A DNA stretch of 64,000 nt, from contig CAWCWD010000062.1 of NCBI GenBank assembly GCA_963799015.1, positions 51 through 64,050 on the forward strand. The letters are read 5' to 3'. Positions 1-64,000 of this stretch are shown here, one piece after another. Numbering within the stretch: position 1 is the first letter of the stretch; each line of letters begins with the position of its first letter. The stretch is from an uncultured Actinomycetota bacterium (GTDB lineage Bacteria > Actinomycetota > Actinomycetes > Actinomycetales > Microbacteriaceae). A program made the position numbers and the translations under genes. The notes beneath the pieces were generated by a model, which was not told where the DNA came from, did no database searches, and saw nothing but the letters and a program-made list of their open reading frames with translations.

Positions 1-354
1 CGGATGCCGCGTGAGACCGTCGCGGTCGTCGGCGCCGAGCAGCTGCTGCTGTCGAAGGCCGTGCGGCGCGTGGCATCCGTCGTCGGCCGTCGCGTGGTCG
101 TGGTGCCGTGGCCGGTGTGGGCGCAGTACGCGCTCGCGCAGGTGACCGAGTGGACCATGAAGGTGCCGCTCGTCGCGAAGGCCCAGGTGCGCATGCTCGC
201 CGAGGGCGTGACGGATGCCGCGCCGCCCGCGGCATCCGTGCCCGACGACCTGCTCCCCCGCCGCATGTTCACGGCCGAGCAGATCCGCAGCGCCCTGCCC
301 GAGCCCGGCGGGTTCGGATGGCGCGACCTGCGGGTCAGTGGCGGCTCCCGCTGA
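1..354 (+). CDS. 3' part of NAD(P)-dependent epimerase/NAD(P)H-binding protein (5' end outside window); near-identical copy of 13378-13722
   Basis: Translation matches the C-terminus of 12823..13722 almost residue for residue; about 8 nt differences over ~340 bp. Confidence 0.85.
   Translation, partial: RMPRETVAVVGAEQLLLSKAVRRVASVVGRRVVVVPWPVWAQYALAQVTEWTMKVPLVAKAQVRMLAEGVTDAAPPAASVPDDLLPRRMFTAEQIRSALPEPGGFGWRDLRVSGGSR
211..239. repeat. Perfect inverted repeat ACGGATGCCGCG-CCGCC-CGCGGCATCCGT, also at 1661-1689, 13588-13616 and 22995-23023
   Basis: 12-bp arms with a 5-nt loop, read directly at all four positions. Confidence 0.9.
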
Positions 355-456
355 GCGCTGACGCGAAGACCATCTGCGGTGATTTCACGATGAATGCCGA
401 TCCAAGGCGGATACGGGAGTACTATATTCAACAGATCGAATCTTTGGAGCCCTTTC

Positions 457-1032
457 ATGACCGCTGGCACTCTCGTACGATCGGCTCGCAAGAGTCGACG
501 GCTCACGCAGGCGAGCCTCGGGCGTCGCGCGCGCCTGACGCAGTCGCACCTCTCGCTCATCGAGGGAGACCGGCAGAACCCGTCATTCGACACCGTCGAG
601 CGGGCCCTGCGGGGCGCCGGTCACCGCCTGGTGGCCGTCCCCACGCTTCGAGACGACGCCGCCATCATCGCCTCCGACATACGAGCCGACCTGGCGTTCG
701 GGCGACCCGAGCGAGCACTTCGGCGGTTCATCCAGCTCAATGACAACCTGACGGCCGAGCACGGTGCCGTGCGGTTCGCGCTGGCGATCACCGAACCCGA
801 ATCGACGGGCTCCAAACAGTGGGACGCCGCGATCGCCGCACTCGTTGCGCATCACCTGGAGGCGGAGCAGCTGCCGGTTCCAGAGTGGGCGAGCCGACCG
901 TCACGCGTTCTCAAGCGTGCCTGGGTATTCGGAGTCGGCCCCTACACATTGGCGCCCGAGCTCGATCGCGTCCCCGCGGCGTTCCGTGAACGGCGCGTTC
1001 TCATCGACGTCGACACCCTGCGCAGCGTATGA
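457..1032 (+). CDS. XRE-family HTH protein, putative antitoxin
   Basis: N-terminal HTH (LTQASLGRRARLTQSHLSLIEGDRQNPSFDTV); C-terminal 'WDAAIAALV...PEW...VPAAFRERRV' resembles actinobacterial antitoxins paired with nucleotidyltransferases. Confidence 0.7.
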   Translation: MTAGTLVRSARKSRRLTQASLGRRARLTQSHLSLIEGDRQNPSFDTVERALRGAGHRLVAVPTLRDDAAIIASDIRADLAFGRPERALRRFIQLNDNLTAEHGAVRFALAITEPESTGSKQWDAAIAALVAHHLEAEQLPVPEWASRPSRVLKRAWVFGVGPYTLAPELDRVPAAFRERRVLIDVDTLRSV

Positions 1033-1093
1033 CCGCGGAAAGTCGCCGCGGCGCGCCCGATTGTGTTGCGCCCTCGCGCGCTAGGTTGGTGCA

Positions 1094-1642
1094 ATGCAGC
1101 CCGGTGAGGTCGGAATCGAGATCACGCCGATCCTGGCGGCCCCCTCGCTCGAACCGGAGTTCGCCGCTCAGCTCGACGCGCTTCTGCGCCGCACCTGCAA
1201 GATCGCCCGCGCGCTGACCGGCGCCGAGCTGGCGGCCGTCAAGCTCTGGGTCGGCGAGGACTCGTCGCAGGCACGCAAGTACTTCAGCATGAGCGAGAAA
1301 TACGCAGCGTTCCGCGACTTCCGAGTCGACCCGAAGGGCGACGGCCTGCACGGGATGAGGATCCCACCCGGCGAGGTCATCCGCCTGACCGAAGCCGAGG
1401 TGTTGTCGCATCCGCTCTACCAGGGCTTCGGCCCGTTCGCTGACGCCCACCCGCCGATGCGGGGATGGCTGGCCACGAGTGTCTGCGGCGACGACGGTCG
1501 AATCTACGGTCTGCTGCAACTGAGCGATAAGAGCGGTGGGCGCGACTTCGACGAATCCGACGAGGCGAACATCCACGAACTCGCAGCTCTGATCGGTGAG
1601 ACGCTCGACGCCCTTCGACTGGCCGCCCAGCGGCCGGCTTAG
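1094..1642 (+). CDS. Stand-alone GAF domain protein
   Basis: 'GFGPFADAHPPMRGWLA...IYGLLQLSDKSGGRDFDESDE' is a DosS-like GAF signature. Confidence 0.8.
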   Translation: MQPGEVGIEITPILAAPSLEPEFAAQLDALLRRTCKIARALTGAELAAVKLWVGEDSSQARKYFSMSEKYAAFRDFRVDPKGDGLHGMRIPPGEVIRLTEAEVLSHPLYQGFGPFADAHPPMRGWLATSVCGDDGRIYGLLQLSDKSGGRDFDESDEANIHELAALIGETLDALRLAAQRPA

Positions 1643-1656
1643 CTGATTGGGGTGCT

Positions 1657-1723
1657 CGTGACGGATGCCGCGCCGCCCGCGGCATCCGTGCCCGACGACC
1701 TTCGCCCACGGCACATGTTCACG
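1657..1723 (+). repeat. Intergenic remnant of epimerase 3' region (equivalent to 207-273)
   Basis: CGTGACGGATGCCGCG...GTGCCCGACGACCTTCGCCCACGGCACATGTTCACG encodes VTDAAPPAASVPDDLRPRHMFT. Confidence 0.9.
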
Positions 1724-1752
1724 CGGATTCACGGTCTACCCCCGAGCGGGCG

Positions 1753-1776
1753 AACGATATATCGTTGATATATCGT
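1753..1776. promoter_or_regulatory. Putative PadR operator, AACGATATATCGTT followed by a second GATATATCG
   Basis: Perfect AT-rich palindrome plus tandem copy directly upstream of the PadR gene. Confidence 0.65.
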
Positions 1777-1813
1777 CGAGACCCGGGCGAGCGCCCGGTT
1801 CAGGGAGGACATC

Positions 1814-2384
1814 ATGAGCGGTTCGTACAGGGGCGACGGCTTCACCGGTCCCTCGGGCGGGTGGGGGCAAGGCAGCCCCCCGACAGGGACTGTGGGAGGC
1901 CCTGGATCAACTTCGCGGCATGTTCGAGCAGAAGGTCGCGCCGCGCATGGGCCGCGGCGACGTCCGCGCGGCGGTGCTCGCGCTCCTCGCCGAGCAGCCG
2001 ATGCATGGCTACCAGATCATCAGCGAGATCGCCGAGCGCAGCGGCGGCGCATGGAAGCCGAGCGCGGGCTCGGTGTATCCGACGCTGCAGCTGCTCGCCG
2101 ACGAGGGGCTCATCAGCGCAGAGGAGGCGGACGGCCGCAAGACCTACTCGCTGACGGAAGCGGGGCGGGCCGAGGCCGAGGCATCCGCTGATCGTCCCGC
2201 GCCGTGGCAGACCCCGAGCGCGCGCGACTCCGGCACGGTCGGGGCGCTCCCGAAGGCCGGCATCGAGCTCGCACAGGCGGCGGCGCAGGTCGGGCGCACG
2301 GGCACTCCCGAGCAGGTCAAGCAGGCGGTCGACGTGCTCGACGACGCGCGTCGTCGTCTGTACTCGATCCTCGCTCAGGACTGA
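1814..2384 (+). CDS. PadR-family transcriptional regulator (apparent frameshift near 1890)
   Basis: RGDVRAAVLALLAEQPMHGYQII...PSAGSVYPTL; RBS GGAGGA before ATG 1814. Confidence 0.88.
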
Positions 2385-2389
2385 CCTCG

Positions 2390-4161
2390 GTGCCCTCGGC
2401 ACGTCGGGGTCCAGGAGACTCGACGCCCGATGTCGGCAACACGCGCGCCCGCTACCGGCGGATCCTGCGGTTCGCCGCGCGACACATCGTCCAGACCTGG
2501 TGGTTCGAGCTCGTCCTGCCTCGCATCGGCCTGGCGAAGGTCGCGGCGCGCGGGCGAGCAGCGCGGCTGACTCGCATCGCCCAGCGCTTCCACGTGCTCG
2601 CGGTCGACCTCGGCGGCCTCATGATCAAGGTCGGCCAATACCTGTCGTCGCGACTCGACGTGCTGCCGCCCGAGATCACGAACGAGCTCGCTGGGCTCCA
2701 AGACGAAGTGCCGCCCGTGCCGTTCGACGCGATCCGACGCCTCGCCGAGGCCGAGCTGGGCCTTCCGCTCGAGCGCGCGTACGCGTGGTTCGACCCGACA
2801 CCGCTGGCCGCGGCATCCCTCGGTCAAGCGCACCGCGCCCGGCTCTCGCCGATCGACGCCGCCGACACGGGGCTCGACGAGGCCGTCGTCAAGGTGCAGC
2901 GACCGGGCATCGAGACGATCGTCGACGTCGACCTGGCGGCGCTGCGCCGCGTCGCCGGATGGCTCAGCCGCGTGACGTTCGTCTCGAGCCGCGTGGACCT
3001 CCCCTCGCTCGTCGAGGAGTTCGCCGTCACGAGCCTCCAGGAGATCGACTACCTGCAGGAAGCGCGCAACGCCGAGCGGTTCGCCGCGAGCTTCGCCGGC
3101 GACCCGCGGGTCGCCGCGCCCGAAGTCGTCTGGGAGCGCACGACGCGCCGCGTGCTGACGCTCGCCGACGTGACGGCGATCAAGATCAACGACCGCGAGT
3201 CCCTGGTGGCGGCGGGCATCGACCCGAAGGCCGTCGCGAAGCAGTTCGCGACCGTCATGTTCGACCAGCTCTTCCGCGACGGCTTCTTCCACGCCGACCC
3301 GCACCCCGGCAACATCTTCGTCACGCCGGTCGACCAGGTGACGGATGCCGCGTCGCCGGCCTCGAGGGTGACGGATGCCGCGTCGCCGGCCGCGTCCCCG
3401 CCTGGGAGCTCACCTTCATCGACTTCGGCATGATGGGCGAGGTGCCCGACGGACTGCGCCGCGGCCTGCAGCAGCTCATCCTCGCGGTCGCCGCGCGTGA
3501 CGGCAAGCGCCTGGTCGACAGCATCCGCGGTGTCGGCATCCTGCTGCCGTCGGCCGACACGGCGGAGCTCGAGCGAGCGATGTCCGAGCTGTTCGCGCGC
3601 TTCGGAGGCATGGGCCTCGCCGAGGTACGGCAGGTCGACGAGCGCGAGCTGCGCAGCTTCGCGATCGAGTTCGGCGAGGTGATGCGGGCGCTGCCGTTCC
3701 AACTGCCCGAGAACTTCCTGCTCATCATCCGGGCGATGTCGCTGACCTCGGGCATGTGCAGCTCGCTCGACCCCGACTTCAACATGTGGGACGCCGTCGA
3801 GCCCTACGCCGCGCAACTCCTGCGCGACGAGCGCGGCAACATCGTGCAGGCGTTCGGGCAGGAGGCGCTGTCCGTCGCGGGCACGGTCGCGCGGCTGCCG
3901 CAGCGCCTCGATGCGCTCGCGGACCGCATCGAGGAGGGGCGCCTCGTCGCGAACTCGCCGCGGCTCGAGCAGCGGATGGCGAGGCTCGAGCGCACGACCC
4001 AGCGGATCATCTCGGCGGTCCTGTTCGTCGGCCTGTTCATCGGCGGAATCCTGCTTCGCGTCGACGAGCCGGTGTGGGGCGTCACGCTGATCGCGGTGTC
4101 GGTGATCCCGCTCCTGCACGCCCTGTTCGCCGGGGTGTTCCGCCGGCGCGGGCGGGGGTGA
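2390..4161 (+). CDS. AarF/ABC1/UbiB-family atypical kinase (apparent frameshift near 3395)
   Basis: IKVGQ, AAASLGQAH, VKVQRP and HADPHPGN in one frame; IDFGMMG and two C-terminal TM helices in the next. Confidence 0.88.
3338..3392 (+). repeat. Tandem repeat, period 30 bp (GTGACGGATGCCGCGTCGCCGGCC x2)
   Basis: Read directly; encodes VTDAASPA twice. Confidence 0.85.
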
Positions 4162-4357
4162 TCGGAGCCGACACCGGCGACGTCGAGTCTCGGATGCTGC
4201 CGGTTTCACCGCGAACCTTCACGGGCGGTGGATGTCGCCTGCCAGGAGTGTCGAGCCGGATGCCTCGGCCAGGCGACTTCTCCTCCACAGCGGGCCGTCG
4301 GGCGAACTTCTCCACAGGGAATTTCCTGATCAGGGGCGATTTTCATGTGCGACCGGA

Positions 4358-4379
4358 TGTCAGTGGGTGGGTGCAGGAT
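4358..4379 (+). promoter_or_regulatory. RecA-NDp/PafBC-type DNA-damage promoter, probably leaderless
   Basis: TGTCAGTG-N8-CAGGAT versus consensus TGTCRgtg-N8-TAnnnT, 6 nt before ATG 4386. Confidence 0.55.
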
Positions 4380-4385
4380 CGAAGC

Positions 4386-5819
4386 ATGGAACAGCCCCCA
4401 TCGCCGCAGCCAGCGCCGTCGCCCCTGCGCGCGCTGCACGCGCTCGCCGCGCTCGAGCGCGATATCGCGGCGCTGCGCGAGGCGTGGGCGGGCTCGATGC
4501 CGGCGTGGGGCGCTGTCGGTGGGGCCGCGCAGGTCGAAGTGGAACAGATGAGCGACCCCGGGCTCATGCAGGTCACCGATGCGCTCGCGCAAGTCCGGCG
4601 CGACATCGACGCCGTCCTTGCCAGGGTCGCCGCCGAGGTGACGAAGCGATCCGGGCCGGAGTTCGGCGATATCGGATTGGCGAAGGCGCAGGGATTCCAC
4701 AACCCGGCGCGACTCATCGCCGCGTCCACCGGGGCATCGCGCGCCGACGCGCTGAGGCTGATCACCGTCGGCACCGTCACCGCGCAACGCCAGACCTTCA
4801 GCGGCGAGCGACTCCCCGCGCGGCATCCGCACGTCGCAGCTGCCTTGGAGGCTGCGAAGATCGGCATCGAGGCGGCATCCGCGATCACCTCGATGCTCGA
4901 CCGGGCGTCGGCGCGGGCCGAGGCGAGCAGGGTCGACGTCGTCGAAGCAGCGCTCGTCGAACTGGCAGCGCAGGTGCCGCTCGAAACGCTCATTCGCGGA
5001 GTTCGCGAGGCGGAGGCACGGCTCGACCCCGACGGAGTCGAGCCCCGCGAAGACCTGCTCCGCATGGAGCGCTCGCTGACGATGCGCGAAGACGGCCGCG
5101 GCATGGTGCACCTGCACGCCCGCCTCGACCCCGAGAGCGCCGCCCCGGTGAAGGCGGCGATCGAGGCGCTCGTGAGCGACGTGCTGCGCCGACGCGAGCC
5201 CGCCGACGGCGATCGCACCCCTGTCGCGGATGACCGACGGTCGATCCCGCAGATCCAGGCCGACGCGCTCGCCGCGCTCGCCCGCCACACGCTCGGCTGC
5301 GCCCAGACCCTCGCACCGCTCGCGAAGACCACGGTCGTCCTCCGCGTCGACCTCGACACGCTCGTCAGCGGACTCGGGCACGCGCGCATCGACGGTCTCG
5401 ACCAACCCATCTCCGCCGCCACGGCCCGCCGCATGGCGGCCGACGCCGAACTCGTCCCCGCCGTCCTCGGCGGGGACAGCATCCCGCTCGACCTGGGAAG
5501 GGCCGCCCGGCTGTTCACCAGAGCGCAACGCCTCGCGCTCGGCGAGCGCGACGGCGGCTGCGCTGCGTGTGGTCAGAACATCGCCTACGTCGAAGCCCAC
5601 CACATCGCCTGGTGGGAACGCGATACGGGCCCGACCGATCTCTCGAACGGGGTCATGCTCTGCAGCTTCTGCCACCACATGATCCACCGCGAGGGGTGGA
5701 AGATACACCCGAGCCCGAACGAAGTGTGGTTCATCCCACCACCGCACATCGACCCGGCACAGGTTCCGCGACTCGGCGGCCGGGCGCGATTCGAGCTGCG
5801 CGAAGACCGGGCGGCGTGA
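4386..5819 (+). CDS. DUF222 (13E12 repeat family) HNH endonuclease
   Basis: RLFTRAQRLALGERDGGCAACG...EAHHIAWW...GPTDLSNGVMLCSFCHHMIH; DUF222-type 'RSIPQIQADAL'. Confidence 0.92.
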   Translation: MEQPPSPQPAPSPLRALHALAALERDIAALREAWAGSMPAWGAVGGAAQVEVEQMSDPGLMQVTDALAQVRRDIDAVLARVAAEVTKRSGPEFGDIGLAKAQGFHNPARLIAASTGASRADALRLITVGTVTAQRQTFSGERLPARHPHVAAALEAAKIGIEAASAITSMLDRASARAEASRVDVVEAALVELAAQVPLETLIRGVREAEARLDPDGVEPREDLLRMERSLTMREDGRGMVHLHARLDPESAAPVKAAIEALVSDVLRRREPADGDRTPVADDRRSIPQIQADALAALARHTLGCAQTLAPLAKTTVVLRVDLDTLVSGLGHARIDGLDQPISAATARRMAADAELVPAVLGGDSIPLDLGRAARLFTRAQRLALGERDGGCAACGQNIAYVEAHHIAWWERDTGPTDLSNGVMLCSFCHHMIHREGWKIHPSPNEVWFIPPPHIDPAQVPRLGGRARFELREDRAA

Positions 5820-5928
5820 CACGACTCGGCTCAGTCGACCCGGTGCGCGCTGCGCCGAGCGCGCAGTGAGCGCTCCACCCTGCCCGACGGCCGTCGAACG
5901 GATCGGCACGATGTCGGCGTCTCCTCGT

Positions 5929-6351
5929 TCACTCGCGCTCGAACACGATGGCCGCGGGGAACCGCTTGAGCACCGGCCGGAACGGCGCCTTCGCGAGCCG
6001 CTCCGCCTCCGCACCGTCGACGATCCGCGGATGCACGAGCTCGACATCGCGCCCCCTCCACCGGAGCGATGCGCCACCCGCCGCCACGACGTTGCGTGCC
6101 CAGTTGGTCGTTGCGCCCCACGGCAGGCCGATCATCACGATGGACGCGTCCGTCGTCGGCACCACCGCGATCGGTGTCTCGTAGGCGGTGCCGCTCCGGC
6201 GTCCGCGATGGCGGATGAGCGCCCAGAGCGGCACCCAGCGGCGGCCCGCCAGGGCGCGCGCGACCGGCGCGGTCGCGTTCACGAGCCGGCGGGGCGGCCC
6301 GCCGGCGGCGCGCGGTTCGGGGGGTCGGGACTGATGGGAGGTCTCGTTCAT
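5929..6351 (-). CDS. Deazaflavin (F420)-dependent nitroreductase-family protein
   Basis: HRGRRSGTAYETPI...LPWGATTNWARNVVAAG motif. Confidence 0.82.
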   Translation of the reverse strand: MNETSHQSRPPEPRAAGGPPRRLVNATAPVARALAGRRWVPLWALIRHRGRRSGTAYETPIAVVPTTDASIVMIGLPWGATTNWARNVVAAGGASLRWRGRDVELVHPRIVDGAEAERLAKAPFRPVLKRFPAAIVFERE

Positions 6352-6359
6352 GCAGGGAG

Positions 6360-6438
6360 AACGGATGAGCCGGGGCGGATGTGACATCCGCGACAGCGAC
6401 ATCCGTGCTTGCGTCACATTCGCCGCGGGTGGATCGTC
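6360..6438. promoter_or_regulatory. Back-to-back ECF41-type promoters
   Basis: Minus strand TGTCACA(6386-6380)-N16-CGTT-N8-ATG; plus strand GTCACA(6413-6418)-N16-CGTC-N8-ATG. Confidence 0.75.
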
Positions 6439-6446
6439 TTCCTGTC

Positions 6447-7322
6447 ATGACCGATTTCTCCGACCTGTGGACCGCGCACCGACACGTCGTCCGCGACGTC
6501 GCCTACCGGGTGCTCGGATCCGTCGCCGAGGCCGAGGATGTCACCCAGGAGACCTACCTCCGGCTGCTCGCCCGCGGCGATGAGCCCGACGCGGAGCCGC
6601 TCGACGAGCCGCGCGCGTGGCTGGTCACGGTCGCGTCCCGGCTCGCGATCGACCGGTTGCGCGCGCACGAGCACTCCCGTCGCGCCTACGTCGGGCCCTG
6701 GCTGCCGGAACCGATCGTCACCGACGAGCGGACGCTTCCCGAGGACCGCGTCACCCTCGACGACTCGGTGCGGATGGCGCTGCTCGTCGTGCTCGAACAG
6801 CTCACGCCCGCGGAACGCACGGCGTTCCTCCTCCACGACGTGTTCGACCTCGGCTTCGACCGCATCGCCGACGTCCTCGGCGTGAGCCCGGCGAGCGCGC
6901 GGCAGTCCGCGTCACGCGCGCGGAAGCGGATCGCCGCGCAGGGCGAAGCCCGGTTCTCCGTCGATCCCGCCGCCGCCCGCCGACTGTCGGAGCGATTCGC
7001 CGCTGCCGCGTCCGACGGCGACCTCGCCGGGCTGGTCGCGGTGCTCGCGACGGATGCCACGGGCCACTTCGACTCCGGCGGCATCTTCCCTGACGCGCCG
7101 ACCGAGGTGGTCGTCGGCGCCGAGACGGTCGCCCGGCAGCTCCTCGCCGGGGTCGGCGGGCGGGGCCTCGACTTCGAGGTCGCGGAGGTGAACGCCGAAC
7201 CGGGGATCGTCGTCCGCCGCCGGGGGCGGGTCGTCTCCGTGCTCGCGCTCGAGTTCGCCGACGACCGGATCTCGGTCATCCACGGCATCGGGAATCCGAA
7301 GAAGCTCGCACACGTGCGGTGA
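6447..7322 (+). CDS. sigJ: ECF41/SigJ-family sigma factor with SnoaL-like C-terminal extension
   Basis: YVGPWLPEP and NPKKL (NPDKL-like) motifs; AEAEDVTQE region 2. Confidence 0.9.
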   Translation: MTDFSDLWTAHRHVVRDVAYRVLGSVAEAEDVTQETYLRLLARGDEPDAEPLDEPRAWLVTVASRLAIDRLRAHEHSRRAYVGPWLPEPIVTDERTLPEDRVTLDDSVRMALLVVLEQLTPAERTAFLLHDVFDLGFDRIADVLGVSPASARQSASRARKRIAAQGEARFSVDPAAARRLSERFAAAASDGDLAGLVAVLATDATGHFDSGGIFPDAPTEVVVGAETVARQLLAGVGGRGLDFEVAEVNAEPGIVVRRRGRVVSVLALEFADDRISVIHGIGNPKKLAHVR

Positions 7323-7338
7323 GTGCTTCGGGCTGTCA

Positions 7339-7368
7339 GTGCCCGACGACCTTCGGCCGCGGCGCATG
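7339..7368 (+). repeat. Remnant of epimerase 3' region (VPDDLRPRRM)
   Basis: GTGCCCGACGACCTTCGGCCGCGGCGCATG aligns with 238-267 and 1688-1717. Confidence 0.75.
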
Positions 7369-7595
7369 GAGCGGTGAGCATCGGGTCGCGCCGTGCTCCG
7401 TCGACCCCTGTAGTGGGGCGATCCAGTTCGGCATGGGCGCGCACATGCGGCGTAGTGTCGCGAGTGGGGGCACCTGCTCCCGCCCCGCGATCCGGATCCC
7501 TGGCCTCAGCGAGGGGCGACGGCATGATCACGATGTCTCGTGTCCGTGCCGGGCGCGATCCGAGCTGCGTCCCGCGCGACGCCGAGGGGCCTGTC

Positions 7596-8802
7596 ATGCG
7601 GAATTCGAAATGGGCCGTCGTCGCGGTCGCGGCGGTCACCGTCTCGCTGCTGAGCGGATGCGTCGCCACGGCGTCGAACGTCGCCTCGACCCCGCCGACT
7701 GCCTCCACCAACTCCCTCGATCCCGCATTGCGTGCACGACTCGAGGCGGCTCTCGACGAGGGCTTCGCGGCATCCGGAATGCCCGGCGTGATCGTCGGGC
7801 TGTGGATCCCCGGCCAAGACGAATGGGTCGCCACCCGAGGCGTCTCGGATCTCGACCTCGAACCTGCCGATGGACCGTGCCAACCAGTCCAAGATCGGGA
7901 GCATCACCAAGACCATAACCAGCACGGTCGCGCTGCAGGTCATCGGCGACGGAGGGGCCGGGCTCACCCTCGACGACACGATCGATCGTTGGTATCCCGA
8001 CTTTCCTTCCGCGAGCGAAATCACCCTGCGCATGCTCATGAACATGTCGAGCGGGATCGGCAGCCCGGGCCAGGCGCAGCTCGACCGGATCTGTGCTGAT
8101 CCGTACTCGACGATCACGCCCGATGAGGTCATCGCCATCGGCGCATCGACGCCGCGCGAGGCCTTCGCACCCGGCCGGGGGGAGGCCTACTCGGGATTCA
8201 ACACCTTCCTTCTCGGACGCATCCTCGAACACTCCACCGGCACCGATCTCGGCACGCTGATCGGCGAGCATCTCATCGAACCGCTCGGGATGAATCGAAG
8301 CCGCTTCGCTCCCGATGCCGTGCTGGCGGAGCCGTTCAACCGCGGCTACTCGGGATTCTGCGCGCAGCTGCCGCAACCCACCGACACCACCGACTGGACC
8401 CTTCACGAGGCCTGGGCGGCCGGCGCCATGCTCTCGACGATCGACGACCTGCACACCTGGGGGCTCGCGCTGGGTGAAGGATACGGACTCACCCCCGAAC
8501 TGCGAGCTGCACGCATCGACGACCGCGCCCCCGGCACCACCGCCGCGGGGTACGGGTACGGGCTCGGCGTGGGGGTCCACATCGACCCGGACTCCGGATG
8601 CCTCCTCGACCTCAATCACAGTGGCGCCGAGCCGGGATACGGCGCGCACGTGCAGTACTTCGCGGGCTCCGACGCCGTGCTCGCCGTCATCGGCAATGGA
8701 GACGGCGGCACCGGCGAGGAGTTCTTCAAGGTCGTCGCGGCGCTCCTCCCGGTGCTGCCGACGTCGGTGGCCGCCACGTCGAGCACCGCATGTCTCGAGT
8801 AG
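7596..8802 (+). CDS. Beta-lactamase-family serine hydrolase lipoprotein (apparent frameshift near 7862)
   Basis: Lipobox LLSGC; SxxK motif GSITK; 'ITLRMLMNMSSG'; HSG motif. Confidence 0.85.
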
Positions 8803-8817
8803 GGGATGCCACGGAGC

Positions 8818-8834
8818 GGCGCGACCTGCGGATC
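8818..8834 (+). repeat. Remnant of the extreme 3' end of the epimerase (RDLRI)
   Basis: GGCGCGACCTGCGGATC is 16/17 identical to 320-336 and to 13697-13713. Confidence 0.55.
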
Positions 8835-8840
8835 TGGGAG

Positions 8841-10037
8841 CTATGCCGCTTCGATCAGCGGTAGCGCGTCGCCGAGGATCGGCGTGATCGCGGACCGTGC
8901 AGGCCCGAGGTACCGGCTGAGTTCGGGGCGTCCGTAGCGGATCGCCACTGGAGCCGTGCCCTTCGCGGGATACATCTCGAACTCATCCCGCAGCGCTCCG
9001 AGGAAGTGGGCGCCGAGCGCCGGGGCCGCGCCGGCGATGACGATCTCGTGTGGATCAAGGAGCGCCGAGATGATCCGCAGGGCGCGCGAGAGGGCTCGGG
9101 CCCCGAACCCCATACGCTCGCGGGATTCAGCCGTCGACGCGAGCAGGCTGGTGTCGTGATCATCGAGTTCGTCCGTGTACGCGTCGCCGAGCATCGCGCT
9201 CATCGAGGTGGCTGACTCGAGACATCCCGACAAGCCGCATCGGCACGTCGCCCGGGCGCCTTCGAAGACCACCCGAACGTGCCCGATCTCACCGGCTCGG
9301 CCGGTGCCGCCTGACATGAGCACGCCGCCGTTCGTGACGGCTGCACCGACTCCCTCGCCGAGGTGGACCACCAACCGAATCACGCCATCCTCGGCATCGA
9401 CAGCTTCAGTGAGCGCCTCTGCATCGACGTCGTTCACGACGGAGGTCGGCGCGCCGATCGCCTCTTCGAGGATGCTGGCGAGCGGCACGCCATACCAGCC
9501 CAGCTGCACGCTCTCGACGACGACACCGCCGGCCGTGACGCCGGGCACCTGTGCGCAGGCGGCGAGTATTCGTGGTTCGAATCCCTGAGCGAGCTCGCGA
9601 ACTGCATCGACGACCACTGAAACCTCCATGCCATCCGTGACATCCAGTCGGCGGCTCGCGACGGTGCGCCCGGCGAGGTCGACGAGCGCGGTATCGACGG
9701 CGCGCGTGCGCACGACGGCAACCAGGATGAGATGCGCCCTGCTCTCGATCTCGAGGCGCGTCGCACGCTTCCCGCCGGTGCTCTCGGCAGGACCGGTCTC
9801 AGTGACCAAGCCCAGCTCGATGAGTTCCGCGACGAGGGATGATGCCGTCGCCGAGGTGAGGCCCGTCCGCCGGGCGATGACCGCCCGCGTGACCGGGGCA
9901 GGCTCCCGTGCGATCAGGCTGAGTGCCCGGAGAAGGTGCTCACGCCGTATCGCCGCCTGCGCATCGAGCAGACCGGTGCGCGCGAAACGGCGCAGGAGGT
10001 TGGACTTGCGCTGCGCGCTGGCGGTGCTGACTGTCAT
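8841..10037 (-). CDS. ROK-family transcriptional regulator
   Basis: N-terminal HTH; NDVDA, GEGVGAA and GEIGH...CRCGLSGCLE motifs. Confidence 0.92.
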   Translation of the reverse strand: MTVSTASAQRKSNLLRRFARTGLLDAQAAIRREHLLRALSLIAREPAPVTRAVIARRTGLTSATASSLVAELIELGLVTETGPAESTGGKRATRLEIESRAHLILVAVVRTRAVDTALVDLAGRTVASRRLDVTDGMEVSVVVDAVRELAQGFEPRILAACAQVPGVTAGGVVVESVQLGWYGVPLASILEEAIGAPTSVVNDVDAEALTEAVDAEDGVIRLVVHLGEGVGAAVTNGGVLMSGGTGRAGEIGHVRVVFEGARATCRCGLSGCLESATSMSAMLGDAYTDELDDHDTSLLASTAESRERMGFGARALSRALRIISALLDPHEIVIAGAAPALGAHFLGALRDEFEMYPAKGTAPVAIRYGRPELSRYLGPARSAITPILGDALPLIEAA

Positions 10038-10135
10038 CGTGTCCTCAGTCGTGCTCGGCGGTGGCGGATGGCTCTGCTTGCACGAGACATCTTGCCGCTT
10101 GACGCTCGGGCTTGTGATCACTTAGGTTCATGAGT

Positions 10136-10162
10136 ACTTAGTTTACTAAGTCACCAAAGTAA
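10136..10162. promoter_or_regulatory. Putative ROK operator TTAGTTT-N11-AAAGTAA (overlaps palindrome ACTTAGT-TT-ACTAAGT)
   Basis: XylR-like operator architecture in an AT-rich patch between the divergent ROK and GH84 genes. Confidence 0.6.
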
Positions 10163-10334
10163 TTGCTGAAGTCCCCACGCAGCACGTTCGGAGCCCTTGG
10201 TCGAGGTTGTGACCGCCTGATGGGCTGCGCGTGCGTCATGCCCGCCTGCCCTGCGCGATGGCGAACGGGCACGTCCGGCGATTGGATCTTCGGCATCGCG
10301 TAAAGGACAGAGTCGTCGAGATAGTTGGAGGCTA

Positions 10335-12695
10335 ATGATGCAATCAATTCGTAGAACGTTGGCGACGGTGGGAGTCTGCGCCGTCGCCCTTGCCGGGGTA
10401 CTCGCTCCGCTACCAGCGGCTGCAGCCCCTCCGGCGGGCGCGCTGCCCCCGGTGAGTCCAACACCGCAGTCGATGACCCGCGCCGGTGCGGACATCAATG
10501 TTCCGGGGCGCGTCGAGGTCGTCGTCGACGACAGCACCGATGCCGCTGCGCTGGCGGAGCTGCGCGCAACCTTGGGCGCGCATGGTGTCGACCGTATCGA
10601 CGAGCGCGCCAGCGCAACGGGCACCGCCCCGCTCACGATCGAACTGGGTGCGGCTTCGAGGGGCGACATCGATTCCGCACTCGGTGAGACGGACGTGCCG
10701 TCCCATGCCGAGGGCTACGCGGTCCGGGCCGACGCATCCGCAGGACCGCTCGGCACCATCGCGCTCGGCGGTGTCGACCCGGCCGGACAGTTCTATGCCG
10801 TCCAGACCTTGGACCAGCTGTTCGTCCCGACGGACGACGGCGGCTACCGCGTCGCTGGCGCTTCGATCAGCGACTACCCGTCGATGCCGCTGCGCGGAAC
10901 GATCGAGGGATTCTACGGTGAGCCCTGGTCGCACGAGGAACGGCTCGACCAGCTCGAGTTCTACGGCGACGTCAAGGCGAACACGTACATCTACGCGCCG
11001 AAGGACGACCCGTATCACCGGGATCGCTGGCGCGATCCGTACCCTGCAGACAAGCTCGCTGAACTCGGCGATCTCGTGACGACGGCGACGAAGAACCACG
11101 TGCGCTTCACGTTCGCCCTCTCGCCCGGAAACACCGTCTGCTACTCGGGCGAAGCCGACTACCAGGCGCTCGTGACCAAGCTGCAGCAGATGTACGACCT
11201 CGGGGTTCGCGCGTTCAACATCCCCCTCGACGACATCGACTATGGTCGCTGGCACTGCGACGGCGACCGCACGGCGTTCGGCGCACCGAGCGCGCGCACG
11301 GCCGGCATTGCGCAGGCCGCCTTCCTCGACCGGGTCCAGCGGGAGTTCGTCGAGACGCATGACGGCGTCCACCCGCTGCAGATGGTGCCGACGGAGTACT
11401 CGAACACGGCCGACTCGGGCTACAAGACCGCCCTTCGCGGAATGGACGAGGACATAGTCGTCATGTGGACCGGCGTCGGCGTCGTACCGCAGTCGGTGAC
11501 GGTCGCCCAGGCGAAGCAGGCCGCCACGGTCTTCGGCGGCTCGACATTCCTCTGGGACAACTATCCGGTCAACGACTACGGCAACACCGCCGGTCGACTG
11601 CTCATGGCACCGTACGACAAGCGCGAGGCCGGCCTCGGCGAGTACCTCGCGGGCATCGTCTCGAACCCCATGAACCAGGCCGCGGCCAGCAAGATCGCGA
11701 TCTTCGGCGTGGCCGACTTCAGCTGGAACGATGAGGCGTACGACGCCGGCCACAACTGGTCGCAGGCCCTCGAGTACGTTGCGAACGGGGATGCCTCGAC
11801 GGCCGCTGCGCTCCGGGTGTTCGCCGACCTCAACCACCTCGCGCCGAGCTTCGGAGCACCGTGGCAGCCGCAATCGCCTGAGCTGGCTGCTCACATCTCG
11901 GAGTTCTGGGAGCGCTGGGGCGCCGGCGACAAGTCCGGGGCGGTCGCGGACCTCCGCAGCTACGCCCAGTCCATCGCCGACGCACCCGCGACGATCCGCA
12001 CGGGCTCCACGGACCCGGCGTTCGTGTCCGATGCGAGCCCGTGGCTCGACGCGGCGGCCCTGTGGGGTCAGTCGACCGTCGAGCTCCTCGACGCCGTGCA
12101 GGCACGGATCGACGGCGACACCGCGACATCCGACGAGCTCGCGGCCTCCGCGAAGGCCACGGCAGCACAGGCCGCAGCGGTCGTCGTCGACCCGGCGGAC
12201 AACGCGTGGGGCAAGGCCAGGGTGCGGATCGCCGACGGCGTGCTCGACGTCTTCCACGGTCGCATCGGGTTCACGCTCGCCATGTGGGATGCGGGCGACG
12301 TCGTCAATGTCGCTCCGAGCGGCACTGCGACCGCATCGAGCACCGAGGTGTCTCAGTTCGGCGCCAGGAACGTCAACGACGACAACGCGTCGACGCGCTG
12401 GGCGTCCGGGTACAGCGACGACTCCTGGGTGCAGGTGAAGCTCAGCGAGCCGACGGTCGTGCGCGGCATCACGGTCAACTGGGAGGCCGCGTGTGCAGCC
12501 GCCTACGAACTGCAGACGTCGAACGACGGCACGACGTGGACGACGATTCGCACGGTCGACGACTCGACCTGCGCGCTCGACGTCTACACCTTCGCCTCGA
12601 GCGAGCCGGTGCAGTACGTGCGCATGCAGGGCATCGACCGCAAGTCGAACTGGGGTTACTCGATCTGGGAGCTCGGCATCTACGCAGCGAACTGA
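10335..12695 (+). CDS. Secreted GH84 beta-N-acetylglucosaminidase (NagJ/hyaluronidase-like) with C-terminal CBM32 (F5/8)
   Basis: Signal peptide; RGTIEGFYG, YIYAPKDD, catalytic DD (LDDID), WDNYPVND; discoidin 'TRWAS...YSIWEL'. Confidence 0.93.
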   Translation: MMQSIRRTLATVGVCAVALAGVLAPLPAAAAPPAGALPPVSPTPQSMTRAGADINVPGRVEVVVDDSTDAAALAELRATLGAHGVDRIDERASATGTAPLTIELGAASRGDIDSALGETDVPSHAEGYAVRADASAGPLGTIALGGVDPAGQFYAVQTLDQLFVPTDDGGYRVAGASISDYPSMPLRGTIEGFYGEPWSHEERLDQLEFYGDVKANTYIYAPKDDPYHRDRWRDPYPADKLAELGDLVTTATKNHVRFTFALSPGNTVCYSGEADYQALVTKLQQMYDLGVRAFNIPLDDIDYGRWHCDGDRTAFGAPSARTAGIAQAAFLDRVQREFVETHDGVHPLQMVPTEYSNTADSGYKTALRGMDEDIVVMWTGVGVVPQSVTVAQAKQAATVFGGSTFLWDNYPVNDYGNTAGRLLMAPYDKREAGLGEYLAGIVSNPMNQAAASKIAIFGVADFSWNDEAYDAGHNWSQALEYVANGDASTAAALRVFADLNHLAPSFGAPWQPQSPELAAHISEFWERWGAGDKSGAVADLRSYAQSIADAPATIRTGSTDPAFVSDASPWLDAAALWGQSTVELLDAVQARIDGDTATSDELAASAKATAAQAAAVVVDPADNAWGKARVRIADGVLDVFHGRIGFTLAMWDAGDVVNVAPSGTATASSTEVSQFGARNVNDDNASTRWASGYSDDSWVQVKLSEPTVVRGITVNWEAACAAAYELQTSNDGTTWTTIRTVDDSTCALDVYTFASSEPVQYVRMQGIDRKSNWGYSIWELGIYAAN

Positions 12696-12712
12696 TCACC
12701 GACCGAGGTCAA

Positions 12713-12752
12713 CGGGTGTCCTCCCGCTCGCACTGAGCTGGGAGGGCACCCG
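12713..12752 (+). terminator. Hairpin after GH84 gene
   Basis: CGGGTGTCCTCCC...GGGAGGGCACCCG. Confidence 0.6.
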
Positions 12753-12822
12753 CTTCGGTGCGCCTGGTGCTCGAACGCGACCACGCCATTCTCGTCGTCT
12801 GGCGGCAACCTAGACTCGCCAC

Positions 12823-13722
12823 GTGACCCAGCACCCCCGCACCGCGATCACCGGCGGCACCGGATTCGTCGGACGCCATCTGGCCGAACGGCTCGGGCCC
12901 GAGGCATCCGTCGTCATCTCTCGCCGCACCGGCGTCGACACCAGTGACGTCGACGCGCTCACGCGAGCGTTCGAGGGGTGCGAGGTCGTCGCGCACTGCG
13001 CGGGCATCAACCGCGAGATCGGCGACCAGACCTACCAGCGCGTGCACATCGAGGGCACCGCGAACGTGATCGAGGCGGCGAAGCGGGCCGGGGTGCGCAA
13101 GGTCATCATGCTGAGCTTCCTGCGGGCGCGGCCCGACTGCGGATCGCCATACCACGAGTCGAAGTGGGCGGCCGAAGAGCTGATCCGCGACTCGGGCCTC
13201 GACCACACGATCCTCAAGGCCGGCATGATCTACGGCCGCGGCGACCACCTCATCGACCACCTCAGCCACACCGTGCAGACCCTGCCGGTGTTCGCGACCG
13301 TCGGCTTCCGCGAGAAGCCCATCCGGCCCATCCCGATCGACGACCTCACCGACATCCTCGTGGCCGCGATCGACGGGCGGATGCCGCGTGCCACCGTCGC
13401 GGTCGTCGGCGCCGAGCAGCTACTGCTGTCGAAGGCCGTGCGGCGCGTGGCATCCGTCGTCGGCCGTCGCGTGGTCGTGGTGCCGTGGCCGGTGTGGGCG
13501 CAGTACGCGCTCGCGCAGGTGACCGAGTGGACCATGAAGGTGCCGCTCGTCGCGAAGGCCCAGGTGCGCATGCTCGCCGAGGGCGTGACGGATGCCGCGC
13601 CGCCCGCGGCATCCGTGCCCGACGACCTGCTCCCCCGGCGCATGTTCACGGCCGAGCAGATCCGCAGCGCCCTGCCCGAGCCCGGCGGGTTCGGGTGGCG
13701 CGACCTGCGCATCAGCGGCTGA
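12823..13722 (+). CDS. NAD(P)-dependent epimerase/dehydratase (atypical SDR), leaderless
   Basis: ITGGTGFVG Rossmann motif, YHESK; -10 TAGACT 6 nt before GTG. Confidence 0.92.
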   Translation: MTQHPRTAITGGTGFVGRHLAERLGPEASVVISRRTGVDTSDVDALTRAFEGCEVVAHCAGINREIGDQTYQRVHIEGTANVIEAAKRAGVRKVIMLSFLRARPDCGSPYHESKWAAEELIRDSGLDHTILKAGMIYGRGDHLIDHLSHTVQTLPVFATVGFREKPIRPIPIDDLTDILVAAIDGRMPRATVAVVGAEQLLLSKAVRRVASVVGRRVVVVPWPVWAQYALAQVTEWTMKVPLVAKAQVRMLAEGVTDAAPPAASVPDDLLPRRMFTAEQIRSALPEPGGFGWRDLRISG

Positions 13723-13728
13723 AGCCGG

Positions 13729-14373
13729 TCAGACGGCTCCGGGTGATCGCCCGGCGGAGGGCTGCGGCGCGGGGTCCTGCACGAGCTTCATCGACACGAG
13801 CTCGGTGAATCCGACGCGTCGGGCGAAGCGCACCTTCCGACGCTTGTACACCGTGAAGCCGAGCTTGGCGTAGAGGCCGAGGGCGGGTGCGTTGGTGTTC
13901 TTGATGTCCTCGAGCACGTACTCGCGATACTCGGGCAGCGCGAGCAGGTGACGCAGCAACGCGGTCGCGACGCCGCGCCCCTGATAGGCCGGCTCGGTGG
14001 CGACGAACCCGATCTCGGCGAGCCCGGGCCGGGCGCCCTCGGTGGCGCCCATGAACCAGCTCCGGATCACCACGTAGCCGAGCAGCCCGCGCGCCAGCCC
14101 GAGGTGACGCCGGATCTCCCGCCATCGCGGTGCGAACAGCGTCTGGTCGCCCTCGGTGAGCGAGGCGAGGCCGGCGGGCTCCCCGTCGACGAGCGCGATG
14201 TAGAACCGTTCGAGCAGCAGCATGTGCTCGAACGCGTCGGCCAACTTGCCGGTGTCGCGCGAGAACGCGACGAAGTCCTCGGCGAAACTGCGCACGTAGA
14301 CCTCGGTGATGCGGCGCCGGTATCCCTCGCCGAGCGCGTCTCCCCGCTCGACCGCGACCATCGTCTCGACCAT
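13729..14373 (-). CDS. GNAT acetyltransferase
   Basis: VATEPAYQGRGVA; NAPALGLYAKLGF. Confidence 0.85.
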   Translation of the reverse strand: MVETMVAVERGDALGEGYRRRITEVYVRSFAEDFVAFSRDTGKLADAFEHMLLLERFYIALVDGEPAGLASLTEGDQTLFAPRWREIRRHLGLARGLLGYVVIRSWFMGATEGARPGLAEIGFVATEPAYQGRGVATALLRHLLALPEYREYVLEDIKNTNAPALGLYAKLGFTVYKRRKVRFARRVGFTELVSMKLVQDPAPQPSAGRSPGAV

Positions 14374-14471
14374 CCCGTCCACTCCGCTCTTACGCATCCG
14401 TACGCGTTCGACCATATCCACCGGCACGTCCACCGCGACATCCGTCGGCGTCAACGGTGGTAGCCGGCGCC

Positions 14472-14823
14472 CTACGCCCAGCCGAGCTCGCTGGAGCCGA
14501 GCATCGTCGAGCCCGAAGTAGTGACCGATCTCGTGCACGAGCGTGATGCGGACCCGCGAACGCAGCGCGTCGAGGTCGGCGCTGTGCTCCTGCAGGTTGT
14601 TCTTGTACAGCGTGATCCGATCGGGAAGCTCCCCGAAGCCGTAGACCCCGCGCGTGGTCAGCGGATGCCCGCGGTACAGCCCGAAGAGCCGCGGCCGCTC
14701 CCCCCGCGGCTGATTCTCGACCGTGATCGCGACATTCTCGACCCCACGGACCATGTCGTCGGGGAGCGCGTCGAACACCTCGGCGACCATTCGCTCGAAG
14801 TCGTCATCGGAGATCTCGACCAT
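14472..14823 (-). CDS. Zincin-like metallopeptidase (DUF1025); frameshift near 14495 makes it appear fused to the GNAT
   Basis: LFGLYRG...PDRITLY...HEIGHYFGLDD; removing 1 nt gives 'RLSELGWA*'. Confidence 0.85.
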
Positions 14824-14863
14824 GTCCCAATTGTGCGCGCTGCACGTGCAGAAGGCGCGGGCA

Positions 14864-15253
14864 TCACGTCACGGCGAACACCGGCACGACCTCGTCGCGC
14901 TCCCCCGGCCCGCTGGGCACGTACTTCACGCGCACGCGTGCGTTGAGCAGGTCGGCGTCGGGGTCGGCGGAGAGCTCTGCCCACCACCAGGGCCCTTCAT
15001 CGAGCTGCACGATGCCGACGACGGTCCGGGTGGGCCCGTCGGCATCGCGGCCGTGCACCACCGACCACGAAACCACCTGTCCGAAGCCCGAAGCCGGCAC
15101 GCGCTCGTAGCGATCGGGGTCGAGCGAGGCATCCGCTCGCGGGCTGAGGATCTCGCCGGTCGTCGTGTTGCGCACGAGCTGGAACTCGCCGGCGCGGGTG
15201 CCGTCGAAGAACGCGGCGGATGCGGCATCCCGCCGCACTGGGAAGAGAGGCAT
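14864..15253 (-). CDS. DUF35/OB-fold acyl-CoA-binding partner of thiolase-like enzymes
   Basis: ASGFGQVVSWSVVH...VGIVQLDEGP; adjacent to thiolase-fold gene. Confidence 0.8.
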   Translation of the reverse strand: MPLFPVRRDAASAAFFDGTRAGEFQLVRNTTTGEILSPRADASLDPDRYERVPASGFGQVVSWSVVHGRDADGPTRTVVGIVQLDEGPWWWAELSADPDADLLNARVRVKYVPSGPGERDEVVPVFAVT

Positions 15254-15262
15254 GTCGTGCTC

Positions 15263-16459
15263 CTAGACCGTTCCGAGGATGAGCGTGGAGTGGTGGTCGA
15301 GCACGCCGCCGTTGCCCGAGACGAGCACCACGATCGTGGCGCTCGACCTGCCGCTCGCCGCCCTGGCCGCGCGCCTGGATGACGCCCTCCGACAGCGGCG
15401 TCATGCCCCACATGTAGTACGACGACAGCTGCCCGCCGCCGGTGTTGACCTTCAGCGATCCGTCCGGCCCGAGCACGCCGGGCTCCGACGACGAACGCAC
15501 CGCCCTCTCCCTTCTCGCAGAACCCGTAGTCCTCGAGCGTGACCAGCACGGTGAAGGTGTAGCAGTCGTACAGCTCGACCACGTCGATGTCGGCGAGCTG
15601 ATGTCCGCCATCCGCAGCGCCGCAGGTCCCGCCATGGCCGCGCCCGAGACCAGTCCGAAGTCGTCGTTGCGCTCGAACGTGTCGCCCGGGTGCGCCTGCG
15701 CCCACCCGTAGACGCCGACCGCCGGCTGGGCGAGGGATGCCGCGCGCTCGGCGCTCGTGACGATGACCGCGACGCCGCCGTTCGAGACGAGGCAGCAGTC
15801 GAGAGGTGGAACGGCTCCGCGACCCAGCGCGACGCGTGGTAGTCCTCCATGCGTGAGCGGAGTCGCGGAACTGGGCGAGCGGGTTACGCACCGCCCAGTC
15901 GCGCTGCGCAACGGCGATCGCGCCGAGCTGGTCGCTCGTCGTGCCGTACTTCTCCATGTGCCGCCGCGCCGCGAGCGCATAGAGGGTGTTCGCCGAGTAC
16001 AGCCGAGCTCGATGCGTTCAGCCCCGTGCCATCCGCTCGGCATCGACGCCGTCTCGCGGTAGGCGGCACCGGCGCCCTTGTCGGCCTTCAGCGGTCGTCG
16101 GCGAACACGCACGCGATGGTGTCGGCCATCCCGGCCTGCACGGCCATCGCCGCGTACTGCACCATCTGCGCGGCCGTCGATCCGTACCCCTGCATCTGCG
16201 TGAGCAGCTTCAGGTTCGTGAGGCCGAGCTCGCCCTGCAGGCCTAATCCGACCGACGTGTTGATACCGCCGGAAACCAGCAGCCCGTCGATGTCGCCGAG
16301 CGCCAGTCCTGCATCGGATGCCGCGAGCGTGACCGCCTCGGCGGCGAACTGCCCCGCGGTCGTGCCGTAGACCTTGCCGAGCTCGGTGATGCCGAGGCCG
16401 GCGATGGCCGCCTTCGGTCTGCCATTCGTGCCGTTCGAGGCGTTCGTACCGTTCGCCAT
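15263..16459 (-). CDS. Thiolase-family (SCPx/Ltp2-like) protein, several apparent frameshifts
   Basis: AAIAGLG, DCCLVSNGG, ELYDCYT and NTGGGQLS distributed over adjacent frames. Confidence 0.82.
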
Positions 16460-16461
16460 GC

Positions 16462-17304
16462 TCACTTGCCCTCCCAGCGCGGTGCGCGCTTCTCGGCGAA
16501 GGCGAGCATGCCCTCCTGCGCGTCGGCGCTGCGCATGAGGCGCTCGCCCTCCACGCCGGTGCGCTCCCAGTCGGATGCCTCGGCGACGATGTCGCCGTCG
16601 GTGATGCCCCGCGCGATCCGCTTGCTCACCTGCACGGCGAGCGGCGCGTTCTCGCAGATCGTCGTGGCGAGCGCGAGCGCCTCGTCGATCAGGCCCTCGA
16701 GCGGCACGACACGGTTCACGAGCCCGAGCTCGTGCGCTCGCTGCGCGGTGATCGGCTGCCCGGTGAGGATCGCCTCCATGGCGACCTTCTCGGGGATCTG
16801 CCGGGGCAGGCGGAAGGTGCCGCCGGCTCCGGCGAAGATGCCGCGCTTCACCTCGGGCAGTCCGAACGTCGCCGTGTCGGCGGCGACGGCGAGGTCGCTC
16901 GCGAGCACGATCTCGGTGCCACCGCCGAGCGCGAAGCCGTTCACGGCGGCGATCGTTGGCTTGGAGATGAAGTGGCGCACGTAGCCGGCGAAGCCCCAGC
17001 GAGCGAGGCGCTCGTCGCCGGTGCCGTTGAGGCGCCCGGCCGCGGCCTCCTTGAGGTCGGCGCCCGCACAGAACGCCTTGTCGCCGGCTCCGGTGATGAT
17101 CACCACCCACACGGAGGAGTCCGCCTCGGCCGCGTCGAGCGCCTCGCCGACCCCGATGGAGAGGTCGAGCGAGACGGCGTTGCGCGCCTCGGGGCGGTTG
17201 AGGGTGACGATCATCACCTGGTCTCGTCGTTCGACGAGCACGGTGCCGTTGCCGAAGGTCTCGACCTGGGCTGCTTCCGTCATCTCGTCAGTCTGCATGG
17301 TCAC
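16462..17304 (-). CDS. Enoyl-CoA hydratase/crotonase
   Basis: AFCAGADLK, NGFALGGGTE, FGLPEVKRG. Confidence 0.93.
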   Translation of the reverse strand: MTMQTDEMTEAAQVETFGNGTVLVERRDQVMIVTLNRPEARNAVSLDLSIGVGEALDAAEADSSVWVVIITGAGDKAFCAGADLKEAAAGRLNGTGDERLARWGFAGYVRHFISKPTIAAVNGFALGGGTEIVLASDLAVAADTATFGLPEVKRGIFAGAGGTFRLPRQIPEKVAMEAILTGQPITAQRAHELGLVNRVVPLEGLIDEALALATTICENAPLAVQVSKRIARGITDGDIVAEASDWERTGVEGERLMRSADAQEGMLAFAEKRAPRWEGK

Positions 17305-17340
17305 GAGCTGGTTCCTTTCCTATGCGTTCTGCTGGGGCTC

Positions 17341-19779
17341 TTATGCGTTCTGCATGGGAGCGGGCGCCGGCGCGGGAAGCACCGCGGGATGCACCTGCAG
17401 CACCCCGTCCTCGAGCAGTTCATCGATGTAGTCGTCGTCGTAGCCGAGCAGCTCGCGCACGATCTCGCGGGTGTGCTCGGCCTGGCGGGGCGCCGGCTCG
17501 AGCCGGGGCTGCGCCACGTGCTCGAATCGCGCCTCGGCCAGGTTCGTCATGAGCGGCGCCGGTCGCAGCGGGTGCACGAGTTCGCCGAAGACGCCGCGCG
17601 CGGCGAAGTGGCCATCAGCGGCGAAGTCGCGCGGGCGCATCATCTGCCCGGCGGGAACGCCCGCGGCCTGCAACTCCTCCGCCGCCACCGGCGCCGGGCG
17701 CCCCGACGTCCACTCGACGACAGAGGCCCGCAGCTCGTCTACGTTCGCGAGTCGGCCCTCGGCCGCGGCGAAGCGCGCGTCGGCGAGCCAGTCGGCGCGG
17801 CCGATCGCGCGGGCGAGCGCGCGGAACTGGTCGTCGCCGACCGGGTCCACGACGACCCACTCGTCGTCGCCGGCGCCCGGGAAGATCCCGCGCGGCGCGT
17901 CCACGCCTCGGATCGACCCCTCGATCGTCACCGAGCCCGGGCGCACCGATTCGAGCGCGAGCCGGTCGGCCATGGCTGAGAAGATCGCGTCGACCTGCGC
18001 GGTCGAGACCCGACCGCCGCGGCCGGTGATCGAGCGGCGCAGCAGCAGCGCGGTGACCGCGATGGCGTTGAGCCGGCCCACGACATGGTCGGGGTAGATC
18101 GTGATCGCGTCGCTGAAGCTGCCGTCGATCTCGGGGTAGCTCCAGAGCAAGCTCATGCCGGCGCTCGCCCGCACGAGCGGGCCGTACCCGAGGCGCGTGC
18201 TCCACGGACCTGTGTTTCCGAATGCGCTCGACTCCGAGAGCACGATGCGGGGGTTGATCTCCTGCAGTGTCTCCCAGTCGAAGCCGAGACCCGCGAGCGT
18301 ACCGGGCTTGAAGTTCGTGAGTACGACGTCGGAGTCGGCCACGAGCTGGCGGAAGATCGCTCTGCCCTCGTCGCTCTTCAGGTTCAGGCCGAGGCTGCGC
18401 TTGTTGCGCTGCCCGGCTGCGAACCCGTCGGCGATCTCCGACCCGTCGAGCGATCCGCGCGCGCCATCGGGGAACTCGCGGCTCTCGACCTTGATGACCT
18501 CCGCGCCGTAATCGCCGAACAGGCGGCCCAGCTCTGCGCCGACGACGATGACGCCGAGGTCGAGCACTCGCAGCCCCGAGAACGGCAGCGGCCCCGACGG
18601 CGACCACGTGGGCCGCGGTCCGTCGAGGGGCGCAGGCAGCGGCGCCGCAGCATCCGCAACTGCACCGATCGGAGCGCGGATGCCGCTGCGCTCGCCGTCG
18701 AGTTCGAAGATGCCGGTCGGCACCGTCGCCGTCACGCCGTCGACCTCGAGCGAGGTGAACGCGCCGGCCTCGATGAACGCCTCGGTGCGGAGCACCTCAT
18801 CGGCGTGGGCGAGACCCGCCGTCGGCACGCCGAACGACTGGCCCTGCTCCGTGGCCTCGTCGCGGCTGAGGTTCGCCAGCATTGCCCCGATCAGCGGGTA
18901 GAGCGTCTTGGCGGCACCGAATCGCACGGGCGTGCTGTTGTACTTCGGGTCGGCGAACTCCCCGGGCTCGCCGAGCCAGTGGAACATGCCCTGCCACTGG
19001 CGGGCGCTCAGCACGCAGATGCGCACCCAGCCGTCGCGCACGGGGAACATCGGGTACAGATGGCGCGAGTCGGGGCGGCCCTGAGGCTGGTCCATGAGCG
19101 ACTCGCCGGCACGGGCGCTGCCGCCGATGCCGAGCGCCGGGTCGAGGATCTGCACGAGCGCGTCGTTGACCGAGAAGTCGATCGACTCGCCGTGGCCCTG
19201 GCCGAGCGCCTGAACGTATCCGAGGATGACCGCCCACGCCGCCTGGGCCGCCGCCGCCTCGTAGGCGAGGAACGACGGCGGCAGCAGCGGCTCGGTCTCC
19301 TCGGGCAGGCCCGAGCGCGAGAGCACCGTGCTGAGCGCGAAGTGCACGTCGGGGGTGCCGAGCCAGTCGGATCGCGGCCCGTGCACGCCGAAGTCGGTCA
19401 GGCTCGCCGCGAGGATCCGCGGGTTGGCGGCCCGCGCGGCAGCCCGGTCGAGGCCGCGCTCGCGCTGGCTCGCCTCGTCGCCGTCGACGAGGAGGATGTC
19501 GGCGGTGACGAGCAGGTCGTGCACGCGCCGTGCTCCCTCGTCGGTCGCGGCATCCGCTGCGACGCTCGTCTTGTTCGCATTGCGGATCGCGAACGTGAGG
19601 CTGGCGTCGCCGTGCAGCGCGCCCTCACCGCGAGCGGTCGAGCCGCCCGACGATTCGAGGCGGAGGACGTCTGCGCCGAGGTCGGCGAGGATTCGGCCGA
19701 CCGACTGCAACGGGCCGTCGACGGCGTCGACGACGCGGACGCCGCGGAGGGGCAGGTCATGGGTTGTGGTGGTGGACAT
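17341..19779 (-). CDS. CaiB/BaiF family III CoA-transferase, tandem-domain form
   Basis: Two repeats: LADLGADVLRLE and FGDYGAEVIKVE...NKRSLGLNLK. Confidence 0.9.
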   Translation of the reverse strand: MSTTTTHDLPLRGVRVVDAVDGPLQSVGRILADLGADVLRLESSGGSTARGEGALHGDASLTFAIRNANKTSVAADAATDEGARRVHDLLVTADILLVDGDEASQRERGLDRAAARAANPRILAASLTDFGVHGPRSDWLGTPDVHFALSTVLSRSGLPEETEPLLPPSFLAYEAAAAQAAWAVILGYVQALGQGHGESIDFSVNDALVQILDPALGIGGSARAGESLMDQPQGRPDSRHLYPMFPVRDGWVRICVLSARQWQGMFHWLGEPGEFADPKYNSTPVRFGAAKTLYPLIGAMLANLSRDEATEQGQSFGVPTAGLAHADEVLRTEAFIEAGAFTSLEVDGVTATVPTGIFELDGERSGIRAPIGAVADAAAPLPAPLDGPRPTWSPSGPLPFSGLRVLDLGVIVVGAELGRLFGDYGAEVIKVESREFPDGARGSLDGSEIADGFAAGQRNKRSLGLNLKSDEGRAIFRQLVADSDVVLTNFKPGTLAGLGFDWETLQEINPRIVLSESSAFGNTGPWSTRLGYGPLVRASAGMSLLWSYPEIDGSFSDAITIYPDHVVGRLNAIAVTALLLRRSITGRGGRVSTAQVDAIFSAMADRLALESVRPGSVTIEGSIRGVDAPRGIFPGAGDDEWVVVDPVGDDQFRALARAIGRADWLADARFAAAEGRLANVDELRASVVEWTSGRPAPVAAEELQAAGVPAGQMMRPRDFAADGHFAARGVFGELVHPLRPAPLMTNLAEARFEHVAQPRLEPAPRQAEHTREIVRELLGYDDDYIDELLEDGVLQVHPAVLPAPAPAPMQNA

Positions 19780-19861
19780 GGCGGGCACTCCTTCGTACCG
19801 GTGGTTCGGTGTGGGTGGGCTTCTGAGAACGCTGATTGCGAGAACTTTGGCCGGCGGCCTG

Positions 19862-21259
19862 CTACTCGGCGATCTCGACAAGCGAGCGGTCCTTGGTGCG
19901 CACGCCCATGCGAATGAGGAGCGCCGCGACGAGCAGGAGGGTGATCATCGCGATGCCGGCCGGGACGGCGCCGGCGCCGAGCAGGATCGGGAGGATCACG
20001 AACGGTGCGACCGCGCCGCCCAGATGCCCGATGCCGTCGCAGATCGCGGCAGCCGTCCCGCGCTGCTTGGTCGGGAAGACTTCCGCCGTGTAGGTGTACG
20101 CCGGGGTTGCCATGAAGGTGATGCCGGCGGTGGCGAAGAGGGCGCCCGCCGTGGCCGCCCACTCGCCCCATCCCGAGATGATCAGGGCAACGCCGAGCGC
20201 GAACGCGACCGTGCCGATGATGATGAGCGTGCGCCGTTCGATCCGCTCGATCACGGCCACGACGACGAAGCCGATGAGCAGCGGGGCGGCGCGGGTGAGC
20301 ACGGTGATGAAGAGCGCGTTCGAGGTTGCGACGCCGACCCCTTCGAGCAGCAGCGGGAGGTAGCTCGCGAACGCGTACATCGCCACATAGAAGATGAACC
20401 AGAAGCCGAGCACGATCAGAAGGCGGCTGCGCAGCGGCGGGCGCAGCAGCGCACGCAGCGGACTCTCGCGATCGGCGGTCTCCTCGGCGGGCGTCTCCTC
20501 GACCTGAAGCAGCGCCTCTTCGTCCACCGGGACGCCCGCGTTGCGTTCCATCTTTCGGACGATCGCCGTCGCCTCGTCGACACGGCCGTTCGCGATGAGC
20601 CAACGAGGCGACTCCATGAGCGCCGTCTTGTTGATGAAGAACAGCATCAGCAGCACGAGCCCGCCGAAGGCGAGCAGTCCGCGCCAGCCGAGCTCGGGCC
20701 ACGCGGCCAGCACGGGCAGCGAGGCGAAGCCGACGATGAGGTTCAGGATGCCGCCGATGACGTAGAGGAACGACAGGTACTTTCCGCGCCGGTTCTTCGG
20801 GGCCATCTCGCCGATGTACGCCGAGCACAGCGCGAGCACCGCTCCCATGCCGCCGCCCGTGAGGAACCGGAAGAACGACAGTGACGCCATGTCCCACGAG
20901 AACGCGGTCAGGAATCCGCCGACGCCGAGCAGCGCGATCGTCAGGAAGAGCCCGACCTGGCGGCCGCGTCGGTCGGAGATGTGCCCGAACACGTACGCGC
21001 CGACGGCGTAGCCGACGAGGTTTGCGGTGACGGGCCAGGCCAGGTCCGTGCCCGCAAGGCCGAGGTCCGCCATCATCGCCGGCAGCGTCACGGCGAAGAC
21101 GCCGATGTCGTAGTTCGCGAAGAAGAAGGCGAGCATGAGGGCGAGCCAGGCCCATCGATTGAGGCCGACCCGCGGCATCCGGTCGATCGTCTGCTCGAGG
21201 GTGAGCCGGGCTGGAGGTACTGCGGCGTGGTGAAGATCCGTCGTTGAAGAAGACATCAT
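19862..21259 (-). CDS. MFS transporter (aromatic acid/carboxylate:H+ symporter-like)
   Basis: GHISDRRGR, ESPRWL, EVFPTKQRG; multiple TM helices. Confidence 0.9.
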   Translation of the reverse strand: MMSSSTTDLHHAAVPPARLTLEQTIDRMPRVGLNRWAWLALMLAFFFANYDIGVFAVTLPAMMADLGLAGTDLAWPVTANLVGYAVGAYVFGHISDRRGRQVGLFLTIALLGVGGFLTAFSWDMASLSFFRFLTGGGMGAVLALCSAYIGEMAPKNRRGKYLSFLYVIGGILNLIVGFASLPVLAAWPELGWRGLLAFGGLVLLMLFFINKTALMESPRWLIANGRVDEATAIVRKMERNAGVPVDEEALLQVEETPAEETADRESPLRALLRPPLRSRLLIVLGFWFIFYVAMYAFASYLPLLLEGVGVATSNALFITVLTRAAPLLIGFVVVAVIERIERRTLIIIGTVAFALGVALIISGWGEWAATAGALFATAGITFMATPAYTYTAEVFPTKQRGTAAAICDGIGHLGGAVAPFVILPILLGAGAVPAGIAMITLLLVAALLIRMGVRTKDRSLVEIAE

Positions 21260-21508
21260 CGTCCTTTGCGTCGAGCTGTCGGCCTCACCTGCGAAGCCGG
21301 TGGCGGGCGTCGGTGCCGCGCCTGAGTGGCCTCAACAGTAAGAACGGAGGTGGGTGCTCTGCGCAGCCGATTCGAGCGGATGCCGCGGGCCTCAGGCGAC
21401 CGTTGCACCGGACCGTACGTGCACGGTGCGGCGTGCAGGTTGCGCCCCGTGCGGGGGCCGCTTCTCGCTCTTGGACCGCGCGGGGGCGCGTCGGATAGGT
21501 TCGTCCTG

Positions 21509-22415
21509 ATGGAACTGTCCCAACTCCGGGCGTTCGTCGCGACGTCGCGCGAACGGAACATCGCGCGCGCCGCCGAGTCGTTGAACCTCACCCCGTCACC
21601 GGTCAGTCGCACCATCAAGGACCTCGAGAGCCAGCTCGGCGGCGACCTCTTCGTTCGCTCGTACCACGACCTGCAGCTGACCGAGCTCGGCGAGCGGATG
21701 CTGCCACCGGCGGTGCGCATCGTGACCCAGGCCGACGCGATGCTGCCGCCACGGCTGGGCCGCGAGAACCGACCCCGAGTCGGGTCGACGCCCTGGGCGC
21801 CCTACGCGCTTCCTCGACGACCTGAACCAGGTGGCCAACGAGGTGTTCGACGGAGCGGTCGACTTCGACTCCGACCTCTCATCAGCGCTGCTGAACTCGC
21901 TGCGGCACGGCGCACTCGACCTCGCGCTCGTGCACCTTCCAGTCGCCTCTCCCGAGATCGCGACGCGAGTGTTGGGTCGATACGACTTCCGGGCGATCGT
22001 CATGGCGAGGGATCCGCTCGCGCAGCAGGAATCGATCGCGCTCGCCGACATCCGCGAGTACTCGGTACTCACGATGCCGCGCATGATGCAGCCGCTGCCC
22101 ATGGCGGCCCTGCACGACCGCCTCTTGCAGAGCGGCGTTCGCGACCAGGTCGAGATCGACCTTCGGGACTTCCTGTCGATCCGCTCCCGGTTGCGTCAGC
22201 CGCGCACCGTCATGCTCGCGACGACGGCGACTGATTCACCGCTCGCTGCAACCGTGTATCCGGGCGAGGTGGCGCTGCTCCCGATCCGCGATCTCGACGT
22301 CGAGTTCCTTCTCGGCGTAGCCTGGCGCGAGCCGAACTTCGCGCACGGCGGTCGCATCGCCGAACTCGTTGAACGGCTGCATCCGCTGCCGGGCGAGCCG
22401 CCCGTCGTGGTCTAG
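21509..22415 (+). CDS. LysR-family regulator (apparent frameshift near 21800)
   Basis: LRAFVA...ARAAESLNLTPSPVSRTIKDLE...LF.R; divergent from the catabolic operon. Confidence 0.88.
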
Positions 22416-22585
22416 CAATCCGCGACCGCCGGCCCTTCCGCCGTTGCGGCTCCAGCCGCTATCGGCCCGGTCAGCCGCCGTGGCATGCGTGCCCGAGACG
22501 CAGATACGCAATGCGGGAAGCAGAGAGCGGTTGCGTATGTCATTCAATCCCGACGAGATGTGTCCAACTGCGCCTCGTTGCGGCG

Positions 22586-22732
22586 TCATCCGGCGTTCCC
22601 ACCGAGCATGTGCAACTCCGTCACCCGCACCTTCGAGCAACGCGCGCACTCAAAGTACGGTTCCGTGTCGGGTTCCCGGCGCACTACCCATTTGTGAATA
22701 CCGAGCCGGCACCGGAGAGGCTTACCTCGCAT
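22586..22732 (-). CDS. Small Cys/His protein (DUF1660-like), 48 aa
   Basis: MRGKPLRCRLGIHKW...YFECARCSK; RBS AAAGGGGG; lower-GC patch. Confidence 0.55.
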   Translation of the reverse strand: MRGKPLRCRLGIHKWVVRREPDTEPYFECARCSKVRVTELHMLGGNAG

Positions 22733-22928
22733 TTCGTATCCCCCTTTGGACACGGCACCAAAGATCTGGTGAGAACTACAGTCCAAGGGTTCCAGTTCAG
22801 GGGCAACCGGATCGGGCCATTTGGCCGGTTCGGACTCCACGGCGAATTCGGCGCTCTGCACTGGAGTCGACCGCGCCCCTCTCCGCGTTTGGTGTGTACA
22901 CGCCTCCAATTGGGCGAGGCGTGTCTGC

Positions 22929-23032
22929 ACCGAGTGGACGATGAAGGTGCCGCTCGTCGCGGAGGCCCAGGTGCGCATGCTCTCCGAGGGCGTGACGGAT
23001 GCCGCGCCGCCCGCGGCATCCGTTCCCGACGA
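22929..23032 (+). repeat. Intergenic remnant of epimerase 3' region (equivalent to 145-248)
   Basis: 104 bp with 4 substitutions; TEWTMKVPLVAEAQVRMLSEGVTDAAPPAASVPD. Confidence 0.92.
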
Positions 23033-23127
23033 GAACTTTTCGCGCGCGGTGTCGGATCGCGGCAACGCCGTTCGTAGCAAGGGTGAGAGGTCGCCCGCGA
23101 GGGGCGCACCCAGAAGGGACCACGATC

Positions 23128-23727
23128 ATGAAGCTGATCACCAACACCCAGGTCTCCGTCGACGGCGTGATGCAGGCCAACGGCGGGAACAACCCGGTGC
23201 TCGACCCCGGATTCGACCGAGGCGGGTGGGCGCTGCCGCTGGGCGATGACGAGTCGACCGCCTACATCGCCGAGTTCTACCAGCGCGCCGACGCGTTCCT
23301 GTTCGGCCGGCGGACTTACGAACTCTTCGCCGGGTACTGGGGGGTCAAAGACGCCCTCGACAACCCGTTCTCCGGCGCCATGAACACGCGCCCGAAGTTC
23401 GTCGCATCGAACACGATCACCGACCCGGCATGGGCGGACACGACCGTGCTCTCCGGAAATCTCGAGGCGGCCATCCGCGAGCTGAAGGCCAAGCCAGGCG
23501 GCGAGCTGCAGGTGCACGGAAGCGGCCAGCTGATCCGCTGGCTGCTCGAACACGAACTCGTCGACGAGATGACGCTGATCGTCTGCCCCGTGATCGTCGG
23601 CGCGGGCACGCGGCTGTTCCCCGAGACGGGCACGGACTTCGCCCTCGACCTCGTGGATTCACGCACCTTCCCGACGGGCATCACGGTTCAGACCTACCGG
23701 CCCGCCGGGCGCCCGCAGTATGCGTAG
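23128..23727 (+). CDS. Dihydrofolate reductase-like (RibD C-terminal) protein
   Basis: VSVDGVMQ, LFGRRTY, VHGSGQL, PVIVGAGTRLF. Confidence 0.9.
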   Translation: MKLITNTQVSVDGVMQANGGNNPVLDPGFDRGGWALPLGDDESTAYIAEFYQRADAFLFGRRTYELFAGYWGVKDALDNPFSGAMNTRPKFVASNTITDPAWADTTVLSGNLEAAIRELKAKPGGELQVHGSGQLIRWLLEHELVDEMTLIVCPVIVGAGTRLFPETGTDFALDLVDSRTFPTGITVQTYRPAGRPQYA

Positions 23728-23778
23728 CAGGCAGCACACAGAGCACAATGGCCCTGAACCACATCCGGGAGGTGTGAG

Positions 23779-24115
23779 ATGCAGTACCTGGTTTCCGTGA
23801 TCGACGACCGGACCAACTCCGGCACGCCCGGAGGAAATGGTGGCGATCGACGAGTTCAACGACCGCCTCCGGGCGGGCGGTCACTGGGTATTCGCGGCCG
23901 GCCTCGCCGCACCCAGCACGGCGACGGTCATCGACGGCCGAGGCGAGGAGCCGGTGTTCACCGACGGGCCCTTCATCGAGTCGAAGGAGCACACCGCCGG
24001 CTTCTGGATCATCGACGCTCCCGACCTCGACGTCGCGCTCGCGCTCATGGCCGAGGGGTCGAAGGCCTGCAACCGGCGCGTCGAGGTGCGACCATTCCTG
24101 GTCACGGGAGCCTGA
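23779..24115 (+). CDS. YciI-family protein (apparent frameshift near 23830)
   Basis: TDGPFIESKEHTAGFWII...VEVRP. Confidence 0.85.
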
Positions 24116-24250
24116 TGATCATCGAATTCGGCTCGTCGGTTCGACGGAGCATCCCGGGCACCGTGATGCGTTGATCGCTCGACATGTCCGGGCCGATCGC
24201 GTACCGTTCGAGCGATCGAGAGAGAGATCACGGCGGACGAGGGAGTCACG

Positions 24251-24826
24251 ATGGCAGAGGTACTGCTCTTCCACCACGCACTGGGCCCAACCGAGGGCTT
24301 GCATGCCTTCGCGGACGAGCTGCGTCGAGCGGGCCATACCGTGCACACACCTGACCTCTTCGAAGGGCGGACCTTCGACTCGATCGAGGCGGGCGTCGGT
24401 TACGCCAACGAAGTCGGCTGGGGCGAGATCATGGCGCGCGGCGAGCGCGCGGCGGAGTCGCTGACGAACGAGCTCGTCTACGGAGGCTTCTCGCTCGGAG
24501 TCGTGCCCGCGCAGAAGCTCGCCCAGACCCGCCCTGGCGCGAAGGGCGCGCTGTTCTTCTACTCGTGCCTTCTGCCCTCGGAGTTCGGCGCGTGGCCGGC
24601 CGGCCTCCCTGCGCAGATCCACGGGGCGGACGCCGATCCCATCTTCATGGAGGAAGGCGATGTCGATGCCGCCCGCGAGCTCGTCGAGGCGGCCGACGAG
24701 GCAGAGCTGTTCCTCTACCCCGGCGACCAGCACTACTTCGCGGACTCCAGCCTGCCGAGCTACGACGCGGACGCGACGAAGCTCCTCACGCAGCGCGTGC
24801 TCGAGTTCCTCGCGCGAATCGGCTGA
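24251..24826 (+). CDS. Dienelactone hydrolase-family protein
   Basis: GFSLG nucleophile elbow; YPGDQHYF. Confidence 0.9.
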   Translation: MAEVLLFHHALGPTEGLHAFADELRRAGHTVHTPDLFEGRTFDSIEAGVGYANEVGWGEIMARGERAAESLTNELVYGGFSLGVVPAQKLAQTRPGAKGALFFYSCLLPSEFGAWPAGLPAQIHGADADPIFMEEGDVDAARELVEAADEAELFLYPGDQHYFADSSLPSYDADATKLLTQRVLEFLARIG

Positions 24827-24860
24827 AGCCTGGCCCGACGAACATAACGCCGTGAACGCG

Positions 24861-26345
24861 TCATCCCCGACGCTCGGGGTTCACGCGAGCGATCACCTCG
24901 ATCGCGCGCTGCACCCGCGCCGGATGGTTGCCGGCGTAGCTGATGACGAGCCCGGGGCGACCGACACCGGCGAAGGCCCGGCTGAGGGGTTGCACGAGCA
25001 CGCCCTCGGCTCGCGCATCGGCCGCGATCCGCTCGTCATCGACGCCGTCGGCGAGTTCGATCACGAGGTGGAGTCCCGCCGCGATGCCGACCACGGAGCA
25101 TCCGGGCAGGTGTTCTCGGAGTGCGACGAGCGCCGCATCGCGCCGTGCCCGGTGGCGCGCGCGCATGCTGCGCAGGTGGCGTTCAAGCACGCCGGTGCGC
25201 AGCAGGTGCGCGAGCGCCAACTGCGGCAACGCCGGAGAGCCGAGGTCGATGGCCCAGCGGAGTTCGACGAGGCGAGCGTGCAGCCGCTCGGGCGCGACGA
25301 GCCAGCCGAGCCGCAACGCGGGGGCGAGCGTTTTCGACAGGCTGGCCGTGTAGGCGACCGCATCCGGGGCGAGGGGTTGCACCGCCCGCACCGGTCGGCG
25401 GTCGTACCGGTACTCGGCGTCGTAGTCGTCCTCGATGACCAGGTTCTCGCCGCCACGCGCCCAGGCGACGAGCTCCCTGCGACGCTCCGGCGAGAGCACG
25501 ACTCCGGTCGGGTACTGGTGAGCGGGCGTCACCAGCACTGCACGGGCACCTGAAGCCGAGAGCGTCCGAACCTCGATGCCGTCGCGATCGACGCCCACCG
25601 GCCTGACCTCGCCCAGCCAGTGGCGCAGGATGCGTCGACTGCCCTCCGCGCACGGGTCCTCCACCGCGACCGGGACGCACCGGTCATCGCGCAGGAGCTG
25701 TGCGACGAGGCTCAGCGCACCGGTGACCCCGCCGGTCACGATGATGCGATCGGGCTGCGCGACCACCCCGCGCGACCGTGCGAGCCATCCGCTCAGTTCA
25801 TGCCGGAGCTCGACCGTGCCCTCGGGCGGAGCATAACCGAGCTGGCGGGCCGTCGCCGTCGCGAGCACCTCGCGCTCTGCGCGCAGCCAGGCACTGCGAG
25901 GGAACGCCGCGAGATCGGGCAGGCCCGTGGCCACGTCGATGACGTCGGCGTGCGGCAGGGAGCTCGGCACGGCGTCGTGCCTCGCGCCCGGCACCTCCAC
26001 CCACGCGTCCGATCGGCCCGCGGGCGCCCCGGTGGGCGTCGCCGCCGGCGCTGCCGCCGACCGTCCCGCCGCGCGAGCAGACGACAGCCCCGCCGCCACG
26101 ACCGTCGTGCCCGCTCCCGCGCTGCCCGCGATGAGGCCTTCCTCCGTGAGGCGCCGGTAGGCCTCGGCGACCGTGCCACGCGAGAACCCCAGGTCCTCGG
26201 CCAGGACCCGGGTCGCTGGCAGCCGTGAGCCGATGCCGAGCGCGCCGTCGAGGATGGCGGTGCGGAGCCGGAGCGTGAGCCACTCGGTGCGCGCACCGCG
26301 CCCGACCGGCTCGGGATCGAGTTGGAGGAAGTCGGACCCGCGCAT
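24861..26345 (-). CDS. MocR/GabR-type GntR regulator with PLP-dependent aminotransferase domain
   Basis: LPATRVLAEDLGFSRGTV; IEDDYDAEY; SLSKTLAPALRLGW. Confidence 0.93.
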   Translation of the reverse strand: MRGSDFLQLDPEPVGRGARTEWLTLRLRTAILDGALGIGSRLPATRVLAEDLGFSRGTVAEAYRRLTEEGLIAGSAGAGTTVVAAGLSSARAAGRSAAAPAATPTGAPAGRSDAWVEVPGARHDAVPSSLPHADVIDVATGLPDLAAFPRSAWLRAEREVLATATARQLGYAPPEGTVELRHELSGWLARSRGVVAQPDRIIVTGGVTGALSLVAQLLRDDRCVPVAVEDPCAEGSRRILRHWLGEVRPVGVDRDGIEVRTLSASGARAVLVTPAHQYPTGVVLSPERRRELVAWARGGENLVIEDDYDAEYRYDRRPVRAVQPLAPDAVAYTASLSKTLAPALRLGWLVAPERLHARLVELRWAIDLGSPALPQLALAHLLRTGVLERHLRSMRARHRARRDAALVALREHLPGCSVVGIAAGLHLVIELADGVDDERIAADARAEGVLVQPLSRAFAGVGRPGLVISYAGNHPARVQRAIEVIARVNPERRG

Positions 26346-26390
26346 TGGACCAATCTAGCGTGACCCATTTGGACCTTCCGCGAGGACCAA
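26345..26390. promoter_or_regulatory. Putative MocR-type sites (repeated TTGGACC/GGACCAA)
   Basis: ATTGGACCAAT palindrome plus two more GGACC copies in the divergent intergenic region. Confidence 0.5.
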
Positions 26391-26402
26391 CCGGCGCAGA
26401 CG

Positions 26403-27389
26403 ATGGACGACATGACCCCAGATGCCGCCGACGCGTTGACGCTCGTCCGAACGACGTCGACCGATCGGCGGTTCTGGTGGAGCGCGTGGCCGGGCTTCGC
26501 CGGCATGGCGTTGCTGGGCAGCAGCGTCGCGGTGATCTCCGCGACCCGCCACCTGCCCGTCCTCGGCGTGCAGTCCGCCCGCTACGCCGTCGCCGCGGGG
26601 ACGCTCGTGCTCCTCGCCCGCCTGCTCCGCGTGCGGCTCGTCCGACCCCGGCGCGGCGATCTCGGCTGGGTGATCGGTGGCGCCGCGACGGGGCTGGTGG
26701 GGTTCAACCTCGCGACGATCGTCGGCGCGCGCCACGCCGAGCCGGGACTGCTCGGTGCGGCCGTCTCATGCATCCCGATCGTGCTGGCGACCGCGGGCGC
26801 GCTCGCGCAGTGGCGGCGGCCGGCACCCTCGGTCGTCGCCGGCGCGGCGATCGTCGGTGCGGGAGCCATCGCCGTCACCGGATGGGGGCGCGGCGATGCG
26901 ATCGGCATCGCGATGGCCGTCAGCCTCATCGCCTGCGAGGCCGCGTTCACGCTCATGGGTTCGAGGAGCCTCCCCCGGATGGGCGCCTGGAGCTACTCCA
27001 TCTGGACGTCGGCGGTCGCCGCCGTGGTCTTCGCGGTGCTCTCCGCCGTCGTCGAGCGCCCAGATCCAGCCTCGTTCGCGACGCCGGACGCCTTGGCCGC
27101 GATCGCCTACCTGGGTTCGATCGCGACAGCGCTGGCGTTCGTCTTCTGGTTCACGGGCGTCGAGCGCCTCGGCCCGAGCCGGGTGGGGCTCTGCGCCGGC
27201 ATCGCCGCACCTTCGGCCGCCCTCATCGGCGGGCTCGTCGGTGGGCCGCTCCCCTCTCTCGGCGCCTGGCTCGGGATGACGGTGATCGCGGCCGGCCTCG
27301 TCGTCGGGTTCCGACCGTCCGCTGACGGGCGCTCGCCTGTGCGCGGCACCGGCAAATGGGGATGGAGCCAGGGATGGAGCCGAGGATGA
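26403..27389 (+). CDS. EamA/DMT-family transporter
   Basis: About 10 hydrophobic segments; 'AYLGSIATALAF'. Confidence 0.88.
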   Translation: MDDMTPDAADALTLVRTTSTDRRFWWSAWPGFAGMALLGSSVAVISATRHLPVLGVQSARYAVAAGTLVLLARLLRVRLVRPRRGDLGWVIGGAATGLVGFNLATIVGARHAEPGLLGAAVSCIPIVLATAGALAQWRRPAPSVVAGAAIVGAGAIAVTGWGRGDAIGIAMAVSLIACEAAFTLMGSRSLPRMGAWSYSIWTSAVAAVVFAVLSAVVERPDPASFATPDALAAIAYLGSIATALAFVFWFTGVERLGPSRVGLCAGIAAPSAALIGGLVGGPLPSLGAWLGMTVIAAGLVVGFRPSADGRSPVRGTGKWGWSQGWSRG

Positions 27390-28087
27390 CGCGACGATTT
27401 CGGCACTCCGACGAGGTCTGGCTGACCTTCCCGAGCCTGCGTGCCGGGGCGCTCGTCTGCGACGGCATCCGGGTGGACGCCGACGTCGACGCATCCGTGC
27501 GCGAGCGCACCGCGCTCGCCGCGCGGCGGGCAGAACACGTTCCCGAGAGCGAACTCCCCGAGATCCGGGCCTGGCGGCGGACGTACGCGCAGATGGGACT
27601 GAAGCCCACGCAGTACCGGTGCGCCGCGGAGTCCCTGCTCCGCCGCATCCGGACGCAAGGCGACCTGCCGCGCCTGCATCCACTCGTGGACCTGTGCAAC
27701 GCGGTGTCGGCGGCACGCGCGATCCCGATCGCGGTCCTCGACCTCGACCGAGTCGAAGGCGACCTCACCGTGCGTCCTGCGTGTGGCGCTGAGACGTACG
27801 TGACGTTCTCCGGCGACGTCGAGCATCCTGCCGCAGGCGAGATCGTCTACGCGGATGACGCGGGCTCCGCGCACTCCCGCCGCTGGGTGACGCGCCAGAG
27901 CGGCCGTTCCGCGGTGACCCCGGACACCCGTCGCGTGCTCGTGGTCGTCGAGGCGGTGCACGACTCGGCCGCGATCGACGTTGCCGCGACCCTCGACGAA
28001 CTCGCCGAGCGGATCGGCCGCACGTGGCGTCCGGCCCACCACCGGATGCTCACCGCGGTCGAACCTGCGATCAACCTCGATCGATGA
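27386..28087 (+). CDS. B3/B4 domain (tRNA-editing-like) protein
   Basis: WRRTYAQMGLKPTQYRCAAESLLRR...HPLVDLCNAVS; ATGA overlap with EamA stop. Confidence 0.88.
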   Translation: MTRRFRHSDEVWLTFPSLRAGALVCDGIRVDADVDASVRERTALAARRAEHVPESELPEIRAWRRTYAQMGLKPTQYRCAAESLLRRIRTQGDLPRLHPLVDLCNAVSAARAIPIAVLDLDRVEGDLTVRPACGAETYVTFSGDVEHPAAGEIVYADDAGSAHSRRWVTRQSGRSAVTPDTRRVLVVVEAVHDSAAIDVAATLDELAERIGRTWRPAHHRMLTAVEPAINLDR

Positions 28088-28111
28088 CCGATGGGGCGCG
28101 CCTCAGTCGGG

Positions 28112-28260
28112 GTCGAGGCAGCCGACGACGCCGAGCTCTTCTCTACCCCGGCGACCAGCACTACTTCGCCGACTCCAGCCTGCCGAGCTACGACGCAGAC
28201 GCGTCGAGGCTCCTCACACATCGCGTGCTGGAGTTCCTCGCGCGGAACGGCTGAAGCCTG
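28112..28260 (+). pseudogene. Duplicated 3' end of the dienelactone hydrolase gene (copy of 24683-24832)
   Basis: About 150 bp, mostly third-position differences, includes stop codon and following AGCCTG. Confidence 0.9.
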
Positions 28261-28262
28261 AG

Positions 28263-28706
28263 TCATGGCCCGACGTCATCGCCCGACGTCGCCGGCCGAC
28301 CGCGAGCCGCGAGCGGCAGCCCGATCACCAGCGTCGCCCCGGTCACGAGGTGCATCACGACGAGCACCACGAACACGGCGCCCGCTGCGCCCCCCGTCAC
28401 CGGCGCGAGCAGCGAGAGAGCGAGCACCGTCCAGCCGATGATCGCGAAGACCCGGCCAGGGTGCTTCACGAACCGCTCGAGCAGGGCGAGCACGCCCCAC
28501 GCGGCGAGTCCCGCGACGAGGACCACGACGACGATCGACAGCGGCGTGATGGTCTGCGCCGCCGCGCCGGAGCCCACCGTGAGGTCGACGCCGGCGATGG
28601 GCACGGCGATCACCCACACGATGAGCGGCGCCGCAATGGCCGCCGCCACGGTCGCGACCCTGCCGAGACGGCGGCGGCGTGAATACTGTGTAGTCATCTC
28701 ATCCAT
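28263..28706 (-). CDS. DUF6069-like membrane protein
   Basis: Four TM helices, 'LVVMHLV' motif. Confidence 0.75.
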   Translation of the reverse strand: MDEMTTQYSRRRRLGRVATVAAAIAAPLIVWVIAVPIAGVDLTVGSGAAAQTITPLSIVVVVLVAGLAAWGVLALLERFVKHPGRVFAIIGWTVLALSLLAPVTGGAAGAVFVVLVVMHLVTGATLVIGLPLAARGRPATSGDDVGP

Positions 28707-28885
28707 GCAGGTGACATTACGAGCGCCCGGCCTCACCCGGTAGGGTCGGATGTCCCTACCTCGACGAGACGTATGGCATCGGCGGCTTGCCGCCGGTGCA
28801 GGTCGCTCCGTCGCCCGGCATGCGGTGGTCTGATACGTTCGCCGCATACCCCGTCGTAAGATGGCCGGCGGAGAGGACGAGGGCG

Positions 28886-29473
28886 ATGGCCGATCCGGTG
28901 GGCGACATCATCGGAGACTATCGGGCGTTCGCGGCGCAGCAGCGCGACCGCTTGCTCGCCCGAGGCATCGACATCGCGCCGTACGAGCTGAGCCACCTCG
29001 CCGTCCGCGTGCCGGAGTGGGACCAGTATGTCCACCTGCGGACCCTGCTCGAGCGCCACGCCATCGCCAATGTGGAGGGCGTCTGGAACGGGCGGCCGAT
29101 GTCCATGATCCTCCTCGCCGAGCCGCTCGGCGTCCTCGACGGCCAGGTGATCCCGCTCATCGAGCTCATCCCGCCCGTCCACCAGCGCGTCTACAAGATG
29201 GGCATGGAGCACTTCGGCGTGGTCGTCGGCGAGGAGGTCGACGCGTTCTCCCGCCGGCATCGAGCGGCGCTGACCGGCCAGCAGTTCCAGAGCCAGTGGA
29301 ACGAGCCGTATTACGTCCTGTTCGAGGACTTCACCCACGTGAAGTTCCACCGCCGCTCGCTGCGCGCGGTGATCGAGCTGCAGGGCGGGACGTTCGAGGG
29401 CATCCATCATGTCGACGGCTGGGTCCCGCAGCGGCTGGTCACGGCGACTGGTCCGAACCCTCTGCCGCGCTGA
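28886..29473 (+). CDS. YecM-like VOC/glyoxalase protein
   Basis: SHLAVRV...NGRPMSMILLAEPL...IELIPP...EHFGVV...VKFH. Confidence 0.75.
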   Translation: MADPVGDIIGDYRAFAAQQRDRLLARGIDIAPYELSHLAVRVPEWDQYVHLRTLLERHAIANVEGVWNGRPMSMILLAEPLGVLDGQVIPLIELIPPVHQRVYKMGMEHFGVVVGEEVDAFSRRHRAALTGQQFQSQWNEPYYVLFEDFTHVKFHRRSLRAVIELQGGTFEGIHHVDGWVPQRLVTATGPNPLPR

Positions 29474-29584
29474 GCGGAGCGGGCGGTCGGAGTACGTCGA
29501 GATCCTCGTCTTCTCACCGATGCAGTACCTCGAAAAGGACAAGGGCTGAAAACCCCAGCGCAGTCCGCCTCTGTCGGACACGCC

Positions 29585-30376
29585 CTAGTCGTCGAGGCTC
29601 CCCATCGTGAGGTTGACGATGGTGCCGGTCAGCCCGCTCGCGCGGTCGGAGGCGAGGAAGGCGGCCACCCCGGCCATCTCGTCCAGCGACATGAGCCGCC
29701 GCGGGTGCGTCTTGCTCGCGAGCAGCTCCTCCCACTGCTCCCACGTCAACCCCGTGGCCGCGGCGCGCGGCTCGAAGGCCTCGCGAATCGTGCTCGACTC
29801 CGGCATCGCCTGCGGCCGGAGCCCGACCACGCGGATGCCTCGGGGCGCGAGCTCCGCCGAGAGGTCGCGGGTGAGGGCCTCCATCGCCGCCATCGCCGGC
29901 CCGTACCCGCCAACGAGTGGGATCCCGGTACGGGAGTGGAGCGCGGTGACCCGCATGATCACGCCCGACCCCGCCTGCGACATCCGCCGTGCTGCCAGGC
30001 GTGCCGTGAGGAAGTACGACCGCGTGTAGGCGTCGATCGGCCTGGCGAACTGCTCCGCGTCGATGTCCACGAGCGGCACGCCGACGACTCCGGCATCCGG
30101 AATCCCGACGGCATTGAACGAGATGTCGACCCGGCCGACCCGCTCGACCACCGACTGCAGGTGCGCGTCGATCGCGTCCTCGTCGAGGGCGTCGACCTGT
30201 GCAGCCTCGGCGAATCCGCCGGCAGCACGGATGTCGGCCGCGACCGCCTCGACGGGTCCCGGCGCGTGTCCGGTGAGGAACACCTCCGCCCCCTCCTCGG
30301 CGAAGGCACGGGCGACGGCACCTCCGATCGACCCTCCGGCTCCGTAGACCACCGCGATCTTGTTCTCCAGCAACAT
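29585..30376 (-). CDS. SDR-family oxidoreductase
   Basis: YGAGGSIG; RBS AAAGGA. Confidence 0.9.
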   Translation of the reverse strand: MLLENKIAVVYGAGGSIGGAVARAFAEEGAEVFLTGHAPGPVEAVAADIRAAGGFAEAAQVDALDEDAIDAHLQSVVERVGRVDISFNAVGIPDAGVVGVPLVDIDAEQFARPIDAYTRSYFLTARLAARRMSQAGSGVIMRVTALHSRTGIPLVGGYGPAMAAMEALTRDLSAELAPRGIRVVGLRPQAMPESSTIREAFEPRAAATGLTWEQWEELLASKTHPRRLMSLDEMAGVAAFLASDRASGLTGTIVNLTMGSLDD

Positions 30377-30506
30377 GGGGTTTCCTTTCGTCACTGATGA
30401 AGACCCCGCGGATGCCGCGAACTGGGCTTCGGCGACCGCCCATTCCGTGTGACGGCCGGTGTCCATACAGTGAGGAGCAGGACGCTCCGGAGGCGGGTGA
30501 CGAATC

Positions 30507-31514
30507 ATGGGCGTGGTGGCGGATGACCTGGTCGCGCGGGCCCGAGCGGGCGACGGCGAGGCGTTCCGTGAACTCGTCGCGCCGCACCAGCGCGAACTGC
30601 AGGTGCATTGCTATCGGATGCTGGGCTCCATCAGCGACGCCGAGGATGCGCTGCAGGACACCCTGCTCGCGGCGTGGCAGGGCCTCGCCTCGTTCGAGGG
30701 CCGCTCGTCGCTTCGCACCTGGCTGTACCGCATCGCCACCAACCGGTGCCTCAATGCGCGGCGCGCGGCGGCGCGTCGCCCGGCGAAGGAGTGGGACGTG
30801 CCGCGAGTCGACCCACCTGAGCCCACCCGCCTCGGCGAGGTCGTCTGGCTCGAGCCCATCCCCGACTCCCTCCTCGAGGGCGTGATCGACCAGCCGCCCG
30901 ACCCCGCGGCTCGATACGAACAGCGGGAGTCGATCTCGCTCGCATTCGTGACTGCGCTCCAACTCCTTCCGCCGCGCCAGGTGGCCGTGCTCGTGCTGCG
31001 TGACGTGCTCGGCTATCCCGCATCCGAGGTGGCCGCCATGCTCGACACCTCCGTCGACTCGGTCACGAGTGCCCTCAAGCGTGCGCGGGCCACCCTGCAG
31101 CGCCGGATGCCGCGGAACGAGCCGCCGCCTCCCCCGGGCTCACCCGCCGAAGCCGCGCTCGCTGCGCAATTCGCCGACGCCTACGAGTCGGCCGACCTCG
31201 GGGCCCTCATCGCCCTGCTCACCGACGACGTGTTCATCTCGATGCCGCCGATGCCGTTCGAGTACGAGGGACGCGAGCCGGCGGCGCGGTTCTTCGGTGC
31301 GATCTTCGACGCCGGGCGCCGCTTCGACCTCGTGCCGACGTGGGCGAACGGGCAGCCGGCCTTCGGCGCCTACCTCCGCGACGCCGGCGGCGCGCGCCAC
31401 GGAGTCGGCCTCTTCGTCCTCACGCTCGCCGGCGATCGCATCCGAGCCCTGACCCGATTCGAGAACACCGTGCTCCCGTGGTTCGGGTTGCCGCGGCAGC
31501 TTCCCGAGCGGTAG
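30507..31514 (+). CDS. SigG-like ECF sigma factor with SnoaL domain
   Basis: HCYRMLGS..DAEDALQ, FEGRSSLRTWLYRIATN, SMPP, ANGQPA. Confidence 0.92.
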   Translation: MGVVADDLVARARAGDGEAFRELVAPHQRELQVHCYRMLGSISDAEDALQDTLLAAWQGLASFEGRSSLRTWLYRIATNRCLNARRAAARRPAKEWDVPRVDPPEPTRLGEVVWLEPIPDSLLEGVIDQPPDPAARYEQRESISLAFVTALQLLPPRQVAVLVLRDVLGYPASEVAAMLDTSVDSVTSALKRARATLQRRMPRNEPPPPPGSPAEAALAAQFADAYESADLGALIALLTDDVFISMPPMPFEYEGREPAARFFGAIFDAGRRFDLVPTWANGQPAFGAYLRDAGGARHGVGLFVLTLAGDRIRALTRFENTVLPWFGLPRQLPER

Positions 31515-31530
31515 GACGACCGTCCCGACG

Positions 31531-31563
31531 TCAGAGCGCCCCAGTCACCGCCGTCTCGCGCAC
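31531..31563. repeat. 33-bp direct repeat, left copy (right copy 36441-36473)
   Basis: TCAGAGC(G/A)CCCC(A/G)GTC(A/G)CCGCCGTCTCGCGCAC, 30/33 identical. Confidence 0.85.
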
Positions 31564-31719
31564 CCGGCCCGCCGTCGAACACGAGCAACCGGCGGGTCGC
31601 CGCGGCATCCGCTCGCTCGCGGGGCGGACGCATGGTACGGTCGTGCCGCTGCCCGACTGAGGCGACGATCAGTGCCCGCACCGATTCCGTTCGGCGGGCA
31701 TCGGAGCACAATGCAGAGC

Positions 31720-33000
31720 ATGAAGCGGCGAATACTGTTCGCACTCACGGACGCCGGCGGCACCGTCCCGCCCGAAGTCGGGTGTCGCGCGTCGACTCGT
31801 GGATCGCGGGCATCTGATCACCGTGTGCGCAGACGAGTCCATGGCGGACCAGGTGCTTCCGACCGGCGCGACGTTCGTCCCGTGGACCTCGCGCCCGGCC
31901 GGAGCAATTCCGCGACTGGGAGCTGCGCACCCCGACAAGCCTCGCGCGGGGCATGGCAGAGCACATGTTCACCGGACCGGCGCCGGGCCAGGCATCCGAC
32001 ACCACGAACGCGATCGACGCGGTGCGGCCGGAGCTCGTGGTGACGTCCTTCATGGCCGTCGGCGCCATGATCGCTGCCGAGGCTCGCGGGGTTCCGTTCG
32101 ACGTGCTCGATCCCGAACATCTACCCCATGCCCTCGCCCGGAGCGCCGCCGCTCGGCACCGGTCTCGCCCCCGGGCGCGGGCCGCTCGGGCGGGCGCGCG
32201 ATCGGGCGGTGAACGCAGGAGCCACTCGGCTATTCGACCGGTACGCGCTCGCGCCCATCAACGCGCTTCGCGGTGATCTCGGCCTCGATCCGGTCGCGCA
32301 CACGTGGGACCAGTTGCACCGCGCACGCCGAGAGCTCGTGCTCACCTCCGAGGCGTTCGACTTCCCGGCGCAATTGCGGGACAACGCCCGCTACGTCGGG
32401 CCCATCCTCGACGATCCCGCTTGGGCGGCCGACGAGGCATGGGAGCCTCCCGCCGGCGACGAGCCCCTCGTCCTGGTGGCCATGTCGTCGACGTTCCAGA
32501 ACCACGTCGCGTGCATGCAGCGGATCGTCGACGCCCTCGAGAGCCTGCCCGTACGAGGACTGGTGACCACGGGCCCCGCCGTCGCGCCCGACGCGATCCG
32601 CTCACCGGCGAACGTCACCGTGGTGAACTCGGCGCCGCATCGCGAGGTCATGCGCGCGGCCGACCTCGTCGTCACCCACGGCGGTCACGGCACCGTGATC
32701 AAGACGCTTGCGGCGGAGCGGCCGCTCGTCATCCTCCACCACGGCCGCGACCAGGCAGCCAACGCCGTTCGGGTCACGAGCCGAGGCGCCGGCGTCGCGG
32801 TCTCACGCCGCGCACCGGTGCGGACGATCGCCCGCGCCATCGCCGAGGTGCTCGGCGACGACGAGTACCGCCGCGCCGCGGCAGAGCTCGGCCGGGCTGT
32901 GGCACGGGATGCCGCGAGCAGCGCGCTGCTCGACGAGCTGGAGCAGCCGATCCCGGCGAGCGGCCCGTCGACCGATCGAACGCCGACGGCCGGTTCGTAG
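31720..33000 (+). CDS. GT1 UDP-glycosyltransferase (several apparent frameshifts in the 5' third)
   Basis: DAGGTVPP N-terminus; VVTHGGHGT...GRDQ. Confidence 0.85.
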
Positions 33001-33071
33001 GACGCGCGGCGACGATTTTGCGCTGCCTGTCAAGAACATGGGCAGGGCGCCGAGGCGACGACGCGGGAGGA

Positions 33072-33707
33072 CTACGCGCCCAACCCGCGCTCTCTCGCCG
33101 CCGCCGCCGCCGCGACCCGGCTGGGCACCTGCAGACGCGTGAGCAGCTCCGACACGGTGTTCGCCACCGTCTTCGACGTCACATCCAGCTCGGCGGCGAT
33201 CGCAGCGTTGTCGAGGCCGCGCGCCAAGCCACGAAGCACCTCGAACTGTCGCGCGCTGAGCTCGGGGAACTCACCGCGGCCACCGACCTCGCCCCGCGCC
33301 AGCAGCGACCGAGCCGCATCCGACAGCGCGCTCCCGACCACCAGTTGCCCGGCATGCACGGCCTGGATGGCCGCCGCGACCTCGGCACGTCCGCTCGACT
33401 TCGACAGATATCCGCTTGCCCCCACCTGGAACGCGGCGACCAGCGTGCCCGGATCCTCGAGCATCGTGAGAATGAGCACCCGAACTCCCCCGTCGACGAT
33501 GCGTTTCGTCGCGGCGAGCCCGCCGATACCGGCCATCGACACGTCCATCACGACGAGGTCGGGGTCGAGCTCGTCGGCCAGCGACACTGCCGCCTCGCCG
33601 GAGTCTCCGAACCCGACCACCTCGACGCCGGGCACCGACCCGAGCAGGGCGGCGAGCCCATCCCGCACCATAGGGTGGTCGTCCACCACCAGCACGCGCA
33701 CCGTCAT
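33072..33707 (-). CDS. NarL-family response regulator
   Basis: VLVVDDH, VMDVSM, LuxR HTH. Confidence 0.92.
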   Translation of the reverse strand: MTVRVLVVDDHPMVRDGLAALLGSVPGVEVVGFGDSGEAAVSLADELDPDLVVMDVSMAGIGGLAATKRIVDGGVRVLILTMLEDPGTLVAAFQVGASGYLSKSSGRAEVAAAIQAVHAGQLVVGSALSDAARSLLARGEVGGRGEFPELSARQFEVLRGLARGLDNAAIAAELDVTSKTVANTVSELLTRLQVPSRVAAAAAARERGLGA

Positions 33708-35675
33708 GACGCCACCAACGGCAGTTCCACCGAGACATCCGTGCCGTCTGGTCGCCGCTGCACCGAGAATGCGCCGCCGAGCAGTTCGGCGCGTTCCTGC
33801 ATCGAGGCGATGCCGACCCCCGGCTTCCATTCCCCGGCAGAGCTCCGGCCGTCATCCGTGATCCTCAGCATGAGGCGATCGCCGGCCGACCAGAGGTGCA
33901 CCGCGATCGTGCCACCGCCGGAATGCCGCAGCGCATTCGACACCGCCTCGGTGCAGATGCGGTACGCCGCCGCCTCGACGCTCGGCGACACCGTCGGCAG
34001 GTCGTTGCCGCCGCGCAGCAGCACCTCCACCCGCCGACCGGCCGACGAGATCGCCGCGGTCCGCTGGCGGAGCGCTGCGACCAGACCTGCCGAGTCCAAC
34101 TCGTGCGGTCGAAGATCGTTGATGACGGCGCGGATCGACTGATGGATTCCGGCCACATCGGTGCGCACGACCGAGAGCACGGGTCGGAGGGCATCCGGAT
34201 CGTCCACGAGCTCCGCGGCAGCCTCCAACTTGAACGACAACCCCGTTATCGCCGACGCCACGCCGTCGTGGAGCTCACGCTGCACGCGCAGCCGCTCCGT
34301 TTCGGCGGCATCCACGACGCGACGCCGGGATGCGATGAGCTCCTGCTCCAGTCGACGCGAACCCGCGAGCAGCGCGAGCACCGGTGCGACCAGTTCCAGC
34401 ACGTCGCGGTCGGATCGGGTGAGTCCCGCCTGTCCTGGCCGCACGCCGACGACGAGACGGCCGGACTGCTGCTCGTCCTGCACGAGCGGGAACTCCACCA
34501 CCGACTCGACCCGCTCCCCGGTCGTCACCGCCTCCAGGCCGTCGACCTCTGAGCGACAGCCATGGCAGGCGGAGGGATGCCGCGAGTCGGCCGAGCAACT
34601 CCGCCGACTCCCCCCCGCTCGACACCTCCCGTGCCACGAGCTGCATCACGTGCACGGGCTCGGATCGGCGCCCGTAGAGCAGACGGTCGACCACCCGCTG
34701 CAGGAATCGGCGCAACGGATCGAACGCGAGCGCGACCAACAGCGCGACGATGATCGAGCTCACCGTCGACTGGAGCACAAGACTCAGCAGCGCGACGGCA
34801 CCGATGTAGACGAGCACCACGACTGCGGTGAGCAGGGTCCATGCGAGTGCCCGAGAGAACACGAGCGTGATGTCGAGCAGCCGGTGCCGGAGCACCGCGA
34901 TCAGGATCGCGATCGGGATGAGCGTGTAGACGAGCAGGAGGGTGTTGTCGCCGAGCCCGAACACCGTGAGCGGCACCGAAACAACGAACGCGACGAGGGC
35001 TGCGAGTGCGACCCACAGCACCTGGCGGCGCACGGTCTCGGATCCGCGGATGTACACGACGACGAGGCGAGCGAGAAGGGCGAACCAGATGATGGTCGCT
35101 GCGATATTCACGACGCTCCAGAGGGCCGTGAAGAGTTCGAAGCCCGGCGCACCGAGCGGATTCAGGTCGGTCGGCGCATTCGCGAGCATGGCGAAGACTC
35201 CGCCGAAGAGACCGACGAACCCGAGGCCGCACAGTCCGACGATCACCGCCGCGACCCGCTCGGGCGCGCTCGAGAGCCGTCCGGTAGGGAACAGGAGCAG
35301 GGTGAACGGCAGTGCGAGGCCGATGGCTATGGTCCACGCGCTGACTCCCAGCCCGCCCAGTACCGCGAGCAACTGCTCCGACCAGCTGTGCTCAACCGCG
35401 TAGAGGGACGCAGGGACCGCCGCCGCGGACACGAGATACGCGAGACCGCCGCCGAGCAGCAACCAGCCGAGCACATTTCGCGGCCTGGCGAGCGCGAGCA
35501 GGGTGCCGCAGATCGCGAGGCTCGCACCGTTGACGAGGTTGCTCAGCGCGTAGCTGTCGAACGCGTCAGCCGGCGTCCAACCGTTCGCGACGAAGAACGT
35601 GACCGTGAGGACGACGAGCGCGGCCGCGACCGTGCCGCCGGCGATGCCGACGGCACGGAGCACGGGCTGAGTCAT
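33704..35675 (-). CDS. Membrane sensor histidine kinase (HisKA_3; apparent frameshift near 34540)
   Basis: RELHDG, EAVSNALRHS, DDG, GVGIASMQERA; multiple N-terminal TM helices. Confidence 0.88.
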
Positions 35676-35697
35676 GGTGAAGGCTGAGTCATGGTGA
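35665..35697. repeat. 16-bp tandem duplication GGCTGAGTCATGGTGA covering the kinase start codon
   Basis: Copies at 35665-35680 and 35682-35697. Confidence 0.85.
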
Positions 35698-35727
35698 GGT
35701 CAGTGTTCCACAGTCACGGGACTGCGG

Positions 35728-36309
35728 TCAGTGGCGGGCGGAGCGTGCGAACACGACGATCGCGATACCTTCTGCCGCCAGCAGCGCGACGCCGACCAGG
35801 GCGGCTACGAAGCCCGGCCCATCCGCGTTCGCGAGCCCACCGAGGTCGAGAGCAGCGAACGTCGCGATATCGATGAACAGCATCCACACCCCGACGAGCA
35901 GCAGGCCCCAGCGCGCGAATCCGCCGACGGCTCCGACTCGGGCGACCTCGATGCCGGCGACGAGCATGCCGAGTGTCAACAGCGTGCCGCCGAGCGGGAA
36001 CAGCAGCTCGATGACGTTGCCGGTCGCCGCGGCGATCGACGCGACCCCCAGGATGGCGTGAGCGGCCGCGTACACGAACAGCCCGATCCGCGCCAACACT
36101 GAGCGCCCGCCGATTCCACCCAGCGCGAGCAGCACGGCGGCGACAGCGAGGACTACCGGAGGAATGAAGCCGACCGGACTCTGTGGCAACAGGGATTGCA
36201 GGAGCCCGGACACGAGCTCGAGCGCGGCGCCGACCACGAGGGTGACACCACCGAGCATCAGGAGACGACGCGTGGAAGCGACGACCGGAGTAACAGGTGT
36301 AATAGTCAT
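35728..36309 (-). CDS. Hypothetical integral membrane protein (about 6 TM)
   Basis: Hydrophobic ORF upstream of the two-component pair. Confidence 0.7.
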   Translation of the reverse strand: MTITPVTPVVASTRRLLMLGGVTLVVGAALELVSGLLQSLLPQSPVGFIPPVVLAVAAVLLALGGIGGRSVLARIGLFVYAAAHAILGVASIAAATGNVIELLFPLGGTLLTLGMLVAGIEVARVGAVGGFARWGLLLVGVWMLFIDIATFAALDLGGLANADGPGFVAALVGVALLAAEGIAIVVFARSARH

Positions 36310-36440
36310 GACGCGAAACTATGGCCGCAGAGACCCCTGAGTCGGGGGGCGGGAACGATCTCCCGGGTCGACGCGCCGATCGTCCCGACTCTGCGGGACA
36401 CCCACGGCCGCCGGGGCAGGCGCCGCAGGCGAGCGCGAGT

Positions 36441-36473
36441 TCAGAGCACCCCGGTCGCCGCCGTCTCGCGCAC
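36441..36473. repeat. 33-bp direct repeat, right copy
   Basis: See 31531-31563. Confidence 0.85.
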
Positions 36474-36608
36474 ACGCGGCTCCGCAACCCGTCGTAGATG
36501 CCCGTGATGCTCTGGTCGATCGGGCGCGGCGCCTGCCGCTTCTTGATATCGGCGTGGGCAACAGCCAGAGGCGGGTACCGACCTCGAGGCACCTCGACCC
36601 TCGGCGCA

Positions 36609-36660
36609 CCGTTCGTCGCAGAAACCGCCCGCCCGTCGCACGGAATCGCCGTTGATCGCA
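36609..36660 (+). promoter_or_regulatory. Three direct repeats CCG(TTCG/CCCG/TTGA)TCGCA with 20-bp period, putative LytTR sites
   Basis: 36609-36620, 36629-36640 and 36649-36660, upstream of cstA. Confidence 0.6.
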
Positions 36661-36736
36661 ACGGGCCGACGGAGTCACCCCACCGCTCCCTAGGGTGACT
36701 CCTCGTCAGCAACGACGCGACCCAAGGAGGAGCACA

Positions 36737-39047
36737 ATGACGTCGCAGCCCCCGCGAACGAACATCGACGCCGAGCCGATCGGCGAACTCCCACCCGATC
36801 CCGAGTTCCAGACTGATCCGAGCCTGCCACCCACGGCCGTCCCCGAGGCCGAGGTCGAGCGGGAGCGCAAGTGGACGCTGCCGAAGATCCTGCTGTGGGG
36901 CGCCATCGCGCTGCTCGGCGGCATCGCGTGGACCATGATCGCGATCGTGCGCGGCGAGACCGTCAACGCGATCTGGTTCGTGTTCGCCGCCGTGTGCACC
37001 TACCTCATCGGCTACCGCTTCTACTCGAAGGTCATCGAGCGCTACATCACCCGACCCGACGACACGCGGGCGACGCCCGCCGAGGTCAGGGCCGACGGCA
37101 AGGACTACCTCGCCACCGACCGCCGCGTGCTGTTCGGCCACCACTTCGCCGCGATCGCCGGCGCCGGCCCGCTCGTCGGGCCCGTGCTCGCCGCGCAGAT
37201 GGGCTACCTGCCCGGCACGCTCTGGATCATCGTCGGCGTCATCCTCGCCGGCGCCGTGCAGGACTACCTCGTGCTGTTCTTCTCGATGCGCCGCGGCGGC
37301 CGCACCATCGGCCAGATGGCGCGCGACGAGCTCGGCCGCTTCGGCGGCACCGCCGCGATCGTCGCGTCGCTGCTGATCATGCTGATCATCATCGCGATCC
37401 TCGCGCTCGTCGTCGTCAACGCGCTCGGCGAGAGCCCGTGGGGCGTGTTCAGCGTCTCGATGACCATCCCGATCGCGCTGTTCATGGGCGTCTACCTGCG
37501 CTACCTGCGCCCCGGCACGCATCACCGAGGTGTCGATCATCGGGTTCGTGCTGCTCATGGCCGCGATCGTCGCGGGCGGCATGGGTCGCCGCGACGCCGT
37601 GGGGCGCGGAGATGTTCACACCTCGACCGCACCACGATCGCCTGGGGCATCATCGTCTACGGCTTCATCGCCGCCATCCTCCCGGTGTGGCTGCTGCTCG
37701 CGCCGCGCGACTACCTGTCGACGTTCATGAAGATCGGCGTCATCGTCATGCTCGCGGGCGCGATCGTGCTGGTCCGCCCCGAGATCTCGGTGCCCGCGTT
37801 CAGCGAGTTCGCCGGCGGCGAGCTCGGCCCGGTGTTCTCGGGGCCGCTCTTCCCGTTCCTGTTCGTCACGATCGCGTGCGGCGCCCTCTCCGGGTTCCAC
37901 GCGCTGATCGCGTCCGGCACGACGCCGAAGCTCCTCGAGAAGGAGCGCCAGACGCGCTTCATCGGGTACGGCGGCATGCTCATGGAGTCGTTCGTGGCGA
38001 TCATGGCGCTCGTCGCCGCGATCTCGCTCGACCGCGGCATCTACTTCGCCATGAACTCGTCGGCGGCCGCGACGGGCGGCACCATCGAGGGCGCCGTCGC
38101 GTTCGTGAACTCGCTCGGGCTCGCGGGCGTCAACCTCACGCCCGACATGCTCGCGTCGACGGCTGCGGCAGTCGGCGAGGAGTCGATCGTCTCGCGCACC
38201 GGCGGCGCGCCCACCCTGGCGCTCGGCCTCGCCAACATCATGCAGCAGGCGTTCGGCGGCGCGGCCATGGCCGGGTTCTGGTACCACTTCGCGATCATGT
38301 TCGAGGCGCTGTTCATCCTCACCGCGGTCGACGCGGGCACCCGGGTCGCGCGGTTCATGCTGCAGGACTCGATCGGCAACGTCTTCCCGAAGTTCAAGGA
38401 CACCGGATGGCGCCCCGGCGTGTGGATCACCACCGCGATCATGGTCGCCGGGTGGGGCTACATCCTGATCCTCGGCGTCACCGACCCGCTCGGCGGCATC
38501 AACACGTTCTTCCCGCTGTTCGGCATCGCCAACCAGCTGCTGGCGGTCATCGCGCTCGCGGTCGTGCTCGCGATCGTCGCCAAGCGGGGGCGGAGCTACT
38601 TCAAGTGGCTGTGGATCGTCGCCCTGCCGCTCGGGTTCGCGGCGGTCGTCACCATCACGGCGTCGATCTTCAAGATCTTCTCGCCGGTGCCGCAGGTGGG
38701 CTACTGGGCCAACCACATCGCGTTCCGCAACGCGCTGGAGGCGGGCGAGACCTCGTTCGGCACGGCCGACGACCGTCGAGGCGATGGAGGCGGTCGTGCG
38801 CAACACCTTCGTCCAGGGCACGCTGTCGATCGTGTTCGTCACACTCGCGATCGTCGTGCTCATCACCTCGCTGATCACGACCGTGCGGGCGCTGCGCAAC
38901 GGCGGCGGCGAGAACCACGAGGACCCGCCCGTGGCATCTCGCCGCTTCGCGCCCGCCGGGCTGATCGCGACCTCGGCCGAGAAGGCGCTCGAGCGCGAAT
39001 GGGCCGAGCTGCCCGCAGACCGGCAGCCGGAGTCGGTGCGTCACTGA
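36737..39047 (+). CDS. cstA: Carbon starvation CstA/BtsT-family pyruvate/peptide transporter (apparent frameshifts near 37520, 37590-37620, 38770)
   Basis: FGHHFAAIAGAGPLVGP, IACGALSGFH, TAVDAGTRVARF; RBS AAGGAGG. Confidence 0.93.
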
Positions 39048-39307
39048 TGACCGACGCCGCCGCACGGCGACCCGCCCGGACCACCGCGGTCCGGGCGGGT
39101 TCCGCCGCCACCGTTGAGCTCGTGCGACGCGGATGCCGCGGCGTCGCGTGGTACGTCCGCGACCTGATGGGCGACAATGCCTACCGGGTCTACCTCGAGC
39201 ACCACCGCACGCAGCACGGTCCGGAGCAACCGCCGATGTCCGAGCGGGAGTTCTGGAGGCAGAGAATGGATGAGCAGGACCGAAACCCCGGGGCCCGCTG
39301 CTGCTGA
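39047..39307 (+). CDS. YbdD/YjiX (DUF466) family protein
   Basis: YLEHHR...PMSEREFWR...ARCC*; TGATG coupling to cstA. Confidence 0.9.
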   Translation: MTDAAARRPARTTAVRAGSAATVELVRRGCRGVAWYVRDLMGDNAYRVYLEHHRTQHGPEQPPMSEREFWRQRMDEQDRNPGARCC

Positions 39308-39325
39308 CGTGACGAGGGAGCGCAC

Positions 39326-40504
39326 ATGATCGACGCGATGTGGCTGCCCGTCGCCGCCGTCGCCGGGATCGCGCTCACGCTGCTCGCCCACTACGCATGG
39401 CGGATGGCGCGGGGCTCGCGCGACCTCGGCAGCGACGCCGAACGCGCGACCTTCCGCACCCTCTCGCTCGCCTCGCGCGCGGCCGTGCACCTGCGCGGCG
39501 GCCTCGAGACGGGCGAGGTGCACCGCGCGGCGCGCTCGCTGCGGGCGCTGCTCGGCAGCGAGGCGATCGCCATCGCCGATCGGAACGGCATCGTCTCGAT
39601 CGACGGCCGGCTCGACCTCGGGCCGACGGCGTGGCAGGTCGCGTCGAGCGTCATCGAGACCGGCCGACGGCAGGTGCTGTCGAACGCGATCGACGCCGTC
39701 GGCGCGCCGATCGTCGCCAACGGGCGCGTCGTCGGCGTCATCGTCGCGTTCGCAGCGAAGGCGCGCCCGCCGCTCGTGCGGGCCACGACCGAGGTGGCGA
39801 CGTGGTGCGGCGCGCAGATCGAGCTCGGCGAGCTCGAGACATCCCGCGCCGCCCTCGCCGAGGCCGAACTGCGTGCGCTGCGGGCGCAGATCAGCCCGCA
39901 CTTCGTCTACAACGCCCTGAGCGTGATCGCGTCGTACATCAGCACCGACCCCGAGCGCGCACGCGACCTGCTGCTCGACTTCGCCGACTTCATCCGGTAC
40001 ACCTTCCGGCGCCAAGGCGAGTTCACGACCCTCGCCGACGAGCTGAAGAGCGTGCACTCGTACGTCGAACTCGAACGCGCGCGCTTCGAGGAGCGCCTGA
40101 GCGTGACGCTGCGCATCGAGCCCGAGACGCTCGCGACCGTCATCCCGTTCCTCAGCCTCCAGCCGCTCGTCGAGAACGCGATCCGCCACGGCCTCGAGCC
40201 GCGCGAACAGGGCGGCACCGTCGTCATCTCATCGCGCGACGACGGCACCCACACCGAGATCACCGTCGACGACGACGGCGTCGGAATGGAACCGGCCGCG
40301 CTCCGCTCGCTGCTCGCCGACCGCGATCCCGCCGACCGCGTCGCGCACATCGGCATGCGCAACGTCGACTCCCGCATGCGCGGCATCTACGGCGACGACC
40401 ACGCGCTGGTCATCGAGACCAACCCGGGGGCGGGCACGATGGTACGCATGCGCATCCCGAAGTCGCAGCCGTTCAACGAGACCGAGCGGACGGCGAACGG
40501 ATGA
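39326..40504 (+). CDS. LytS-family sensor histidine kinase
   Basis: LRAQISPHFVYNAL; LQPLVENAIRHG. Confidence 0.93.
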   Translation: MIDAMWLPVAAVAGIALTLLAHYAWRMARGSRDLGSDAERATFRTLSLASRAAVHLRGGLETGEVHRAARSLRALLGSEAIAIADRNGIVSIDGRLDLGPTAWQVASSVIETGRRQVLSNAIDAVGAPIVANGRVVGVIVAFAAKARPPLVRATTEVATWCGAQIELGELETSRAALAEAELRALRAQISPHFVYNALSVIASYISTDPERARDLLLDFADFIRYTFRRQGEFTTLADELKSVHSYVELERARFEERLSVTLRIEPETLATVIPFLSLQPLVENAIRHGLEPREQGGTVVISSRDDGTHTEITVDDDGVGMEPAALRSLLADRDPADRVAHIGMRNVDSRMRGIYGDDHALVIETNPGAGTMVRMRIPKSQPFNETERTANG

Positions 40505-41281
40505 CGGTCGCTGACGCGGGCACCGGTGCGCGCGGGGGCGGCGGGCGCCGCACGATCGACGTGCTCATCGCCGACGATGAGCGCCCGGTCCTCGACGAAC
40601 TCGAGGTGCTCCTCCGGCGCGACGAGCGCGTCCGGCGACATCCGCCGCGCCGCATCGGGATCCGAGGCCGTGCGCCTGCTCGCGGAGCAGCCCGTGGACG
40701 CCGCGTTCCTCGATATCCACATGCCCGGGCTCTCGGGATTCGACCTGGCGCGTGCGCTCTCGCGGTTCGGCGAGCCGCCCGCCATCGTGTTCGTCACGGC
40801 CGACGAGGCCGGCGCCGTCGAAGCCTTCGACTTCCAGGCGATCGACTTCATCCTGAAACCCATCCGCCGCGAACGACTCCGCCGCGCGGTCGACCGGATC
40901 CTCGCCGGGCGCGACGCCGTGCCGGGAATGGAGTCGCCGCCCGACGAGACCATCCCCGTGCGCGTCGGCAACATCATGCGCGTCGTCCGGCGCAGCGAAG
41001 TGCGTTGGGTGCAGGCGCAGGGCGACTACTCGCGGCTCGTCACCGACACCGACAGCCACCTGATCCGCGAGCCGATCTCCGACCTCGAGGAGCGATGGGC
41101 CGCGGCGGGCTTCATCCGCGTGCACCGCTCGTTCCTCGTCGACCGCGGCGCCATCACCACCGTCAAGCTCGTCGGCGCGCACCCCACCCTCACCGTCGCC
41201 GGCGAGGAGATCCCCGTCAGCCGCCGGTCGATCCCGGTGGTGCGCGAGGCGATCCTGCAGCCCCCGGAGCCGGGGCGGTGA
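40501..41281 (+). CDS. LytR/AlgR (LytTR) response regulator (apparent frameshift near 40630)
   Basis: VLIADDE, LDIHMPG, FIRVHRSFLV, IPVSRR. Confidence 0.9.
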
Positions 41282-41670
41282 CCGGGCCCGAAGGAGGGCG
41301 CGGCCACGGCCGGCCCGTCCGCGAACGCGTGACGTCCGTCGACCGGTCCGCGAACCGGGCAGAACCGCTCGCGCGCACCGGCTCGTCGCCAGTGAGCGAG
41401 GCGGAATCGGTCTTCACGCGCGGACTCATGCGCGCGCAGGGGCGGCTCGCGGTGGCGTTCGTCCTCGTGTTCGTCGCGGTCGTCGCAGGCATCACGTTCG
41501 TGATCAGCCGCGTTCCGGCACTGCACGACGTCGTCATCTGGGGCGTGCCGCTGCCCTGGCTGATCCAGGCGTACGGCTATTACCCGGTCATCGTGGTGTT
41601 CGCGGTGGCATACACGGTCGCCGCGATGCGCGTCGAGCAGCGGTTCCGAGCCCTCGTGGAGCACGAATGA
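41278..41670 (+). CDS. Small two-TM protein (DUF485-like symporter partner)
   Basis: LMRAQGRLA...WGVPLPW; overlaps neighbouring genes. Confidence 0.75.
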   Translation: MTGPEGGRGHGRPVRERVTSVDRSANRAEPLARTGSSPVSEAESVFTRGLMRAQGRLAVAFVLVFVAVVAGITFVISRVPALHDVVIWGVPLPWLIQAYGYYPVIVVFAVAYTVAAMRVEQRFRALVEHE

Positions 41671-43154
41671 GCCCGTTGCTCGTGGCGGGGGCGATCGTGT
41701 TCGTCGTGATCGCGACATTCGCGATCAGCGCCTACGGCCTGCGGATCTCGCGGACCACGAGCGACTTCTTCGTCGCGTCGCGCACCGTGCGGCCTATCTG
41801 GAACGCCTCCGCCATCAGCGGCGAGTACCTGTCGGCCGGCACGTTCCTGGGGTTGTCGGGGCTCGTGCTCCTCTCTGGCTCCGAGGCGTTCTGGTTCCCG
41901 ATCGGCTACGCCGCCGGGTACTTCCTGGTGCTCGTGTTCGTCGCAGCGCCGCTCCGCCGGAGCGGCGCATACACGATCCCCGACTTCATCCACGCGCGGC
42001 TCGACTCGGTCGCGGCCCGGCGGGTCACGAGCGTGCTGGTCATCGCGATCGGATGGCTCTACATCGTGCCGCAGTTCCAGGGCGCTGCGCTCGCCCTCAA
42101 CGTGGTCGCCGGCATCCCGCCGTGGGTCGGGGCGGTCACCGTCGCGATCGTGGTCGCCGGCTCGGTCGCCGCCGGCGGCATGCGCTCCATCACGTTCGTG
42201 CAGGCGTTCCTGTTCTGGCTGAAGCTCGCGGCGCTCGCGGTGCCGGTGCTGTTCTTCGTGATCGCGTTCGGCCCGCACGAGCCGTCCATCGACCCCGAAC
42301 TCGTGTTCCCCGCCGAGCACGGCCCGGGTGGGCTCGACACCTACGCGACCGCCTCTCTGCTGCTCGCGCTGCTGCTCGGCACGATCGGGCTCCCCCACGT
42401 GCTCGTGCGCTTCTACACCAGCCCGACCGGCAGCTCGGCGCGCTGGACGACCGTCATCGTCATCGCGCTGATCAGCGTGTTCTACATGGTGTCCGGAACC
42501 ATCGGCCTCATCGCCCGCGCGACGGCGCCCGACCTCGCCCAGCCCGGCGTCGCCGACACGGTCGCGCTCCTGCTGCCGTCGCGGCTGATCCCCGGCGTCG
42601 CGGGCGACCTGCTCACGGCGCTGGTCATCGCGGGTGCGCTCGCGGCGTTCCTCGGCACGTCGTCCGGACTCGTCGTCTCGCTCTCGAGCGTCGTCAGCCA
42701 GGATCTCTTCCACGGCACGGTCCGCTCGTTCCGGTGGGCGGCGGTGTTCACCGCGGCGATCCCGCTCCTGGTCGCACTCGCCACGGTTCCGCAGGCACTG
42801 GTCACGTCGGTCGGCAACGTGTTCGTGTTCGCCGCCTCGGCGCTCTCCCCCGTCATCGTGCTCGGGATCTGGTGGCGCCGCCTCACCGCGCGGGGCGCCG
42901 TCGCGGGCATGCTCGTCGGCTCGATCCTGTGCGGCGCAGCCCTCGCCGCCTCGTCGGCGATCGGCCCCGGCGCGGGCCCGGTGGCCGCGCTGCTCGCGCA
43001 GCCCGGCGCGTGGACGATCCCGGCGGCGACGCTCGCCTGCGTCGTGGTCTCGCTGCTCGACAGGCGCAAGCCGGCGAACACCGAGCGGATCCTCAGCCGG
43101 CTGCACACGCCGGAGCGACGACGCGGCGATGCGACGGGCGCGGCGACCGAGTGA
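41667..43154 (+). CDS. Sodium:solute/cation-acetate symporter (ActP-like)
   Basis: SDFFVASR, AISGEYLSA, GLPHVLVRFY. Confidence 0.9.
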   Translation: MSPLLVAGAIVFVVIATFAISAYGLRISRTTSDFFVASRTVRPIWNASAISGEYLSAGTFLGLSGLVLLSGSEAFWFPIGYAAGYFLVLVFVAAPLRRSGAYTIPDFIHARLDSVAARRVTSVLVIAIGWLYIVPQFQGAALALNVVAGIPPWVGAVTVAIVVAGSVAAGGMRSITFVQAFLFWLKLAALAVPVLFFVIAFGPHEPSIDPELVFPAEHGPGGLDTYATASLLLALLLGTIGLPHVLVRFYTSPTGSSARWTTVIVIALISVFYMVSGTIGLIARATAPDLAQPGVADTVALLLPSRLIPGVAGDLLTALVIAGALAAFLGTSSGLVVSLSSVVSQDLFHGTVRSFRWAAVFTAAIPLLVALATVPQALVTSVGNVFVFAASALSPVIVLGIWWRRLTARGAVAGMLVGSILCGAALAASSAIGPGAGPVAALLAQPGAWTIPAATLACVVVSLLDRRKPANTERILSRLHTPERRRGDATGAATE

Positions 43155-43291
43155 CCTTCCGAGGAGCGGTCGTCGGCCGGCGGCATGCCGTTCACGTCGT
43201 CACGAGCCCGGTCGCGGCTCAGCCGCGGCACGCTCCGCAGTGGCGTCCGACTTCGGGCTGCGCGTAGATTGGGCGCAACGAGGAGGTTCGC

Positions 43292-45252
43292 GTGACACCG
43301 CCACCACCCGTGAGTCCACCGTCTCCCACGTCGACGAGCAGCAGTCGCGCGCCGTCGCCGAGGCCGCCCGCGAACAGGACTGGCGCAAGCCGAGCTTCGC
43401 CAAGGGCCTGTATCTGGGGCAGTTCGACCTGTCGCTGATCCATCCGCACCCTCGACCGGAACCGGACCGGCGCGAGCGGGGCGAGCAGTTCCTCGCCGCG
43501 CTCGAGGCGTACCTGCGAACCGTCGACGGCGCGCGTCATCGAGCGGGAAGCGCGCATCCCGGACGAGGTCTTCCAGGGGCTCGCCGAGCTCGGATGCTTC
43601 GGGATGAAGATCCCGGTCGAGTACGGCGGCCTCGGGCTGGGGCAGCACTACTACAATCGCGCCCTGGTGCTGATCGGGTCGGTGAACGCCAGTCTCGGCG
43701 CGCTGTTGTCGGCGCACCAGTCCGTCGGCGTGCCCGAACCGCTCGTGCTCGCGGGCACGGAGGAGCAGAAGCGGCGGTTCCTGCCGCGCTGCGCGAAGGG
43801 CGCCATCAGCGCCTTCCTCCTCACCGAACCGGAGGTCGGCTCGGACCCGGCCCGCCTGCAGGCCACCGCGCTGCCGACCGAGGACGACGACGGCGTACGT
43901 CCTGAACGGCACGAAGCTGTGGACCACCAACGGGGTGGTCGCCGAACTGCTCGTCGTGATGGCGCGCGTGCCGAAGTCGGACGGGCACCGCGGCGGGATC
44001 AGCGCGTTCGTCGTCGAGGCCGACTCCCCCGGCATCACCGTGCATCGCCGCAACGCGTTCATGGGGTTGCGCGGAATCGAGAACGGGCTGACCTCGCTGC
44101 GGAACGTGCGCGTGCCGCGCGAGAACCTGATCGGCCGCGAGGGCGAAGGCCTCAAGATCGCGCTGACCACCCTCAACGCCGGGCGGTTGGCGATCCCGGC
44201 CATCTGCGCCGGGGCGGGCAAGTGGAGCCTGAAGATCGCACGCGAGTGGTCGCGCGAGCGCGTGCAGTGGGGCCGACCCGTCGGCGAACACGCCGCGGTC
44301 GCCCACAAGATCGCGTTCATCGCCGCGACGACCTTCGCGCTGGAGGCGGTGGTCGACCTGTCGGGGATGCTCGCCGACGAGGACCGCAAGGACATCCGCA
44401 TCGAGGCGGCGCTCGCCAAGATGTGGGCATCTGAGATGGCGTGGCAGATCGCCGACGAGCTGGTGCAGATCCGCGGCGGCCGCGGGTTCGAGACCGCGGC
44501 GTCGCTCGCCGCCCGCGGCGAACGCGCCGTCGGCGCCGAGCAGCTGCTCCGCGACATGCGGATCAACCGGATCTTCGAGGGCTCGACGGAGATCATGCGC
44601 CTGCTGATCGCGCGGGAGGCCGTCGACGCGCACCTCACGGCCGCGGGAGGTCTGATCGATCCGCAACTGGACCTGGCCCGCAAGATGAAGGCCGCCGCCT
44701 CGGCCAGCGGTTTCTACGCCCGCTGGCTGCCGCAACTGGTCGCCGGCAAGGGCGACCTGCCGACGTCGTACGACGAGTTCGGCGCGCTCGCGCCCGCACC
44801 TCCGCTACGTGGAGCGCACCAGCCGCAAGCTGGCGCGCGCGACCTTCTACGGGATGGCGCGCTGGCAGGGCGGCTTGGAACGCAAGCAGGGATTCCTCGC
44901 CCGCGTGGTCGACATCGGCGCCGAGCTGTTCGCCGTGTCGGCGTCCTGCGTGCGCGCGGCGATGATCGCCGCCGACACACCGGCGCAGGGCAAGACCGCG
45001 TACCAGCTCGCCGACACGTTCGCCGAGCAGTCCCGCCATCGCACCGAGCGACTGCTGGATGCGCTGTGGCGCAACACCGATGCCGCCGACGAACGTCTCG
45101 CCGCCCGCGTGCTCGACGGCCACTACGCCTGGCTGGAGGAGGGCATCATCGATCCCAGCGAGGGCACCGGCCCGTGGATCACCGAGGAGGTGCCCGCCGA
45201 CGCGACGGAGAACGTCGCCCGCCGCGTCATCCGGCCGACGGAAGACGTGTGA
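43292..45252 (+). CDS. Acyl-CoA dehydrogenase (several apparent frameshifts)
   Basis: FLLTEPEVGSD, NGTKLWTTNG, RIFEGSTEI; RBS AGGAGG. Confidence 0.88.
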
Positions 45253-45255
45253 GCC

Positions 45256-45789
45256 CTAAGCCGGCGCGTACCTGGCGGCGATGATGCCCGAGTCGTAGGT
45301 CTGCACGCCGAGCAGTCGCAGGCCGACCAGATGCGGCGTGCGCAGCCGGTCCAGGGCGTCGCCCACCAGGAACGGATGGATACCGGCGTGTACCTCGTCG
45401 ACCAGCCCGGCGTCGACGAGCGCGGCCGCCAACTCGCCGTAGCCGTGCGAGATGATCGACTCGTACTGGTCGCGGAGGCGTCTCACCGTCTCGGCCACGT
45501 CGCCCTCGATCAGGGTCGCGTTCCAGTCGAGCGGACCCGACAGCGTCCTCGAGGCGACGTACTTCGGGAGCGCGTTGTAGTACGCGGCGAAGCCGCGGTC
45601 ATCGGTCTGCGCGGGCCAGTACTCACGGAAGAACTCGTAGCTCTCCCGGCCGAGCAGCACCGCGTCGGCACCGAAGACGAGCTCGTCGGAGGCTCGCTGC
45701 AATCCTGGATCCTCCGCATCGAACCACTGCTCCATGTGGTCGAATGCCCCGTCGAGCGTCATTTCGAATGAAATCGTCACCTTACCCAT
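45256..45789 (-). CDS. Dihydrofolate reductase-like protein
   Basis: MTLDG, LLGRESYE, PKYVASRTL. Confidence 0.87.
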   Translation of the reverse strand: MGKVTISFEMTLDGAFDHMEQWFDAEDPGLQRASDELVFGADAVLLGRESYEFFREYWPAQTDDRGFAAYYNALPKYVASRTLSGPLDWNATLIEGDVAETVRRLRDQYESIISHGYGELAAALVDAGLVDEVHAGIHPFLVGDALDRLRTPHLVGLRLLGVQTYDSGIIAARYAPA

Positions 45790-45894
45790 GCGCCCAGCCT
45801 CCTCCGTTCCACGCCGGATGTCACCGCCCGCGCGGCAAGGTCGCGAGCGGCGGCGGCCGCCTGACGACGCGTCGCCGCGATCCGGCCCGTCCGC

Positions 45895-45933
45895 AGCGCG
45901 CCGCCCGAACCCGGCGGGTTCGGGCGGCGCGCT
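45895..45933 (-). terminator. Perfect 18-bp-stem hairpin downstream of the DUF4097 gene
   Basis: AGCGCGCCGCCCGAACCC-GGC-GGGTTCGGGCGGCGCGCT. Confidence 0.7.
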
Positions 45934-45959
45934 CTGCAACAGACTGTGATGGGTAGCGC

Positions 45960-46628
45960 CTAGAGGCTGCGCGCGTCGATGTCGCCGTAGGCGGTGGACG
46001 CCTGGATGTTGAGTTCGGCGGCGGCGCCCTCGGTGTTCTTGAGCGCGTTGTGAATACGGCCGTAGGTGGTGCCGGCGTCGAGGGTGGCGGATGCTCCGGC
46101 GGCGGCGCCGACCGACACGTTGCCGGCCTGGGTGCGCAGCACGACCGTGCCGCGCACGGCCTCGGCGATCGTGATGTCGCCCTTCGAGGTGCTGATCTCG
46201 GCAGGCCCGTTGAGGCGGCCGACCGAGACGTCACCGGCGAGGGCGGTGAGGCGGACGCTTGCCGCCTCGTCGATCTTGACCGAGCCGCTCGCGCCCTCGA
46301 AGGCGACGTCGCCGAGGCGTCCGACGCCGCGGAACTCGGCGGCAGCCGCCTTCGCCTCGACGCGGGAACCCGCGGGCAGCTGCACCGTCACCTCGATCAT
46401 TCCCGAGGGGCCGAGGAGCTGGTTGCCCGCCGGGGTCGCGATGCGCACGACGCCGTCGCGGTACTCGACCGTGGTCTGCTCGGCCGCTTTCACGTCGCGG
46501 CTCTTCGAGGCATCCGCGGGGAGGACCTCGACCGCGGTGTCGGCCCGATCTGCGGCGATGACCTGGACGCGCCCCGCCGAGATGTCGAGGACGGCGGCGA
46601 TCGGTGCGGGGGTGTCGAACTTCTGCAT
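45960..46628 (-). CDS. DUF4097 beta-strand repeat protein
   Basis: MQKFDTPAPI; repeated 'T..GD(V/I)' strands. Confidence 0.85.
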   Translation of the reverse strand: MQKFDTPAPIAAVLDISAGRVQVIAADRADTAVEVLPADASKSRDVKAAEQTTVEYRDGVVRIATPAGNQLLGPSGMIEVTVQLPAGSRVEAKAAAAEFRGVGRLGDVAFEGASGSVKIDEAASVRLTALAGDVSVGRLNGPAEISTSKGDITIAEAVRGTVVLRTQAGNVSVGAAAGASATLDAGTTYGRIHNALKNTEGAAAELNIQASTAYGDIDARSL

Positions 46629-46674
46629 GATGATCCTGTTTCCTTTTCAGTCGGTGTTTCTGATGTCGGTAACG

Positions 46675-46805
46675 CTACGTTGCGTTCACTATTTCTGCAA
46701 GGTGATCGTTGCGATAGCTACGCTTAAATCCCAGATCAGGAGCACAATATTGTTGCAATGGCTCGGAATTCAACGCAATGACGCGGAGTGTCATCGTTGC
46801 AATGG
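46675..46805. promoter_or_regulatory. Repeated AT(C/T)GTTGC(A/G)AT operator-like sites
   Basis: 46705-46715, 46749-46760 and 46793-46804 in an AT-rich divergent region. Confidence 0.55.
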
Positions 46806-46858
46806 ATAGAGAGTGAACGCCATACTGGATGCACCTCGGATGCATGAAGGAGACCGCG

Positions 46859-47626
46859 ATGCCAGGAGGCAGGCTCACCCAGCAGGAACGCCAGCAGATC
46901 GCGCTCGGCCTCGCCGATGACCTCGCCTACGCGGAGATCGCCAGGCGTCTCGACCGCCCCACCTCGACGATCACGCGTGAGGTGATGCGCAACGGCGGCC
47001 CCGCCGCCTACCGCGCCGACCTGGCCCACCGCGCCACGGAACGCCGCACCCACCAGCGCAGGCAGGCGGCGCCACGCGGGTCGCAGGCGCCCCCGCAGGC
47101 CCACGGCCGCGACGCCGTTGCCGTGCACGAGTACGAGGAGGCGTTCACCACCCTCCTCATGCAGTCGGGCCTGCCCCGCATGGCGGCCGGGGTGCTGACC
47201 TGCCTCTACACCTCCGACGCGGGCAGCCTCACTGCGGCCGAGCTCGTGCAGCGCCTCCGGGTCAGCGCAGCATCCGTCTCCAAGGCGATCACGCTCCTCG
47301 AGAATCTCGGCCTCGTGCGCCGCGAGCGCGACGAGGGCCGCCGCGAGCGCTACTCCGCCGACAACGACGCCTGGTACCAGTCGATGATCGCCGCCGCCCG
47401 ATCCAACGCCGAGCTCGCCGAGACTGCTCGGCAGGGCGTCGGCGTGCTGGGACGAGACACGCCGGCCGGCGTCCGGCTCCAGAACATGGCCCGCTTCCTC
47501 GACTTCGTCGGCGAGAGCATCACCCGTGCCGCAGAGCAGGCCCGGGACATCCTCTCCACGAAGGCCGAAACGACCTCGGACGGCAAAGCCCCGACCGTTC
47601 AGCTCGCGCAGAGACAGCCGTCTTGA
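46859..47626 (+). CDS. GbsR/MarR-family regulator with extra N-terminal HTH
   Basis: RLTQQER...STITREVMRN plus GLPRMAAGVL...SLTAAELVQRL. Confidence 0.85.
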   Translation: MPGGRLTQQERQQIALGLADDLAYAEIARRLDRPTSTITREVMRNGGPAAYRADLAHRATERRTHQRRQAAPRGSQAPPQAHGRDAVAVHEYEEAFTTLLMQSGLPRMAAGVLTCLYTSDAGSLTAAELVQRLRVSAASVSKAITLLENLGLVRRERDEGRRERYSADNDAWYQSMIAAARSNAELAETARQGVGVLGRDTPAGVRLQNMARFLDFVGESITRAAEQARDILSTKAETTSDGKAPTVQLAQRQPS

Positions 47627-47637
47627 CGACCGGCGCC

Positions 47638-48733
47638 TCAGGAGACACGCCCTAATACGGCTCGACCAGCCGCGTCGAGCGCGACGCTCGCCTCCAGCCC
47701 GAGGTAGTCGCCATACCGCGCCGCGGCATCCGAGATGGCCTCGAGCTCGTGAGCGTGCAGCGCACGATGCGGCCGGACCGAGAAGGTGACCGCGTTCGCA
47801 TTGACCGTGCGCTTCATCGCAGCGACGAGCTGGGCATCCACGAGTGCCATCCCGATCGCCGTCTCCCGCGCCCGCGGCACCACGCCCTCCGCGTCGATCA
47901 CCCAGCGCGAGTCCTGGTAGCCGCGGTACATCTCGTCGAGCACCTGCAGCAGGTGGCCGGCGGGCGACGCGGATGCCGGGGCGTCGCCGGGCGCGTGCCA
48001 GAACGTGCGTCCGTCGCGCTCGAACGACGCGAGCTTGTCGGCGGCACCCGCGATCCCGCGCCGGACGTCGGTCACCGTGAGGGTGGCCCAGTACGCGAGG
48101 TCGCGCTCGGTTGCCGGCCCGTGCGAGGTGAAGTAGCGCAGGGCGAGCTCGGCGAGGGCGTCGTCACGGTCGAGACGCCTTGGCGCGGGCACGCGATCGG
48201 CGAACAGCGCGTAGGTGTGCTCACCGGCGCGCGGGATGCCGCTGCACAGAAGTCCGAGCACCTCGAGACGTCCGAGCAGCAGCATGAGCTGTTGCCCGGT
48301 GAGCACCTCGCCCCGATCGGCCAGTGCTACTGGCGAGGTCCGTGCGGGTCCGGTCGGGTGACTCCGCGAGGATCGTCTCGACCGCGTTGGTGAGCGCGTC
48401 CATTCGGTCGGCCAGCGGCTGCAGCTGCTGCTCGAAGACGGGCAGCACCCGTGGCGCGGTGAGCTCCTGCAGCCACTGCGCATCGTCGGCGTGGATGTAG
48501 TGCCACGTCGAGCGCAGCACGTGAACGCGCAGCACGCGACCGGTGGCGAGCGCGTCGGCCACGTCGCCTTGGCGGGGCGACGTGGTGCGGGTCGCGACCG
48601 CCCAGGCCGACTGCGACGGATTCTCGGCCTGCACGGCCAACACGGACCGCACCACCTGTTCGGCGTCGCTGACTGGTGCGGCGAGCAGCTGCGAATGCAG
48701 CCGCCAACGGGCGATGTCGCGGTCGGTGATCAC
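47638..48733 (-). CDS. AlkZ/YcaQ-like (HTH_42) winged-helix DNA glycosylase (apparent frameshift near 48330)
   Basis: LAVQAEN, HVLRSTWH, RYFTSHGPATERD...WA. Confidence 0.85.
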
Positions 48734-48946
48734 ACCTGCAGCGTATGGGCGTCGCGGGCAGGCGGCCAAGCGTCCGATGCGGCGAGCGGCATCGCAGCGG
48801 CATCCGTGCCGACCGGCGGCGTCACGAGCGTGAAGCCTCCGGTGCGACCGCTAGCCTTGGCCGGAGCGAACCACGAAAGGCAGTGCGGATTGAGGACGAA
48901 TGACCCGATCAGGGACGTGGGCTTGCGCCCGTCCGAAACGGTCCCG

Positions 48947-49264
48947 ATGAACGCTGACGACCAGGCGACTCGCCGCATCGAATTGACGGTGCGCAAGCCG
49001 TGGTTCGCGCTCTATGCCGGCATCAGGCCGACGCTCATCATCGGCGGGCGAGGTCAGCCTGCCCAGTGGGGAATCGGCACGTGGCAGGTGCCGGCCGATG
49101 AGACGGTGGTCGTCGGGGTGTTCCTGTTCAACCGGGTGTGGCGATTCGGCAGTGCCGAGTTCGCGCTCGAACCGCTTGATCCACCGGCGCTCGTGTACCG
49201 CGCACCGGCGCTTCCGTTCGTGCGCGGTCGAATTCGGTCGAGCGCCTCGAGAGAGGGAGTCTAG
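48947..49264 (+). CDS. Hypothetical protein
   Basis: Protein-like composition, convergent with the next gene. Confidence 0.6.
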   Translation: MNADDQATRRIELTVRKPWFALYAGIRPTLIIGGRGQPAQWGIGTWQVPADETVVVGVFLFNRVWRFGSAEFALEPLDPPALVYRAPALPFVRGRIRSSASREGV

Positions 49265-49731
49265 ATCGACGCCGGCTCCAGGTGCGGCGCGCCGTGGCTC
49301 AGCACCTTGACGACGAGGTTGTGCCGCCGCAGGGTCCGGATGGTGCGCGCGACCTCTTCAGCCGTACTGCCGAGGGCGCGTTCGTTCGCGACGACGAGCA
49401 CGTCACCGGCCCGCAACGTCTCGAACAACTGAGCGAACCGCTGCTCCCATGTCGCCGAGCCCTCGGGCGCAGGGTGCTTGAAGTCGAGAATCGCGACGCC
49501 GAAGCGAGCCAGGTCGTTCCGCTGCTCGACGACCGACGGCATGTCGTCACGGGCGACGACGAGCCCGACCAGTCGCGAACCCTCGGGTCGCGCCTTCCAC
49601 CAATCCCGGTTGCGCTGCAGCTCCTCGAAGCACTCGGGGCATCCGATCGCGTGGTGGCGGGGGTCGTGCGCGACAGTCGCGGCCGTCGGAGCAGCCGCGG
49701 GCGTCGACCCACCCGCCGTCGCATCAGTCAT
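49261..49731 (-). CDS. Degenerate resolvase-fold protein with N-terminal HHxxxCxxC
   Basis: 'LFETLRAGDVLVVANERALG...IRTLRRHNLVVKVL' resembles the serine-recombinase catalytic domain. Confidence 0.65.
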   Translation of the reverse strand: MTDATAGGSTPAAAPTAATVAHDPRHHAIGCPECFEELQRNRDWWKARPEGSRLVGLVVARDDMPSVVEQRNDLARFGVAILDFKHPAPEGSATWEQRFAQLFETLRAGDVLVVANERALGSTAEEVARTIRTLRRHNLVVKVLSHGAPHLEPASI

Positions 49732-49847
49732 CAGTCGTCAGCTCACCCATGTCGGCTCCTCCAGCTCGCCTTCCATTCTCTCGCGGCGAACGGCGTCGCG
49801 CGCGAGCCATCCGGCGATGCACGGCGACTGGCTCGCCGCCGGTCCAG

Positions 49848-50301
49848 TCAGCGGCCCGGATGCTCCGGGTCGATCAGGTCCGCGTACTGCGTGTTCCCCG
49901 CCATGAACGCGGCGACGACCGGGCAGAGCACGGTGATGCGCACGCCGCGGTCGCGGAGGTCGTCCAGCGCGTCGGCGATGAGGTCGGTGGCGATGCCTCG
50001 GCCGCGGAACTCGGGAACCACGGTCGTCGTGATCACGACGACCCGACCATCCACCTCGTCGTATCGGATGTTCGCCACCTCGAGGTCGCCGATGGTGGCG
50101 ACGTAGACGTGCCGGTCATCCAGGCGGTGCACCTCGATCTCCGCGTCGGCATCCGCCGACGGCCGGTCCACCGCGCGAACGGCGTCGGCCGTCACCTCGC
50201 TCGACGAGCGCCGCGTTTCCCTCGTCGAGGAATCCGGTGCCGTCGGGGTACCCGGCCGAATCGGGATACTCGATCGGCGTGAAACCATCTCCGGTGCTCA
50301 T
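49848..50301 (-). CDS. GNAT (YjdJ-like) acetyltransferase (apparent frameshift in 5' part)
   Basis: TVVPEFRGRGIA...LCPVVAAF. Confidence 0.78.
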
Positions 50302-50397
50302 CGCACGCTCCTTCTCCTCCCGCTATTCCCTCTCGACTCGGCCGAGCCTGTCAAGAGCAATGACCGGTCAGGCGGCGCGTTGTGACATCCGTTGCCG

Positions 50398-50420
50398 CAT
50401 CGGCGTAGCGTGGCCCGCGA
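50398..50420 (+). repeat. 23-bp exact repeat CATCGGCGTAGCGTGGCCCGCGA containing -10 TAGCGT (second copy 58392-58414)
   Basis: Identical strings at both positions, each upstream of a gene. Confidence 0.8.
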
Positions 50421-50490
50421 CGCGACGACCGGGCATGGGGGTTACGATGACCGACTTCGGAAGCCATGCCCGACGGAACGAGGAGCCACG

Positions 50491-50914
50491 ATGACGAGGA
50501 AGCCGGTCGTCTACGAGACCACCCACCGCATCGCCTTCTCCGAGCTCGATCCGTTCCAGCACCTGAGCACCGGCAATTACGCCAGGTACTTCACCGACCA
50601 CCGCATGGAAGGGCTGGCGAAGTATGCCGGCTGGGACCTCCCCACCCTCGGCACGCTCGGGATTCATGACCTGGATCCGGCGCATGGAGATCGACTTCAT
50701 CAGGCCGGTGGGCGCGGATCAGGAGATCAGGATCACCTCGTTCGTGCGCGAGTTCCACGGCCCCGACGCGATGATCGAGTGCACGATGACGGATGCCGCG
50801 GGCACGACGGTCGCCACGTGCCTGATGATCGTGGCCCACGTCGACGCGACGACGCGTCGCGCCACCGACTGGCCCGACGAACACGCGGCGCTCTTCTTCG
50901 AGCCCGAGGACTGA
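50491..50914 (+). CDS. Acyl-CoA thioesterase (4HBT hotdog fold; apparent frameshift near 50660)
   Basis: IAFSELDPFQHLSTGNYARYF...EIDFIRP. Confidence 0.82.
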
Positions 50915-50939
50915 CCCGACCGGACCGCATGCAGCAGGG

Positions 50940-51464
50940 TCACGTTGCGAGTCGGAACTCCAACGCGAGGAGCGCGGCGCGCGCCTGCTGCGGGTCCGAG
51001 CCTTCGGCGACGGCGACGAGCGCCGCCCGCCAGGCTGCCGCGAGGACACGGCCGAGTACCGGGGAAGCCGGAGCCGTGCTCGCGGTCAGCAGTTCGGCCA
51101 GGCGGTCGTGTTCTGCTCCCCCGGGCGGGTCTCCCAGGATGCGGAGGAAGCCCTCGCGCACCGCGAAGTCGAACCCGATCACGAGCGCGGCCATCACGGC
51201 CGCGGAGCGGTCCGACGCCGGCGCGGATGCCGCGATGGCGCCCTCCATCCGATCCAGCAGGCGCTGCTCGACGTCGTCTCGCACGAAGGCGTACAGCCCG
51301 AGCTTGCTGCCGAAGTGGTGGTAGAGCGCGCCCGTCGTGACATCCGCCGCCGCTGCCAGCTCGCCGACCGTGACCTCATCGAACGACCGCGCCCCGAACT
51401 CCTTGACGGCCGCGAGCGCGAGCCTGCCCTTCGGGGAGGTCGATATCGGAATCCACTCGCGCAC
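50940..51464 (-). CDS. TetR-family regulator
   Basis: VTVGELAAAADVTTGALYHHFGSK. Confidence 0.9.
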   Translation of the reverse strand: MREWIPISTSPKGRLALAAVKEFGARSFDEVTVGELAAAADVTTGALYHHFGSKLGLYAFVRDDVEQRLLDRMEGAIAASAPASDRSAAVMAALVIGFDFAVREGFLRILGDPPGGAEHDRLAELLTASTAPASPVLGRVLAAAWRAALVAVAEGSDPQQARAALLALEFRLAT

Positions 51465-51522
51465 ACCACCATAATGGCGTTATGCTGTGGGAAAATCCAA
51501 TTACGACACGGAAGGACGTGCC

Positions 51523-51874
51523 ATGAAGCTCGAGTTCCTGTTCGTTCCGACCTCCGACCTGAGCGCCTCGCTCGGCCTCTACCGCGACGGCCTCGGCTTC
51601 ACCGAGGTGTGGCGCGAGGGCGACGCGACCGTTGCCCTCGCTCTGCCGGGCTCCGATGTGCAGCTCATGCTCGACGCCCACGACCCCGATGCTCCGATCG
51701 GGCCGCTGTTCGTCGTCGACAGCGTCGAGGCGTTCCACGCGGCCCGCCCCGAGACGCTCGCCGTGGTCGAAGCGCCCGGCGAGATCCCCGGCGGCTTCAT
51801 GGCCACCTACCAGGATCCGGGCGGGGCAACCATCTACGTCATGGACCAGGCGACGGACTCCGCCACCGCAGTAG
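51523..51874 (+). CDS. VOC/glyoxalase protein (stop probably TAG 51872-51874, masked by an indel)
   Basis: FVPTSDLSASLGLYRDGLG...YQDPGG. Confidence 0.75.
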
Positions 51875-51906
51875 ATGTGGTCGCTCCGCCCGACGAGAAT
51901 CGAAGG

Positions 51907-53113
51907 ATGGACTCCCGGCAGAGCGGCAACGGTTACGACGCAGACGTCGCGGTGATCGGCCTCGGGGCGATCGGTTCGAGCGCGGCGTGGCGGCTCGCCA
52001 CGCGCGGCCTCGATGTGCTCGGGTTCGAGCAGTTCGAGCCCGGGAACGCGTGGGGTGGTTCGACCGGCAAGACGCGCCTGTTCCGGGTCGCCTGCCTCGA
52101 GCATCCGGGCCTCGCGCCGATCGCGCGTCGCGCGCGCGACCTGTGGCGCGAGCTCGAGATCTCGAGCGGGCAGCCGCTGTTCTTCGAGACGGGCGGCATC
52201 ATGATCGGGCCGCCCGACTCGCACATCATCGAGGGCACGCTGCGCGCCGCCGAGGCCCACGATCTTCCCGTCGAGCGGCTCGACGCCGACGAGATCGCGC
52301 AGCGCTTCCCGGCGCACGCGCGCCTGAACCCGGGCGACGTCGGCGTCTGGGATCCGGAGGCCGGCATCGTCCGACCCGAAGCCGCGATCGTGGCCGCGGT
52401 CGACGCCGCCCGCGCCGCCGGAGCGCGCATCCAGTCGAACACCCGCGTCATCGCGGTCGAGCCCGACGCCGACGGCGTCACGATCCGCACCGACGACGCC
52501 GAGTACCGCGTGCGGCACGTCGCCGTGACATCCGGCCCGTGGCTCACCCGCTTCGTGCCCGACCTGCCGCTCACGCCGCACCGCGTCGTGATGACGTGGT
52601 TCCGCGCCCGTGACGGGCACAACGCGAACCTCGACGTGCTGCCGGTCTTCATCCGCAGCGTGCCCGGACGCGACACCTGGATCTGGGGCCACGGCGCGAT
52701 GCCGGGCAGCCGCGCTGCGCGATCCCGGTGGCTCCGACGACGTCAACCGGCTCGACGGCTTCGACGTCAAGGTCGGGCCCGAATTCGACGGACCCTTCAC
52801 CGCCGACGACCCCGACCACATCGACCGCGACATCCACCCGGGCGAGACCGACGAGATCCGCGACCTCGTCGCCGCGACCTTCCCCGACGTCGACCCCGAG
52901 CCATCCGGCGTGACCACCTGCATCATGACCCACACGCCCGACGGCCAGTTCGTCGTCGGCCCGACCACGCACCCCCGCGTCGTCGTCGGCGGCGGATGCT
53001 CCGGCCACTCGTTCAAGCACGCGGCCGCGCTCGGCGAGCTCGTCGCCCAGTCGGTCACCGGCGAGCAGCCGTTCACGGATGCCTCGTTCCTCGACCCGCG
53101 GCGGTTCGGCTGA
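51907..53113 (+). CDS. FAD-dependent N-methyl amino acid oxidase (SolA/monomeric sarcosine oxidase family; apparent frameshift near 52715)
   Basis: VIGLGAIGS, GGSTGKTRLFR, CIMTHTPDGQF, GCSGHSFK. Confidence 0.85.
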
Positions 53114-53215
53114 GCCCGGTCCGGCTGGCCCGTCGGGTGGCCCTGGACGAGACACCCGGCCGGAGGACGTAGGGTCGATTCACCGTCACCCTGCCTCGAG
53201 AGGAGCACGCCTGCC

Positions 53216-54493
53216 ATGAGCAGCGACACCGCCCTGGACGTCTTCGACCGTCGCGAGTCGGAGGTGCGCGGATACATCCGCTCGTTCCCGACCGTGTTCG
53301 ACCGCGCCACCGGATCGACCCTCGTCGACGCCGACGGGCGCGAGTACCTCGACTTCTTCGCCGGGGCCGGCGTGCTCAACTACGGGCACAACAACCCGGC
53401 GTTCACGCGCGCGCTCATCGAGTACCTCGAGCGCGACGGCATCATCCACGGCCTCGACATGGCCACCTCCGCGAAGAAGGCGTTCATCGAAGCGTTCGAG
53501 CAGCTCGTGCTCGCACCGCGCGGGCTCGATCACAAGCTGCAGTTCACCGGACCGACGGGCGCGAACGCCGTCGAGGCCGCACTCAAGGTCGCTCGCCAGG
53601 CGACCGGCCGCTCCACCGTCGTGGCGTTCACGAACGCCTTCCACGGCCTGAGCCTCGGCTCGCTCGCCGCGACCGGCAACAGCCACTACCGCGGCGCCGC
53701 GGGCGTCGGCCTCGACGACGTTGCGCGCCTGCCCTACGACGGCTACCTCGGTGCGGATGTCGACACGCTCGACCTGCTCGAGAAGATGCTCGACGACCCG
53801 GGGTCGGGCCTCGACCTGCCCGCGGCGGTCATCGTCGAGGCCGTGCAGGGCGAGGGTGGCATCAACGTCGCGAGCGCGCCCTGGCTGCAGCGCCTCCGCG
53901 AGATCACGGCCGCCCGCGGCATCCTGCTGATCCTCGACGAGATCCAGGCCGGCGTCGGCCGCACCGGCGCGTTCTTCGCGTTCGAGGACGCGGGCATCGT
54001 GCCCGACATCGTCACCGTCTCGAAGTCGATCTCGGGTTCGGGCCTGCCCATGTCGCTCGTGCTGCTGCGCCCCGAGGTCGACGTGTGGCAGCCGGGCCAG
54101 CACACCGGCACGTTCCGCGGCAACAACCTCGCCTTCGTCTCCGCGCGCGTCGCGCTCGAGACCTACTGGGCCGACTCCGCGTTCACCGACGCGATCGCCG
54201 AGAAGTCGGCGCTGCTGCGCGCCGAGCTCGAGCGCATCGCCGCCGGTCACCCCGACCAGGGCTTCGTCGTCCGCGGCCGCGGCCTGATGTTCGGCCTCGC
54301 GTGCGATTCCGACCGCACGCTCGCGGGCCGCATCTCGGCCGAGGCGTTCCGCCGCGGGCTCGTGATCGAGACCTCGGGCGCCTTCGACGAGGTGCTGAAG
54401 TTCCTGCCCGCGCTGACGATCTCCGAGGAGGAGCTCGGCCGGGGTCTCGGCATCGTTCGCGACAGCCTGGAGGCGGTGCTCGCGGCGGGCTGA
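53216..54493 (+). CDS. ectB: Diaminobutyrate--2-oxoglutarate transaminase
   Basis: ESEVRGYIRSFP, DFFAGAGVLNYGHN, FTGPTGANAVEAALK, DEIQAGVGRTG, SKSISG. Confidence 0.92.
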   Translation: MSSDTALDVFDRRESEVRGYIRSFPTVFDRATGSTLVDADGREYLDFFAGAGVLNYGHNNPAFTRALIEYLERDGIIHGLDMATSAKKAFIEAFEQLVLAPRGLDHKLQFTGPTGANAVEAALKVARQATGRSTVVAFTNAFHGLSLGSLAATGNSHYRGAAGVGLDDVARLPYDGYLGADVDTLDLLEKMLDDPGSGLDLPAAVIVEAVQGEGGINVASAPWLQRLREITAARGILLILDEIQAGVGRTGAFFAFEDAGIVPDIVTVSKSISGSGLPMSLVLLRPEVDVWQPGQHTGTFRGNNLAFVSARVALETYWADSAFTDAIAEKSALLRAELERIAAGHPDQGFVVRGRGLMFGLACDSDRTLAGRISAEAFRRGLVIETSGAFDEVLKFLPALTISEEELGRGLGIVRDSLEAVLAAG

Positions 54494-54535
54494 CCCACCG
54501 GGGCCGCCGCCCGCCCGGTCTGCCGCGCCCTGCGC

Positions 54536-54853
54536 TCAGAGCCCTTCGGCGATCTGCTTGATCGCGGCGAGACGGCGGTCCCACTCGGCGCCGATCGCGT
54601 CGAGCCGGTGCGCGGTCGCACTCAGCTCCGAGCCGATCACGCGGTATCGCACCTCACGTCCGACCCGCACCGGCTCGACCAGGCCGACCTCCTGCAGCAC
54701 GGCGAGGTGCTTCGCGATCGCCTGGCGGGTGACCGGGAGACGCCCGGCGAGGGCGGACGCCGAAGCGTCGCCCTCGCCGAGTGCTGCCAGGATGCTCCAC
54801 CGGGTCTCGTCGCCGAGTGCGGCGAACACGGGGACCAACGCCTGCATCGTCAT
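54536..54853 (-). CDS. ArsR/SmtB-family regulator
   Basis: FAALGDETRWSIL...VTRQAIAKHLAVL. Confidence 0.9.
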   Translation of the reverse strand: MTMQALVPVFAALGDETRWSILAALGEGDASASALAGRLPVTRQAIAKHLAVLQEVGLVEPVRVGREVRYRVIGSELSATAHRLDAIGAEWDRRLAAIKQIAEGL

Positions 54854-55331
54854 GCGCCGCCCTCGAGCAGGGCGACGAGCTTGTCGAGCTCGCCGTCCCA
54901 GCCCTGGCGGTGGCTCTCGAGGTTCGCGGCGGGTCGGAGGTGCGCTCGAACCCGGTCTCCACCACCGTGAGCTGGGTGCCGTTCGACACCGGCTCGAGGG
55001 TGAAGGTGAACACGGTCGAGTGCTCGTCGTCGACCTCGTCGGGCAGCGACCCGAGGGCGTCGTCGTTGCCCCAGCGGTACGAGACCATGCGGGGCGCGTC
55101 GAGTGCCTCGACCCGCAGCGGCACGGCGCCGTAGTCGGGGAAGGTGAGGGTGCCCCGCGCGCCGACGCCGGCGCCGTCGAAGACGGCCTTGCCGAACCAC
55201 TTCGAGATGTGCTCGGGCTCGGTCACCGCCGACCACACCTTCTCGACGGGGGCGGCGATGTGGATCGTGCGCCGCACGGTGAACTGGCCCTCGTCGATGA
55301 CGGATGCCGGGTTGCTGGTCATGTGCTCCAT
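54850..55331 (-). CDS. SRPBCC/AHSA1 domain protein (apparent frameshift near 54930)
   Basis: APVEKVWSAVTEPEHISKWF...GTQLTVVETGF...GWDGEL. Confidence 0.87.
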
Positions 55332-55359
55332 GATGGTTCCTTTCGTGGTGGTCGTGCTG

Positions 55360-56571
55360 TTATCGGGTTGCAAGGGATTCGGTGTCGGGCACGGATGCCG
55401 CGACCGGGGCCTTGAGGAAGCTGGTCGCCCATGCGACGGCGACGGCCGCCACGGCGATGACGATCCCCGTGACGACGGCGAACGGGACTCCCCCGCCGTC
55501 GATCGCGAGACCGCCGGCGAACGCGCCGAACGCGATGCCGGCGTTGACGGCCGAGGCGGGCAGCGACGACGCGAGCGGCGCGCCGGGACCGGCGAGCTTG
55601 ACGACGCGGTACTGGATCGACGGACCCGTGCCCATGCCGAAGAGCCCGATGCCGAGCACGGCGACGGCCACGAGCCACGGGTTCGATCCGAAGACGAGCA
55701 GGGCGACGAGCGATCCCGTCACGCCGATCGCGCCGATGATCAGCGAGCGCGAGGCGTTGGCGTCGGCGAAGCGTCCGCCGCCGAACGAGCCGATCGCGGT
55801 CGCGGCGCCGTACACGAGCAGGAACACCGACACGATCGGCCCCGAGACATCCGTCACCTGGTTCAGGAACGGCACGAGGTAGGTGATCGCCGCGAGCATG
55901 GCCGCGAACGTCAGGAAGCTCACCGCCAGCACCGCGAGCACCCGCGGGGCGAACGCGTGCCTGGCCTGGCCGATCGCCCGGCTGTCGCGCGGGGTCGGCA
56001 CCGAGGGGAGCACGACGATCGCGAGCACCAGGACGACGACGCCGGCCGCGACGACAGCGGCGAACGATCCGCGCCAGCCGACCGCCTGCCCGAGCAGCGT
56101 GCCCAATGGCAGCCCCAACGCGCTCGACATCGCGAAGCCCGAGATGATCACGGCCATCGCGCGCCCGGTGCGCTCGGGGGGCACGATCGAGGTCGCCGTC
56201 ACCATCGCGGCCGCGATGAACAGCCCCTGCACCGCGCCGATGACGACCCGAGCGCCGACGAAGAGCGGGTAGTCGGCGACCAGCGCCGGCAGCAGGTTGG
56301 CGCCGACGAACACCGCGGTCGCGGTGACCAGCACGTGCCGGCGATCGAACCGCGTCGTCAGGAACGTCAGCAGCGGGCCGCCGATCGCGAGGCCGAGCGC
56401 ATTGGCGGTGACCAGTGCGCCGGCCGCCGGCACCGAGACGGCGAGGTCGGCGGCGATCAGGTCGATCATGCCGACGACGAGCATCTCGGCGCAGCCCATC
56501 ACGAACGCCCCGGCGAACAGTACGGCGAGCACCCGCGCAGAACGCGTCGACGCTGCTCGAGTCGTGGTCAT
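55360..56571 (-). CDS. MFS transporter (DHA1/AraJ-like)
   Basis: FVMGCAEMLVVG...LGLPLGT...GWR; RBS GGAGGAGG. Confidence 0.9.
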   Translation of the reverse strand: MTTTRAASTRSARVLAVLFAGAFVMGCAEMLVVGMIDLIAADLAVSVPAAGALVTANALGLAIGGPLLTFLTTRFDRRHVLVTATAVFVGANLLPALVADYPLFVGARVVIGAVQGLFIAAAMVTATSIVPPERTGRAMAVIISGFAMSSALGLPLGTLLGQAVGWRGSFAAVVAAGVVVLVLAIVVLPSVPTPRDSRAIGQARHAFAPRVLAVLAVSFLTFAAMLAAITYLVPFLNQVTDVSGPIVSVFLLVYGAATAIGSFGGGRFADANASRSLIIGAIGVTGSLVALLVFGSNPWLVAVAVLGIGLFGMGTGPSIQYRVVKLAGPGAPLASSLPASAVNAGIAFGAFAGGLAIDGGGVPFAVVTGIVIAVAAVAVAWATSFLKAPVAASVPDTESLATR

Positions 56572-56590
56572 GTTCCCTCCTCCGTTTACC

Positions 56591-56642
56591 TGCAACCCCA
56601 TAGTTGCAGAGTCGGCGAAGGAAGTGCAACCTCTGAATTGCA
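56591..56642. promoter_or_regulatory. Two TGCAA-N8-TTGCA palindromes, putative ArsR operators
   Basis: TGCAACCCCATAGTTGCA (56591-56608) and TGCAACCTCTGAATTGCA (56625-56642). Confidence 0.65.
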
Positions 56643-56691
56643 GTTTGGCGAAGCGGCATCCGCTTCGATCTCGACTCGACCGGAACTTTAG

Positions 56692-56718
56692 ATTCCGTGG
56701 AATATAGTTCCGTGGAAT
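56692..56718. promoter_or_regulatory. Tandem TTCCGTGGAA palindromes, putative MarR operator
   Basis: 56692-56703 and 56707-56718, just upstream of MarR. Confidence 0.65.
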
Positions 56719-56733
56719 GCGGTTGACTCGGAC

Positions 56734-57186
56734 ATGACCGACGCGACCGCTTTCTTCGACACCCTCGTCCGGCTCGAGATCGAGCTCTGGAACGAGATCG
56801 ACGCACGACTCCACGACACAGACGGGGTGACGTTGGCGCGCTACCAGGCCCTGCAGGCCGTGCACGAGCACGACGGCCGAGCGCGCGTGCACGAGGTCGC
56901 GCAGGATCTCGGCATCACCATCGGCGCGGCGAGCAAGCTCGTCGACCGGCTCGAGCACGACGGGAGCGCGCGCCGGGAGCCGAACCCGAACGACCGCCGC
57001 TCGTCACTCATCGCGCTCACGCCCGCCGGGGTACGGCTGCACGAGGCCGCATCCACGACCTTCGCGGCCGCAGCGGAAGCCGCGATGCCCGCGGACCTGC
57101 GCGGCGACGAGCTCGAAGCGCTCACCCGACGGCTCGACGAGGTTCGTCGGCACCTGAAGCTGCGTGGTTCGGAGGCGACGGCATGA
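56734..57186 (+). CDS. MarR-family regulator
   Basis: ASKLVDRLE...NPNDRRS...LTPAG. Confidence 0.92.
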   Translation: MTDATAFFDTLVRLEIELWNEIDARLHDTDGVTLARYQALQAVHEHDGRARVHEVAQDLGITIGAASKLVDRLEHDGSARREPNPNDRRSSLIALTPAGVRLHEAASTTFAAAAEAAMPADLRGDELEALTRRLDEVRRHLKLRGSEATA

Positions 57187-58164
57187 GCGGCACGATGCGC
57201 GCGGTCGTCATCGACGGCCCGGGGGCGCCCGAGGTCCTGCAGGTCCGCGACGTCCCCATCCCCACCCCGAAGCCGGGATGGGTCCTCATTCGCGTCAAGG
57301 CGTTCGGGCTCAACCGGTCGGAGCTGCACTTCCGGCAGGGCGTCGCCTACTCGGGCAGCTTCCCGCGCATCCCCGGCATCGAGGCATCCGGAATCGTCGA
57401 GGCCGCACCCGGCGGCGAGTTCGAGCCCGGCACGCAGGTCGTCACCCTGATGGGCGGGATGGGCCGCGAGTTCGATGGCGGCTACGCGGAGTTCGTCGTG
57501 GTTCCAGCCGAACAGGTGATCGCGTTCACGAGCGACCTGCCGTGGTCGACGCTCGGTGCGGTGCCCGAGATGCTGCAGACCGCGGCCGGCTCGCTCGACG
57601 TGGGCCTCCAGGCGACCGAGGGACAGACGCTCCTCATCCGCGGCGGCACCTCGTCGATCGGCATGGCCATCGCCGTGCTCGGCAAGCTCCGCGGGATGAC
57701 CGTGCTCTCGACGACGCGGAACCCCGCGAAGGCCGAGTCACTCGAACGACTCGGGGTCGACCACGTGCTCATCGACGACGGCAGGATCGCCGGGCGCGTT
57801 CGCGAGATCGTGCCGGGCGGCGTCGACGGCGCGGTCGAACTCGTCGGCGTGAACGTCATGCGCGACACCCTTCGGGCGACCCGCAGCGGCGGCACGGTCT
57901 GCTTCACCGGAATGCTGTCCGACGAGTGGACCATCCACGAGTTCTACCCGATGGACTGGCTGCCGAACGGCGTACGGCTCACGGCGTACTCGGGCGAGGC
58001 GGCCGACCTCTCCCCCGAGACGTTGCAGGACTTCCTCGACCGCGCCGCGGCCGGCGAGGCCGTCATCCCCGTCGGCCGCACCTACCGACTCGACGAGATC
58101 GTGCAGGCGCACCGCGACCTCGAGGCCGAACGCGGTCGGCGGCAAGGGCGTCGTCGTCCTCTGA
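57183..58164 (+). CDS. MDR-family NADPH:quinone oxidoreductase (apparent frameshift near 58130)
   Basis: VKAFGLNRSE, PGIEASG, RGGTSSIG; C-terminal GKGVVVL* in the shifted frame. Confidence 0.88.
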
Positions 58165-58442
58165 CCCCATCGCATCCACGATCGAACGGAGCGCGCATGT
58201 CCTGGATGGCCGAGATGTCGTCGTACCGCTACCTGGCCGAGCTCAAGCGCCGCTACGCCGAAGCGGATGCCGCGGCCGCGCACCCCGCGCCCGAGCCCGA
58301 GCCCGACCCCATGCATCCGACCGAGCGGATGCCGCGGCCGGCGACTCCTCGCACGGGCGGGAGGCCGCCCGACCCCTCGATAGCGCCCGCCCATCGGCGT
58401 AGCGTGGCCCGCGAAGCGAAGGGCCGAACAAGGGGGTCACCG

Positions 58443-58910
58443 ATGGCCGAGCTCTCATTCATCCAGCCATGCCTGTGGTTCGACGACCAGGCGCGCGAGG
58501 CGATGGCGTACTACGTCGACGTGTTCCCGAATTCGCGCATCATCCGGATCGACGACTATCCCGACGAATCGCTCGACGAGCACTTCACGGGGATGTCGGG
58601 CAAGGTGATCAACGGGCAGTTCAGCCTGAACGGGGTGGAGTTCACCTGCCTCGACGGCGGCCCGCTCTTCCGGTTCAACGAGTCGATCTCGTTCATCGTG
58701 TCCTGCAAGGACCAGGAGGAGATCGAGTACTACTGGTCGAAGCTGTCGCACGTGCCCGAGGCGGAGCAGTGCGGCTGGTGCAAGGACCAGTTCGGGCTGA
58801 GCTGGCAGGTCATCCCCGCGAACATGGGCGAGCTGACCAAGCGGCCCGAGCAGGTGCAGGTGATGATGGGCCAGAAGAAGATCGTGATCGCCGAGCTCGA
58901 GAACGCCTGA
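58443..58910 (+). CDS. PhnB-like VOC protein (3-demethylubiquinone-9 methyltransferase-like family)
   Basis: IQPCLWFDDQAREA...CGWCKDQFGLSWQV. Confidence 0.9.
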   Translation: MAELSFIQPCLWFDDQAREAMAYYVDVFPNSRIIRIDDYPDESLDEHFTGMSGKVINGQFSLNGVEFTCLDGGPLFRFNESISFIVSCKDQEEIEYYWSKLSHVPEAEQCGWCKDQFGLSWQVIPANMGELTKRPEQVQVMMGQKKIVIAELENA

Positions 58911-58959
58911 GCCCCACTGCCGGGCTGCCGTCGCGTGCTGCCGGGACGCTGCCCGGGCG

Positions 58960-59404
58960 CTACGCGTCGACCAGTTCGAGCCGCTGCTTGAGGAGCGCGA
59001 GGCTCGCAGGCATCTCGGTGCGCGCGCCGCGGGTGGCCATCACCCGGATCAGCTTGCCGATGCCGTGCCCCTCGAACCAGACGCGGTAGTCGACGTGCGT
59101 GCCGGTGCCCTCGGTCGGCGCGAATGCGATGTCGACGTGGGCACGCACGGGCCCATCGATGCCCTCGACCGCCCATCGGCCTCCGGGCTCGTAGTCGGTG
59201 ACCTGCCACCGCGCCTTCTGCCTGCCGCCCGGCACCCGGCGGATCTCGTACCCGCGCATGCCGACCTGGCGGATCGCGGGCGGCTCGGCGGATGCCTCCT
59301 CCACCGACGGTTGCCACTCGGGAAGCCGAGCCGCGTCGGTGACGTAGTCGAAGACCTCCTGCGGCGCTGCGGGCGATCTCGGTGCTGCATTCGATGACCT
59401 TCAT
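58960..59404 (-). CDS. SRPBCC-family protein (apparent frameshift near 59365)
   Basis: EVFDYVTDAARLPEW...SLALLKQRLE. Confidence 0.8.
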
Positions 59405-59474
59405 GGCGGCCACCTCCCTGAACGGTCGGCGCGTCGTTGCCCGACCTATATTGATGACAGTATCATTCTCCTTA

Positions 59475-60132
59475 ATGTCAGAAGTGTCAAGACGTCCGTA
59501 CGACGCGACGCGTCGTCGCCAGCAGGCGGCCCGAACGCGGGCGCGCATCATCGAGGTCGCCGGGCGGCTGTTCGTGGAACGCGGGTACGCAGGAACCACG
59601 ATCCCCGCGATCGCCGGCGAGGCCGGCGTGGCCGTGGAGACGGTCTATCGCTCCGCGAGCGGGAAGGCCGGGCTGCTGGCCGACGCCGTCCGGGCCGCCG
59701 TAGCGGGTGGCGCGGAGCGCGCGGAGGTGCCGGTCACCGAACGGCCCGCGATCCGGCGGATCACAGGAGGAGGTGGATCCGGTTCGGCAGCTGCAGCTGT
59801 ATGCGGCGACGCAGCCCGGGATCTGGTCGCGCGTCGGCCCGCTCCTTCGCGTGCTCGACGCCGCGGCCAACAGCGACGCCTCGCTGGTCGAACTCCGCGA
59901 CCAGATCGCCGCCGAGCGGCGGCACGGCCTGCGAGACGGGTTCGGCCGGATGCTCGAGCAGCGCGGCGTGCTGCGTGACGGCGTCACCGCCGAGCGCGCC
60001 GGCGACATCGTGTACGCCGTGTGCGGACAGGCCAACTACGTGGCGCTCGTCGGCGACTGCGGCTGGACGGAGGAAGCCTACGAGTCCTGGCTGGCTGAGA
60101 CGCTGGTCGCCGCGCTGCTCCCTCCACGGTAG
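59475..60132 (+). CDS. TetR-family regulator (apparent frameshift near 59765)
   Basis: RRPYDATRR...GTTIPAIAGEAGVAVETVY. Confidence 0.85.
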
Positions 60133-61722
60133 GAATCGCGCTCAGTCTCCAGAGCAGCCGGCGTTGCCGCGTCGAGCCGGTCCTCGAAGAAGAATCGCGA
60201 GAGGCGCGCTCGGAGGCGCTGTGTCCAACGCACGCGACCGCCGGATGCCTCCAGCGCCAACGGGGTGTGCGTCTCGACGTCGAGCAGCCGCCATCGTTCG
60301 TACTCGTTCAGCCGCTGGTGGACCTCGATGTACTCGCCCCCGGGAAGACGTACGATCCGGCCGGTCTCGAACCCGTGCAGCAGGAGGTCGCGGTCCTTGC
60401 GCTGGAGGGCGATGCAGACCCGTCGCGCAACACTGAACGCGATGATCGGCCCGGCGACCAGCAGGATCTGCAGGGCGAGCACGACCCCTTCGATCGTGAG
60501 GCTGAAGGCGACCGCCATGAGATCCGCGCTTCCGGCGGCCCAGAGCGTGCCGTAGAACACGATTCCGGCGAAGCCGATGCCGGTCCTGGTCGGCGTGTTC
60601 CGCGGGCGGTCGAGCAGGTGGTGGTCGCGGTGGTCGCCGGTGATCCACTCCTCGATGAACGGATACGTGGCGACGAGCAGGAGGAAGACGCTGATCACCG
60701 CCAACGGTGCGAGCAGGGCGAGCGTCCACGTCCGGTCGAATGCGACGATCTCCCAGCCCGGTGGCACGAGTCGGAGCGCACCGTCGAGGAAGCCGGTGTA
60801 CCAATCCGGCTGGCTGCCGGCGCCGGCATTGCCGGGTGAGGCCGGGCCGTACAGCCAGACGGGGTTGATCGTGACGGTGACGGAGACCAGCAGCAGGATG
60901 CCGGTGACGATGAGGAAGAGCCCGCCGGCACGTGCAGCCGCGTCGGGAAGGAGCGGTATGCCCACGACGTTCGCCTCCGTGCGCCCGGGGCCCGAGAACT
61001 GCGGCGGCTTGGCCCGGTACGTGATCGCGATGCGGATGGCGATGAGCAGCACGAGGATCACGGGTACGACGGCGACGTGGAGCGGGTAGAGGTTCTCGAT
61101 GATCTGCCCCGGGAACGCCCCTCCGAAGAACAGGTCCTTCAGCCAGGTCCCGACGACCGGAATGCCGAGCAGGATGCCTTCGAAGATGCGCAGCCCCGTT
61201 CCCGAGAGCATGTCGTCGGGAAGGGCGTATCCGCTCCACCCGCCGGCGAGCGCGGTGATCAGGATCAAGAAGAGCAGGACCCAACCCGCGCGCCGCGGCT
61301 TGCGGAACGCACCGGTGAAGAACGTGACCAGGAGCTGCCCGATCAGGGCTGCGGGCAGCAGCAGTGCGGCCCAGTGATGGGCCTGCCGAAGGAGCAGCCC
61401 GCCCGGAACCTCGAACGAGATGTGCAGCGTCGACGCGAACGCCTTCGACACCTCCTGGCCCTGCAGGGTCGGAACCCGTCCGTCGTACACGACCGTCGTA
61501 CTCGATGGGGTGAAGAAGAACATCAGGATGACGCCGGTCACCATGATGACCGGCAAGGCAGGCGAGCGCGATCACCCCGAACATGTTCGACCAGTGCACG
61601 GGCACCGTGCGATGGCGCAGGTCCTCGAGCACCGCAGCACCCCGCTTGCCGACCGTCGTCCGTGCGACGTGGCTGGAGAGCCGACCCGTCAGGCTGGAGC
61701 GTGGCATCCGCTCGACCGGCAT
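60078..61722 (-). CDS. qcrB: Orphan cytochrome bc1 cytochrome b (QcrB) paralog lacking heme bH ligands (apparent frameshift near 61560; 3' end may be near 60142)
   Basis: HWS, RQAHHWAA, FFTGAFRKPR, GYALPDDMLSG, SQPDWY, LLDRPR, HGFETG; RBS AGAAAGGAG. Confidence 0.88.
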
Positions 61723-61752
61723 CTCGTCTCCTTTCTGTTCTCCTACCCATAC

Positions 61753-61779
61753 GACACCGCAGCGGTCTGATTTGTGACA
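61753..61779 (-). promoter_or_regulatory. ECF41-type promoter TGTCACA-N16-TGTC upstream of the qcrB paralog
   Basis: Same -35 and spacing as the promoters at 6360-6438. Confidence 0.6.
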
Positions 61780-61823
61780 GTGGAGGCCGACCTCGGCGAG
61801 CTGGATGCCGCCATCGCGAGGCG

Positions 61824-62475
61824 TCAGAGCGGACGAACCGGCTGACGCAGCACGGTGCGCAGCTTCTCCGGCGCCGTGCGCCGGGCATCGCTGAGGTACA
61901 CCTCGTGGTGCGGGCCGTTGAAGGTGAGGCGCTGCTGCGGCATCCATTCGTCGTGCAGGCGCGCAAGGGTCGGCGCTTCATCGTCGTACGACCCGACGTG
62001 GAGGATCTGCGCCGACGGTCCCTCGTGCAGGTGCGCGAGGCGAAGCTGGTCGAGTGCGGGGTTCTCACGACCGCCCGACTTCGAGATCTTCGCGCGAATG
62101 GTGTCGACCGCGGCGGCGACGGCCTCCTCGTCGATCCAATCGGGTTGGGCGATCAGCATCGTCCAGCTCCACGCGCCCTTGTCGCGCGCGACGAAGGCGC
62201 CCTGATCCTCCGCCCACCAGAGCCCCTCGAGCGGTGCGACGACGAAGTCCCGCTCGAGCATCCGCTTGCTGGCGAACTTCACCGCATAGCCCACCCCGAA
62301 CAGCGCCTCGACGGCGTCGCGGTACCACGCAGCCGTGTTGGGATCGCCCTGCCCGTCGACCGCGAGGTACCGCATCGGTGGCACATCGACGATGGCGAAC
62401 TCTTTCGCCGACGGCGCGTACAGCTCCGGATGCTCCCGCTTGACGTCGTACTTCTCGTTCGCATCGGGCGGCCAT
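61824..62475 (-). CDS. GyrI-like small-molecule binding protein (start uncertain, indel near 5' end)
   Basis: YLAVDGQGDPN, VAPLEGLWW, HVGSYDDE, HHEVYLSD...KLRTVLRQP. Confidence 0.85.
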
Positions 62476-62551
62476 GGCGGGAGGCGTACGCCCCGGGTCG
62501 GACAGTTCCGTGACCGGATTCCATCGCGGCCGAATGCGAAGCCCGACGCCG

Positions 62552-63011
62552 TCAGGGCGACCGCGGCGTGAGGCGGATGACCGGGATCTCCCGGTCGGTG
62601 ATCCGCTCGTATCGGGCGAATCCCGATGCCGTGCGCCGTGACCTGCCGCCATGCCGCCTCGCGCTCGTCGCCGTGCAGCTGCTCCGGCGTGACCTCGATG
62701 CGCTGACCGGCGAACTCGACCCGCACTCGGTCGGGGTGCGCCGCGATGTTGTAGTACCACGCGGGGTTCCGGGGCGCGCCGCTCGCCGACGCCACGATGA
62801 GCTTCGTGTCGCCCTCGCCGGGGAACCATCGCACCGGAGTCATCCGCTCGACGCCGGTCTTCTTCCCGATCGTGACGAGCACCAGCTTGTCACCGGGCTT
62901 CGCGTCCTTCCGGCGCATGCGCTCCACCATCTTCTGGTTCCCCCACCGCTCGAGCCGGTTGCGGCCGGGCTGGCGGGCACCTCGGGTTCCGTTCGGAGTA
63001 TCGAAGGCCAT
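62552..63011 (-). CDS. F420-dependent nitroreductase/quinone reductase (Ddn-like; apparent frameshift near 62625)
   Basis: TIGKKTGVER.TP...VASASGAPRNPAWYYNI...TDREIPVIRL. Confidence 0.85.
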
Positions 63012-63144
63012 GCGCGACGCCTCCTCGGGTGGCGATCCTTCCCTCAATCATCCCGCGATTCGGCGGGTCGTGCTGTCAGGCACCGGCGAACCGTGCACTG
63101 GCAGGGCCTCCCTCGCCGACGGAACCCGACGTAGCGTCGAGCGG

Positions 63145-64000
63145 GTGAACGAAACACTCGAACTCAACAACGGCGTCACGATGCCGGCGCTCGGCTTCGG
63201 CGTCTTCCAGACGCCCCCGGCCGAGACCGTGAGCGCCGTGGCATCCGCTCTGCAGGTCGGTTACCGCCACATCGACACCGCGGCCGCGTACCTGAACGAG
63301 CGGGAGGTCGGCGAGGCGATCCGCCAGTCGGGCCTCGACCGCCACGACATCTTCATCGAGACGAAGGTGTGGATCAGCGACTACGGCTACGACGAGACCC
63401 TGCACGCGTGGGAGAAGAGCACCCGCAAGCTCGGCGTCGACACCCTCGACCTGCTGATCCTGCACCAGCCGATGCCCGCCCACTTCGACCGCACCATCGA
63501 GGCGTATCGCGCCCTCGAGACGCTGCTGGCCGACGGCAAGGTCCGCGCGATCGGCGTCAGCAACTTCATGCCCGACCACCTCGCGACGCTGCTCGAGCAG
63601 ACGAGCGTCGTGCCGGCCGTGAACCAGGTCGAGGTGCACCCGTACTTCTCACAGCCCGAGGTGCGTGCAGCGGATGCCGCGCACGGCATCCTCACGCAGG
63701 CGTGGTCGCCGATCGGCGGCATCACGTTCTACCGCGGCGAGGGCAAGGGCACGCTGGCCGACCCGGTGATCGGCGGCATCGCCGACGCGCACGGCAAGAC
63801 GCCTGCACAGGTCATGCTGCGGTGGCACCTGCAGGAGGGCCGATCGGCCATCCCGAAGTCGGTGCGCGCCGAGCGCATCGCCGAGAACTTCGACGTCTTC
63901 GACTTCGAACTCACCGCCGCGGAGCTCGCGGCCATCGACGCGCTCGACACCGGCGAGCGCGGCGGCCCCGACCCGGCATCCATCACGCCCGAGATCTTCT
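63145..64000 (+). CDS. Aldo/keto reductase (2,5-DKG reductase-like), runs off the window, leaderless
   Basis: LNNGVTMPALGFGVFQ, IDTAAAY, IGVSNF, IPKS; -10 TAGCGT 7 nt before GTG. Confidence 0.92.
   Translation, partial: MNETLELNNGVTMPALGFGVFQTPPAETVSAVASALQVGYRHIDTAAAYLNEREVGEAIRQSGLDRHDIFIETKVWISDYGYDETLHAWEKSTRKLGVDTLDLLILHQPMPAHFDRTIEAYRALETLLADGKVRAIGVSNFMPDHLATLLEQTSVVPAVNQVEVHPYFSQPEVRAADAAHGILTQAWSPIGGITFYRGEGKGTLADPVIGGIADAHGKTPAQVMLRWHLQEGRSAIPKSVRAERIAENFDVFDFELTAAELAAIDALDTGERGGPDPASITPEIF

Follow-up and report, generated by a model that had tools for sequence, protein, structure and literature searches.

The window, that is, the whole 64,000-nt stretch of DNA analysed here, contains on its forward strand an intact epimerase-like SDR gene (copy E, 12823–13722, 299 aa, with Pfam matches to Epimerase and NAD_binding_10), accompanied by several partial copies in the same orientation. 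Orthologues of gene E are 84–97% identical within Agromyces and 57–78% identical in the other loci returned, which include other Microbacteriaceae and Acidobacteria. Copy A (1–354, forward strand) represents the 3' part of the gene (positions 556–900 in the window and 506–900 on the contig); it ends in a stop codon of its own, encodes a longer C-terminus and is 98–99% identical to the corresponding part of E (13378–13722), or 98% across 392 nt on the contig. The two copies differ by five mismatches (98.7% identity) up to gene position ~887 and then diverge, the last 13 nt being mosaic. Three shorter remnants lie on the same strand: B (1657–1723, gene 762–828, 94% identical to E, E-value 2e-20), C (7336–7368, gene 790–822, 88% identical to B and matching the A. 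neolithicus allele at 33 of 34 positions) and F (22929–23032, gene 700–803, 96% identical to E, E-value 2e-40). The earlier note had counted six co-oriented pieces, and sequence matches bear out A, B, C, E and F; the remaining one, D (8818–8834, forward strand), is a lone 17-nt match with an E-value of 0.006, of a kind expected ~0.3 times by chance according to a hand estimate, and was treated as a chance match. A sequence at 45890–45937, 88% identical to gene positions 839–886, may be a further tail remnant or an unrelated terminator-like palindrome; it is ambiguous as a seventh piece because it contains a 39-nt perfect palindrome (−30 kcal/mol). The peptide variants PDDLLPRRM, PDDLRPRHM and PDDLRPRRM, previously read from the copies, are present, and the LL and LR forms occur as alleles in other Agromyces species. 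A diversity-generating retroelement, considered on account of a template-like 3'-end copy nearby, was rejected, given that the Pfam annotation shows no RT domain and that the four differences between F and E read from the alignment (C>G, A>G, G>T and G>T) are not adenine-specific.

Within the coding sequence of E (peptide TDAAPPAAS) lies a 12-5-12 hairpin (13588–13616, forward strand), made of two inverted copies of the 10/11-mer that is most abundant in the genome, with a folding energy of ~−26 kcal/mol (z −3.7). As previously described, the hairpin ACGGATGCCGCG-N5-CGCGGCATCCGT is found in four copies, being identical in A, B, E and F, and the motif GT(G/T)CCCGACGA in five (A, B, C, E and F). 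F stops exactly at CCCGACGA, C begins at GTGCCCGACGA, and the array hairpin is confined to epimerase pieces.

The source genome, that of a soil-dwelling Agromyces, is 64% complete, consists of 67 contigs and contains many inter-contig duplicates (at least 88% identity, up to 13.7 kb). The contig of 118 kb to which the window belongs (C62) starts 50 nt to the left of the window, within copy A, and its first 63 nt are identical to gene E; this start is an assembly break at the repeat, so copy A probably extends further 5' than assembled, its upstream half being absent from the assembly.

Pfam annotation, which covered most predicted reading frames within 1–51.5 kb, agreed with the gene modules named in the earlier note. 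Copy A is followed by an HTH_31/Xre-type regulator (394–1032) and a GAF-domain protein (1094–1642), both on the forward strand; in other genomes this pair (394–1642) constitutes two separate cassettes, the HTH block (~410–1033) recurring in L033, L034, L037, L043 and G011, and the GAF block (~1036–1661) in L032, L040, L043 and L048, in the last of which it lies inside an epimerase copy, between gene positions 693 and 731. Next to remnant B is a cassette encoding PadR and an ABC1 kinase (1724–4165, forward strand), a 2.44-kb block present in at least 11 other arrays, on either side of the epimerase, with ends agreeing within ~25 nt. The following DUF222-HNH endonuclease cassette of the 13E12-repeat type (4257–5849, forward strand) holds the only selfish-looking gene of the array; it recurs in L032, L040 and G071 and has paralogues on contigs C28, C54 and C55. 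The cassette at 5917–7326 combines a deazaflavin-dependent nitroreductase-family gene (5929–6444, reverse strand) with an ECF sigma factor carrying a SnoaL domain (6381–7322, forward strand), both assigned by Pfam and NCBIfam, and recurs in L029, L032, L040, L045 and G078. Further along are a beta-lactamase-fold serine hydrolase cassette (7578–8803, forward strand), also found in L040, L045, G056 and G071, a ROK regulator (8841–10121, reverse strand) and a GH84 N-acetylglucosaminidase (10335–12695, forward strand), the GH84 block recurring in G056 and G071.

Downstream of E, a reverse-strand reading frame joins Zincin-like and GNAT domains (13729–14823). Elsewhere its Zincin part (14464–14844) is a stand-alone, ORF-sized block of ~375 nt, found in ~10 contexts, whose flanks diverge within ~8 nt of the stop and ~20 nt of the start. 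The subsequent cargo (14864–22415), consisting of a CoA-transferase/hydratase/thiolase-like operon, an MFS transporter and a LysR regulator, has no relative among the loci sampled. A conserved 310-nt element X (22530–22839, forward strand) is 88% identical overall to its counterpart in G078, the central ~170 nt of the alignment being nearly identical as judged by eye; in G078 it interrupts an epimerase copy, the flanking gene positions being 703 and 746. Adjoining remnant F are RibD_C, YCII and dienelactone hydrolase (DLH) cassettes (23030–24826, forward strand), which recur in L040, G011, G071 and G078, the order in G011 being permuted with DLH ahead of RibD_C. The end of the DLH gene (24683–24832) is itself duplicated at 28112–28260 (forward strand, 90.7% across 150 nt), and the duplicates bracket GntR-aminotransferase, EamA and B3_4 genes in the same pattern as the epimerase pieces. 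Inspection by eye of the block borders, namely those of PadR-ABC1 and Zincin in other genomes and all those in the window, revealed no common sequence or inverted repeat.

Epimerase pieces across the genus Agromyces and their decay

The window was compared with 20 other Agromyces 21-kb loci and with a scan of 100 Agromyces genomes (99 congeners sampled). Hits to the epimerase gene were found in 52 of the 100 genomes, many of which harbour several co-oriented pieces, and in 13 of the 20 loci pieces of this gene were the only notable internal repeats. Wherever a scanned genome had at least two pieces per contig, all were on one strand, and such co-oriented pieces span up to ~125 kb in the complete genome G071. 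The PadR-ABC1, DUF222-HNH, sigma factor, GAF, beta-lactamase-like, Zincin, RibD_C and DLH blocks occur in varying order across Agromyces at 85–97% identity. The variable-cargo hotspot tied to one protein gene, which had been proposed from the window alone, is therefore real and genus-wide, and the window holds part of a hypervariable accessory-gene array that Agromyces species have in common and whose order is shuffled from one species to another.

Tail pieces have their left ends at gene positions between 151 and 869, and head pieces have their right ends between 64 and 693. Upstream of intact copies there are pieces from the 5' end (1–393, 14–522, 1–189 and others), and downstream there are 3' pieces, which argues that whole copies, not tails alone, were duplicated; among nearest-neighbour pieces, five of seven 5' pieces were upstream and ten of eleven 3' pieces downstream (Fisher p 0.013, the related genomes not being independent). 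In the paired copies examined, homology begins at or just before the gene start and stops at or near the stop codon, and the cargo behind different copies shows no mutual similarity within one genome. Such homology confined to the gene fits a donor and a recipient sharing only the epimerase and does not fit random tandem duplication. The genomes G078 and G056 also contain many other co-oriented partial gene duplications. The supposition that the copies are alleles of different lineages holds in part: in three other genomes (L087, L043 and G011) the long tail piece is placed apart from the resident gene, whereas A and E of the window are mutual nearest relatives, in a weakly resolved tree with one of 24 branches starred.

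Individual pieces document decay by deletion. Window segments 7280–7326, 7336–7368, 7380–7466 and 7578 onward are colinear with the sigma factor end, the epimerase (10781–10813), the post-gene spacer and the hydrolase start of L040, and because of this colinearity with Agromyces sp. NPDC057865, in which the full copy is intact at that position, remnant C is the leftover of a full copy after two deletions. The loss is reciprocal: the window has E before Zincin and remnant C between the sigma factor and the hydrolase, while Agromyces sp. NPDC057865 has the full copy between the sigma factor and the hydrolase and a 212–267 remnant before Zincin. Behind the same GAF end as remnant B, L048 carries a longer epimerase piece. 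L043, G011 and G078 have a fuller tail (to gene ~894–896), 23–26 nt ahead of the same PadR cassette, so that B goes back to longer pieces via internal deletions. Copies with internal deletions occur in G011, G061 and L045, and deletions of 6–7 nt adjoin the hairpin in L028 and G071; these, together with the history of B, are the basis for decay by deletion. The junction between F and RibD_C is also present in G011 (piece 761–794) and G078 (piece 779–808), and since it is common to three genomes it represents a single old inherited event.

The hairpin, the abundant 11-mer and recombinase genes

The hairpin is retained in Agromyces orthologues and missing in other genera, with only a mild rise of synonymous-site conservation near it. 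About ten pieces genus-wide end at most ~17 nt 3' of the hairpin (gene 795–812), the breaks being spread across ~795–812 and not fixed at a single nucleotide, and several remnants comprise little beyond the hairpin (L028 and G070). Ten further motif-pair hairpins in the genome were found, none at a local duplication site. The hairpin resembles a spot that is fragile or has been retained, rather than a point of crossover. The underlying 11-mer, CGGATGCCGCG, is genus-wide, hyper-abundant and genus-specific, and is dispersed through genes in all frames and not at block borders. Its abundance and genus specificity are only suggestive of DNA uptake; to our knowledge, no transformation or other DNA-transfer route has been described in Agromyces.

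In agreement with the earlier note, which saw no integrase, profile searches (PF00589 and PF00239) detected no tyrosine or serine recombinase, either along the 118-kb contig or next to the arrays in five relatives, the nearest PF00589 match among these relatives lying 123 kb away, in G056. Rfam gave no matches. The lone recombinase-type match in the Pfam annotation of 1–51.5 kb is a sub-threshold resolvase-fold open reading frame (49261–49737), which scores 21–26 bits, at or below the Pfam cut-off, and recurs in the window and four relatives, ~4–36 kb from the nearest epimerase piece. By our reading, this predicted protein has ARDD in place of the RVS that holds the catalytic serine, and its recurrence may be plain synteny.

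Origin of the array

Despite its integron-like look, the array is more likely the product of ordinary homologous recombination and deletion than of a dedicated integrase. With somewhat better than even confidence, we propose that DNA of foreign strains was joined by homologous recombination anchored on the epimerase, duplicating the gene, and that the spare copy decays by deletion; what we infer here is that the DNA was joined by homologous recombination and that it came from other strains. Epimerase DNA is strongly conserved between Agromyces species (84–97%) while its neighbours differ by strain. Incoming DNA, from another strain or from a circle looped out of an array, would share only the epimerase as homology and would for that reason enter there, by a RecA-type ends-in (Campbell-type) or unequal crossover inside the gene. 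Each event would gain cargo and leave two direct copies of the whole gene or part of it; because one copy suffices, the other could be trimmed by deletions until pieces of any length were left. Repeated events would yield a row of units in one orientation, each made up of an epimerase piece and its cargo, and the multiple copies would in turn offer portable homology by which the intervening blocks could be further duplicated, deleted, permuted and exchanged. The hairpin may promote deletion end points in its vicinity or be preferentially retained. This proposal is backed by the genus-wide pieces specific to this gene, by the duplication of whole copies, by homology that stops at the gene limits, by reciprocal decay through deletion, by the failure to find a recombinase on the contig or next to five other arrays, by the placement of pieces mostly apart from the resident gene (in the weakly resolved tree), by the mosaic of A and E near gene position ~887, and by the co-oriented partial duplications of other array genes (the DLH tail; G078 and G056). 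Against it, homologous recombination gives no reason for the epimerase rather than any conserved gene beside variable DNA; the strikingly sharp block borders, attributed for Zincin and PadR-ABC1 to short spacers and selection, could indicate a dedicated mechanism; and the clustering of about ten ends just 3' of the hairpin exceeds purely random decay.

A purely internal origin, by repeated tandem duplications with one end in or near the gene and subsequent loss of redundant DNA, would require no input from other strains and is considered unlikely. Every copy is indeed a direct repeat, A and E are each other's closest relatives, G078 and G056 abound in comparable duplications, and the orders RibD_C-YCII-DLH and DLH-RibD_C-YCII are a circular permutation, as expected from tandem duplication and trimming. 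However, such duplications do not account for cargo that is dissimilar behind different copies, for homology between copies that does not continue past the gene borders into the flanks, for pieces often of other allele lineages than the resident gene (in the weakly resolved tree) or for the same blocks being reordered across species at 85–97% identity. An assembly artefact is barely credible: a strain mixture could produce false joins at shared sequence in so incomplete and duplicate-rich an assembly, with a contig beginning within copy A, but false joins would not yield remnants such as B, C and F with unrelated DNA on either side, the tail-PadR, F-RibD_C and GAF-tail junctions are also present in other assemblies, and co-oriented pieces of the same kind are found in a one-contig genome. 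The epimerase-piece pattern is no misassembly.

Insertion of cargo together with a replacement tail, in the manner of an integron or a tRNA island, had been advanced in the earlier note and does not agree with variable piece ends, with C as a deletion remnant, with the failure to find a recombinase or with the 5' fragments upstream of intact copies, of which a replacement-tail model predicts none. Its explicit form, a site-specific recombinase encoded elsewhere that acts on the hairpin and GTGCCCGACGA in the 3' end of the gene and inserts circles, is judged very improbable. It draws on the hairpin and core shared by four or five copies, the exact limits of F and C, the ends at gene 795–812 and the remnants reduced to hardly more than the hairpin; yet tail pieces start anywhere in gene 151–869, the F junction goes back to one inherited event, breaks near the hairpin do not fall at one nucleotide, the ten other motif-pair hairpins lack local duplications and synonymous-site conservation around the hairpin is raised only mildly. 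Little probability is also given to a dedicated system that shuffles ORF-sized blocks through an epimerase landing pad without an integrase, be it by an enzyme acting in trans or by a process that depends on a motif or hairpin; candidates would be DUF222-HNH, the degenerate resolvase-like protein encoded at the edge of the array or an enzyme that recognises the 11-mer or its hairpins, with CGGATGCCGCG perhaps serving as an uptake or recombination signal. Sharp block borders in many contexts, the two blocks lodged within epimerase copies (GAF in L048 and element X in G078), the HNH cassette in several arrays and the recurring resolvase-fold frame are consistent with such a system, but the listed borders, inspected by eye, have no sequence or structure in common, the HNH gene is missing from many arrays, the resolvase-like frame is low-scoring and altered at its catalytic motif, and the 11-mer is scattered through genes rather than placed at borders. 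If true, such an integrase-free cassette system would give Actinobacteria a functional counterpart of integrons.

Comparison with known systems

Like integrons, the Agromyces locus is a long array of gene-sized blocks in one orientation whose order differs by genome, with a repeated element carrying an inverted repeat between some of the blocks. Unlike integrons, the contig lacks IntI or another tyrosine recombinase, inspection by eye found no attC-like site at block ends, the repeat is a piece of a coding gene that varies in extent, and both strands carry genes. Tandem accretion at gene 3' ends is known from tRNA/tmRNA islands, SCC at rlmH and ICEs at guaA, and here too direct repeats of a target-gene 3' end separate cargo blocks while the gene stays intact. 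In such islands the repeats are att cores whose extent is fixed, and each element brings along an integrase or ccr gene, whereas the Agromyces repeats have variable ends and include 5' pieces, and no recombinase was found on the contig or next to five other arrays. In complex class 1 integrons (3'-conserved segment duplicated around ISCR1), IS26 translocatable units and Streptomyces amplifiable units, a circle bearing cargo and a copy of a conserved segment recombines with the resident copy. These systems share with the present array the direct partial duplications flanking cargo; in Agromyces, by contrast, the window showed no gene of the ISCR, IS26 or relaxase type and the conserved segment is an ordinary metabolic-type gene. 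Rhs/CDI orphan arrays likewise consist of a full gene with displaced 3' fragments and small cargo genes behind it, but their fragments encode differing toxin tips with matching immunity genes, whereas the Agromyces fragments are of the same sequence and the cargo is unrelated.

The minimal mobile elements of Neisseria are, by the definition cited in PMC3787668, variable gene cassettes between conserved flanking genes that are exchanged by homologous recombination after DNA uptake. In ~20 Agromyces genomes, one anchor gene is accompanied by differing orders of whole-gene blocks and, one HNH cassette aside, by no mobility genes; gene-sized cassettes without their own recombinase thus vary between close relatives at a fixed, conserved anchor, as in Neisseria. 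The parallel extends to homologous recombination in conserved flanks as the proposed driver and to a host with a hyper-abundant short motif, comparable to the Neisseria uptake sequence. Unlike in minimal mobile elements, the Agromyces arrays hold many blocks and reach >100 kb, and the anchor gene is itself multiplied, leaving decaying pieces in the array, which implies that the events were ends-in or unequal and not clean double crossovers.

Epimerase pieces in the window and across the genus

The description of the window in the earlier note is largely confirmed. Repeat finding and BLAST recovered copy A of the epimerase-like SDR gene (1-354) at 98-99% identity to the full gene E (12823-13722, 299 aa), within which gene positions 1-900 are counted here. 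Copy B (1657-1723) corresponds to gene positions 762-828 at 94% identity and copy F (22929-23032) to positions 700-803 at 96%, while copy C (7336-7368) shares 88% identity with B and 33 of 34 positions with the allele of A. neolithicus. Copy D (8818-8834) is treated as chance, because it covers only 17 nt and nothing else supports it. A, B, E and F carry the 12-5-12 hairpin (13588-13616 in E) in identical form, the string GT(G/T)CCCGACGA follows the hairpin region in A, B, C, E and F, and Pfam bore out the gene modules named in the note (HTH + GAF; PadR, ABC1 kinase, DUF222-HNH and ECF sigma; beta-lactamase-fold hydrolase; ROK + GH84; epimerase-like SDR; Zincin/GNAT; CoA-transferase operon; MFS; LysR; RibD_C). 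A candidate piece at 45890-45937, resembling gene positions 839-886, is ambiguous: it contains a 39-nt perfect G+C-rich palindrome (45895-45933, -30 kcal/mol) between converging genes, which is similar to a weaker, second inverted repeat that the epimerase tail contains at gene positions ~855-880.

The assembly comprises 4.27 Mb in 67 contigs (71% G+C, 64% complete). The contig starts inside copy A, as is typical when an assembly breaks off at a repeat, and A therefore probably extends further 5'; its first 63 nt are those of E, with the first mismatch at contig position 64. Genome-wide, 296 inter-contig and 77 intra-contig repeat pairs were recorded at ≥88% identity (contigs C18, C28, C8, C42 and others), reaching up to 13.7 kb between contigs and including a 5.5-kb pair on C18, 42 kb apart; given the completeness, these may reflect strain mixture or real large duplications. 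Short-repeat clusters on C42 (3.3, 7.4 and 15.7 kb) and C55 might represent further arrays of this type.

The piece pattern goes beyond chance or artefact. We compared 20 other Agromyces loci of ~21 kb, among them several from isolates or named culture-collection strains and one from a complete chromosome; in 13 of them, the prominent internal repeats consist of epimerase-gene pieces. A scan of 100 genomes of the genus, scoring at most ~5 candidates per genome and thus giving lower bounds, detected epimerase matches in at least 52, many of which have multiple pieces on the same contig. Several of the assemblies sampled consist of a single contig, and named culture-collection strains account for many of the matches. 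In our reading of the scan table, contigs with at least two pieces at E ≤ 1e-10 have them all on one strand. The array extends over ~125 kb in one-contig genome G071, and G078 harbors at least ten pieces, without a full copy within the 60 kb examined. Variable cargo around one gene, together with genus-wide pieces, lends support to the hotspot idea of the earlier note. Both gene and array are accessory, since only 7 of the 24 congeners sampled yielded the epimerase protein at E ≤ 1e-30.

Decay of the copies and the blocks between them

The pieces are decaying spare copies, not att sites. In the genus scan, those reaching the stop codon have left ends anywhere from gene position 151 to 869, those beginning at the start codon have right ends anywhere from 64 to 693, and internally deleted copies are common (genomes G011 and G061, locus L045). 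The 5' pieces lie upstream of intact copies and the 3' pieces downstream (5/7 and 10/11 of the nearest-neighbour pieces, respectively; Fisher p 0.013, with related genomes not independent). Window segments 7280-7326, 7336-7368, 7380-7466 and 7578 onward are colinear with the sigma gene end, epimerase (10781-10813), post-gene spacer and hydrolase start of Agromyces sp. NPDC057865 (locus L040). Because the window aligns in order with the full copy there, C is the remnant of such a copy, two deletions having taken the rest of what L040 still keeps. Before the Zincin block, L040 keeps only a remnant of gene positions 212-267, whereas the window has the intact E, and this reciprocal loss demonstrates an ancestor with at least two copies. 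In L048, the same GAF end that precedes B is followed by gene positions 731-782, and in L043, G011 and G078 a fuller tail (to ~894-896) stops 23-26 nt before the same PadR border; by these alignments, B derives from longer pieces. The junction of F with RibD_C is common to G011 (piece 761-794) and G078 (piece 779-808) and is one old event, its left side eroded differently in each genome.

Blocks from the window are also found in other species (~70-97% identity), where their order differs but their orientation relative to the epimerase is constant. They comprise PadR-ABC1 (1724-4165), DUF222-HNH (4257-5849), nitroreductase-like + sigma (5917-7326), hydrolase (7578-8803), Zincin (14464-14844), RibD_C-YCII (23030-24116), DLH (24167-24826), GAF and HTH blocks; in L040 the order is PadR-ABC1, sigma, epimerase, hydrolase, GAF, HNH, epimerase remnant, Zincin, RibD_C and DLH. 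The PadR-ABC1 ends agree to ~25 nt in seven or eight contexts, and the Zincin block is essentially an ORF plus ~20 nt in ~10 contexts. Inspection of the block borders by eye revealed no common sequence or structure; GCCCGACG, present at a few of them, is uninformative as a border signal because the genome holds ~1,900 copies. A 30-nt tandem duplication, each copy with the abundant motif (GGTGACGGATGCCGCGTCGCCGGCC), was also seen at 3329-3402 inside the ABC1-kinase gene. Zincin-like and GNAT domains share one 364-aa frame in the window (13729-14823, minus strand); in ~10 other genomes the Zincin part stands alone as an ORF of ~120 aa ending at TAG, and in the window one extra T ~20 nt before that TAG carries the frame into the GNAT gene, which reflects either a genuine fusion or a sequencing error.

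The 3'-terminal 144 nt of the dienelactone hydrolase gene, together with 6 further nt (24683-24832), are repeated 3.4 kb downstream (28112-28260, 90.7%), bracketing GntR-aminotransferase, EamA and B3_4 genes absent at this place in other arrays; the insertion-duplication pattern is that of the epimerase pieces. Element X (22530-22839), a single-copy stretch of 310 nt with no clear gene and no match in an Rfam search, is 88% identical overall to a sequence in G078, almost identical over the central ~170 nt of the printed alignment, and interrupts an epimerase copy there, with gene positions 703 and 746 on either side; it might be either a gene for a small RNA or a small insertion. For the cargo beside a young 5' duplication in L036, the sampled loci contain no relative that would allow a donor to be named.

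The hairpin, the abundant motif and recombinase searches

The hairpin (-26 kcal/mol, z -3.7) is an inverted pair of CGGATGCCGC(G), which with its complement is the most abundant 10-mer of the genome (1,344 + 1,318 copies, ~1 per 1.6 kb, ~50-fold above base-composition expectation by a hand estimate), occurring in the window, for example, at 2-11, 213-222, 13379-13388 and 13590-13599. The motif is over-represented at each Agromyces locus examined, an enrichment that loci from other Microbacteriaceae do not share. Its copies show no preference for either strand and fall for the most part within genes, in every reading frame. A REP/RAYT-type element was rejected on this distribution, REPs being intergenic; the motif resembles an uptake-sequence-type signal, and a literature search on the abundant 11-mer gave nothing relevant among the best 10 of 48 matches. 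Only Agromyces orthologues encode TDAAPPAAS with the hairpin. Genus-wide, ~10 pieces end within gene positions 795-812, just 3' of the hairpin and not at one nucleotide, and small deletions lie directly beside it in L028 and G071; ten other motif-pair hairpins in the genome showed no association with local duplications. Third-position identity near the hairpin (0.85-0.89 versus a mean of 0.81) is only mildly raised and similar to that of another stretch of the gene, so a DNA site was not deduced from it. A Xer/dif-type module was dismissed by eye, the hairpin bearing no resemblance to known dif sites and lying in coding sequence. In our reading, it is a fragile or preferentially retained spot and not a recombinase site.

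In a Pfam annotation covering most of the reading frames predicted between 1 and ~51.5 kb, no integrase, transposase or RT appeared, and PF00589 and PF00239 scans detected no tyrosine or serine recombinase on the 118-kb contig or beside the arrays of five relatives. The exception is a weak resolvase-fold ORF (49261-49737, minus strand, 158 aa) with a Cys/His-rich N-terminus, whose N-terminal-domain match of 21 bits falls below the cut-off and which, as we read it, is devoid of the catalytic serine motif (ARDD in place of RVS). Such weak matches occur, at a distance of ~4-36 kb to the closest epimerase piece, in the window and in four relatives (~4-25 kb in G071, G011, G056 and G042). A diversity-generating retroelement (DGR) was discarded, there being no RT and the copy differences not being adenine-specific. 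As for a tRNA anchor, the tRNA-Ala(GGC) called by ARAGORN at 48537-48611 is unsupported, because Rfam gives no match of any kind in the window, and no tRNA at gathering threshold; the sequence does not have the look of a tRNA, no repeat of its 3' end occurs on the contig, and the call is probably a false positive. Variable end points, negative recombinase scans and shared junctions led us to reject a site-specific att model as the main mechanism, and the integron-like, hairpin-centred mechanism of the earlier note is not supported, C being an eroded remnant, the F/RibD_C junction one old event and the breaks at 795-812 scattered.

Proposed homologous recombination, its alternatives and known systems

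On balance, we lean slightly towards homologous recombination followed by decay. The copies are direct, homology is restricted to the epimerase gene itself, different cargo lies behind each copy, the pieces come from allele lineages other than that of the resident gene (tail phylogeny, weakly resolved), and A and E are a mosaic pair; together these features fit insertion-duplication. Incoming DNA, from another strain or from a circle looped out between two copies, would share only the epimerase gene with the recipient and would enter by an ends-in event or single crossover within it, giving the product 1..b, cargo, a..900; at least one intact copy would be kept by selection while the spare copy decays. 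A literature search on insertion-duplication islands returned ICE and IS papers only.

Simple tandem duplication is a poorer fit: the homology does not run past the gene borders, and unrelated cargo follows each copy. Tandem duplication probably contributes nonetheless: many other co-oriented partial duplications occur in G078 and G056, and the DLH tail is doubled in the window. The sharp block borders, explainable by very short spacers plus selection, are still the best argument for a dedicated process, which we consider improbable.

Few or no integrons are known to us from Actinobacteria, yet Agromyces maintains long arrays in which gene-sized blocks share one orientation and change order from species to species, and no integrase lies close by. 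If such arrays can be built by homologous recombination at a single conserved gene alone, they would be a clear example from nature of gene gain through insertion-duplication, the decaying pieces forming a fossil record of successive events. The genus also lends itself to the question of how far gene content can change without mobile-element machinery. The 13-kb unit, flanked by two copies of 98.7% identity, is expected to excise as a loop, and the abundant 11-mer raises the question of whether it marks DNA exchange within the genus.

In its outcome the array resembles an integron array, but it does not show the tested defining features of integrons or of att-site islands. Mechanistically it is closest to Neisseria minimal mobile elements, to the 3'-conserved segments of complex class 1 integrons, which are duplicated there, and to IS26-type translocatable units. 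The Neisseria elements are described as cassettes exchanged through recombination in conserved flanks (PMC3787668). The Agromyces array is unusual for the multiplication and decay of its own anchor gene among the blocks, for its scale of >100 kb and for its genus-wide behaviour.

What the first reader, a model, noticed from the sequence alone, without database searches (positions are those of the whole stretch)
1..64000. Highly over-represented GGATGCCGC/GCGGCATCC motif, a candidate DNA-uptake or REP-like signal
Seen: a manual count gives 24 GGATGCCGC and 16 GCGGCATCC copies, plus many 1-mismatch variants such as GGATGCCTC and GGATGCCAC. About 10 of these come from the epimerase copies. Roughly 2 are expected from base composition at 70% GC (my estimate). 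The motif occurs on both strands, in several reading frames and in intergenic DNA. It often forces GAT (Asp) and GCA (Ala) codons, which are disfavoured in high-GC genes. It occurs as inverted pairs and near module edges (e.g. 31602, 48798, 55393, 56653, 61803). A 19-bp extension, CGCGGCATCCGTGCCCGAC, recurs at 55384-55402 in an unrelated MFS tail. Established: Neisseria DUS, Pasteurellaceae USS and cyanobacterial HIP1 behave in this way. Inference: an analogous uptake, recombination or methylation signal that might also seed the module junctions.
Basis: partly seen in the sequence, partly recalled or inferred. Interest (0 to 1): 0.7.

Follow-up and report, generated by a model that had tools for sequence, protein, structure and literature searches.

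The report
Genome-wide self-tag DNA word, Agromyces
This soil bacterium (Agromyces) and most of its family write the short DNA word CGGATGCC about once per kilobase on both strands, against their own codon habits; evolution keeps it intact, and it most resembles the 'uptake sequences' by which Neisseria and Haemophilus recognise their own DNA, but no reader protein or function has been shown.

Summary
Confirmed and genome-wide. The window has 26+18 copies of the 9-mer (3-5 expected). The Agromyces genome has 2,662 CGGATGCCGC against 109 expected, the top word at k=7-11. Enrichment survives synonymous-codon shuffling (11.7-fold, all six frames). Silent positions inside the word are lost 25-100 times more slowly than matched controls. 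Sites arise by point change, avoid conserved protein positions, build hairpins after stop codons and are missing from low-GC islands. There is no replichore bias, but same-strand copies avoid each other within about 1 kb. Most Microbacteriaceae carry it, with clade dialects (flank GC/TC/CC; GGATGC; CGGATCC). Motif presence goes with one Tad/Flp pilus cluster (42 of 46 versus 5 of 20 genomes), but only 4 of 9 independent pairs are informative. Best reading: a protein-read, orientation-sensitive self-tag spread by biased natural transformation (0.45). Rivals: Chi-like repair signal, biased repair, nucleoid site. Two related lytic phages are 3.5-4-fold enriched, which uptake does not explain. The 'seeds module junctions' idea is unsupported. 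I found no paper on the word; this scan noted it before in at least 71 other genomes.

The parts
1..64000 (.). Dispersed word (C)GGATGCC(GC): 59 copies of the 8-mer CGGATGCC, 44 of the 9-mer. 9-mer on + at 2, 213, 1663, 3343, 3373, 13379, 13590, 15735, 16316, 18678, 20746, 21378, 22997, 30410, 31105, 32907, 34575, 39131, 48234, 50791, 51225, 55393, 58265, 58327, 61803, 63672; on - at 229, 1679, 2810, 4820, 4872, 7767, 13606, 15222, 19547, 21172, 23013, 31602, 34305, 47723, 48797, 53916, 56653, 61937
   Evidence: window density is typical of the genome
212..238 (.). Inverted pair of the word forming a hairpin inside the 3' part of the first epimerase-like gene copy (reads as Asp-Ala-Ala and Ala-Ala-Ser)
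   Evidence: RNA fold of 205-250 is -27.6 kcal/mol, z -3.7
1662..1688 (.). Second copy of the same inverted pair, 21 nt after the stop of gene 1094-1642
13589..13615 (.). Third copy of the inverted pair, inside gene 12823-13722
22996..23022 (.). Fourth copy of the inverted pair, in a non-coding gene-tail duplicate
63671..63691 (.). Independent inverted pair of the word inside gene 63145-64023
   Evidence: -22.2 kcal/mol, z -2.5
55384..55402 (-). 19-bp match to the epimerase hairpin arm in the last codons of an MFS gene; most likely the word plus a common flank, not shared ancestry
   Evidence: this 8-nt flank is seen 7 times among 1,973 sites; four other flanks are as common or more
39179..46508 (.). 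One of the genome's longest stretches without the 8-mer (about 7.4 kb; contig C62:39179-46558 minus the 50-nt window offset at the right end, approximate)

Best explanation
The word is the binding site of a sequence-specific protein that acts on incoming DNA during natural transformation, so that fragments (or strands) carrying it are taken up or recombined more often. Repeated biased recombination then fixes gains and removes losses wherever proteins tolerate it (molecular drive), as for DUS and USS. Shown here: the enrichment, the strict GGAT core with graded flanks, conservation at silent sites, turnover by point change, dialects, separate spacing on each strand, and a full set of competence genes in the family. 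Inferred: that a protein reads the word; that reading is orientation-dependent with a reach of about 0.5-1 kb (which would fit import of one strand); that the step is transformation through the Tad/Flp pilus and ComEA/ComEC; and that hairpins after stop codons are a secondary use as terminators.
For: Codon-independent enrichment in all six frames; Asp is GAT in 602 of 636 motif contexts versus 14% overall. Single mismatches in GGAT fall to 0.6-2.3 times expectation, while the variable 3' flank position stays 9-15 times, like the core-plus-flank USS (PMC7811141). 98 distinct sites in orthologues of up to 24 Agromyces, 59 in one genome only; 7% lie in highly conserved protein columns versus 33% background, as for DUS/USS (PMC2817400). 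Loss rates at silent positions are 25-100 times below controls. Density is 4.6 per kb between convergent genes versus about 1 per kb overall, with arms of hairpins after stops (same in DUS/USS, bioRxiv 10.1101/2025.10.24.684340). Longest gaps are in lower-GC regions. Dialects follow clades, as in PMC3630211. comEA, comEC, dprA and three tad clusters are in the genome; comEC in 80 of 80 relatives. Tad clusters of this kind are needed for transformation in Micrococcus luteus (PMC4322843). One tad cluster is present in 42 of 46 motif-bearing and 5 of 20 motif-poor genomes.
Against: No transformation or binding data exist for this family in what I searched. The tad link shrinks to 4 concordant, 0 discordant and 5 tied independent pairs (sign test p about 0.06), and I set the thresholds and added dialects after seeing the data. 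Four motif-rich genomes lack that tad cluster, and families without the word have it. No residue in ComEA, ComEC or the minor pilins tracks motif presence or dialect better than housekeeping proteins do. Two related lytic phages are 3.5-4-fold enriched after codon shuffling, which host uptake does not readily explain. Gain rates are 1-4 times control with wide intervals, so drive is not separated from locally lower mutation. I found no report that DUS or USS are spaced separately per strand.
Confidence: 0.45

Rival explanations
1. Chi-like polar signal for repair of double-strand breaks: a translocating helicase-nuclease (AdnAB) or another repair enzyme is switched by the word in one orientation. 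Two-ended breaks need both orientations, so each strand is tiled separately with no replichore bias.
For: Same-strand pairs are depleted at 50-1,000 bp (fraction 0.29-0.48; four of five control words mostly above 0.5), neighbours alternate 55.6% of the time, z 6.6. adnAB is present with both Walker A motifs. Phages OneinaGillian and Hyperion are enriched with host-like flanks and none of five tested avoids the word.
Against: Known Chi sites are polarised to the leading strand and run on the same strand (PMC8022716); here contigs of up to 400 kb show no strand bias (heterogeneity p 0.68). AdnA is in 60 of 60 genomes whatever the motif density. About 1 copy per kb is five times denser than E. 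coli Chi. A 2026 AdnAB structure paper mentions Chi only in its references (PMC13000450).
Confidence: 0.22
2. Methylation- or repair-directed bias (HIP1 model of PMC4390886): a mark or bound protein makes mismatch repair or gene conversion favour the intact word, or lowers mutation within it, with no fitness role needed.
For: Loss is strongly suppressed while gain is not clearly raised. A conserved orphan beta-class N6/N4 methyltransferase is in all 36 motif-rich genomes scored; its 6 losses are all in motif-poor genomes.
Against: The methyltransferase is also in 17 of 23 genomes poor in the 8-mer and differs little between GGATGC, GGATCC and motif-poor genomes. No C5, D12 or type I methylase is shared. 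A graded 8-10 base profile with shifting flanks is unlike a methylase site (own knowledge). One-site hypermutation is excluded: several positions, including C/G transversions, are coupled. Same-strand spacing needs an extra assumption.
Confidence: 0.15
3. Binding site of an abundant chromosome-organising or protective protein kept by selection (the role proposed for HIP1 in PMC5861425).
For: Even coverage of core DNA, a graded binding-site profile and conservation in and between genes.
Against: Many close lineages lack the word or swap it; a double-strand binder gives no reason for strand-specific spacing. Long-range periodicity was not tested (draft genome).
Confidence: 0.12
4. Terminator element, REP-type repeat or mobile-element footprint.
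For: Excess of inverted pairs under 100 bp and a peak 0-30 nt after stop codons.
Against: Only about 9% of 7-mer copies are in close inverted pairs (summed); about 60% are in called genes on both strands; flanks are mostly unique (139 of 2,657 share a 12-nt left flank); differences between orthologues are substitutions, rarely indels (11 of 155). The genome's REP-like repeats are a different family.
Confidence: 0.04
5. By-product of codon or peptide usage.
For: Tripeptides DAA, AAS, RHP, GCR are 1.6-3 times expected.
Against: 11.7-fold excess over a protein-preserving shuffle, use of rare codons, and higher density outside called genes. Reverse-order tripeptides are mostly less enriched.
Confidence: 0.01

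Closest known systems
DNA uptake sequence (DUS) of Neisseriaceae and uptake signal sequence (USS) of Pasteurellaceae
   Same: Non-palindromic 8-10 base word, about 1 per kb, both strands, in genes and spacers; strict core with graded flanks; poorly conserved protein positions; enriched tripeptides; hairpins after stops; clade dialects; scarce in acquired DNA (PMC2817400, PMC3630211, PMC7811141).
   Different: Unrelated sequence; Gram-positive host with Tad/Flp pili; uses rare rather than preferred codons; far fewer copies in terminators; same-strand copies repel each other; weak enrichment in some lytic phages; uptake preference not shown.
HIP1 of cyanobacteria (GCGATCGC)
   Same: Family-wide, conserved at silent sites and between genes, patchy losses and variant words, correlates with DNA-transfer genes (PMC5861425, PMC4390886, PMC13756078).
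   Different: Main form is not palindromic; graded rather than sharp; no methyltransferase that tracks the word.
Chi sites of RecBCD / AddAB
   Same: Non-palindromic, over-represented in core DNA, apparently orientation-sensitive.
   Different: No leading-strand polarity; neighbours alternate instead of running on one strand; about five times denser; host has AdnAB, for which I found no Chi described.
REP / REPIN repeats
   Same: Some copies form GC-rich hairpins after genes.
   Different: Mostly single, coding, without shared flanks, and made by point change.

Membership tests
DUS/USS uptake sequences | Short word over-represented beyond codon and composition nulls, about 1 per kb | tested here: met
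DUS/USS uptake sequences | No strand bias relative to replication | tested here: met
   1,344 vs 1,318 copies; contig heterogeneity p 0.68; draft genome, origin not located
DUS/USS uptake sequences | Conserved at silent sites, placed in permissive protein positions | tested here: met
DUS/USS uptake sequences | Inverted pairs in terminator position | tested here: met
   a minority of copies; termination itself not measured
DUS/USS uptake sequences | Lineage dialects around a fixed core | tested here: met
DUS/USS uptake sequences | Competence machinery present and co-distributed with the word | tested here: inconclusive
   present; tad link 4 concordant, 0 discordant, 5 tied pairs
DUS/USS uptake sequences | Sequence-specific receptor (ComP-like pilin) | tested here: inconclusive
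   no covarying residues in ComEA, ComEC or three minor pilins
DUS/USS uptake sequences | Preferential uptake or transformation of DNA carrying the word | not testable with these tools
   needs a bench assay
HIP1 | Palindromic octamer | tested here: not met
   CGGATGCC is not a palindrome; only the GGATCC dialect of a few relatives is
HIP1 | Cognate orphan methyltransferase that tracks the word | tested here: not met
   shared methylase is also in motif-poor genomes and hardly differs; its target is unknown
HIP1 | 10-90 kb periodicity | not tested
   67-contig draft
Chi | Polarised to the leading strand, consecutive sites on one strand | tested here: not met
Chi | Regulates a resecting helicase-nuclease | not testable with these tools
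   adnAB present in all genomes tested
REP/REPIN | Intergenic 20-40 nt palindromes with shared sequence beyond the core | tested here: not met
Restriction target | Avoided by host and phages | tested here: not met
   no avoidance in five Microbacterium phages

The most novel reading that the evidence does not exclude
Microbacteriaceae (and, with a related word, at least one other family of the order) have a sequence-selective, strand-polar DNA recognition step unlike ComP: either the first uptake sequence in Gram-positive bacteria, read through Tad pilus/ComEC single-strand import, or a non-replichore Chi-type switch for AdnAB. Its specificity has switched repeatedly and rewritten thousands of sites per genome.
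Probability: 0.4. Interest if true: 0.88.

Novelty: new variant of a known kind. Interest (0 to 1): 0.7.

Why it matters
Sequence-selective DNA uptake is established only for Neisseriaceae and Pasteurellaceae, with recent evidence for cyanobacterial HIP1. A word with the same marks in a large Gram-positive soil and plant family makes selectivity in Actinobacteria directly testable. Strains with the word, with another dialect and without it exist within single genera. It would predict barriers to gene flow between clades and could improve genetic tools for these bacteria. If uptake is unaffected, the word still points to an unknown polar DNA-reading protein strong enough to override codon bias at thousands of sites.

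Tried and rejected
Ten literature searches found no description of the word; the library lacks most subscription journals, so this does not prove it is unpublished. Counting gains and losses by parsimony in a three-genome set gave 30 losses and 5 gains; I do not use it, because parsimony over-counts loss of the common state and the background shows the same skew. The reversed-word control of the search tool contains a stop triplet and under-counts, so phages were re-tested by codon shuffle. Residue covariation in ComEA, ComEC, minor pilins and the methylase gave nothing beyond background (only 2-3 GGATCC genomes). Gene calls come from my own hexamer gene finder, and this assembly has many frameshifts, so 'outside genes' is overstated; the silent-site tests used clean relatives. 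No structure or complex prediction was run: there is no candidate reader to test.
Full report
Observation. The window holds 26 GGATGCCGC and 18 GCGGCATCC; Markov models of order 2 and 3 expect 2.9 and 4.5. Ten copies belong to a four-copy gene-tail repeat that carries an inverted pair of the word. The window is ordinary for its genome (4.27 Mb, 71% GC). There CGGATGCCGC occurs 2,662 times against 109 expected, and parts of the word top the lists for k = 7 to 11. The nearest named relatives of its ComEA are all Agromyces. The assembly has many frameshifts (leuS in five pieces, comEC in three), most likely sequencing indels.

Not a coding artefact. In 3,249 called genes the 10-mer occurs 1,474 times against 126 +/- 6 after shuffling synonymous codons within each gene; all six frames are enriched, 2- to 72-fold. 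Asp is GAT in 14% of cases overall but in 602 of 636 cases where that completes the word. Several positions are coupled: before GAT-GCC a codon with C in second place ends in G 892 times and in C 137 times; before GAC-GCC it is 119 and 653. One hypermutable base cannot produce this. Single mismatches in the GGAT core drop to background; mismatches in the flanks stay partly enriched. That is the profile of a protein binding site (inference).

Layout. Forward and reverse copies are balanced in every large contig (heterogeneity p 0.68). Spacing is near random overall, but same-strand pairs are depleted between 50 and 1,000 bp (fraction 0.29-0.48) and return to 0.5 beyond 1 kb; four of five control words lean the other way. 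The effect holds within genes and in a second genus. I took this test from an earlier scan note. Copies peak 0-30 nt after stop codons and reach 4.6 per kb between convergent genes, often as the two arms of a hairpin. Close inverted pairs are only about 9% of copies. The longest gaps, up to 15 kb, are mostly in DNA of 65-69% GC; a prophage-like stretch in a relative has 2 copies in 14 kb.

Evolution. In orthologous genes of up to 24 Agromyces there are 98 distinct sites (114 with those seen only in outgroups); 59 occur in one genome only, and 7% lie in highly conserved protein columns against 33% background. Between close genomes, GAT differs in 1-9% of cases inside the word and 22-54% outside; GCA in 6% against 34-68%. 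A two-state model on three genomes gives loss rates 25-100 times lower inside the word at three silent positions. Gain rates are 1-4 times control, with wide intervals. This test conditions on the rest of the word being intact, which inflates the contrast somewhat. Differences are substitutions, rarely indels.

Distribution and dialects. The 9-mer is enriched in 24 of 24 Agromyces and in none of 16 single genomes from other families of the order, one being mildly raised. In the family it is patchy: 500-1,080 8-mers per Mb in Agromyces, 270-830 in most Microbacterium, 370-490 in Cryobacterium, and 75-120 in Curtobacterium, Leucobacter and a Rathayibacter-like clade. Within Agromyces the two bases after CGGATGCC shift by clade among GC, TC and CC. 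Some 'poor' genomes use another form: CGGATCC at 1,850-2,300 per Mb in two Microbacterium and one other genus, or GGATGC with a free flank. Another family of the order is rich in CGTATGCC (6 of 9 genomes).

The genome has comEA, comEC, dprA and three tad/flp clusters; Micrococcus luteus needs two such clusters for transformation (PMC4322843). comEC and adnA are in every genome tested and so do not discriminate. One tad cluster (contig C50, about 150.6-155.1 kb) is in 42 of 46 genomes with some dialect and 5 of 20 without. On a four-gene tree this gives 9 independent pairs: 4 concordant, none discordant, 5 tied. Thresholds were mine and set after seeing the counts. An orphan methyltransferase related to M.RsrI and CcrM is nearly universal in the family and hardly differs with motif state. 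No residue of ComEA, ComEC or the minor pilins tracks the word.

Phages. None of five Microbacterium phages avoids the word. Fork, Hager and Juicer are at expectation. OneinaGillian and Hyperion, which are related, have 11 copies in genes against about 3 (z 4-5; ranks 9 and 23 of about 13,000 8-mers) with host-like flanks.

Mechanism. Shown: a conserved, graded, strand-aware word with dialects. Inferred: a protein reads it in one orientation with a reach near 1 kb, and a bias at fixation or repair keeps it. I rank biased transformation first (0.45), because permissive placement, terminator hairpins, dialects, scarcity in acquired DNA and the tad link all match DUS/USS (PMC2817400, PMC3630211, PMC7811141). 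A Chi-like repair switch comes second (0.22): it explains polarity and the phages but fails the leading-strand criterion (PMC8022716). Repair or methylation bias (0.15) and a nucleoid site (0.12) remain open. It works like an uptake sequence in genome statistics; membership is untested, since the defining assay needs the bench.

Module junctions. The hairpin in the epimerase-tail repeats is one family of copies. The other duplication in the window is far from any copy, and the 19-bp match at 55384 is the word plus a common flank. I found no general role at junctions.

Novelty. No paper on the word turned up in ten searches of the held library. The scan itself has 77 notes on it in at least 71 genomes; those are unchecked notes, used here as leads only.

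Noticed in passing
G000 whole assembly, e.g. C65:43400-49200: Many genes are split by frameshifts (leuS in five frames, comEC in three); explains 64% completeness at 4.27 Mb and is probably sequencing error.
   Followed up: partly
L150 (G361:C24:241293-252602); also G355:C11:193238-201863 and G260:C1:2604407-2617706: The tadA of the putative competence pilus cluster is split near codon 130-155 by 7-12 kb inserts in three unrelated genomes; in L150 an integrase-like gene lies next to it. Looks like mobile elements targeting a competence gene.
   Followed up: partly
G000 genome-wide, absent from the window: A separate REP-like repeat with fixed ends GGTTGAGGAG and GTCTCGAAAC around a variable hairpin, about 130-230 copies.
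   Followed up: partly
L131:5921-6820 (G000:C51:55735-56476): Orphan beta-class N6/N4 DNA methyltransferase, 66-90% identical across Microbacteriaceae including streamlined genera; target unknown.
   Followed up: partly
L266 (Microbacterium phage Juicer): The phage has its own enriched word GGCCACAC, 30 copies in genes, z 17.5 over codon shuffle.
   Followed up: no
G000:C50:155095-155107: TTATCCACAG about 30-40 nt upstream of tadA, close to the competence promoter box of an earlier scan note; no match in the 180 nt checked upstream of comEA.
   Followed up: partly
window 1-360, 1649-1717, 13378-13719, 22929-23032, 7336-7368, 45890-45937: Repeated pieces of the 3' end of one epimerase-like gene, confined to this contig; resembles successive insertions that restore a gene end.
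   Followed up: partly
family f20 (G390, G407, G423, G468, G495, G507): Related word CGTATGCC at 100-250 per Mb in another family of the same order.
   Followed up: partly
G000:C11:13300-20800: A third tad/flp cluster with its own prepilin-peptidase-like gene, patchy among relatives.
   Followed up: no

Follow-up and report, generated by a model that had tools for sequence, protein, structure and literature searches.

Can a cytochrome b that has lost both axial histidines of its inner haem, bH, still belong to a respiratory complex? This question is raised by a QcrB-like gene of a soil actinobacterium, located on the minus strand at positions 61722..60078 of the 64,000-nucleotide stretch of DNA analysed here (the window). 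Comparison with its relatives indicates that the gene codes for a genuine and conserved alternative form of QcrB, the cytochrome b subunit of actinobacteria.

Haem ligands and quinone sites

The 492-aa open reading frame scores 539.3 bits against the NCBIfam QcrB model NF050120, and orthologue P0062 scores 575.6 bits. Both exceed the cut-off of 500 bits, and annotation pipelines label such variants as ordinary QcrB, making them invisible in annotations. The part at 60078..61550 matches Pfam PF13631 (2.5e-43) and PDB chain 7q21_B (2e-114). An AF2 model (pTM 0.70), in which the helical bundle is predicted at normal confidence, has helices that match the eight-helix cytochrome b fold with its actinobacterial C-terminal extension, and Foldseek aligns the model to the QcrB chains 7q21_B and 6hwh with a TM score of 0.75.

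We set the haem bH columns by alignment with the canonical QcrB of the same genome (contig C57, locus L001) and with the Corynebacterium glutamicum and Mycobacterium smegmatis structures, and counted residues in 117 variant homologues, with 15–16 canonical QcrB sequences compared. In minus-strand translation, helix B of the gene reads AHHWAALLLPAALIGQLLV and helix D reads LHVAVVPVILVLLIAIRIAI. Translation and a codon check confirm the replacements named in the original prediction: the helix B bH ligand is Gln (CAG, 61335..61337) and the helix D ligand is Arg (CGC, 61032..61034). Of the four axial histidines of actinobacterial QcrB, only the bL pair is left, in helix B (61377..61379) and in helix D (61077..61079), each kept in 117/117 homologues. 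Each replacement codon is one base from a His codon, and we considered a base-call error; this was rejected, as more than 110 independent sequences agree. Because 116/117 homologues have the Gln and 113/117 the Arg, the substitutions are due neither to chance nor to base calling, and bH loss defines a clade.

The surroundings of the lost haem have changed as well. Three residues after the helix B ligand, canonical QcrB has Arg in 16/16 sequences, which we take to be the haem bH propionate partner; the window gene has Val (61326..61328), and 115/117 variants have T, V, S or A. At the menaquinone ligand of the Qi site, Glu38 in C. glutamicum numbering, an HMMER alignment places Val (61573..61575; PMC8795186), with V, I or A in 109 variants and E in 15/15 canonical sequences. 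The second Qi residue that we compared, Lys253, is Arg in the window gene and in 114/117 clade members, and a further conserved canonical His on the N-side is Pro in the variant clade. The N-terminal drift from HWSF.LGE to HWSNMFGV that had been predicted is also there, in a different frame from the rest of the gene and with Glu38 gone. With no bH ligands, no invariant Arg and no Qi ligand, the variant can therefore neither bind the inner haem nor reduce menaquinone. As far as these residues tell, the paired ligand loss, which defines a conserved clade under purifying selection, must abolish the Q cycle within that subunit, as was originally argued.

Binding of haem bH through other ligands would restore a two-haem protein, and we searched for anything in the data that might support it and found nothing. 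Gln and Arg are unusual axial ligands of haem. Further, the wider clade has R, Q, W, Y, H, I, V or G at the helix D position, and the canonical-invariant Arg near the helix B ligand has gone together with the Qi residues, leaving this reading scarcely credible.

The P-side, in turn, is kept, at 100% for each residue compared: the bL ligands, the full Qo site, the proton-exit residues from the Rieske His on and the C-terminal extension. Both GYALPDD and QPDWY are intact, as predicted. The Qo motif PDWY (60798..60809) is conserved in 117/117 homologues at each position, as are Tyr153 and the Ex1 residues Asp302, Arg306 and Asp387. Additionally, the equivalent of C. glutamicum QcrB Glu453 (60324..60326), which in that species contacts the entry of the D-channel of the aa3 oxidase (PMC8795186), is present here and in 116/117 homologues. 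The published C. glutamicum supercomplex structure (PMC8795186) supplied all functional residues, which were transferred through the HMMER alignment.

A conserved clade and a probable assembly frameshift

The reading frame of the window gene is broken. Its first 57 codons, Met1–Ala57 (61552..61722), include HWSNMFGV and the start of helix A and are colinear with the N-termini of the intact homologues P0002 and P0008; the remaining 490 codons and the stop (60078..61550), which encode the rest of helix A, helices B–H and the C-terminal extension, lie in another frame. The break is one extra base in CCGG (61550..61553), absent from every intact homologue and probably an error of the assembly. A frameshifted gene in this assembly counts against an intact, functional isoform, and the single extra base behind codon 57 is what speaks for a fresh, strain-specific pseudogene within a family that is functional elsewhere.

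Several observations make this reading improbable. First, the genes rpoB and rpoC, sought as frameshift controls, are absent from the assembly, and we instead took a census of frame changes against the proteins of relatives. Across conserved coding sequence it counted 51 frame changes in 133 kb of the assembly and 2 in 681 kb of the relatives, with the canonical qcrB among the affected genes; the assembly has a completeness estimate of 64%. Because this rate is so far above that of the relatives, the N-terminal frameshift very probably arose in assembly. Second, dN/dS against the nearest intact orthologue is 0.26, and the two sides of the shift hardly differ (0.27 before it, 0.26 after it). 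Over the variant clade the median is 0.29; the same genome pairs give 0.23 for canonical QcrB. The decay scenario of the original prediction, a real frameshift with dN/dS near 1, is thus improbable, and by this measure bH-less QcrB is a conserved clade under purifying selection. Third, the promoter and the ribosome-binding site of the window gene are intact.

The variant is patchily distributed, occurring in about 13 of 150 sampled Microbacteriaceae genomes. Every genome that bears it has at least two matches, the variant always being additional to the canonical qcrCAB copy, and the window genome also holds a second paralogue. The Qo motif of more distant bH-less families often has another residue in place of its Asp (PGWY, PPWY), and Qo catalysis is therefore not universal among bH-less QcrB-like proteins. 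A single clade for all bH-less forms is rejected by the C-terminal two-thirds of the protein (AU p = 0.016), and the tree test on the N-terminal third rejects no topology; convergence and a chimeric origin are therefore both possible. A class-level genome search with a member of the second family returned canonical-level matches only (43–53% identity), leaving that family unsampled, and the second gene copies from this search supplied two-haem controls and two further bH-less genes.

In agreement with the original claim of novelty, our literature searches found no description of a bH-less QcrB or of a one-haem cytochrome b of bc complexes. The four cytochrome b histidines have been treated as invariant and sequences without them have been filtered from surveys, one major survey explicitly dropping cytochromes b that miss any of the four (PMC4122944).

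An ECF41-type promoter and the gene neighbourhood

Upstream of the gene, on the same strand, lies TGTCACA-n16-TGTC (61779–61753), 31 nt before the ATG, closely following the documented ECF41 consensus TGTCACA-n16(±1)-CGTC (PMC3426412). The −35 element TGTCACA occupies 61773..61779 and the −10 element TGTC, 16 nt further on, 61753..61756; a ribosome-binding site, GGAG (61728..61731), stands 6 nt before the ATG. The exact motif would be expected by chance in a 150-nt window with a frequency of 2.6e-4, and no sigma-70-like promoter was found in 59900–62000. This is one of 15 full motifs in the 8.5 million strand-bases of the genome, which precede the window gene, its second paralogue and otherwise CMD, NmrA-like and NDH-2-like genes. 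The motif recurs upstream of 18–19 of 20 orthologous loci and at 4/4 more distant bH-less QcrB-like genes, and at 0/24 two-haem cytochrome b loci. The occurrence of an ECF41/SigJ promoter before bH-less QcrB is new in this analysis. An Rfam search of the conserved leader that follows the ECF41 promoter at window position 50387 gave no match.

Sigma factors that could act on this promoter are encoded in the genome. A tblastn search with a SigJ-type sigma factor, itself above the NCBIfam SigJ and SigX4 cut-offs, gave at least six matches in the genome to ECF41 sigma factors with a SnoaL_2-like C-terminal extension. Two of these matches lie on this contig. One, on the plus strand at 6412..7319, has its own CGTCACA-n16-CGTC promoter (6412–6438; ATG at 6447), and is a candidate regulator of the variant gene. 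A CMD–sigma operon just past the window end (contig C62:66724–68237, promoter match at 68237) is a nearer candidate. The sigma factor adjoining the orthologues also scores above the NCBIfam SigJ cut-off.

The gene had been described as stand-alone, which is true of its gene order in the window; it is nevertheless preceded by an ECF41/SigJ promoter, and its orthologues often share an operon with an NDH-2-like gene. Its own neighbours are TetR, Polyketide_cyc2, F420H2-quinone reductase and GyrI-like genes. As predicted, neither qcrA nor qcrC is adjacent, and the gene is thus encoded apart from the pair that accompanies canonical qcrB. There is no Rieske gene near it on the contig; the only QcrA-like Rieske gene found in the genome adjoins the canonical qcrB on contig C57, and no qcrA or qcrC paralogue accompanying the variant was found in the genome.

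This absence of partner paralogues is consistent with a quite different role, in which the variant would be the membrane partner of a co-transcribed NDH-2-like flavoprotein, and perhaps of a nearby FrdA-like one, and contribute a quinol/quinone pocket and one P-side haem to an ECF41-induced module for quinone or redox detoxification. An NDH-2-like gene abuts or overlaps the variant gene at 7/20 loci, in both gene orders and including the second paralogue of the window genome, many orthologues are translationally coupled to it, and NDH-2-like, FrdA-like, NmrA-like and CMD genes carry the same ECF41/SigJ promoter. Linkage at about one-third of loci hints at such a different partner. However, the window copy and most of its close orthologues are without the flavoprotein, and residues whose presence is understandable only beside QcrA (Asp302, Arg306 and Asp387) or beside CtaD (Glu453) are invariant. 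We regard this alternative as unlikely. A complex prediction for the Leifsonia orthologue (residues 1–480) with its operon-coupled NDH-2-like protein scored 0.00, which is evidence on binding in neither direction.

Proposed role and relation to known systems

Conservation in more than 100 relatives and a place behind an ECF41/SigJ promoter make the variant look like part of a conditional, Q-cycle-less complex III. The retained QcrA-linked proton path and the aa3-docking Glu, as read from the alignment, make an alternative subunit of the supercomplex a better reading than a decoy or a sensor. Our best explanation, which we hold to be evenly balanced between right and wrong, is that stress induces the variant as an alternative isoform of QcrB, and that this isoform puts the Qi half of the Q cycle out of action.

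In this mechanism, an active ECF41 sigma factor would lead to synthesis of the isoform, which would replace QcrB in the bcc–aa3 supercomplex, either alone or paired with canonical QcrB, and would work with the only QcrA and QcrC. Where the dimer is mixed, the bL electron could cross the bL–bL bridge to the bH and Qi site of the partner. In a pure variant dimer, the Q cycle would be off: the complex might stall and so serve as a brake, sending flux to other oxidases, or might work as a low-coupling menaquinol oxidase by passing both electrons through the fixed Rieske centre. During the redox or quinone stress that induces the isoform, either option would lower a respiration step that depends on membrane potential. 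There is a precedent from experiment: when one half of a bc1 dimer carries a bH knockout, the dimer works through the bL–bL bridge, and symmetric knockouts fail to support growth (PMC4152375). The pure variant dimer is without a known outlet for the bL electron, which weighs against our explanation.

The inactivity of symmetric bH knockouts (PMC4152375), together with an expression that appears conditional on an ECF promoter, would also suit a protein that is assembled but catalytically dead and serves as a brake, a decoy for Qo inhibitors or a quinone sensor. More than 100 sequences, however, keep the catalytic Qo and proton-exit residues and both bL ligands, which is more than a pure decoy needs, and dN/dS differs little from the canonical value; we consider a dead regulator distinctly unlikely. 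A broader form of the proposed isoform model is possible but doubtful. Here, an ECF41/SigJ-induced QcrB without bH and Qi, together with a non-pumping NDH-2, would convert bcc–aa3 into a low-coupling menaquinol oxidase that runs no Q cycle, or into a cross-dimer-dependent one, and the change from His to Gln and Arg and the ECF41 promoter would have arisen or spread in at least two QcrB lineages.

A one-haem QcrB that is maintained by selection and keeps what menaquinol oxidation and docking to the oxidase require would be a natural experiment, a complex III without a Q cycle, in which one could ask where the bL electron goes, whether electrons pass between monomers, how much superoxide is produced and what the H+/e− ratio is. 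It would also link ECF41/SigJ, which is widespread and functionally obscure and has small COE oxidoreductase genes as its known targets so far, to respiration; if true, this would be its first physiological output. QcrB is the target of telacebec-class drugs, which lends a practical side to the study of alternative isoforms in actinomycetes and of how they are regulated.

The variant resembles canonical QcrB (C. glutamicum 7Q21/7QHM and M. smegmatis 6HWH/6ADQ) in fold, length class, approximately 54% identity to the family's canonical copy, bL ligands, Tyr153, PDWY, the Ex1 proton-path residues and the C-terminal extension with its oxidase-contacting Glu. It differs in being without the bH ligands, the invariant Arg and Glu38, in the exchange of a conserved His for Pro, and in lying outside the qcrCAB operon, behind an ECF41 promoter and with a patchy distribution.

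As a monomer without bH, it is similar to the engineered Rhodobacter cytochrome b H212N, which in fused or heterodimeric bc1 works only by bL–bL transfer to an intact partner (PMC4152375, PMC4330944). Unlike in these laboratory point mutants, the loss here is natural and ancient, the whole N-side is remodelled and the gene has its own regulator.

Extra, unlinked qcrB copies are also known from an actinomycete, Streptomyces coelicolor, as QcrB2 and QcrB3; QcrB3 co-purifies with supercomplex components, which supports exchangeable QcrB isoforms, in a study that does not discuss haem ligands (PMC7931247). In contrast to the variant, the extra QcrB proteins that we sampled from large-genome actinomycetes (L077–L079) keep all four histidines and are without the ECF41 motif.

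Finally, the promoter signature and the motif-bearing CMD and NmrA-like neighbours are those of ECF41 regulons with COE targets (Wecke et al. 2012, PMC3426412). That work found no conserved ECF41 targets besides COE and sigma genes and has no mention of cytochrome, whereas cytochrome b and NDH-2-like genes are recurrent candidate targets here.

Haem ligands and reading frame

The window gene, a QcrB-like cytochrome b gene (61722..60078, minus strand), contains an open frame of 492 codons (61556..60078, minus strand) that matches cytochrome b (Pfam PF13631, 2.5e-43) as well as solved actinobacterial QcrB chains (7q21_B, 2e-114). The gene proper begins with the ATG at 61722 (minus strand), behind a GGAG, and codons 1–57, including HWSNMFGV, lie in a different frame from the rest. 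Comparison with intact homologues places the break at one surplus base in CCGG (about 61553–61550); with this base removed, the protein reads ...ACLAVIMVTG... and is colinear with the homologous proteins P0002 and P0008. Among named proteins, the closest relatives come from Agromyces and Leifsonia, and the organism therefore probably belongs to the Microbacteriaceae. The fold modelled by AlphaFold2 (pTM 0.70) matches QcrB chains at a TM of 0.75.

Helix B reads H-HWAALLLPAALIG-Q (Gln codon CAG) and helix D reads H-VAVVPVILVLLIAI-R (Arg codon CGC). The original prediction that Gln and Arg replace the histidines of the N-side haem bH is thus borne out by translation, by both codons and by alignment with the canonical copy on contig C57 of the same genome, which keeps both histidines. 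The loss proves to be a clade trait: among 117 aligned full-length relatives, compared with canonical sets of 15–16 sequences, Gln stands in 116/117 and Arg in 113/117. Other residues have changed too: the Arg 3 residues past the helix B ligand (16/16 canonical) is Thr, Val, Ser or Ala in 115/117, and in 107/117 Pro replaces the conserved His of the KH motif that follows helix D in canonical sequences. Residue roles were transferred from the C. glutamicum supercomplex (PMC8795186) by alignment to solved QcrB chains. Glu38, a Qi-site menaquinone ligand in that complex (PMC8795186), is Glu in 15/15 canonical sequences and Val, Ile or Ala in 109 variants; the Lys253 position is Arg in 114/117.

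The P-side presents a different picture. Both haem bL histidines, Tyr153, the Qo motif Pro-Asp-Trp-Tyr, Asp302, Arg306 and Asp387 are kept in all 117 variants, and the intact bL ligands and Qo motif are as predicted. Asp302, Arg306 and Asp387 form a proton path starting at the Rieske His, and Glu453 of the C-terminal extension, kept in 116/117, contacts the oxidase D-channel entry (PMC8795186). Replacement of N-side residues together with retention of the P-side and Glu453 makes the erasure, as judged from the alignment, selective: the N-side redox half is lost, and the P-side half and supercomplex contacts are intact. This retention counts against a rival reading in which the variant is a catalytically dead regulator.

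Distribution, selection and the frameshift

Nearly all of 150 sampled Microbacteriaceae genomes have a canonical QcrB match (51–57% identity), and about 13 of the 150 have an extra match at 60–71% identity, always alongside the canonical copy. In the present genome the variant occurs twice, as the window gene and on contig C42; the only congeneric genome in the sample lacks it. In a quick maximum-likelihood tree, the Microbacteriaceae variants form one clade (SH-aLRT 99), sister to the family's canonical QcrB. Within this clade, the helix D position is also H, Y, Q, W, I, V or G and the helix B His is kept in a few members; at least one ligand is absent in every member. The variation at helix D counts against alternative haem ligation, a rival reading judged very unlikely.

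A separate, deeper ligand-less QcrB-like set (430–500 aa) includes proteins of Actinoallomurus, Actinomadura, Nonomuraea, Spirillospora and some Streptomyces, with the same Gln/Arg pair in 64/120 and PGWY replacing PDWY in many; a third small group combines the pair with PPWY. A single clade of all bH-less forms is rejected by the data from helix D to the end (AU p = 0.016), the N-terminal third of the alignment being uninformative on this question; either convergence or a chimeric origin may lie behind them. Deep-branching bH-less families from other actinomycete orders (loci L044, L045, L081 and L082; proteins P0128 and P0281–P0399) are shorter, often have PGWY or PPWY for PDWY and carry the same ECF41 promoter; at L044, a SigJ-like sigma gene directly follows the bH-less gene.

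The frame break raises the possibility of a strain-specific pseudogene. Nei–Gojobori dN/dS between the window gene and its nearest intact orthologue is 0.27 before the frameshift and 0.26 after it. Over 45 genome pairs, the median is 0.29 for the variant versus 0.23 for canonical QcrB from the same genomes, with amino-acid divergence about twice that of the canonical protein. These values indicate purifying selection on the bH-less clade and speak against a decaying gene family.

The frameshift is most probably an assembly artefact. When the assembly was probed with proteins encoded at relatives' loci, 51 frame changes turned up over 133 kb of conserved coding sequence that aligned, affecting 37 of 108 gene-level matches; treated in the same way, the relatives' loci had 2 in 681 kb. 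The variant copy on C42, canonical qcrB and the adjoining TetR gene are split as well, and rpoB and rpoC are missing from the assembly, whose estimated completeness is 64%. Across the assembly, conserved coding sequence has about 0.4 frame changes per kb, over 100 times the rate at relatives' loci; examples in the window are a TetR gene in two frames (59382–60132) and two stretches where a pair of genes reads as one ORF (57183–58910 and 61824–63047). Gene calls of this genome are unreliable, and the completeness estimate may partly reflect frame changes.

ECF41 promoter and gene neighbourhood

TGTCACA lies 51 nt 5′ of the window gene ATG and is followed after 16 nt by TGTC; on sequence, this promoter is a match to the ECF41 signature TGTCACA-n16-CGTC (PMC3426412). 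No sigma-70-like promoter was found in 59900–62000. Only 15 ECF41 motifs occur in the genome, on 8.5 million strand-bases, and among the genes behind them are both variant copies, an NDH-2-like gene, a CMD gene, NmrA-like genes and a SnoaL-like gene; none of the 15 precedes canonical qcrB. Of 20 variant loci, drawn from different genomes, 15 carry an exact copy no more than about 110 nt 5′ of the variant gene or of the NDH-2-like gene at the head of its operon. At a further three the motif differs by one mismatch, and at another it sits farther upstream, in a possible longer operon. Exact copies also precede 2/2 second-family and 2/2 third-group genes, and the motif is absent from 24 two-haem cytochrome b loci, stand-alone two-haem paralogues included. 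The chance of an exact motif per 150-nt window is 2.6e-4, the surveyed loci being mutually related; their intergenic sequences are otherwise divergent. Loci of unpublished genomes were excluded and no claim is based on them.

The sigma factor adjoining orthologues exceeds the NCBIfam SigJ/SigX4 cut-offs, and this genome has at least six SigJ-like sigma genes, with an ECF41/SigJ-like one at 6447–7319 in the window and, 5 kb upstream of the window gene, a CMD-sigma operon. A further exact ECF41 promoter lies at 50381–50387 (minus strand), and also at L007:7280 and L008:13607 in other loci. The roughly 100 nt downstream of it hold a conserved leader with a hairpin-like GGCTCGGCCGAGTC core, which precedes an acetyltransferase gene in relatives and has no Rfam match at E <= 0.01.

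The predicted stand-alone status holds for the window copy, which is monocistronic (neighbours TetR, Polyketide_cyc2, F420H2-dependent quinone reductase and GyrI-like genes), the only QcrA-like Rieske gene found in the genome being beside canonical qcrB; it fails at 7/20 loci, including that of the second copy, where the variant gene and an NDH-2-like gene adjoin or overlap, whichever of the two comes first. These two arrangements bear in opposite directions on a rival in which the variant and the NDH-2-like protein form a separate module. FrdA-like flavoprotein, NmrA-like and SigJ-like genes recur close to variant loci.

The second paralogue (C42:17657-20833; loci L002 and L023) is likewise a Gln/Arg form interrupted by a frame change. 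It lies behind a separate exact ECF41 promoter, with an overlapping NDH-2-like gene after it and a divergent FrdA/SdhA-like flavoprotein gene before it. A third NDH-2-like gene (C7:16906-18333) has no cytochrome b beside it; its ECF41 promoter is exact and is accompanied by a second, divergent motif. A more distant NDH-2 copy on C53 (about 60% identity) may be the housekeeping enzyme. At L005:9619-10011, with equivalents in L011–L014 and L019, the variant is directly followed, with overlap, by a gene for a stand-alone SnoaL_2-like protein of 130 aa. This protein is a homologue of the regulatory domain at the C-terminus of SigJ/ECF41 sigma factors and may modulate the sigma factor. Upstream of the window gene, an ORF with F420H2-dependent quinone reductase and GyrI-like domains (61824–63047, minus strand) probably represents two genes joined through a frame change in the assembly. 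This ORF is quinone-related, though its neighbourhood is not conserved at other loci.

Possible role and known systems

Sequence analysis shows loss of the bH and Qi determinants, retention of those for bL, Qo and docking, purifying selection and the ECF41 motif. We infer that the variant would be an inducible alternative QcrB joining the bcc-aa3 supercomplex. In Rhodobacter, an engineered dimer with one bH-less half supports growth via a bL–bL bridge, and symmetric knockouts do not (PMC4152375). Because such one-sided dimers support growth, a mixed dimer of variant and canonical QcrB would keep turning over. A dimer of two variant subunits would either stall or send both electrons through the fixed Rieske centre with lower coupling. 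Speculatively, co-induction with a non-pumping NDH-2 would fit low-coupling, high-flux or protective respiration.

Literature searches yielded no account of a naturally bH-less QcrB. The main Qo-motif survey discarded sequences without any one of the four histidines (PMC4122944), the ECF41 study reported no conserved targets other than COE and sigma genes (PMC3426412), and discussion of the known Streptomyces QcrB paralogues does not address the ligands (PMC7931247). NCBIfam labels the variant as ordinary QcrB, a naming that hides it among ordinary QcrB. Unlike the bH-less variant, the extra QcrB copies sampled in large-genome actinomycetes are two-haem proteins.
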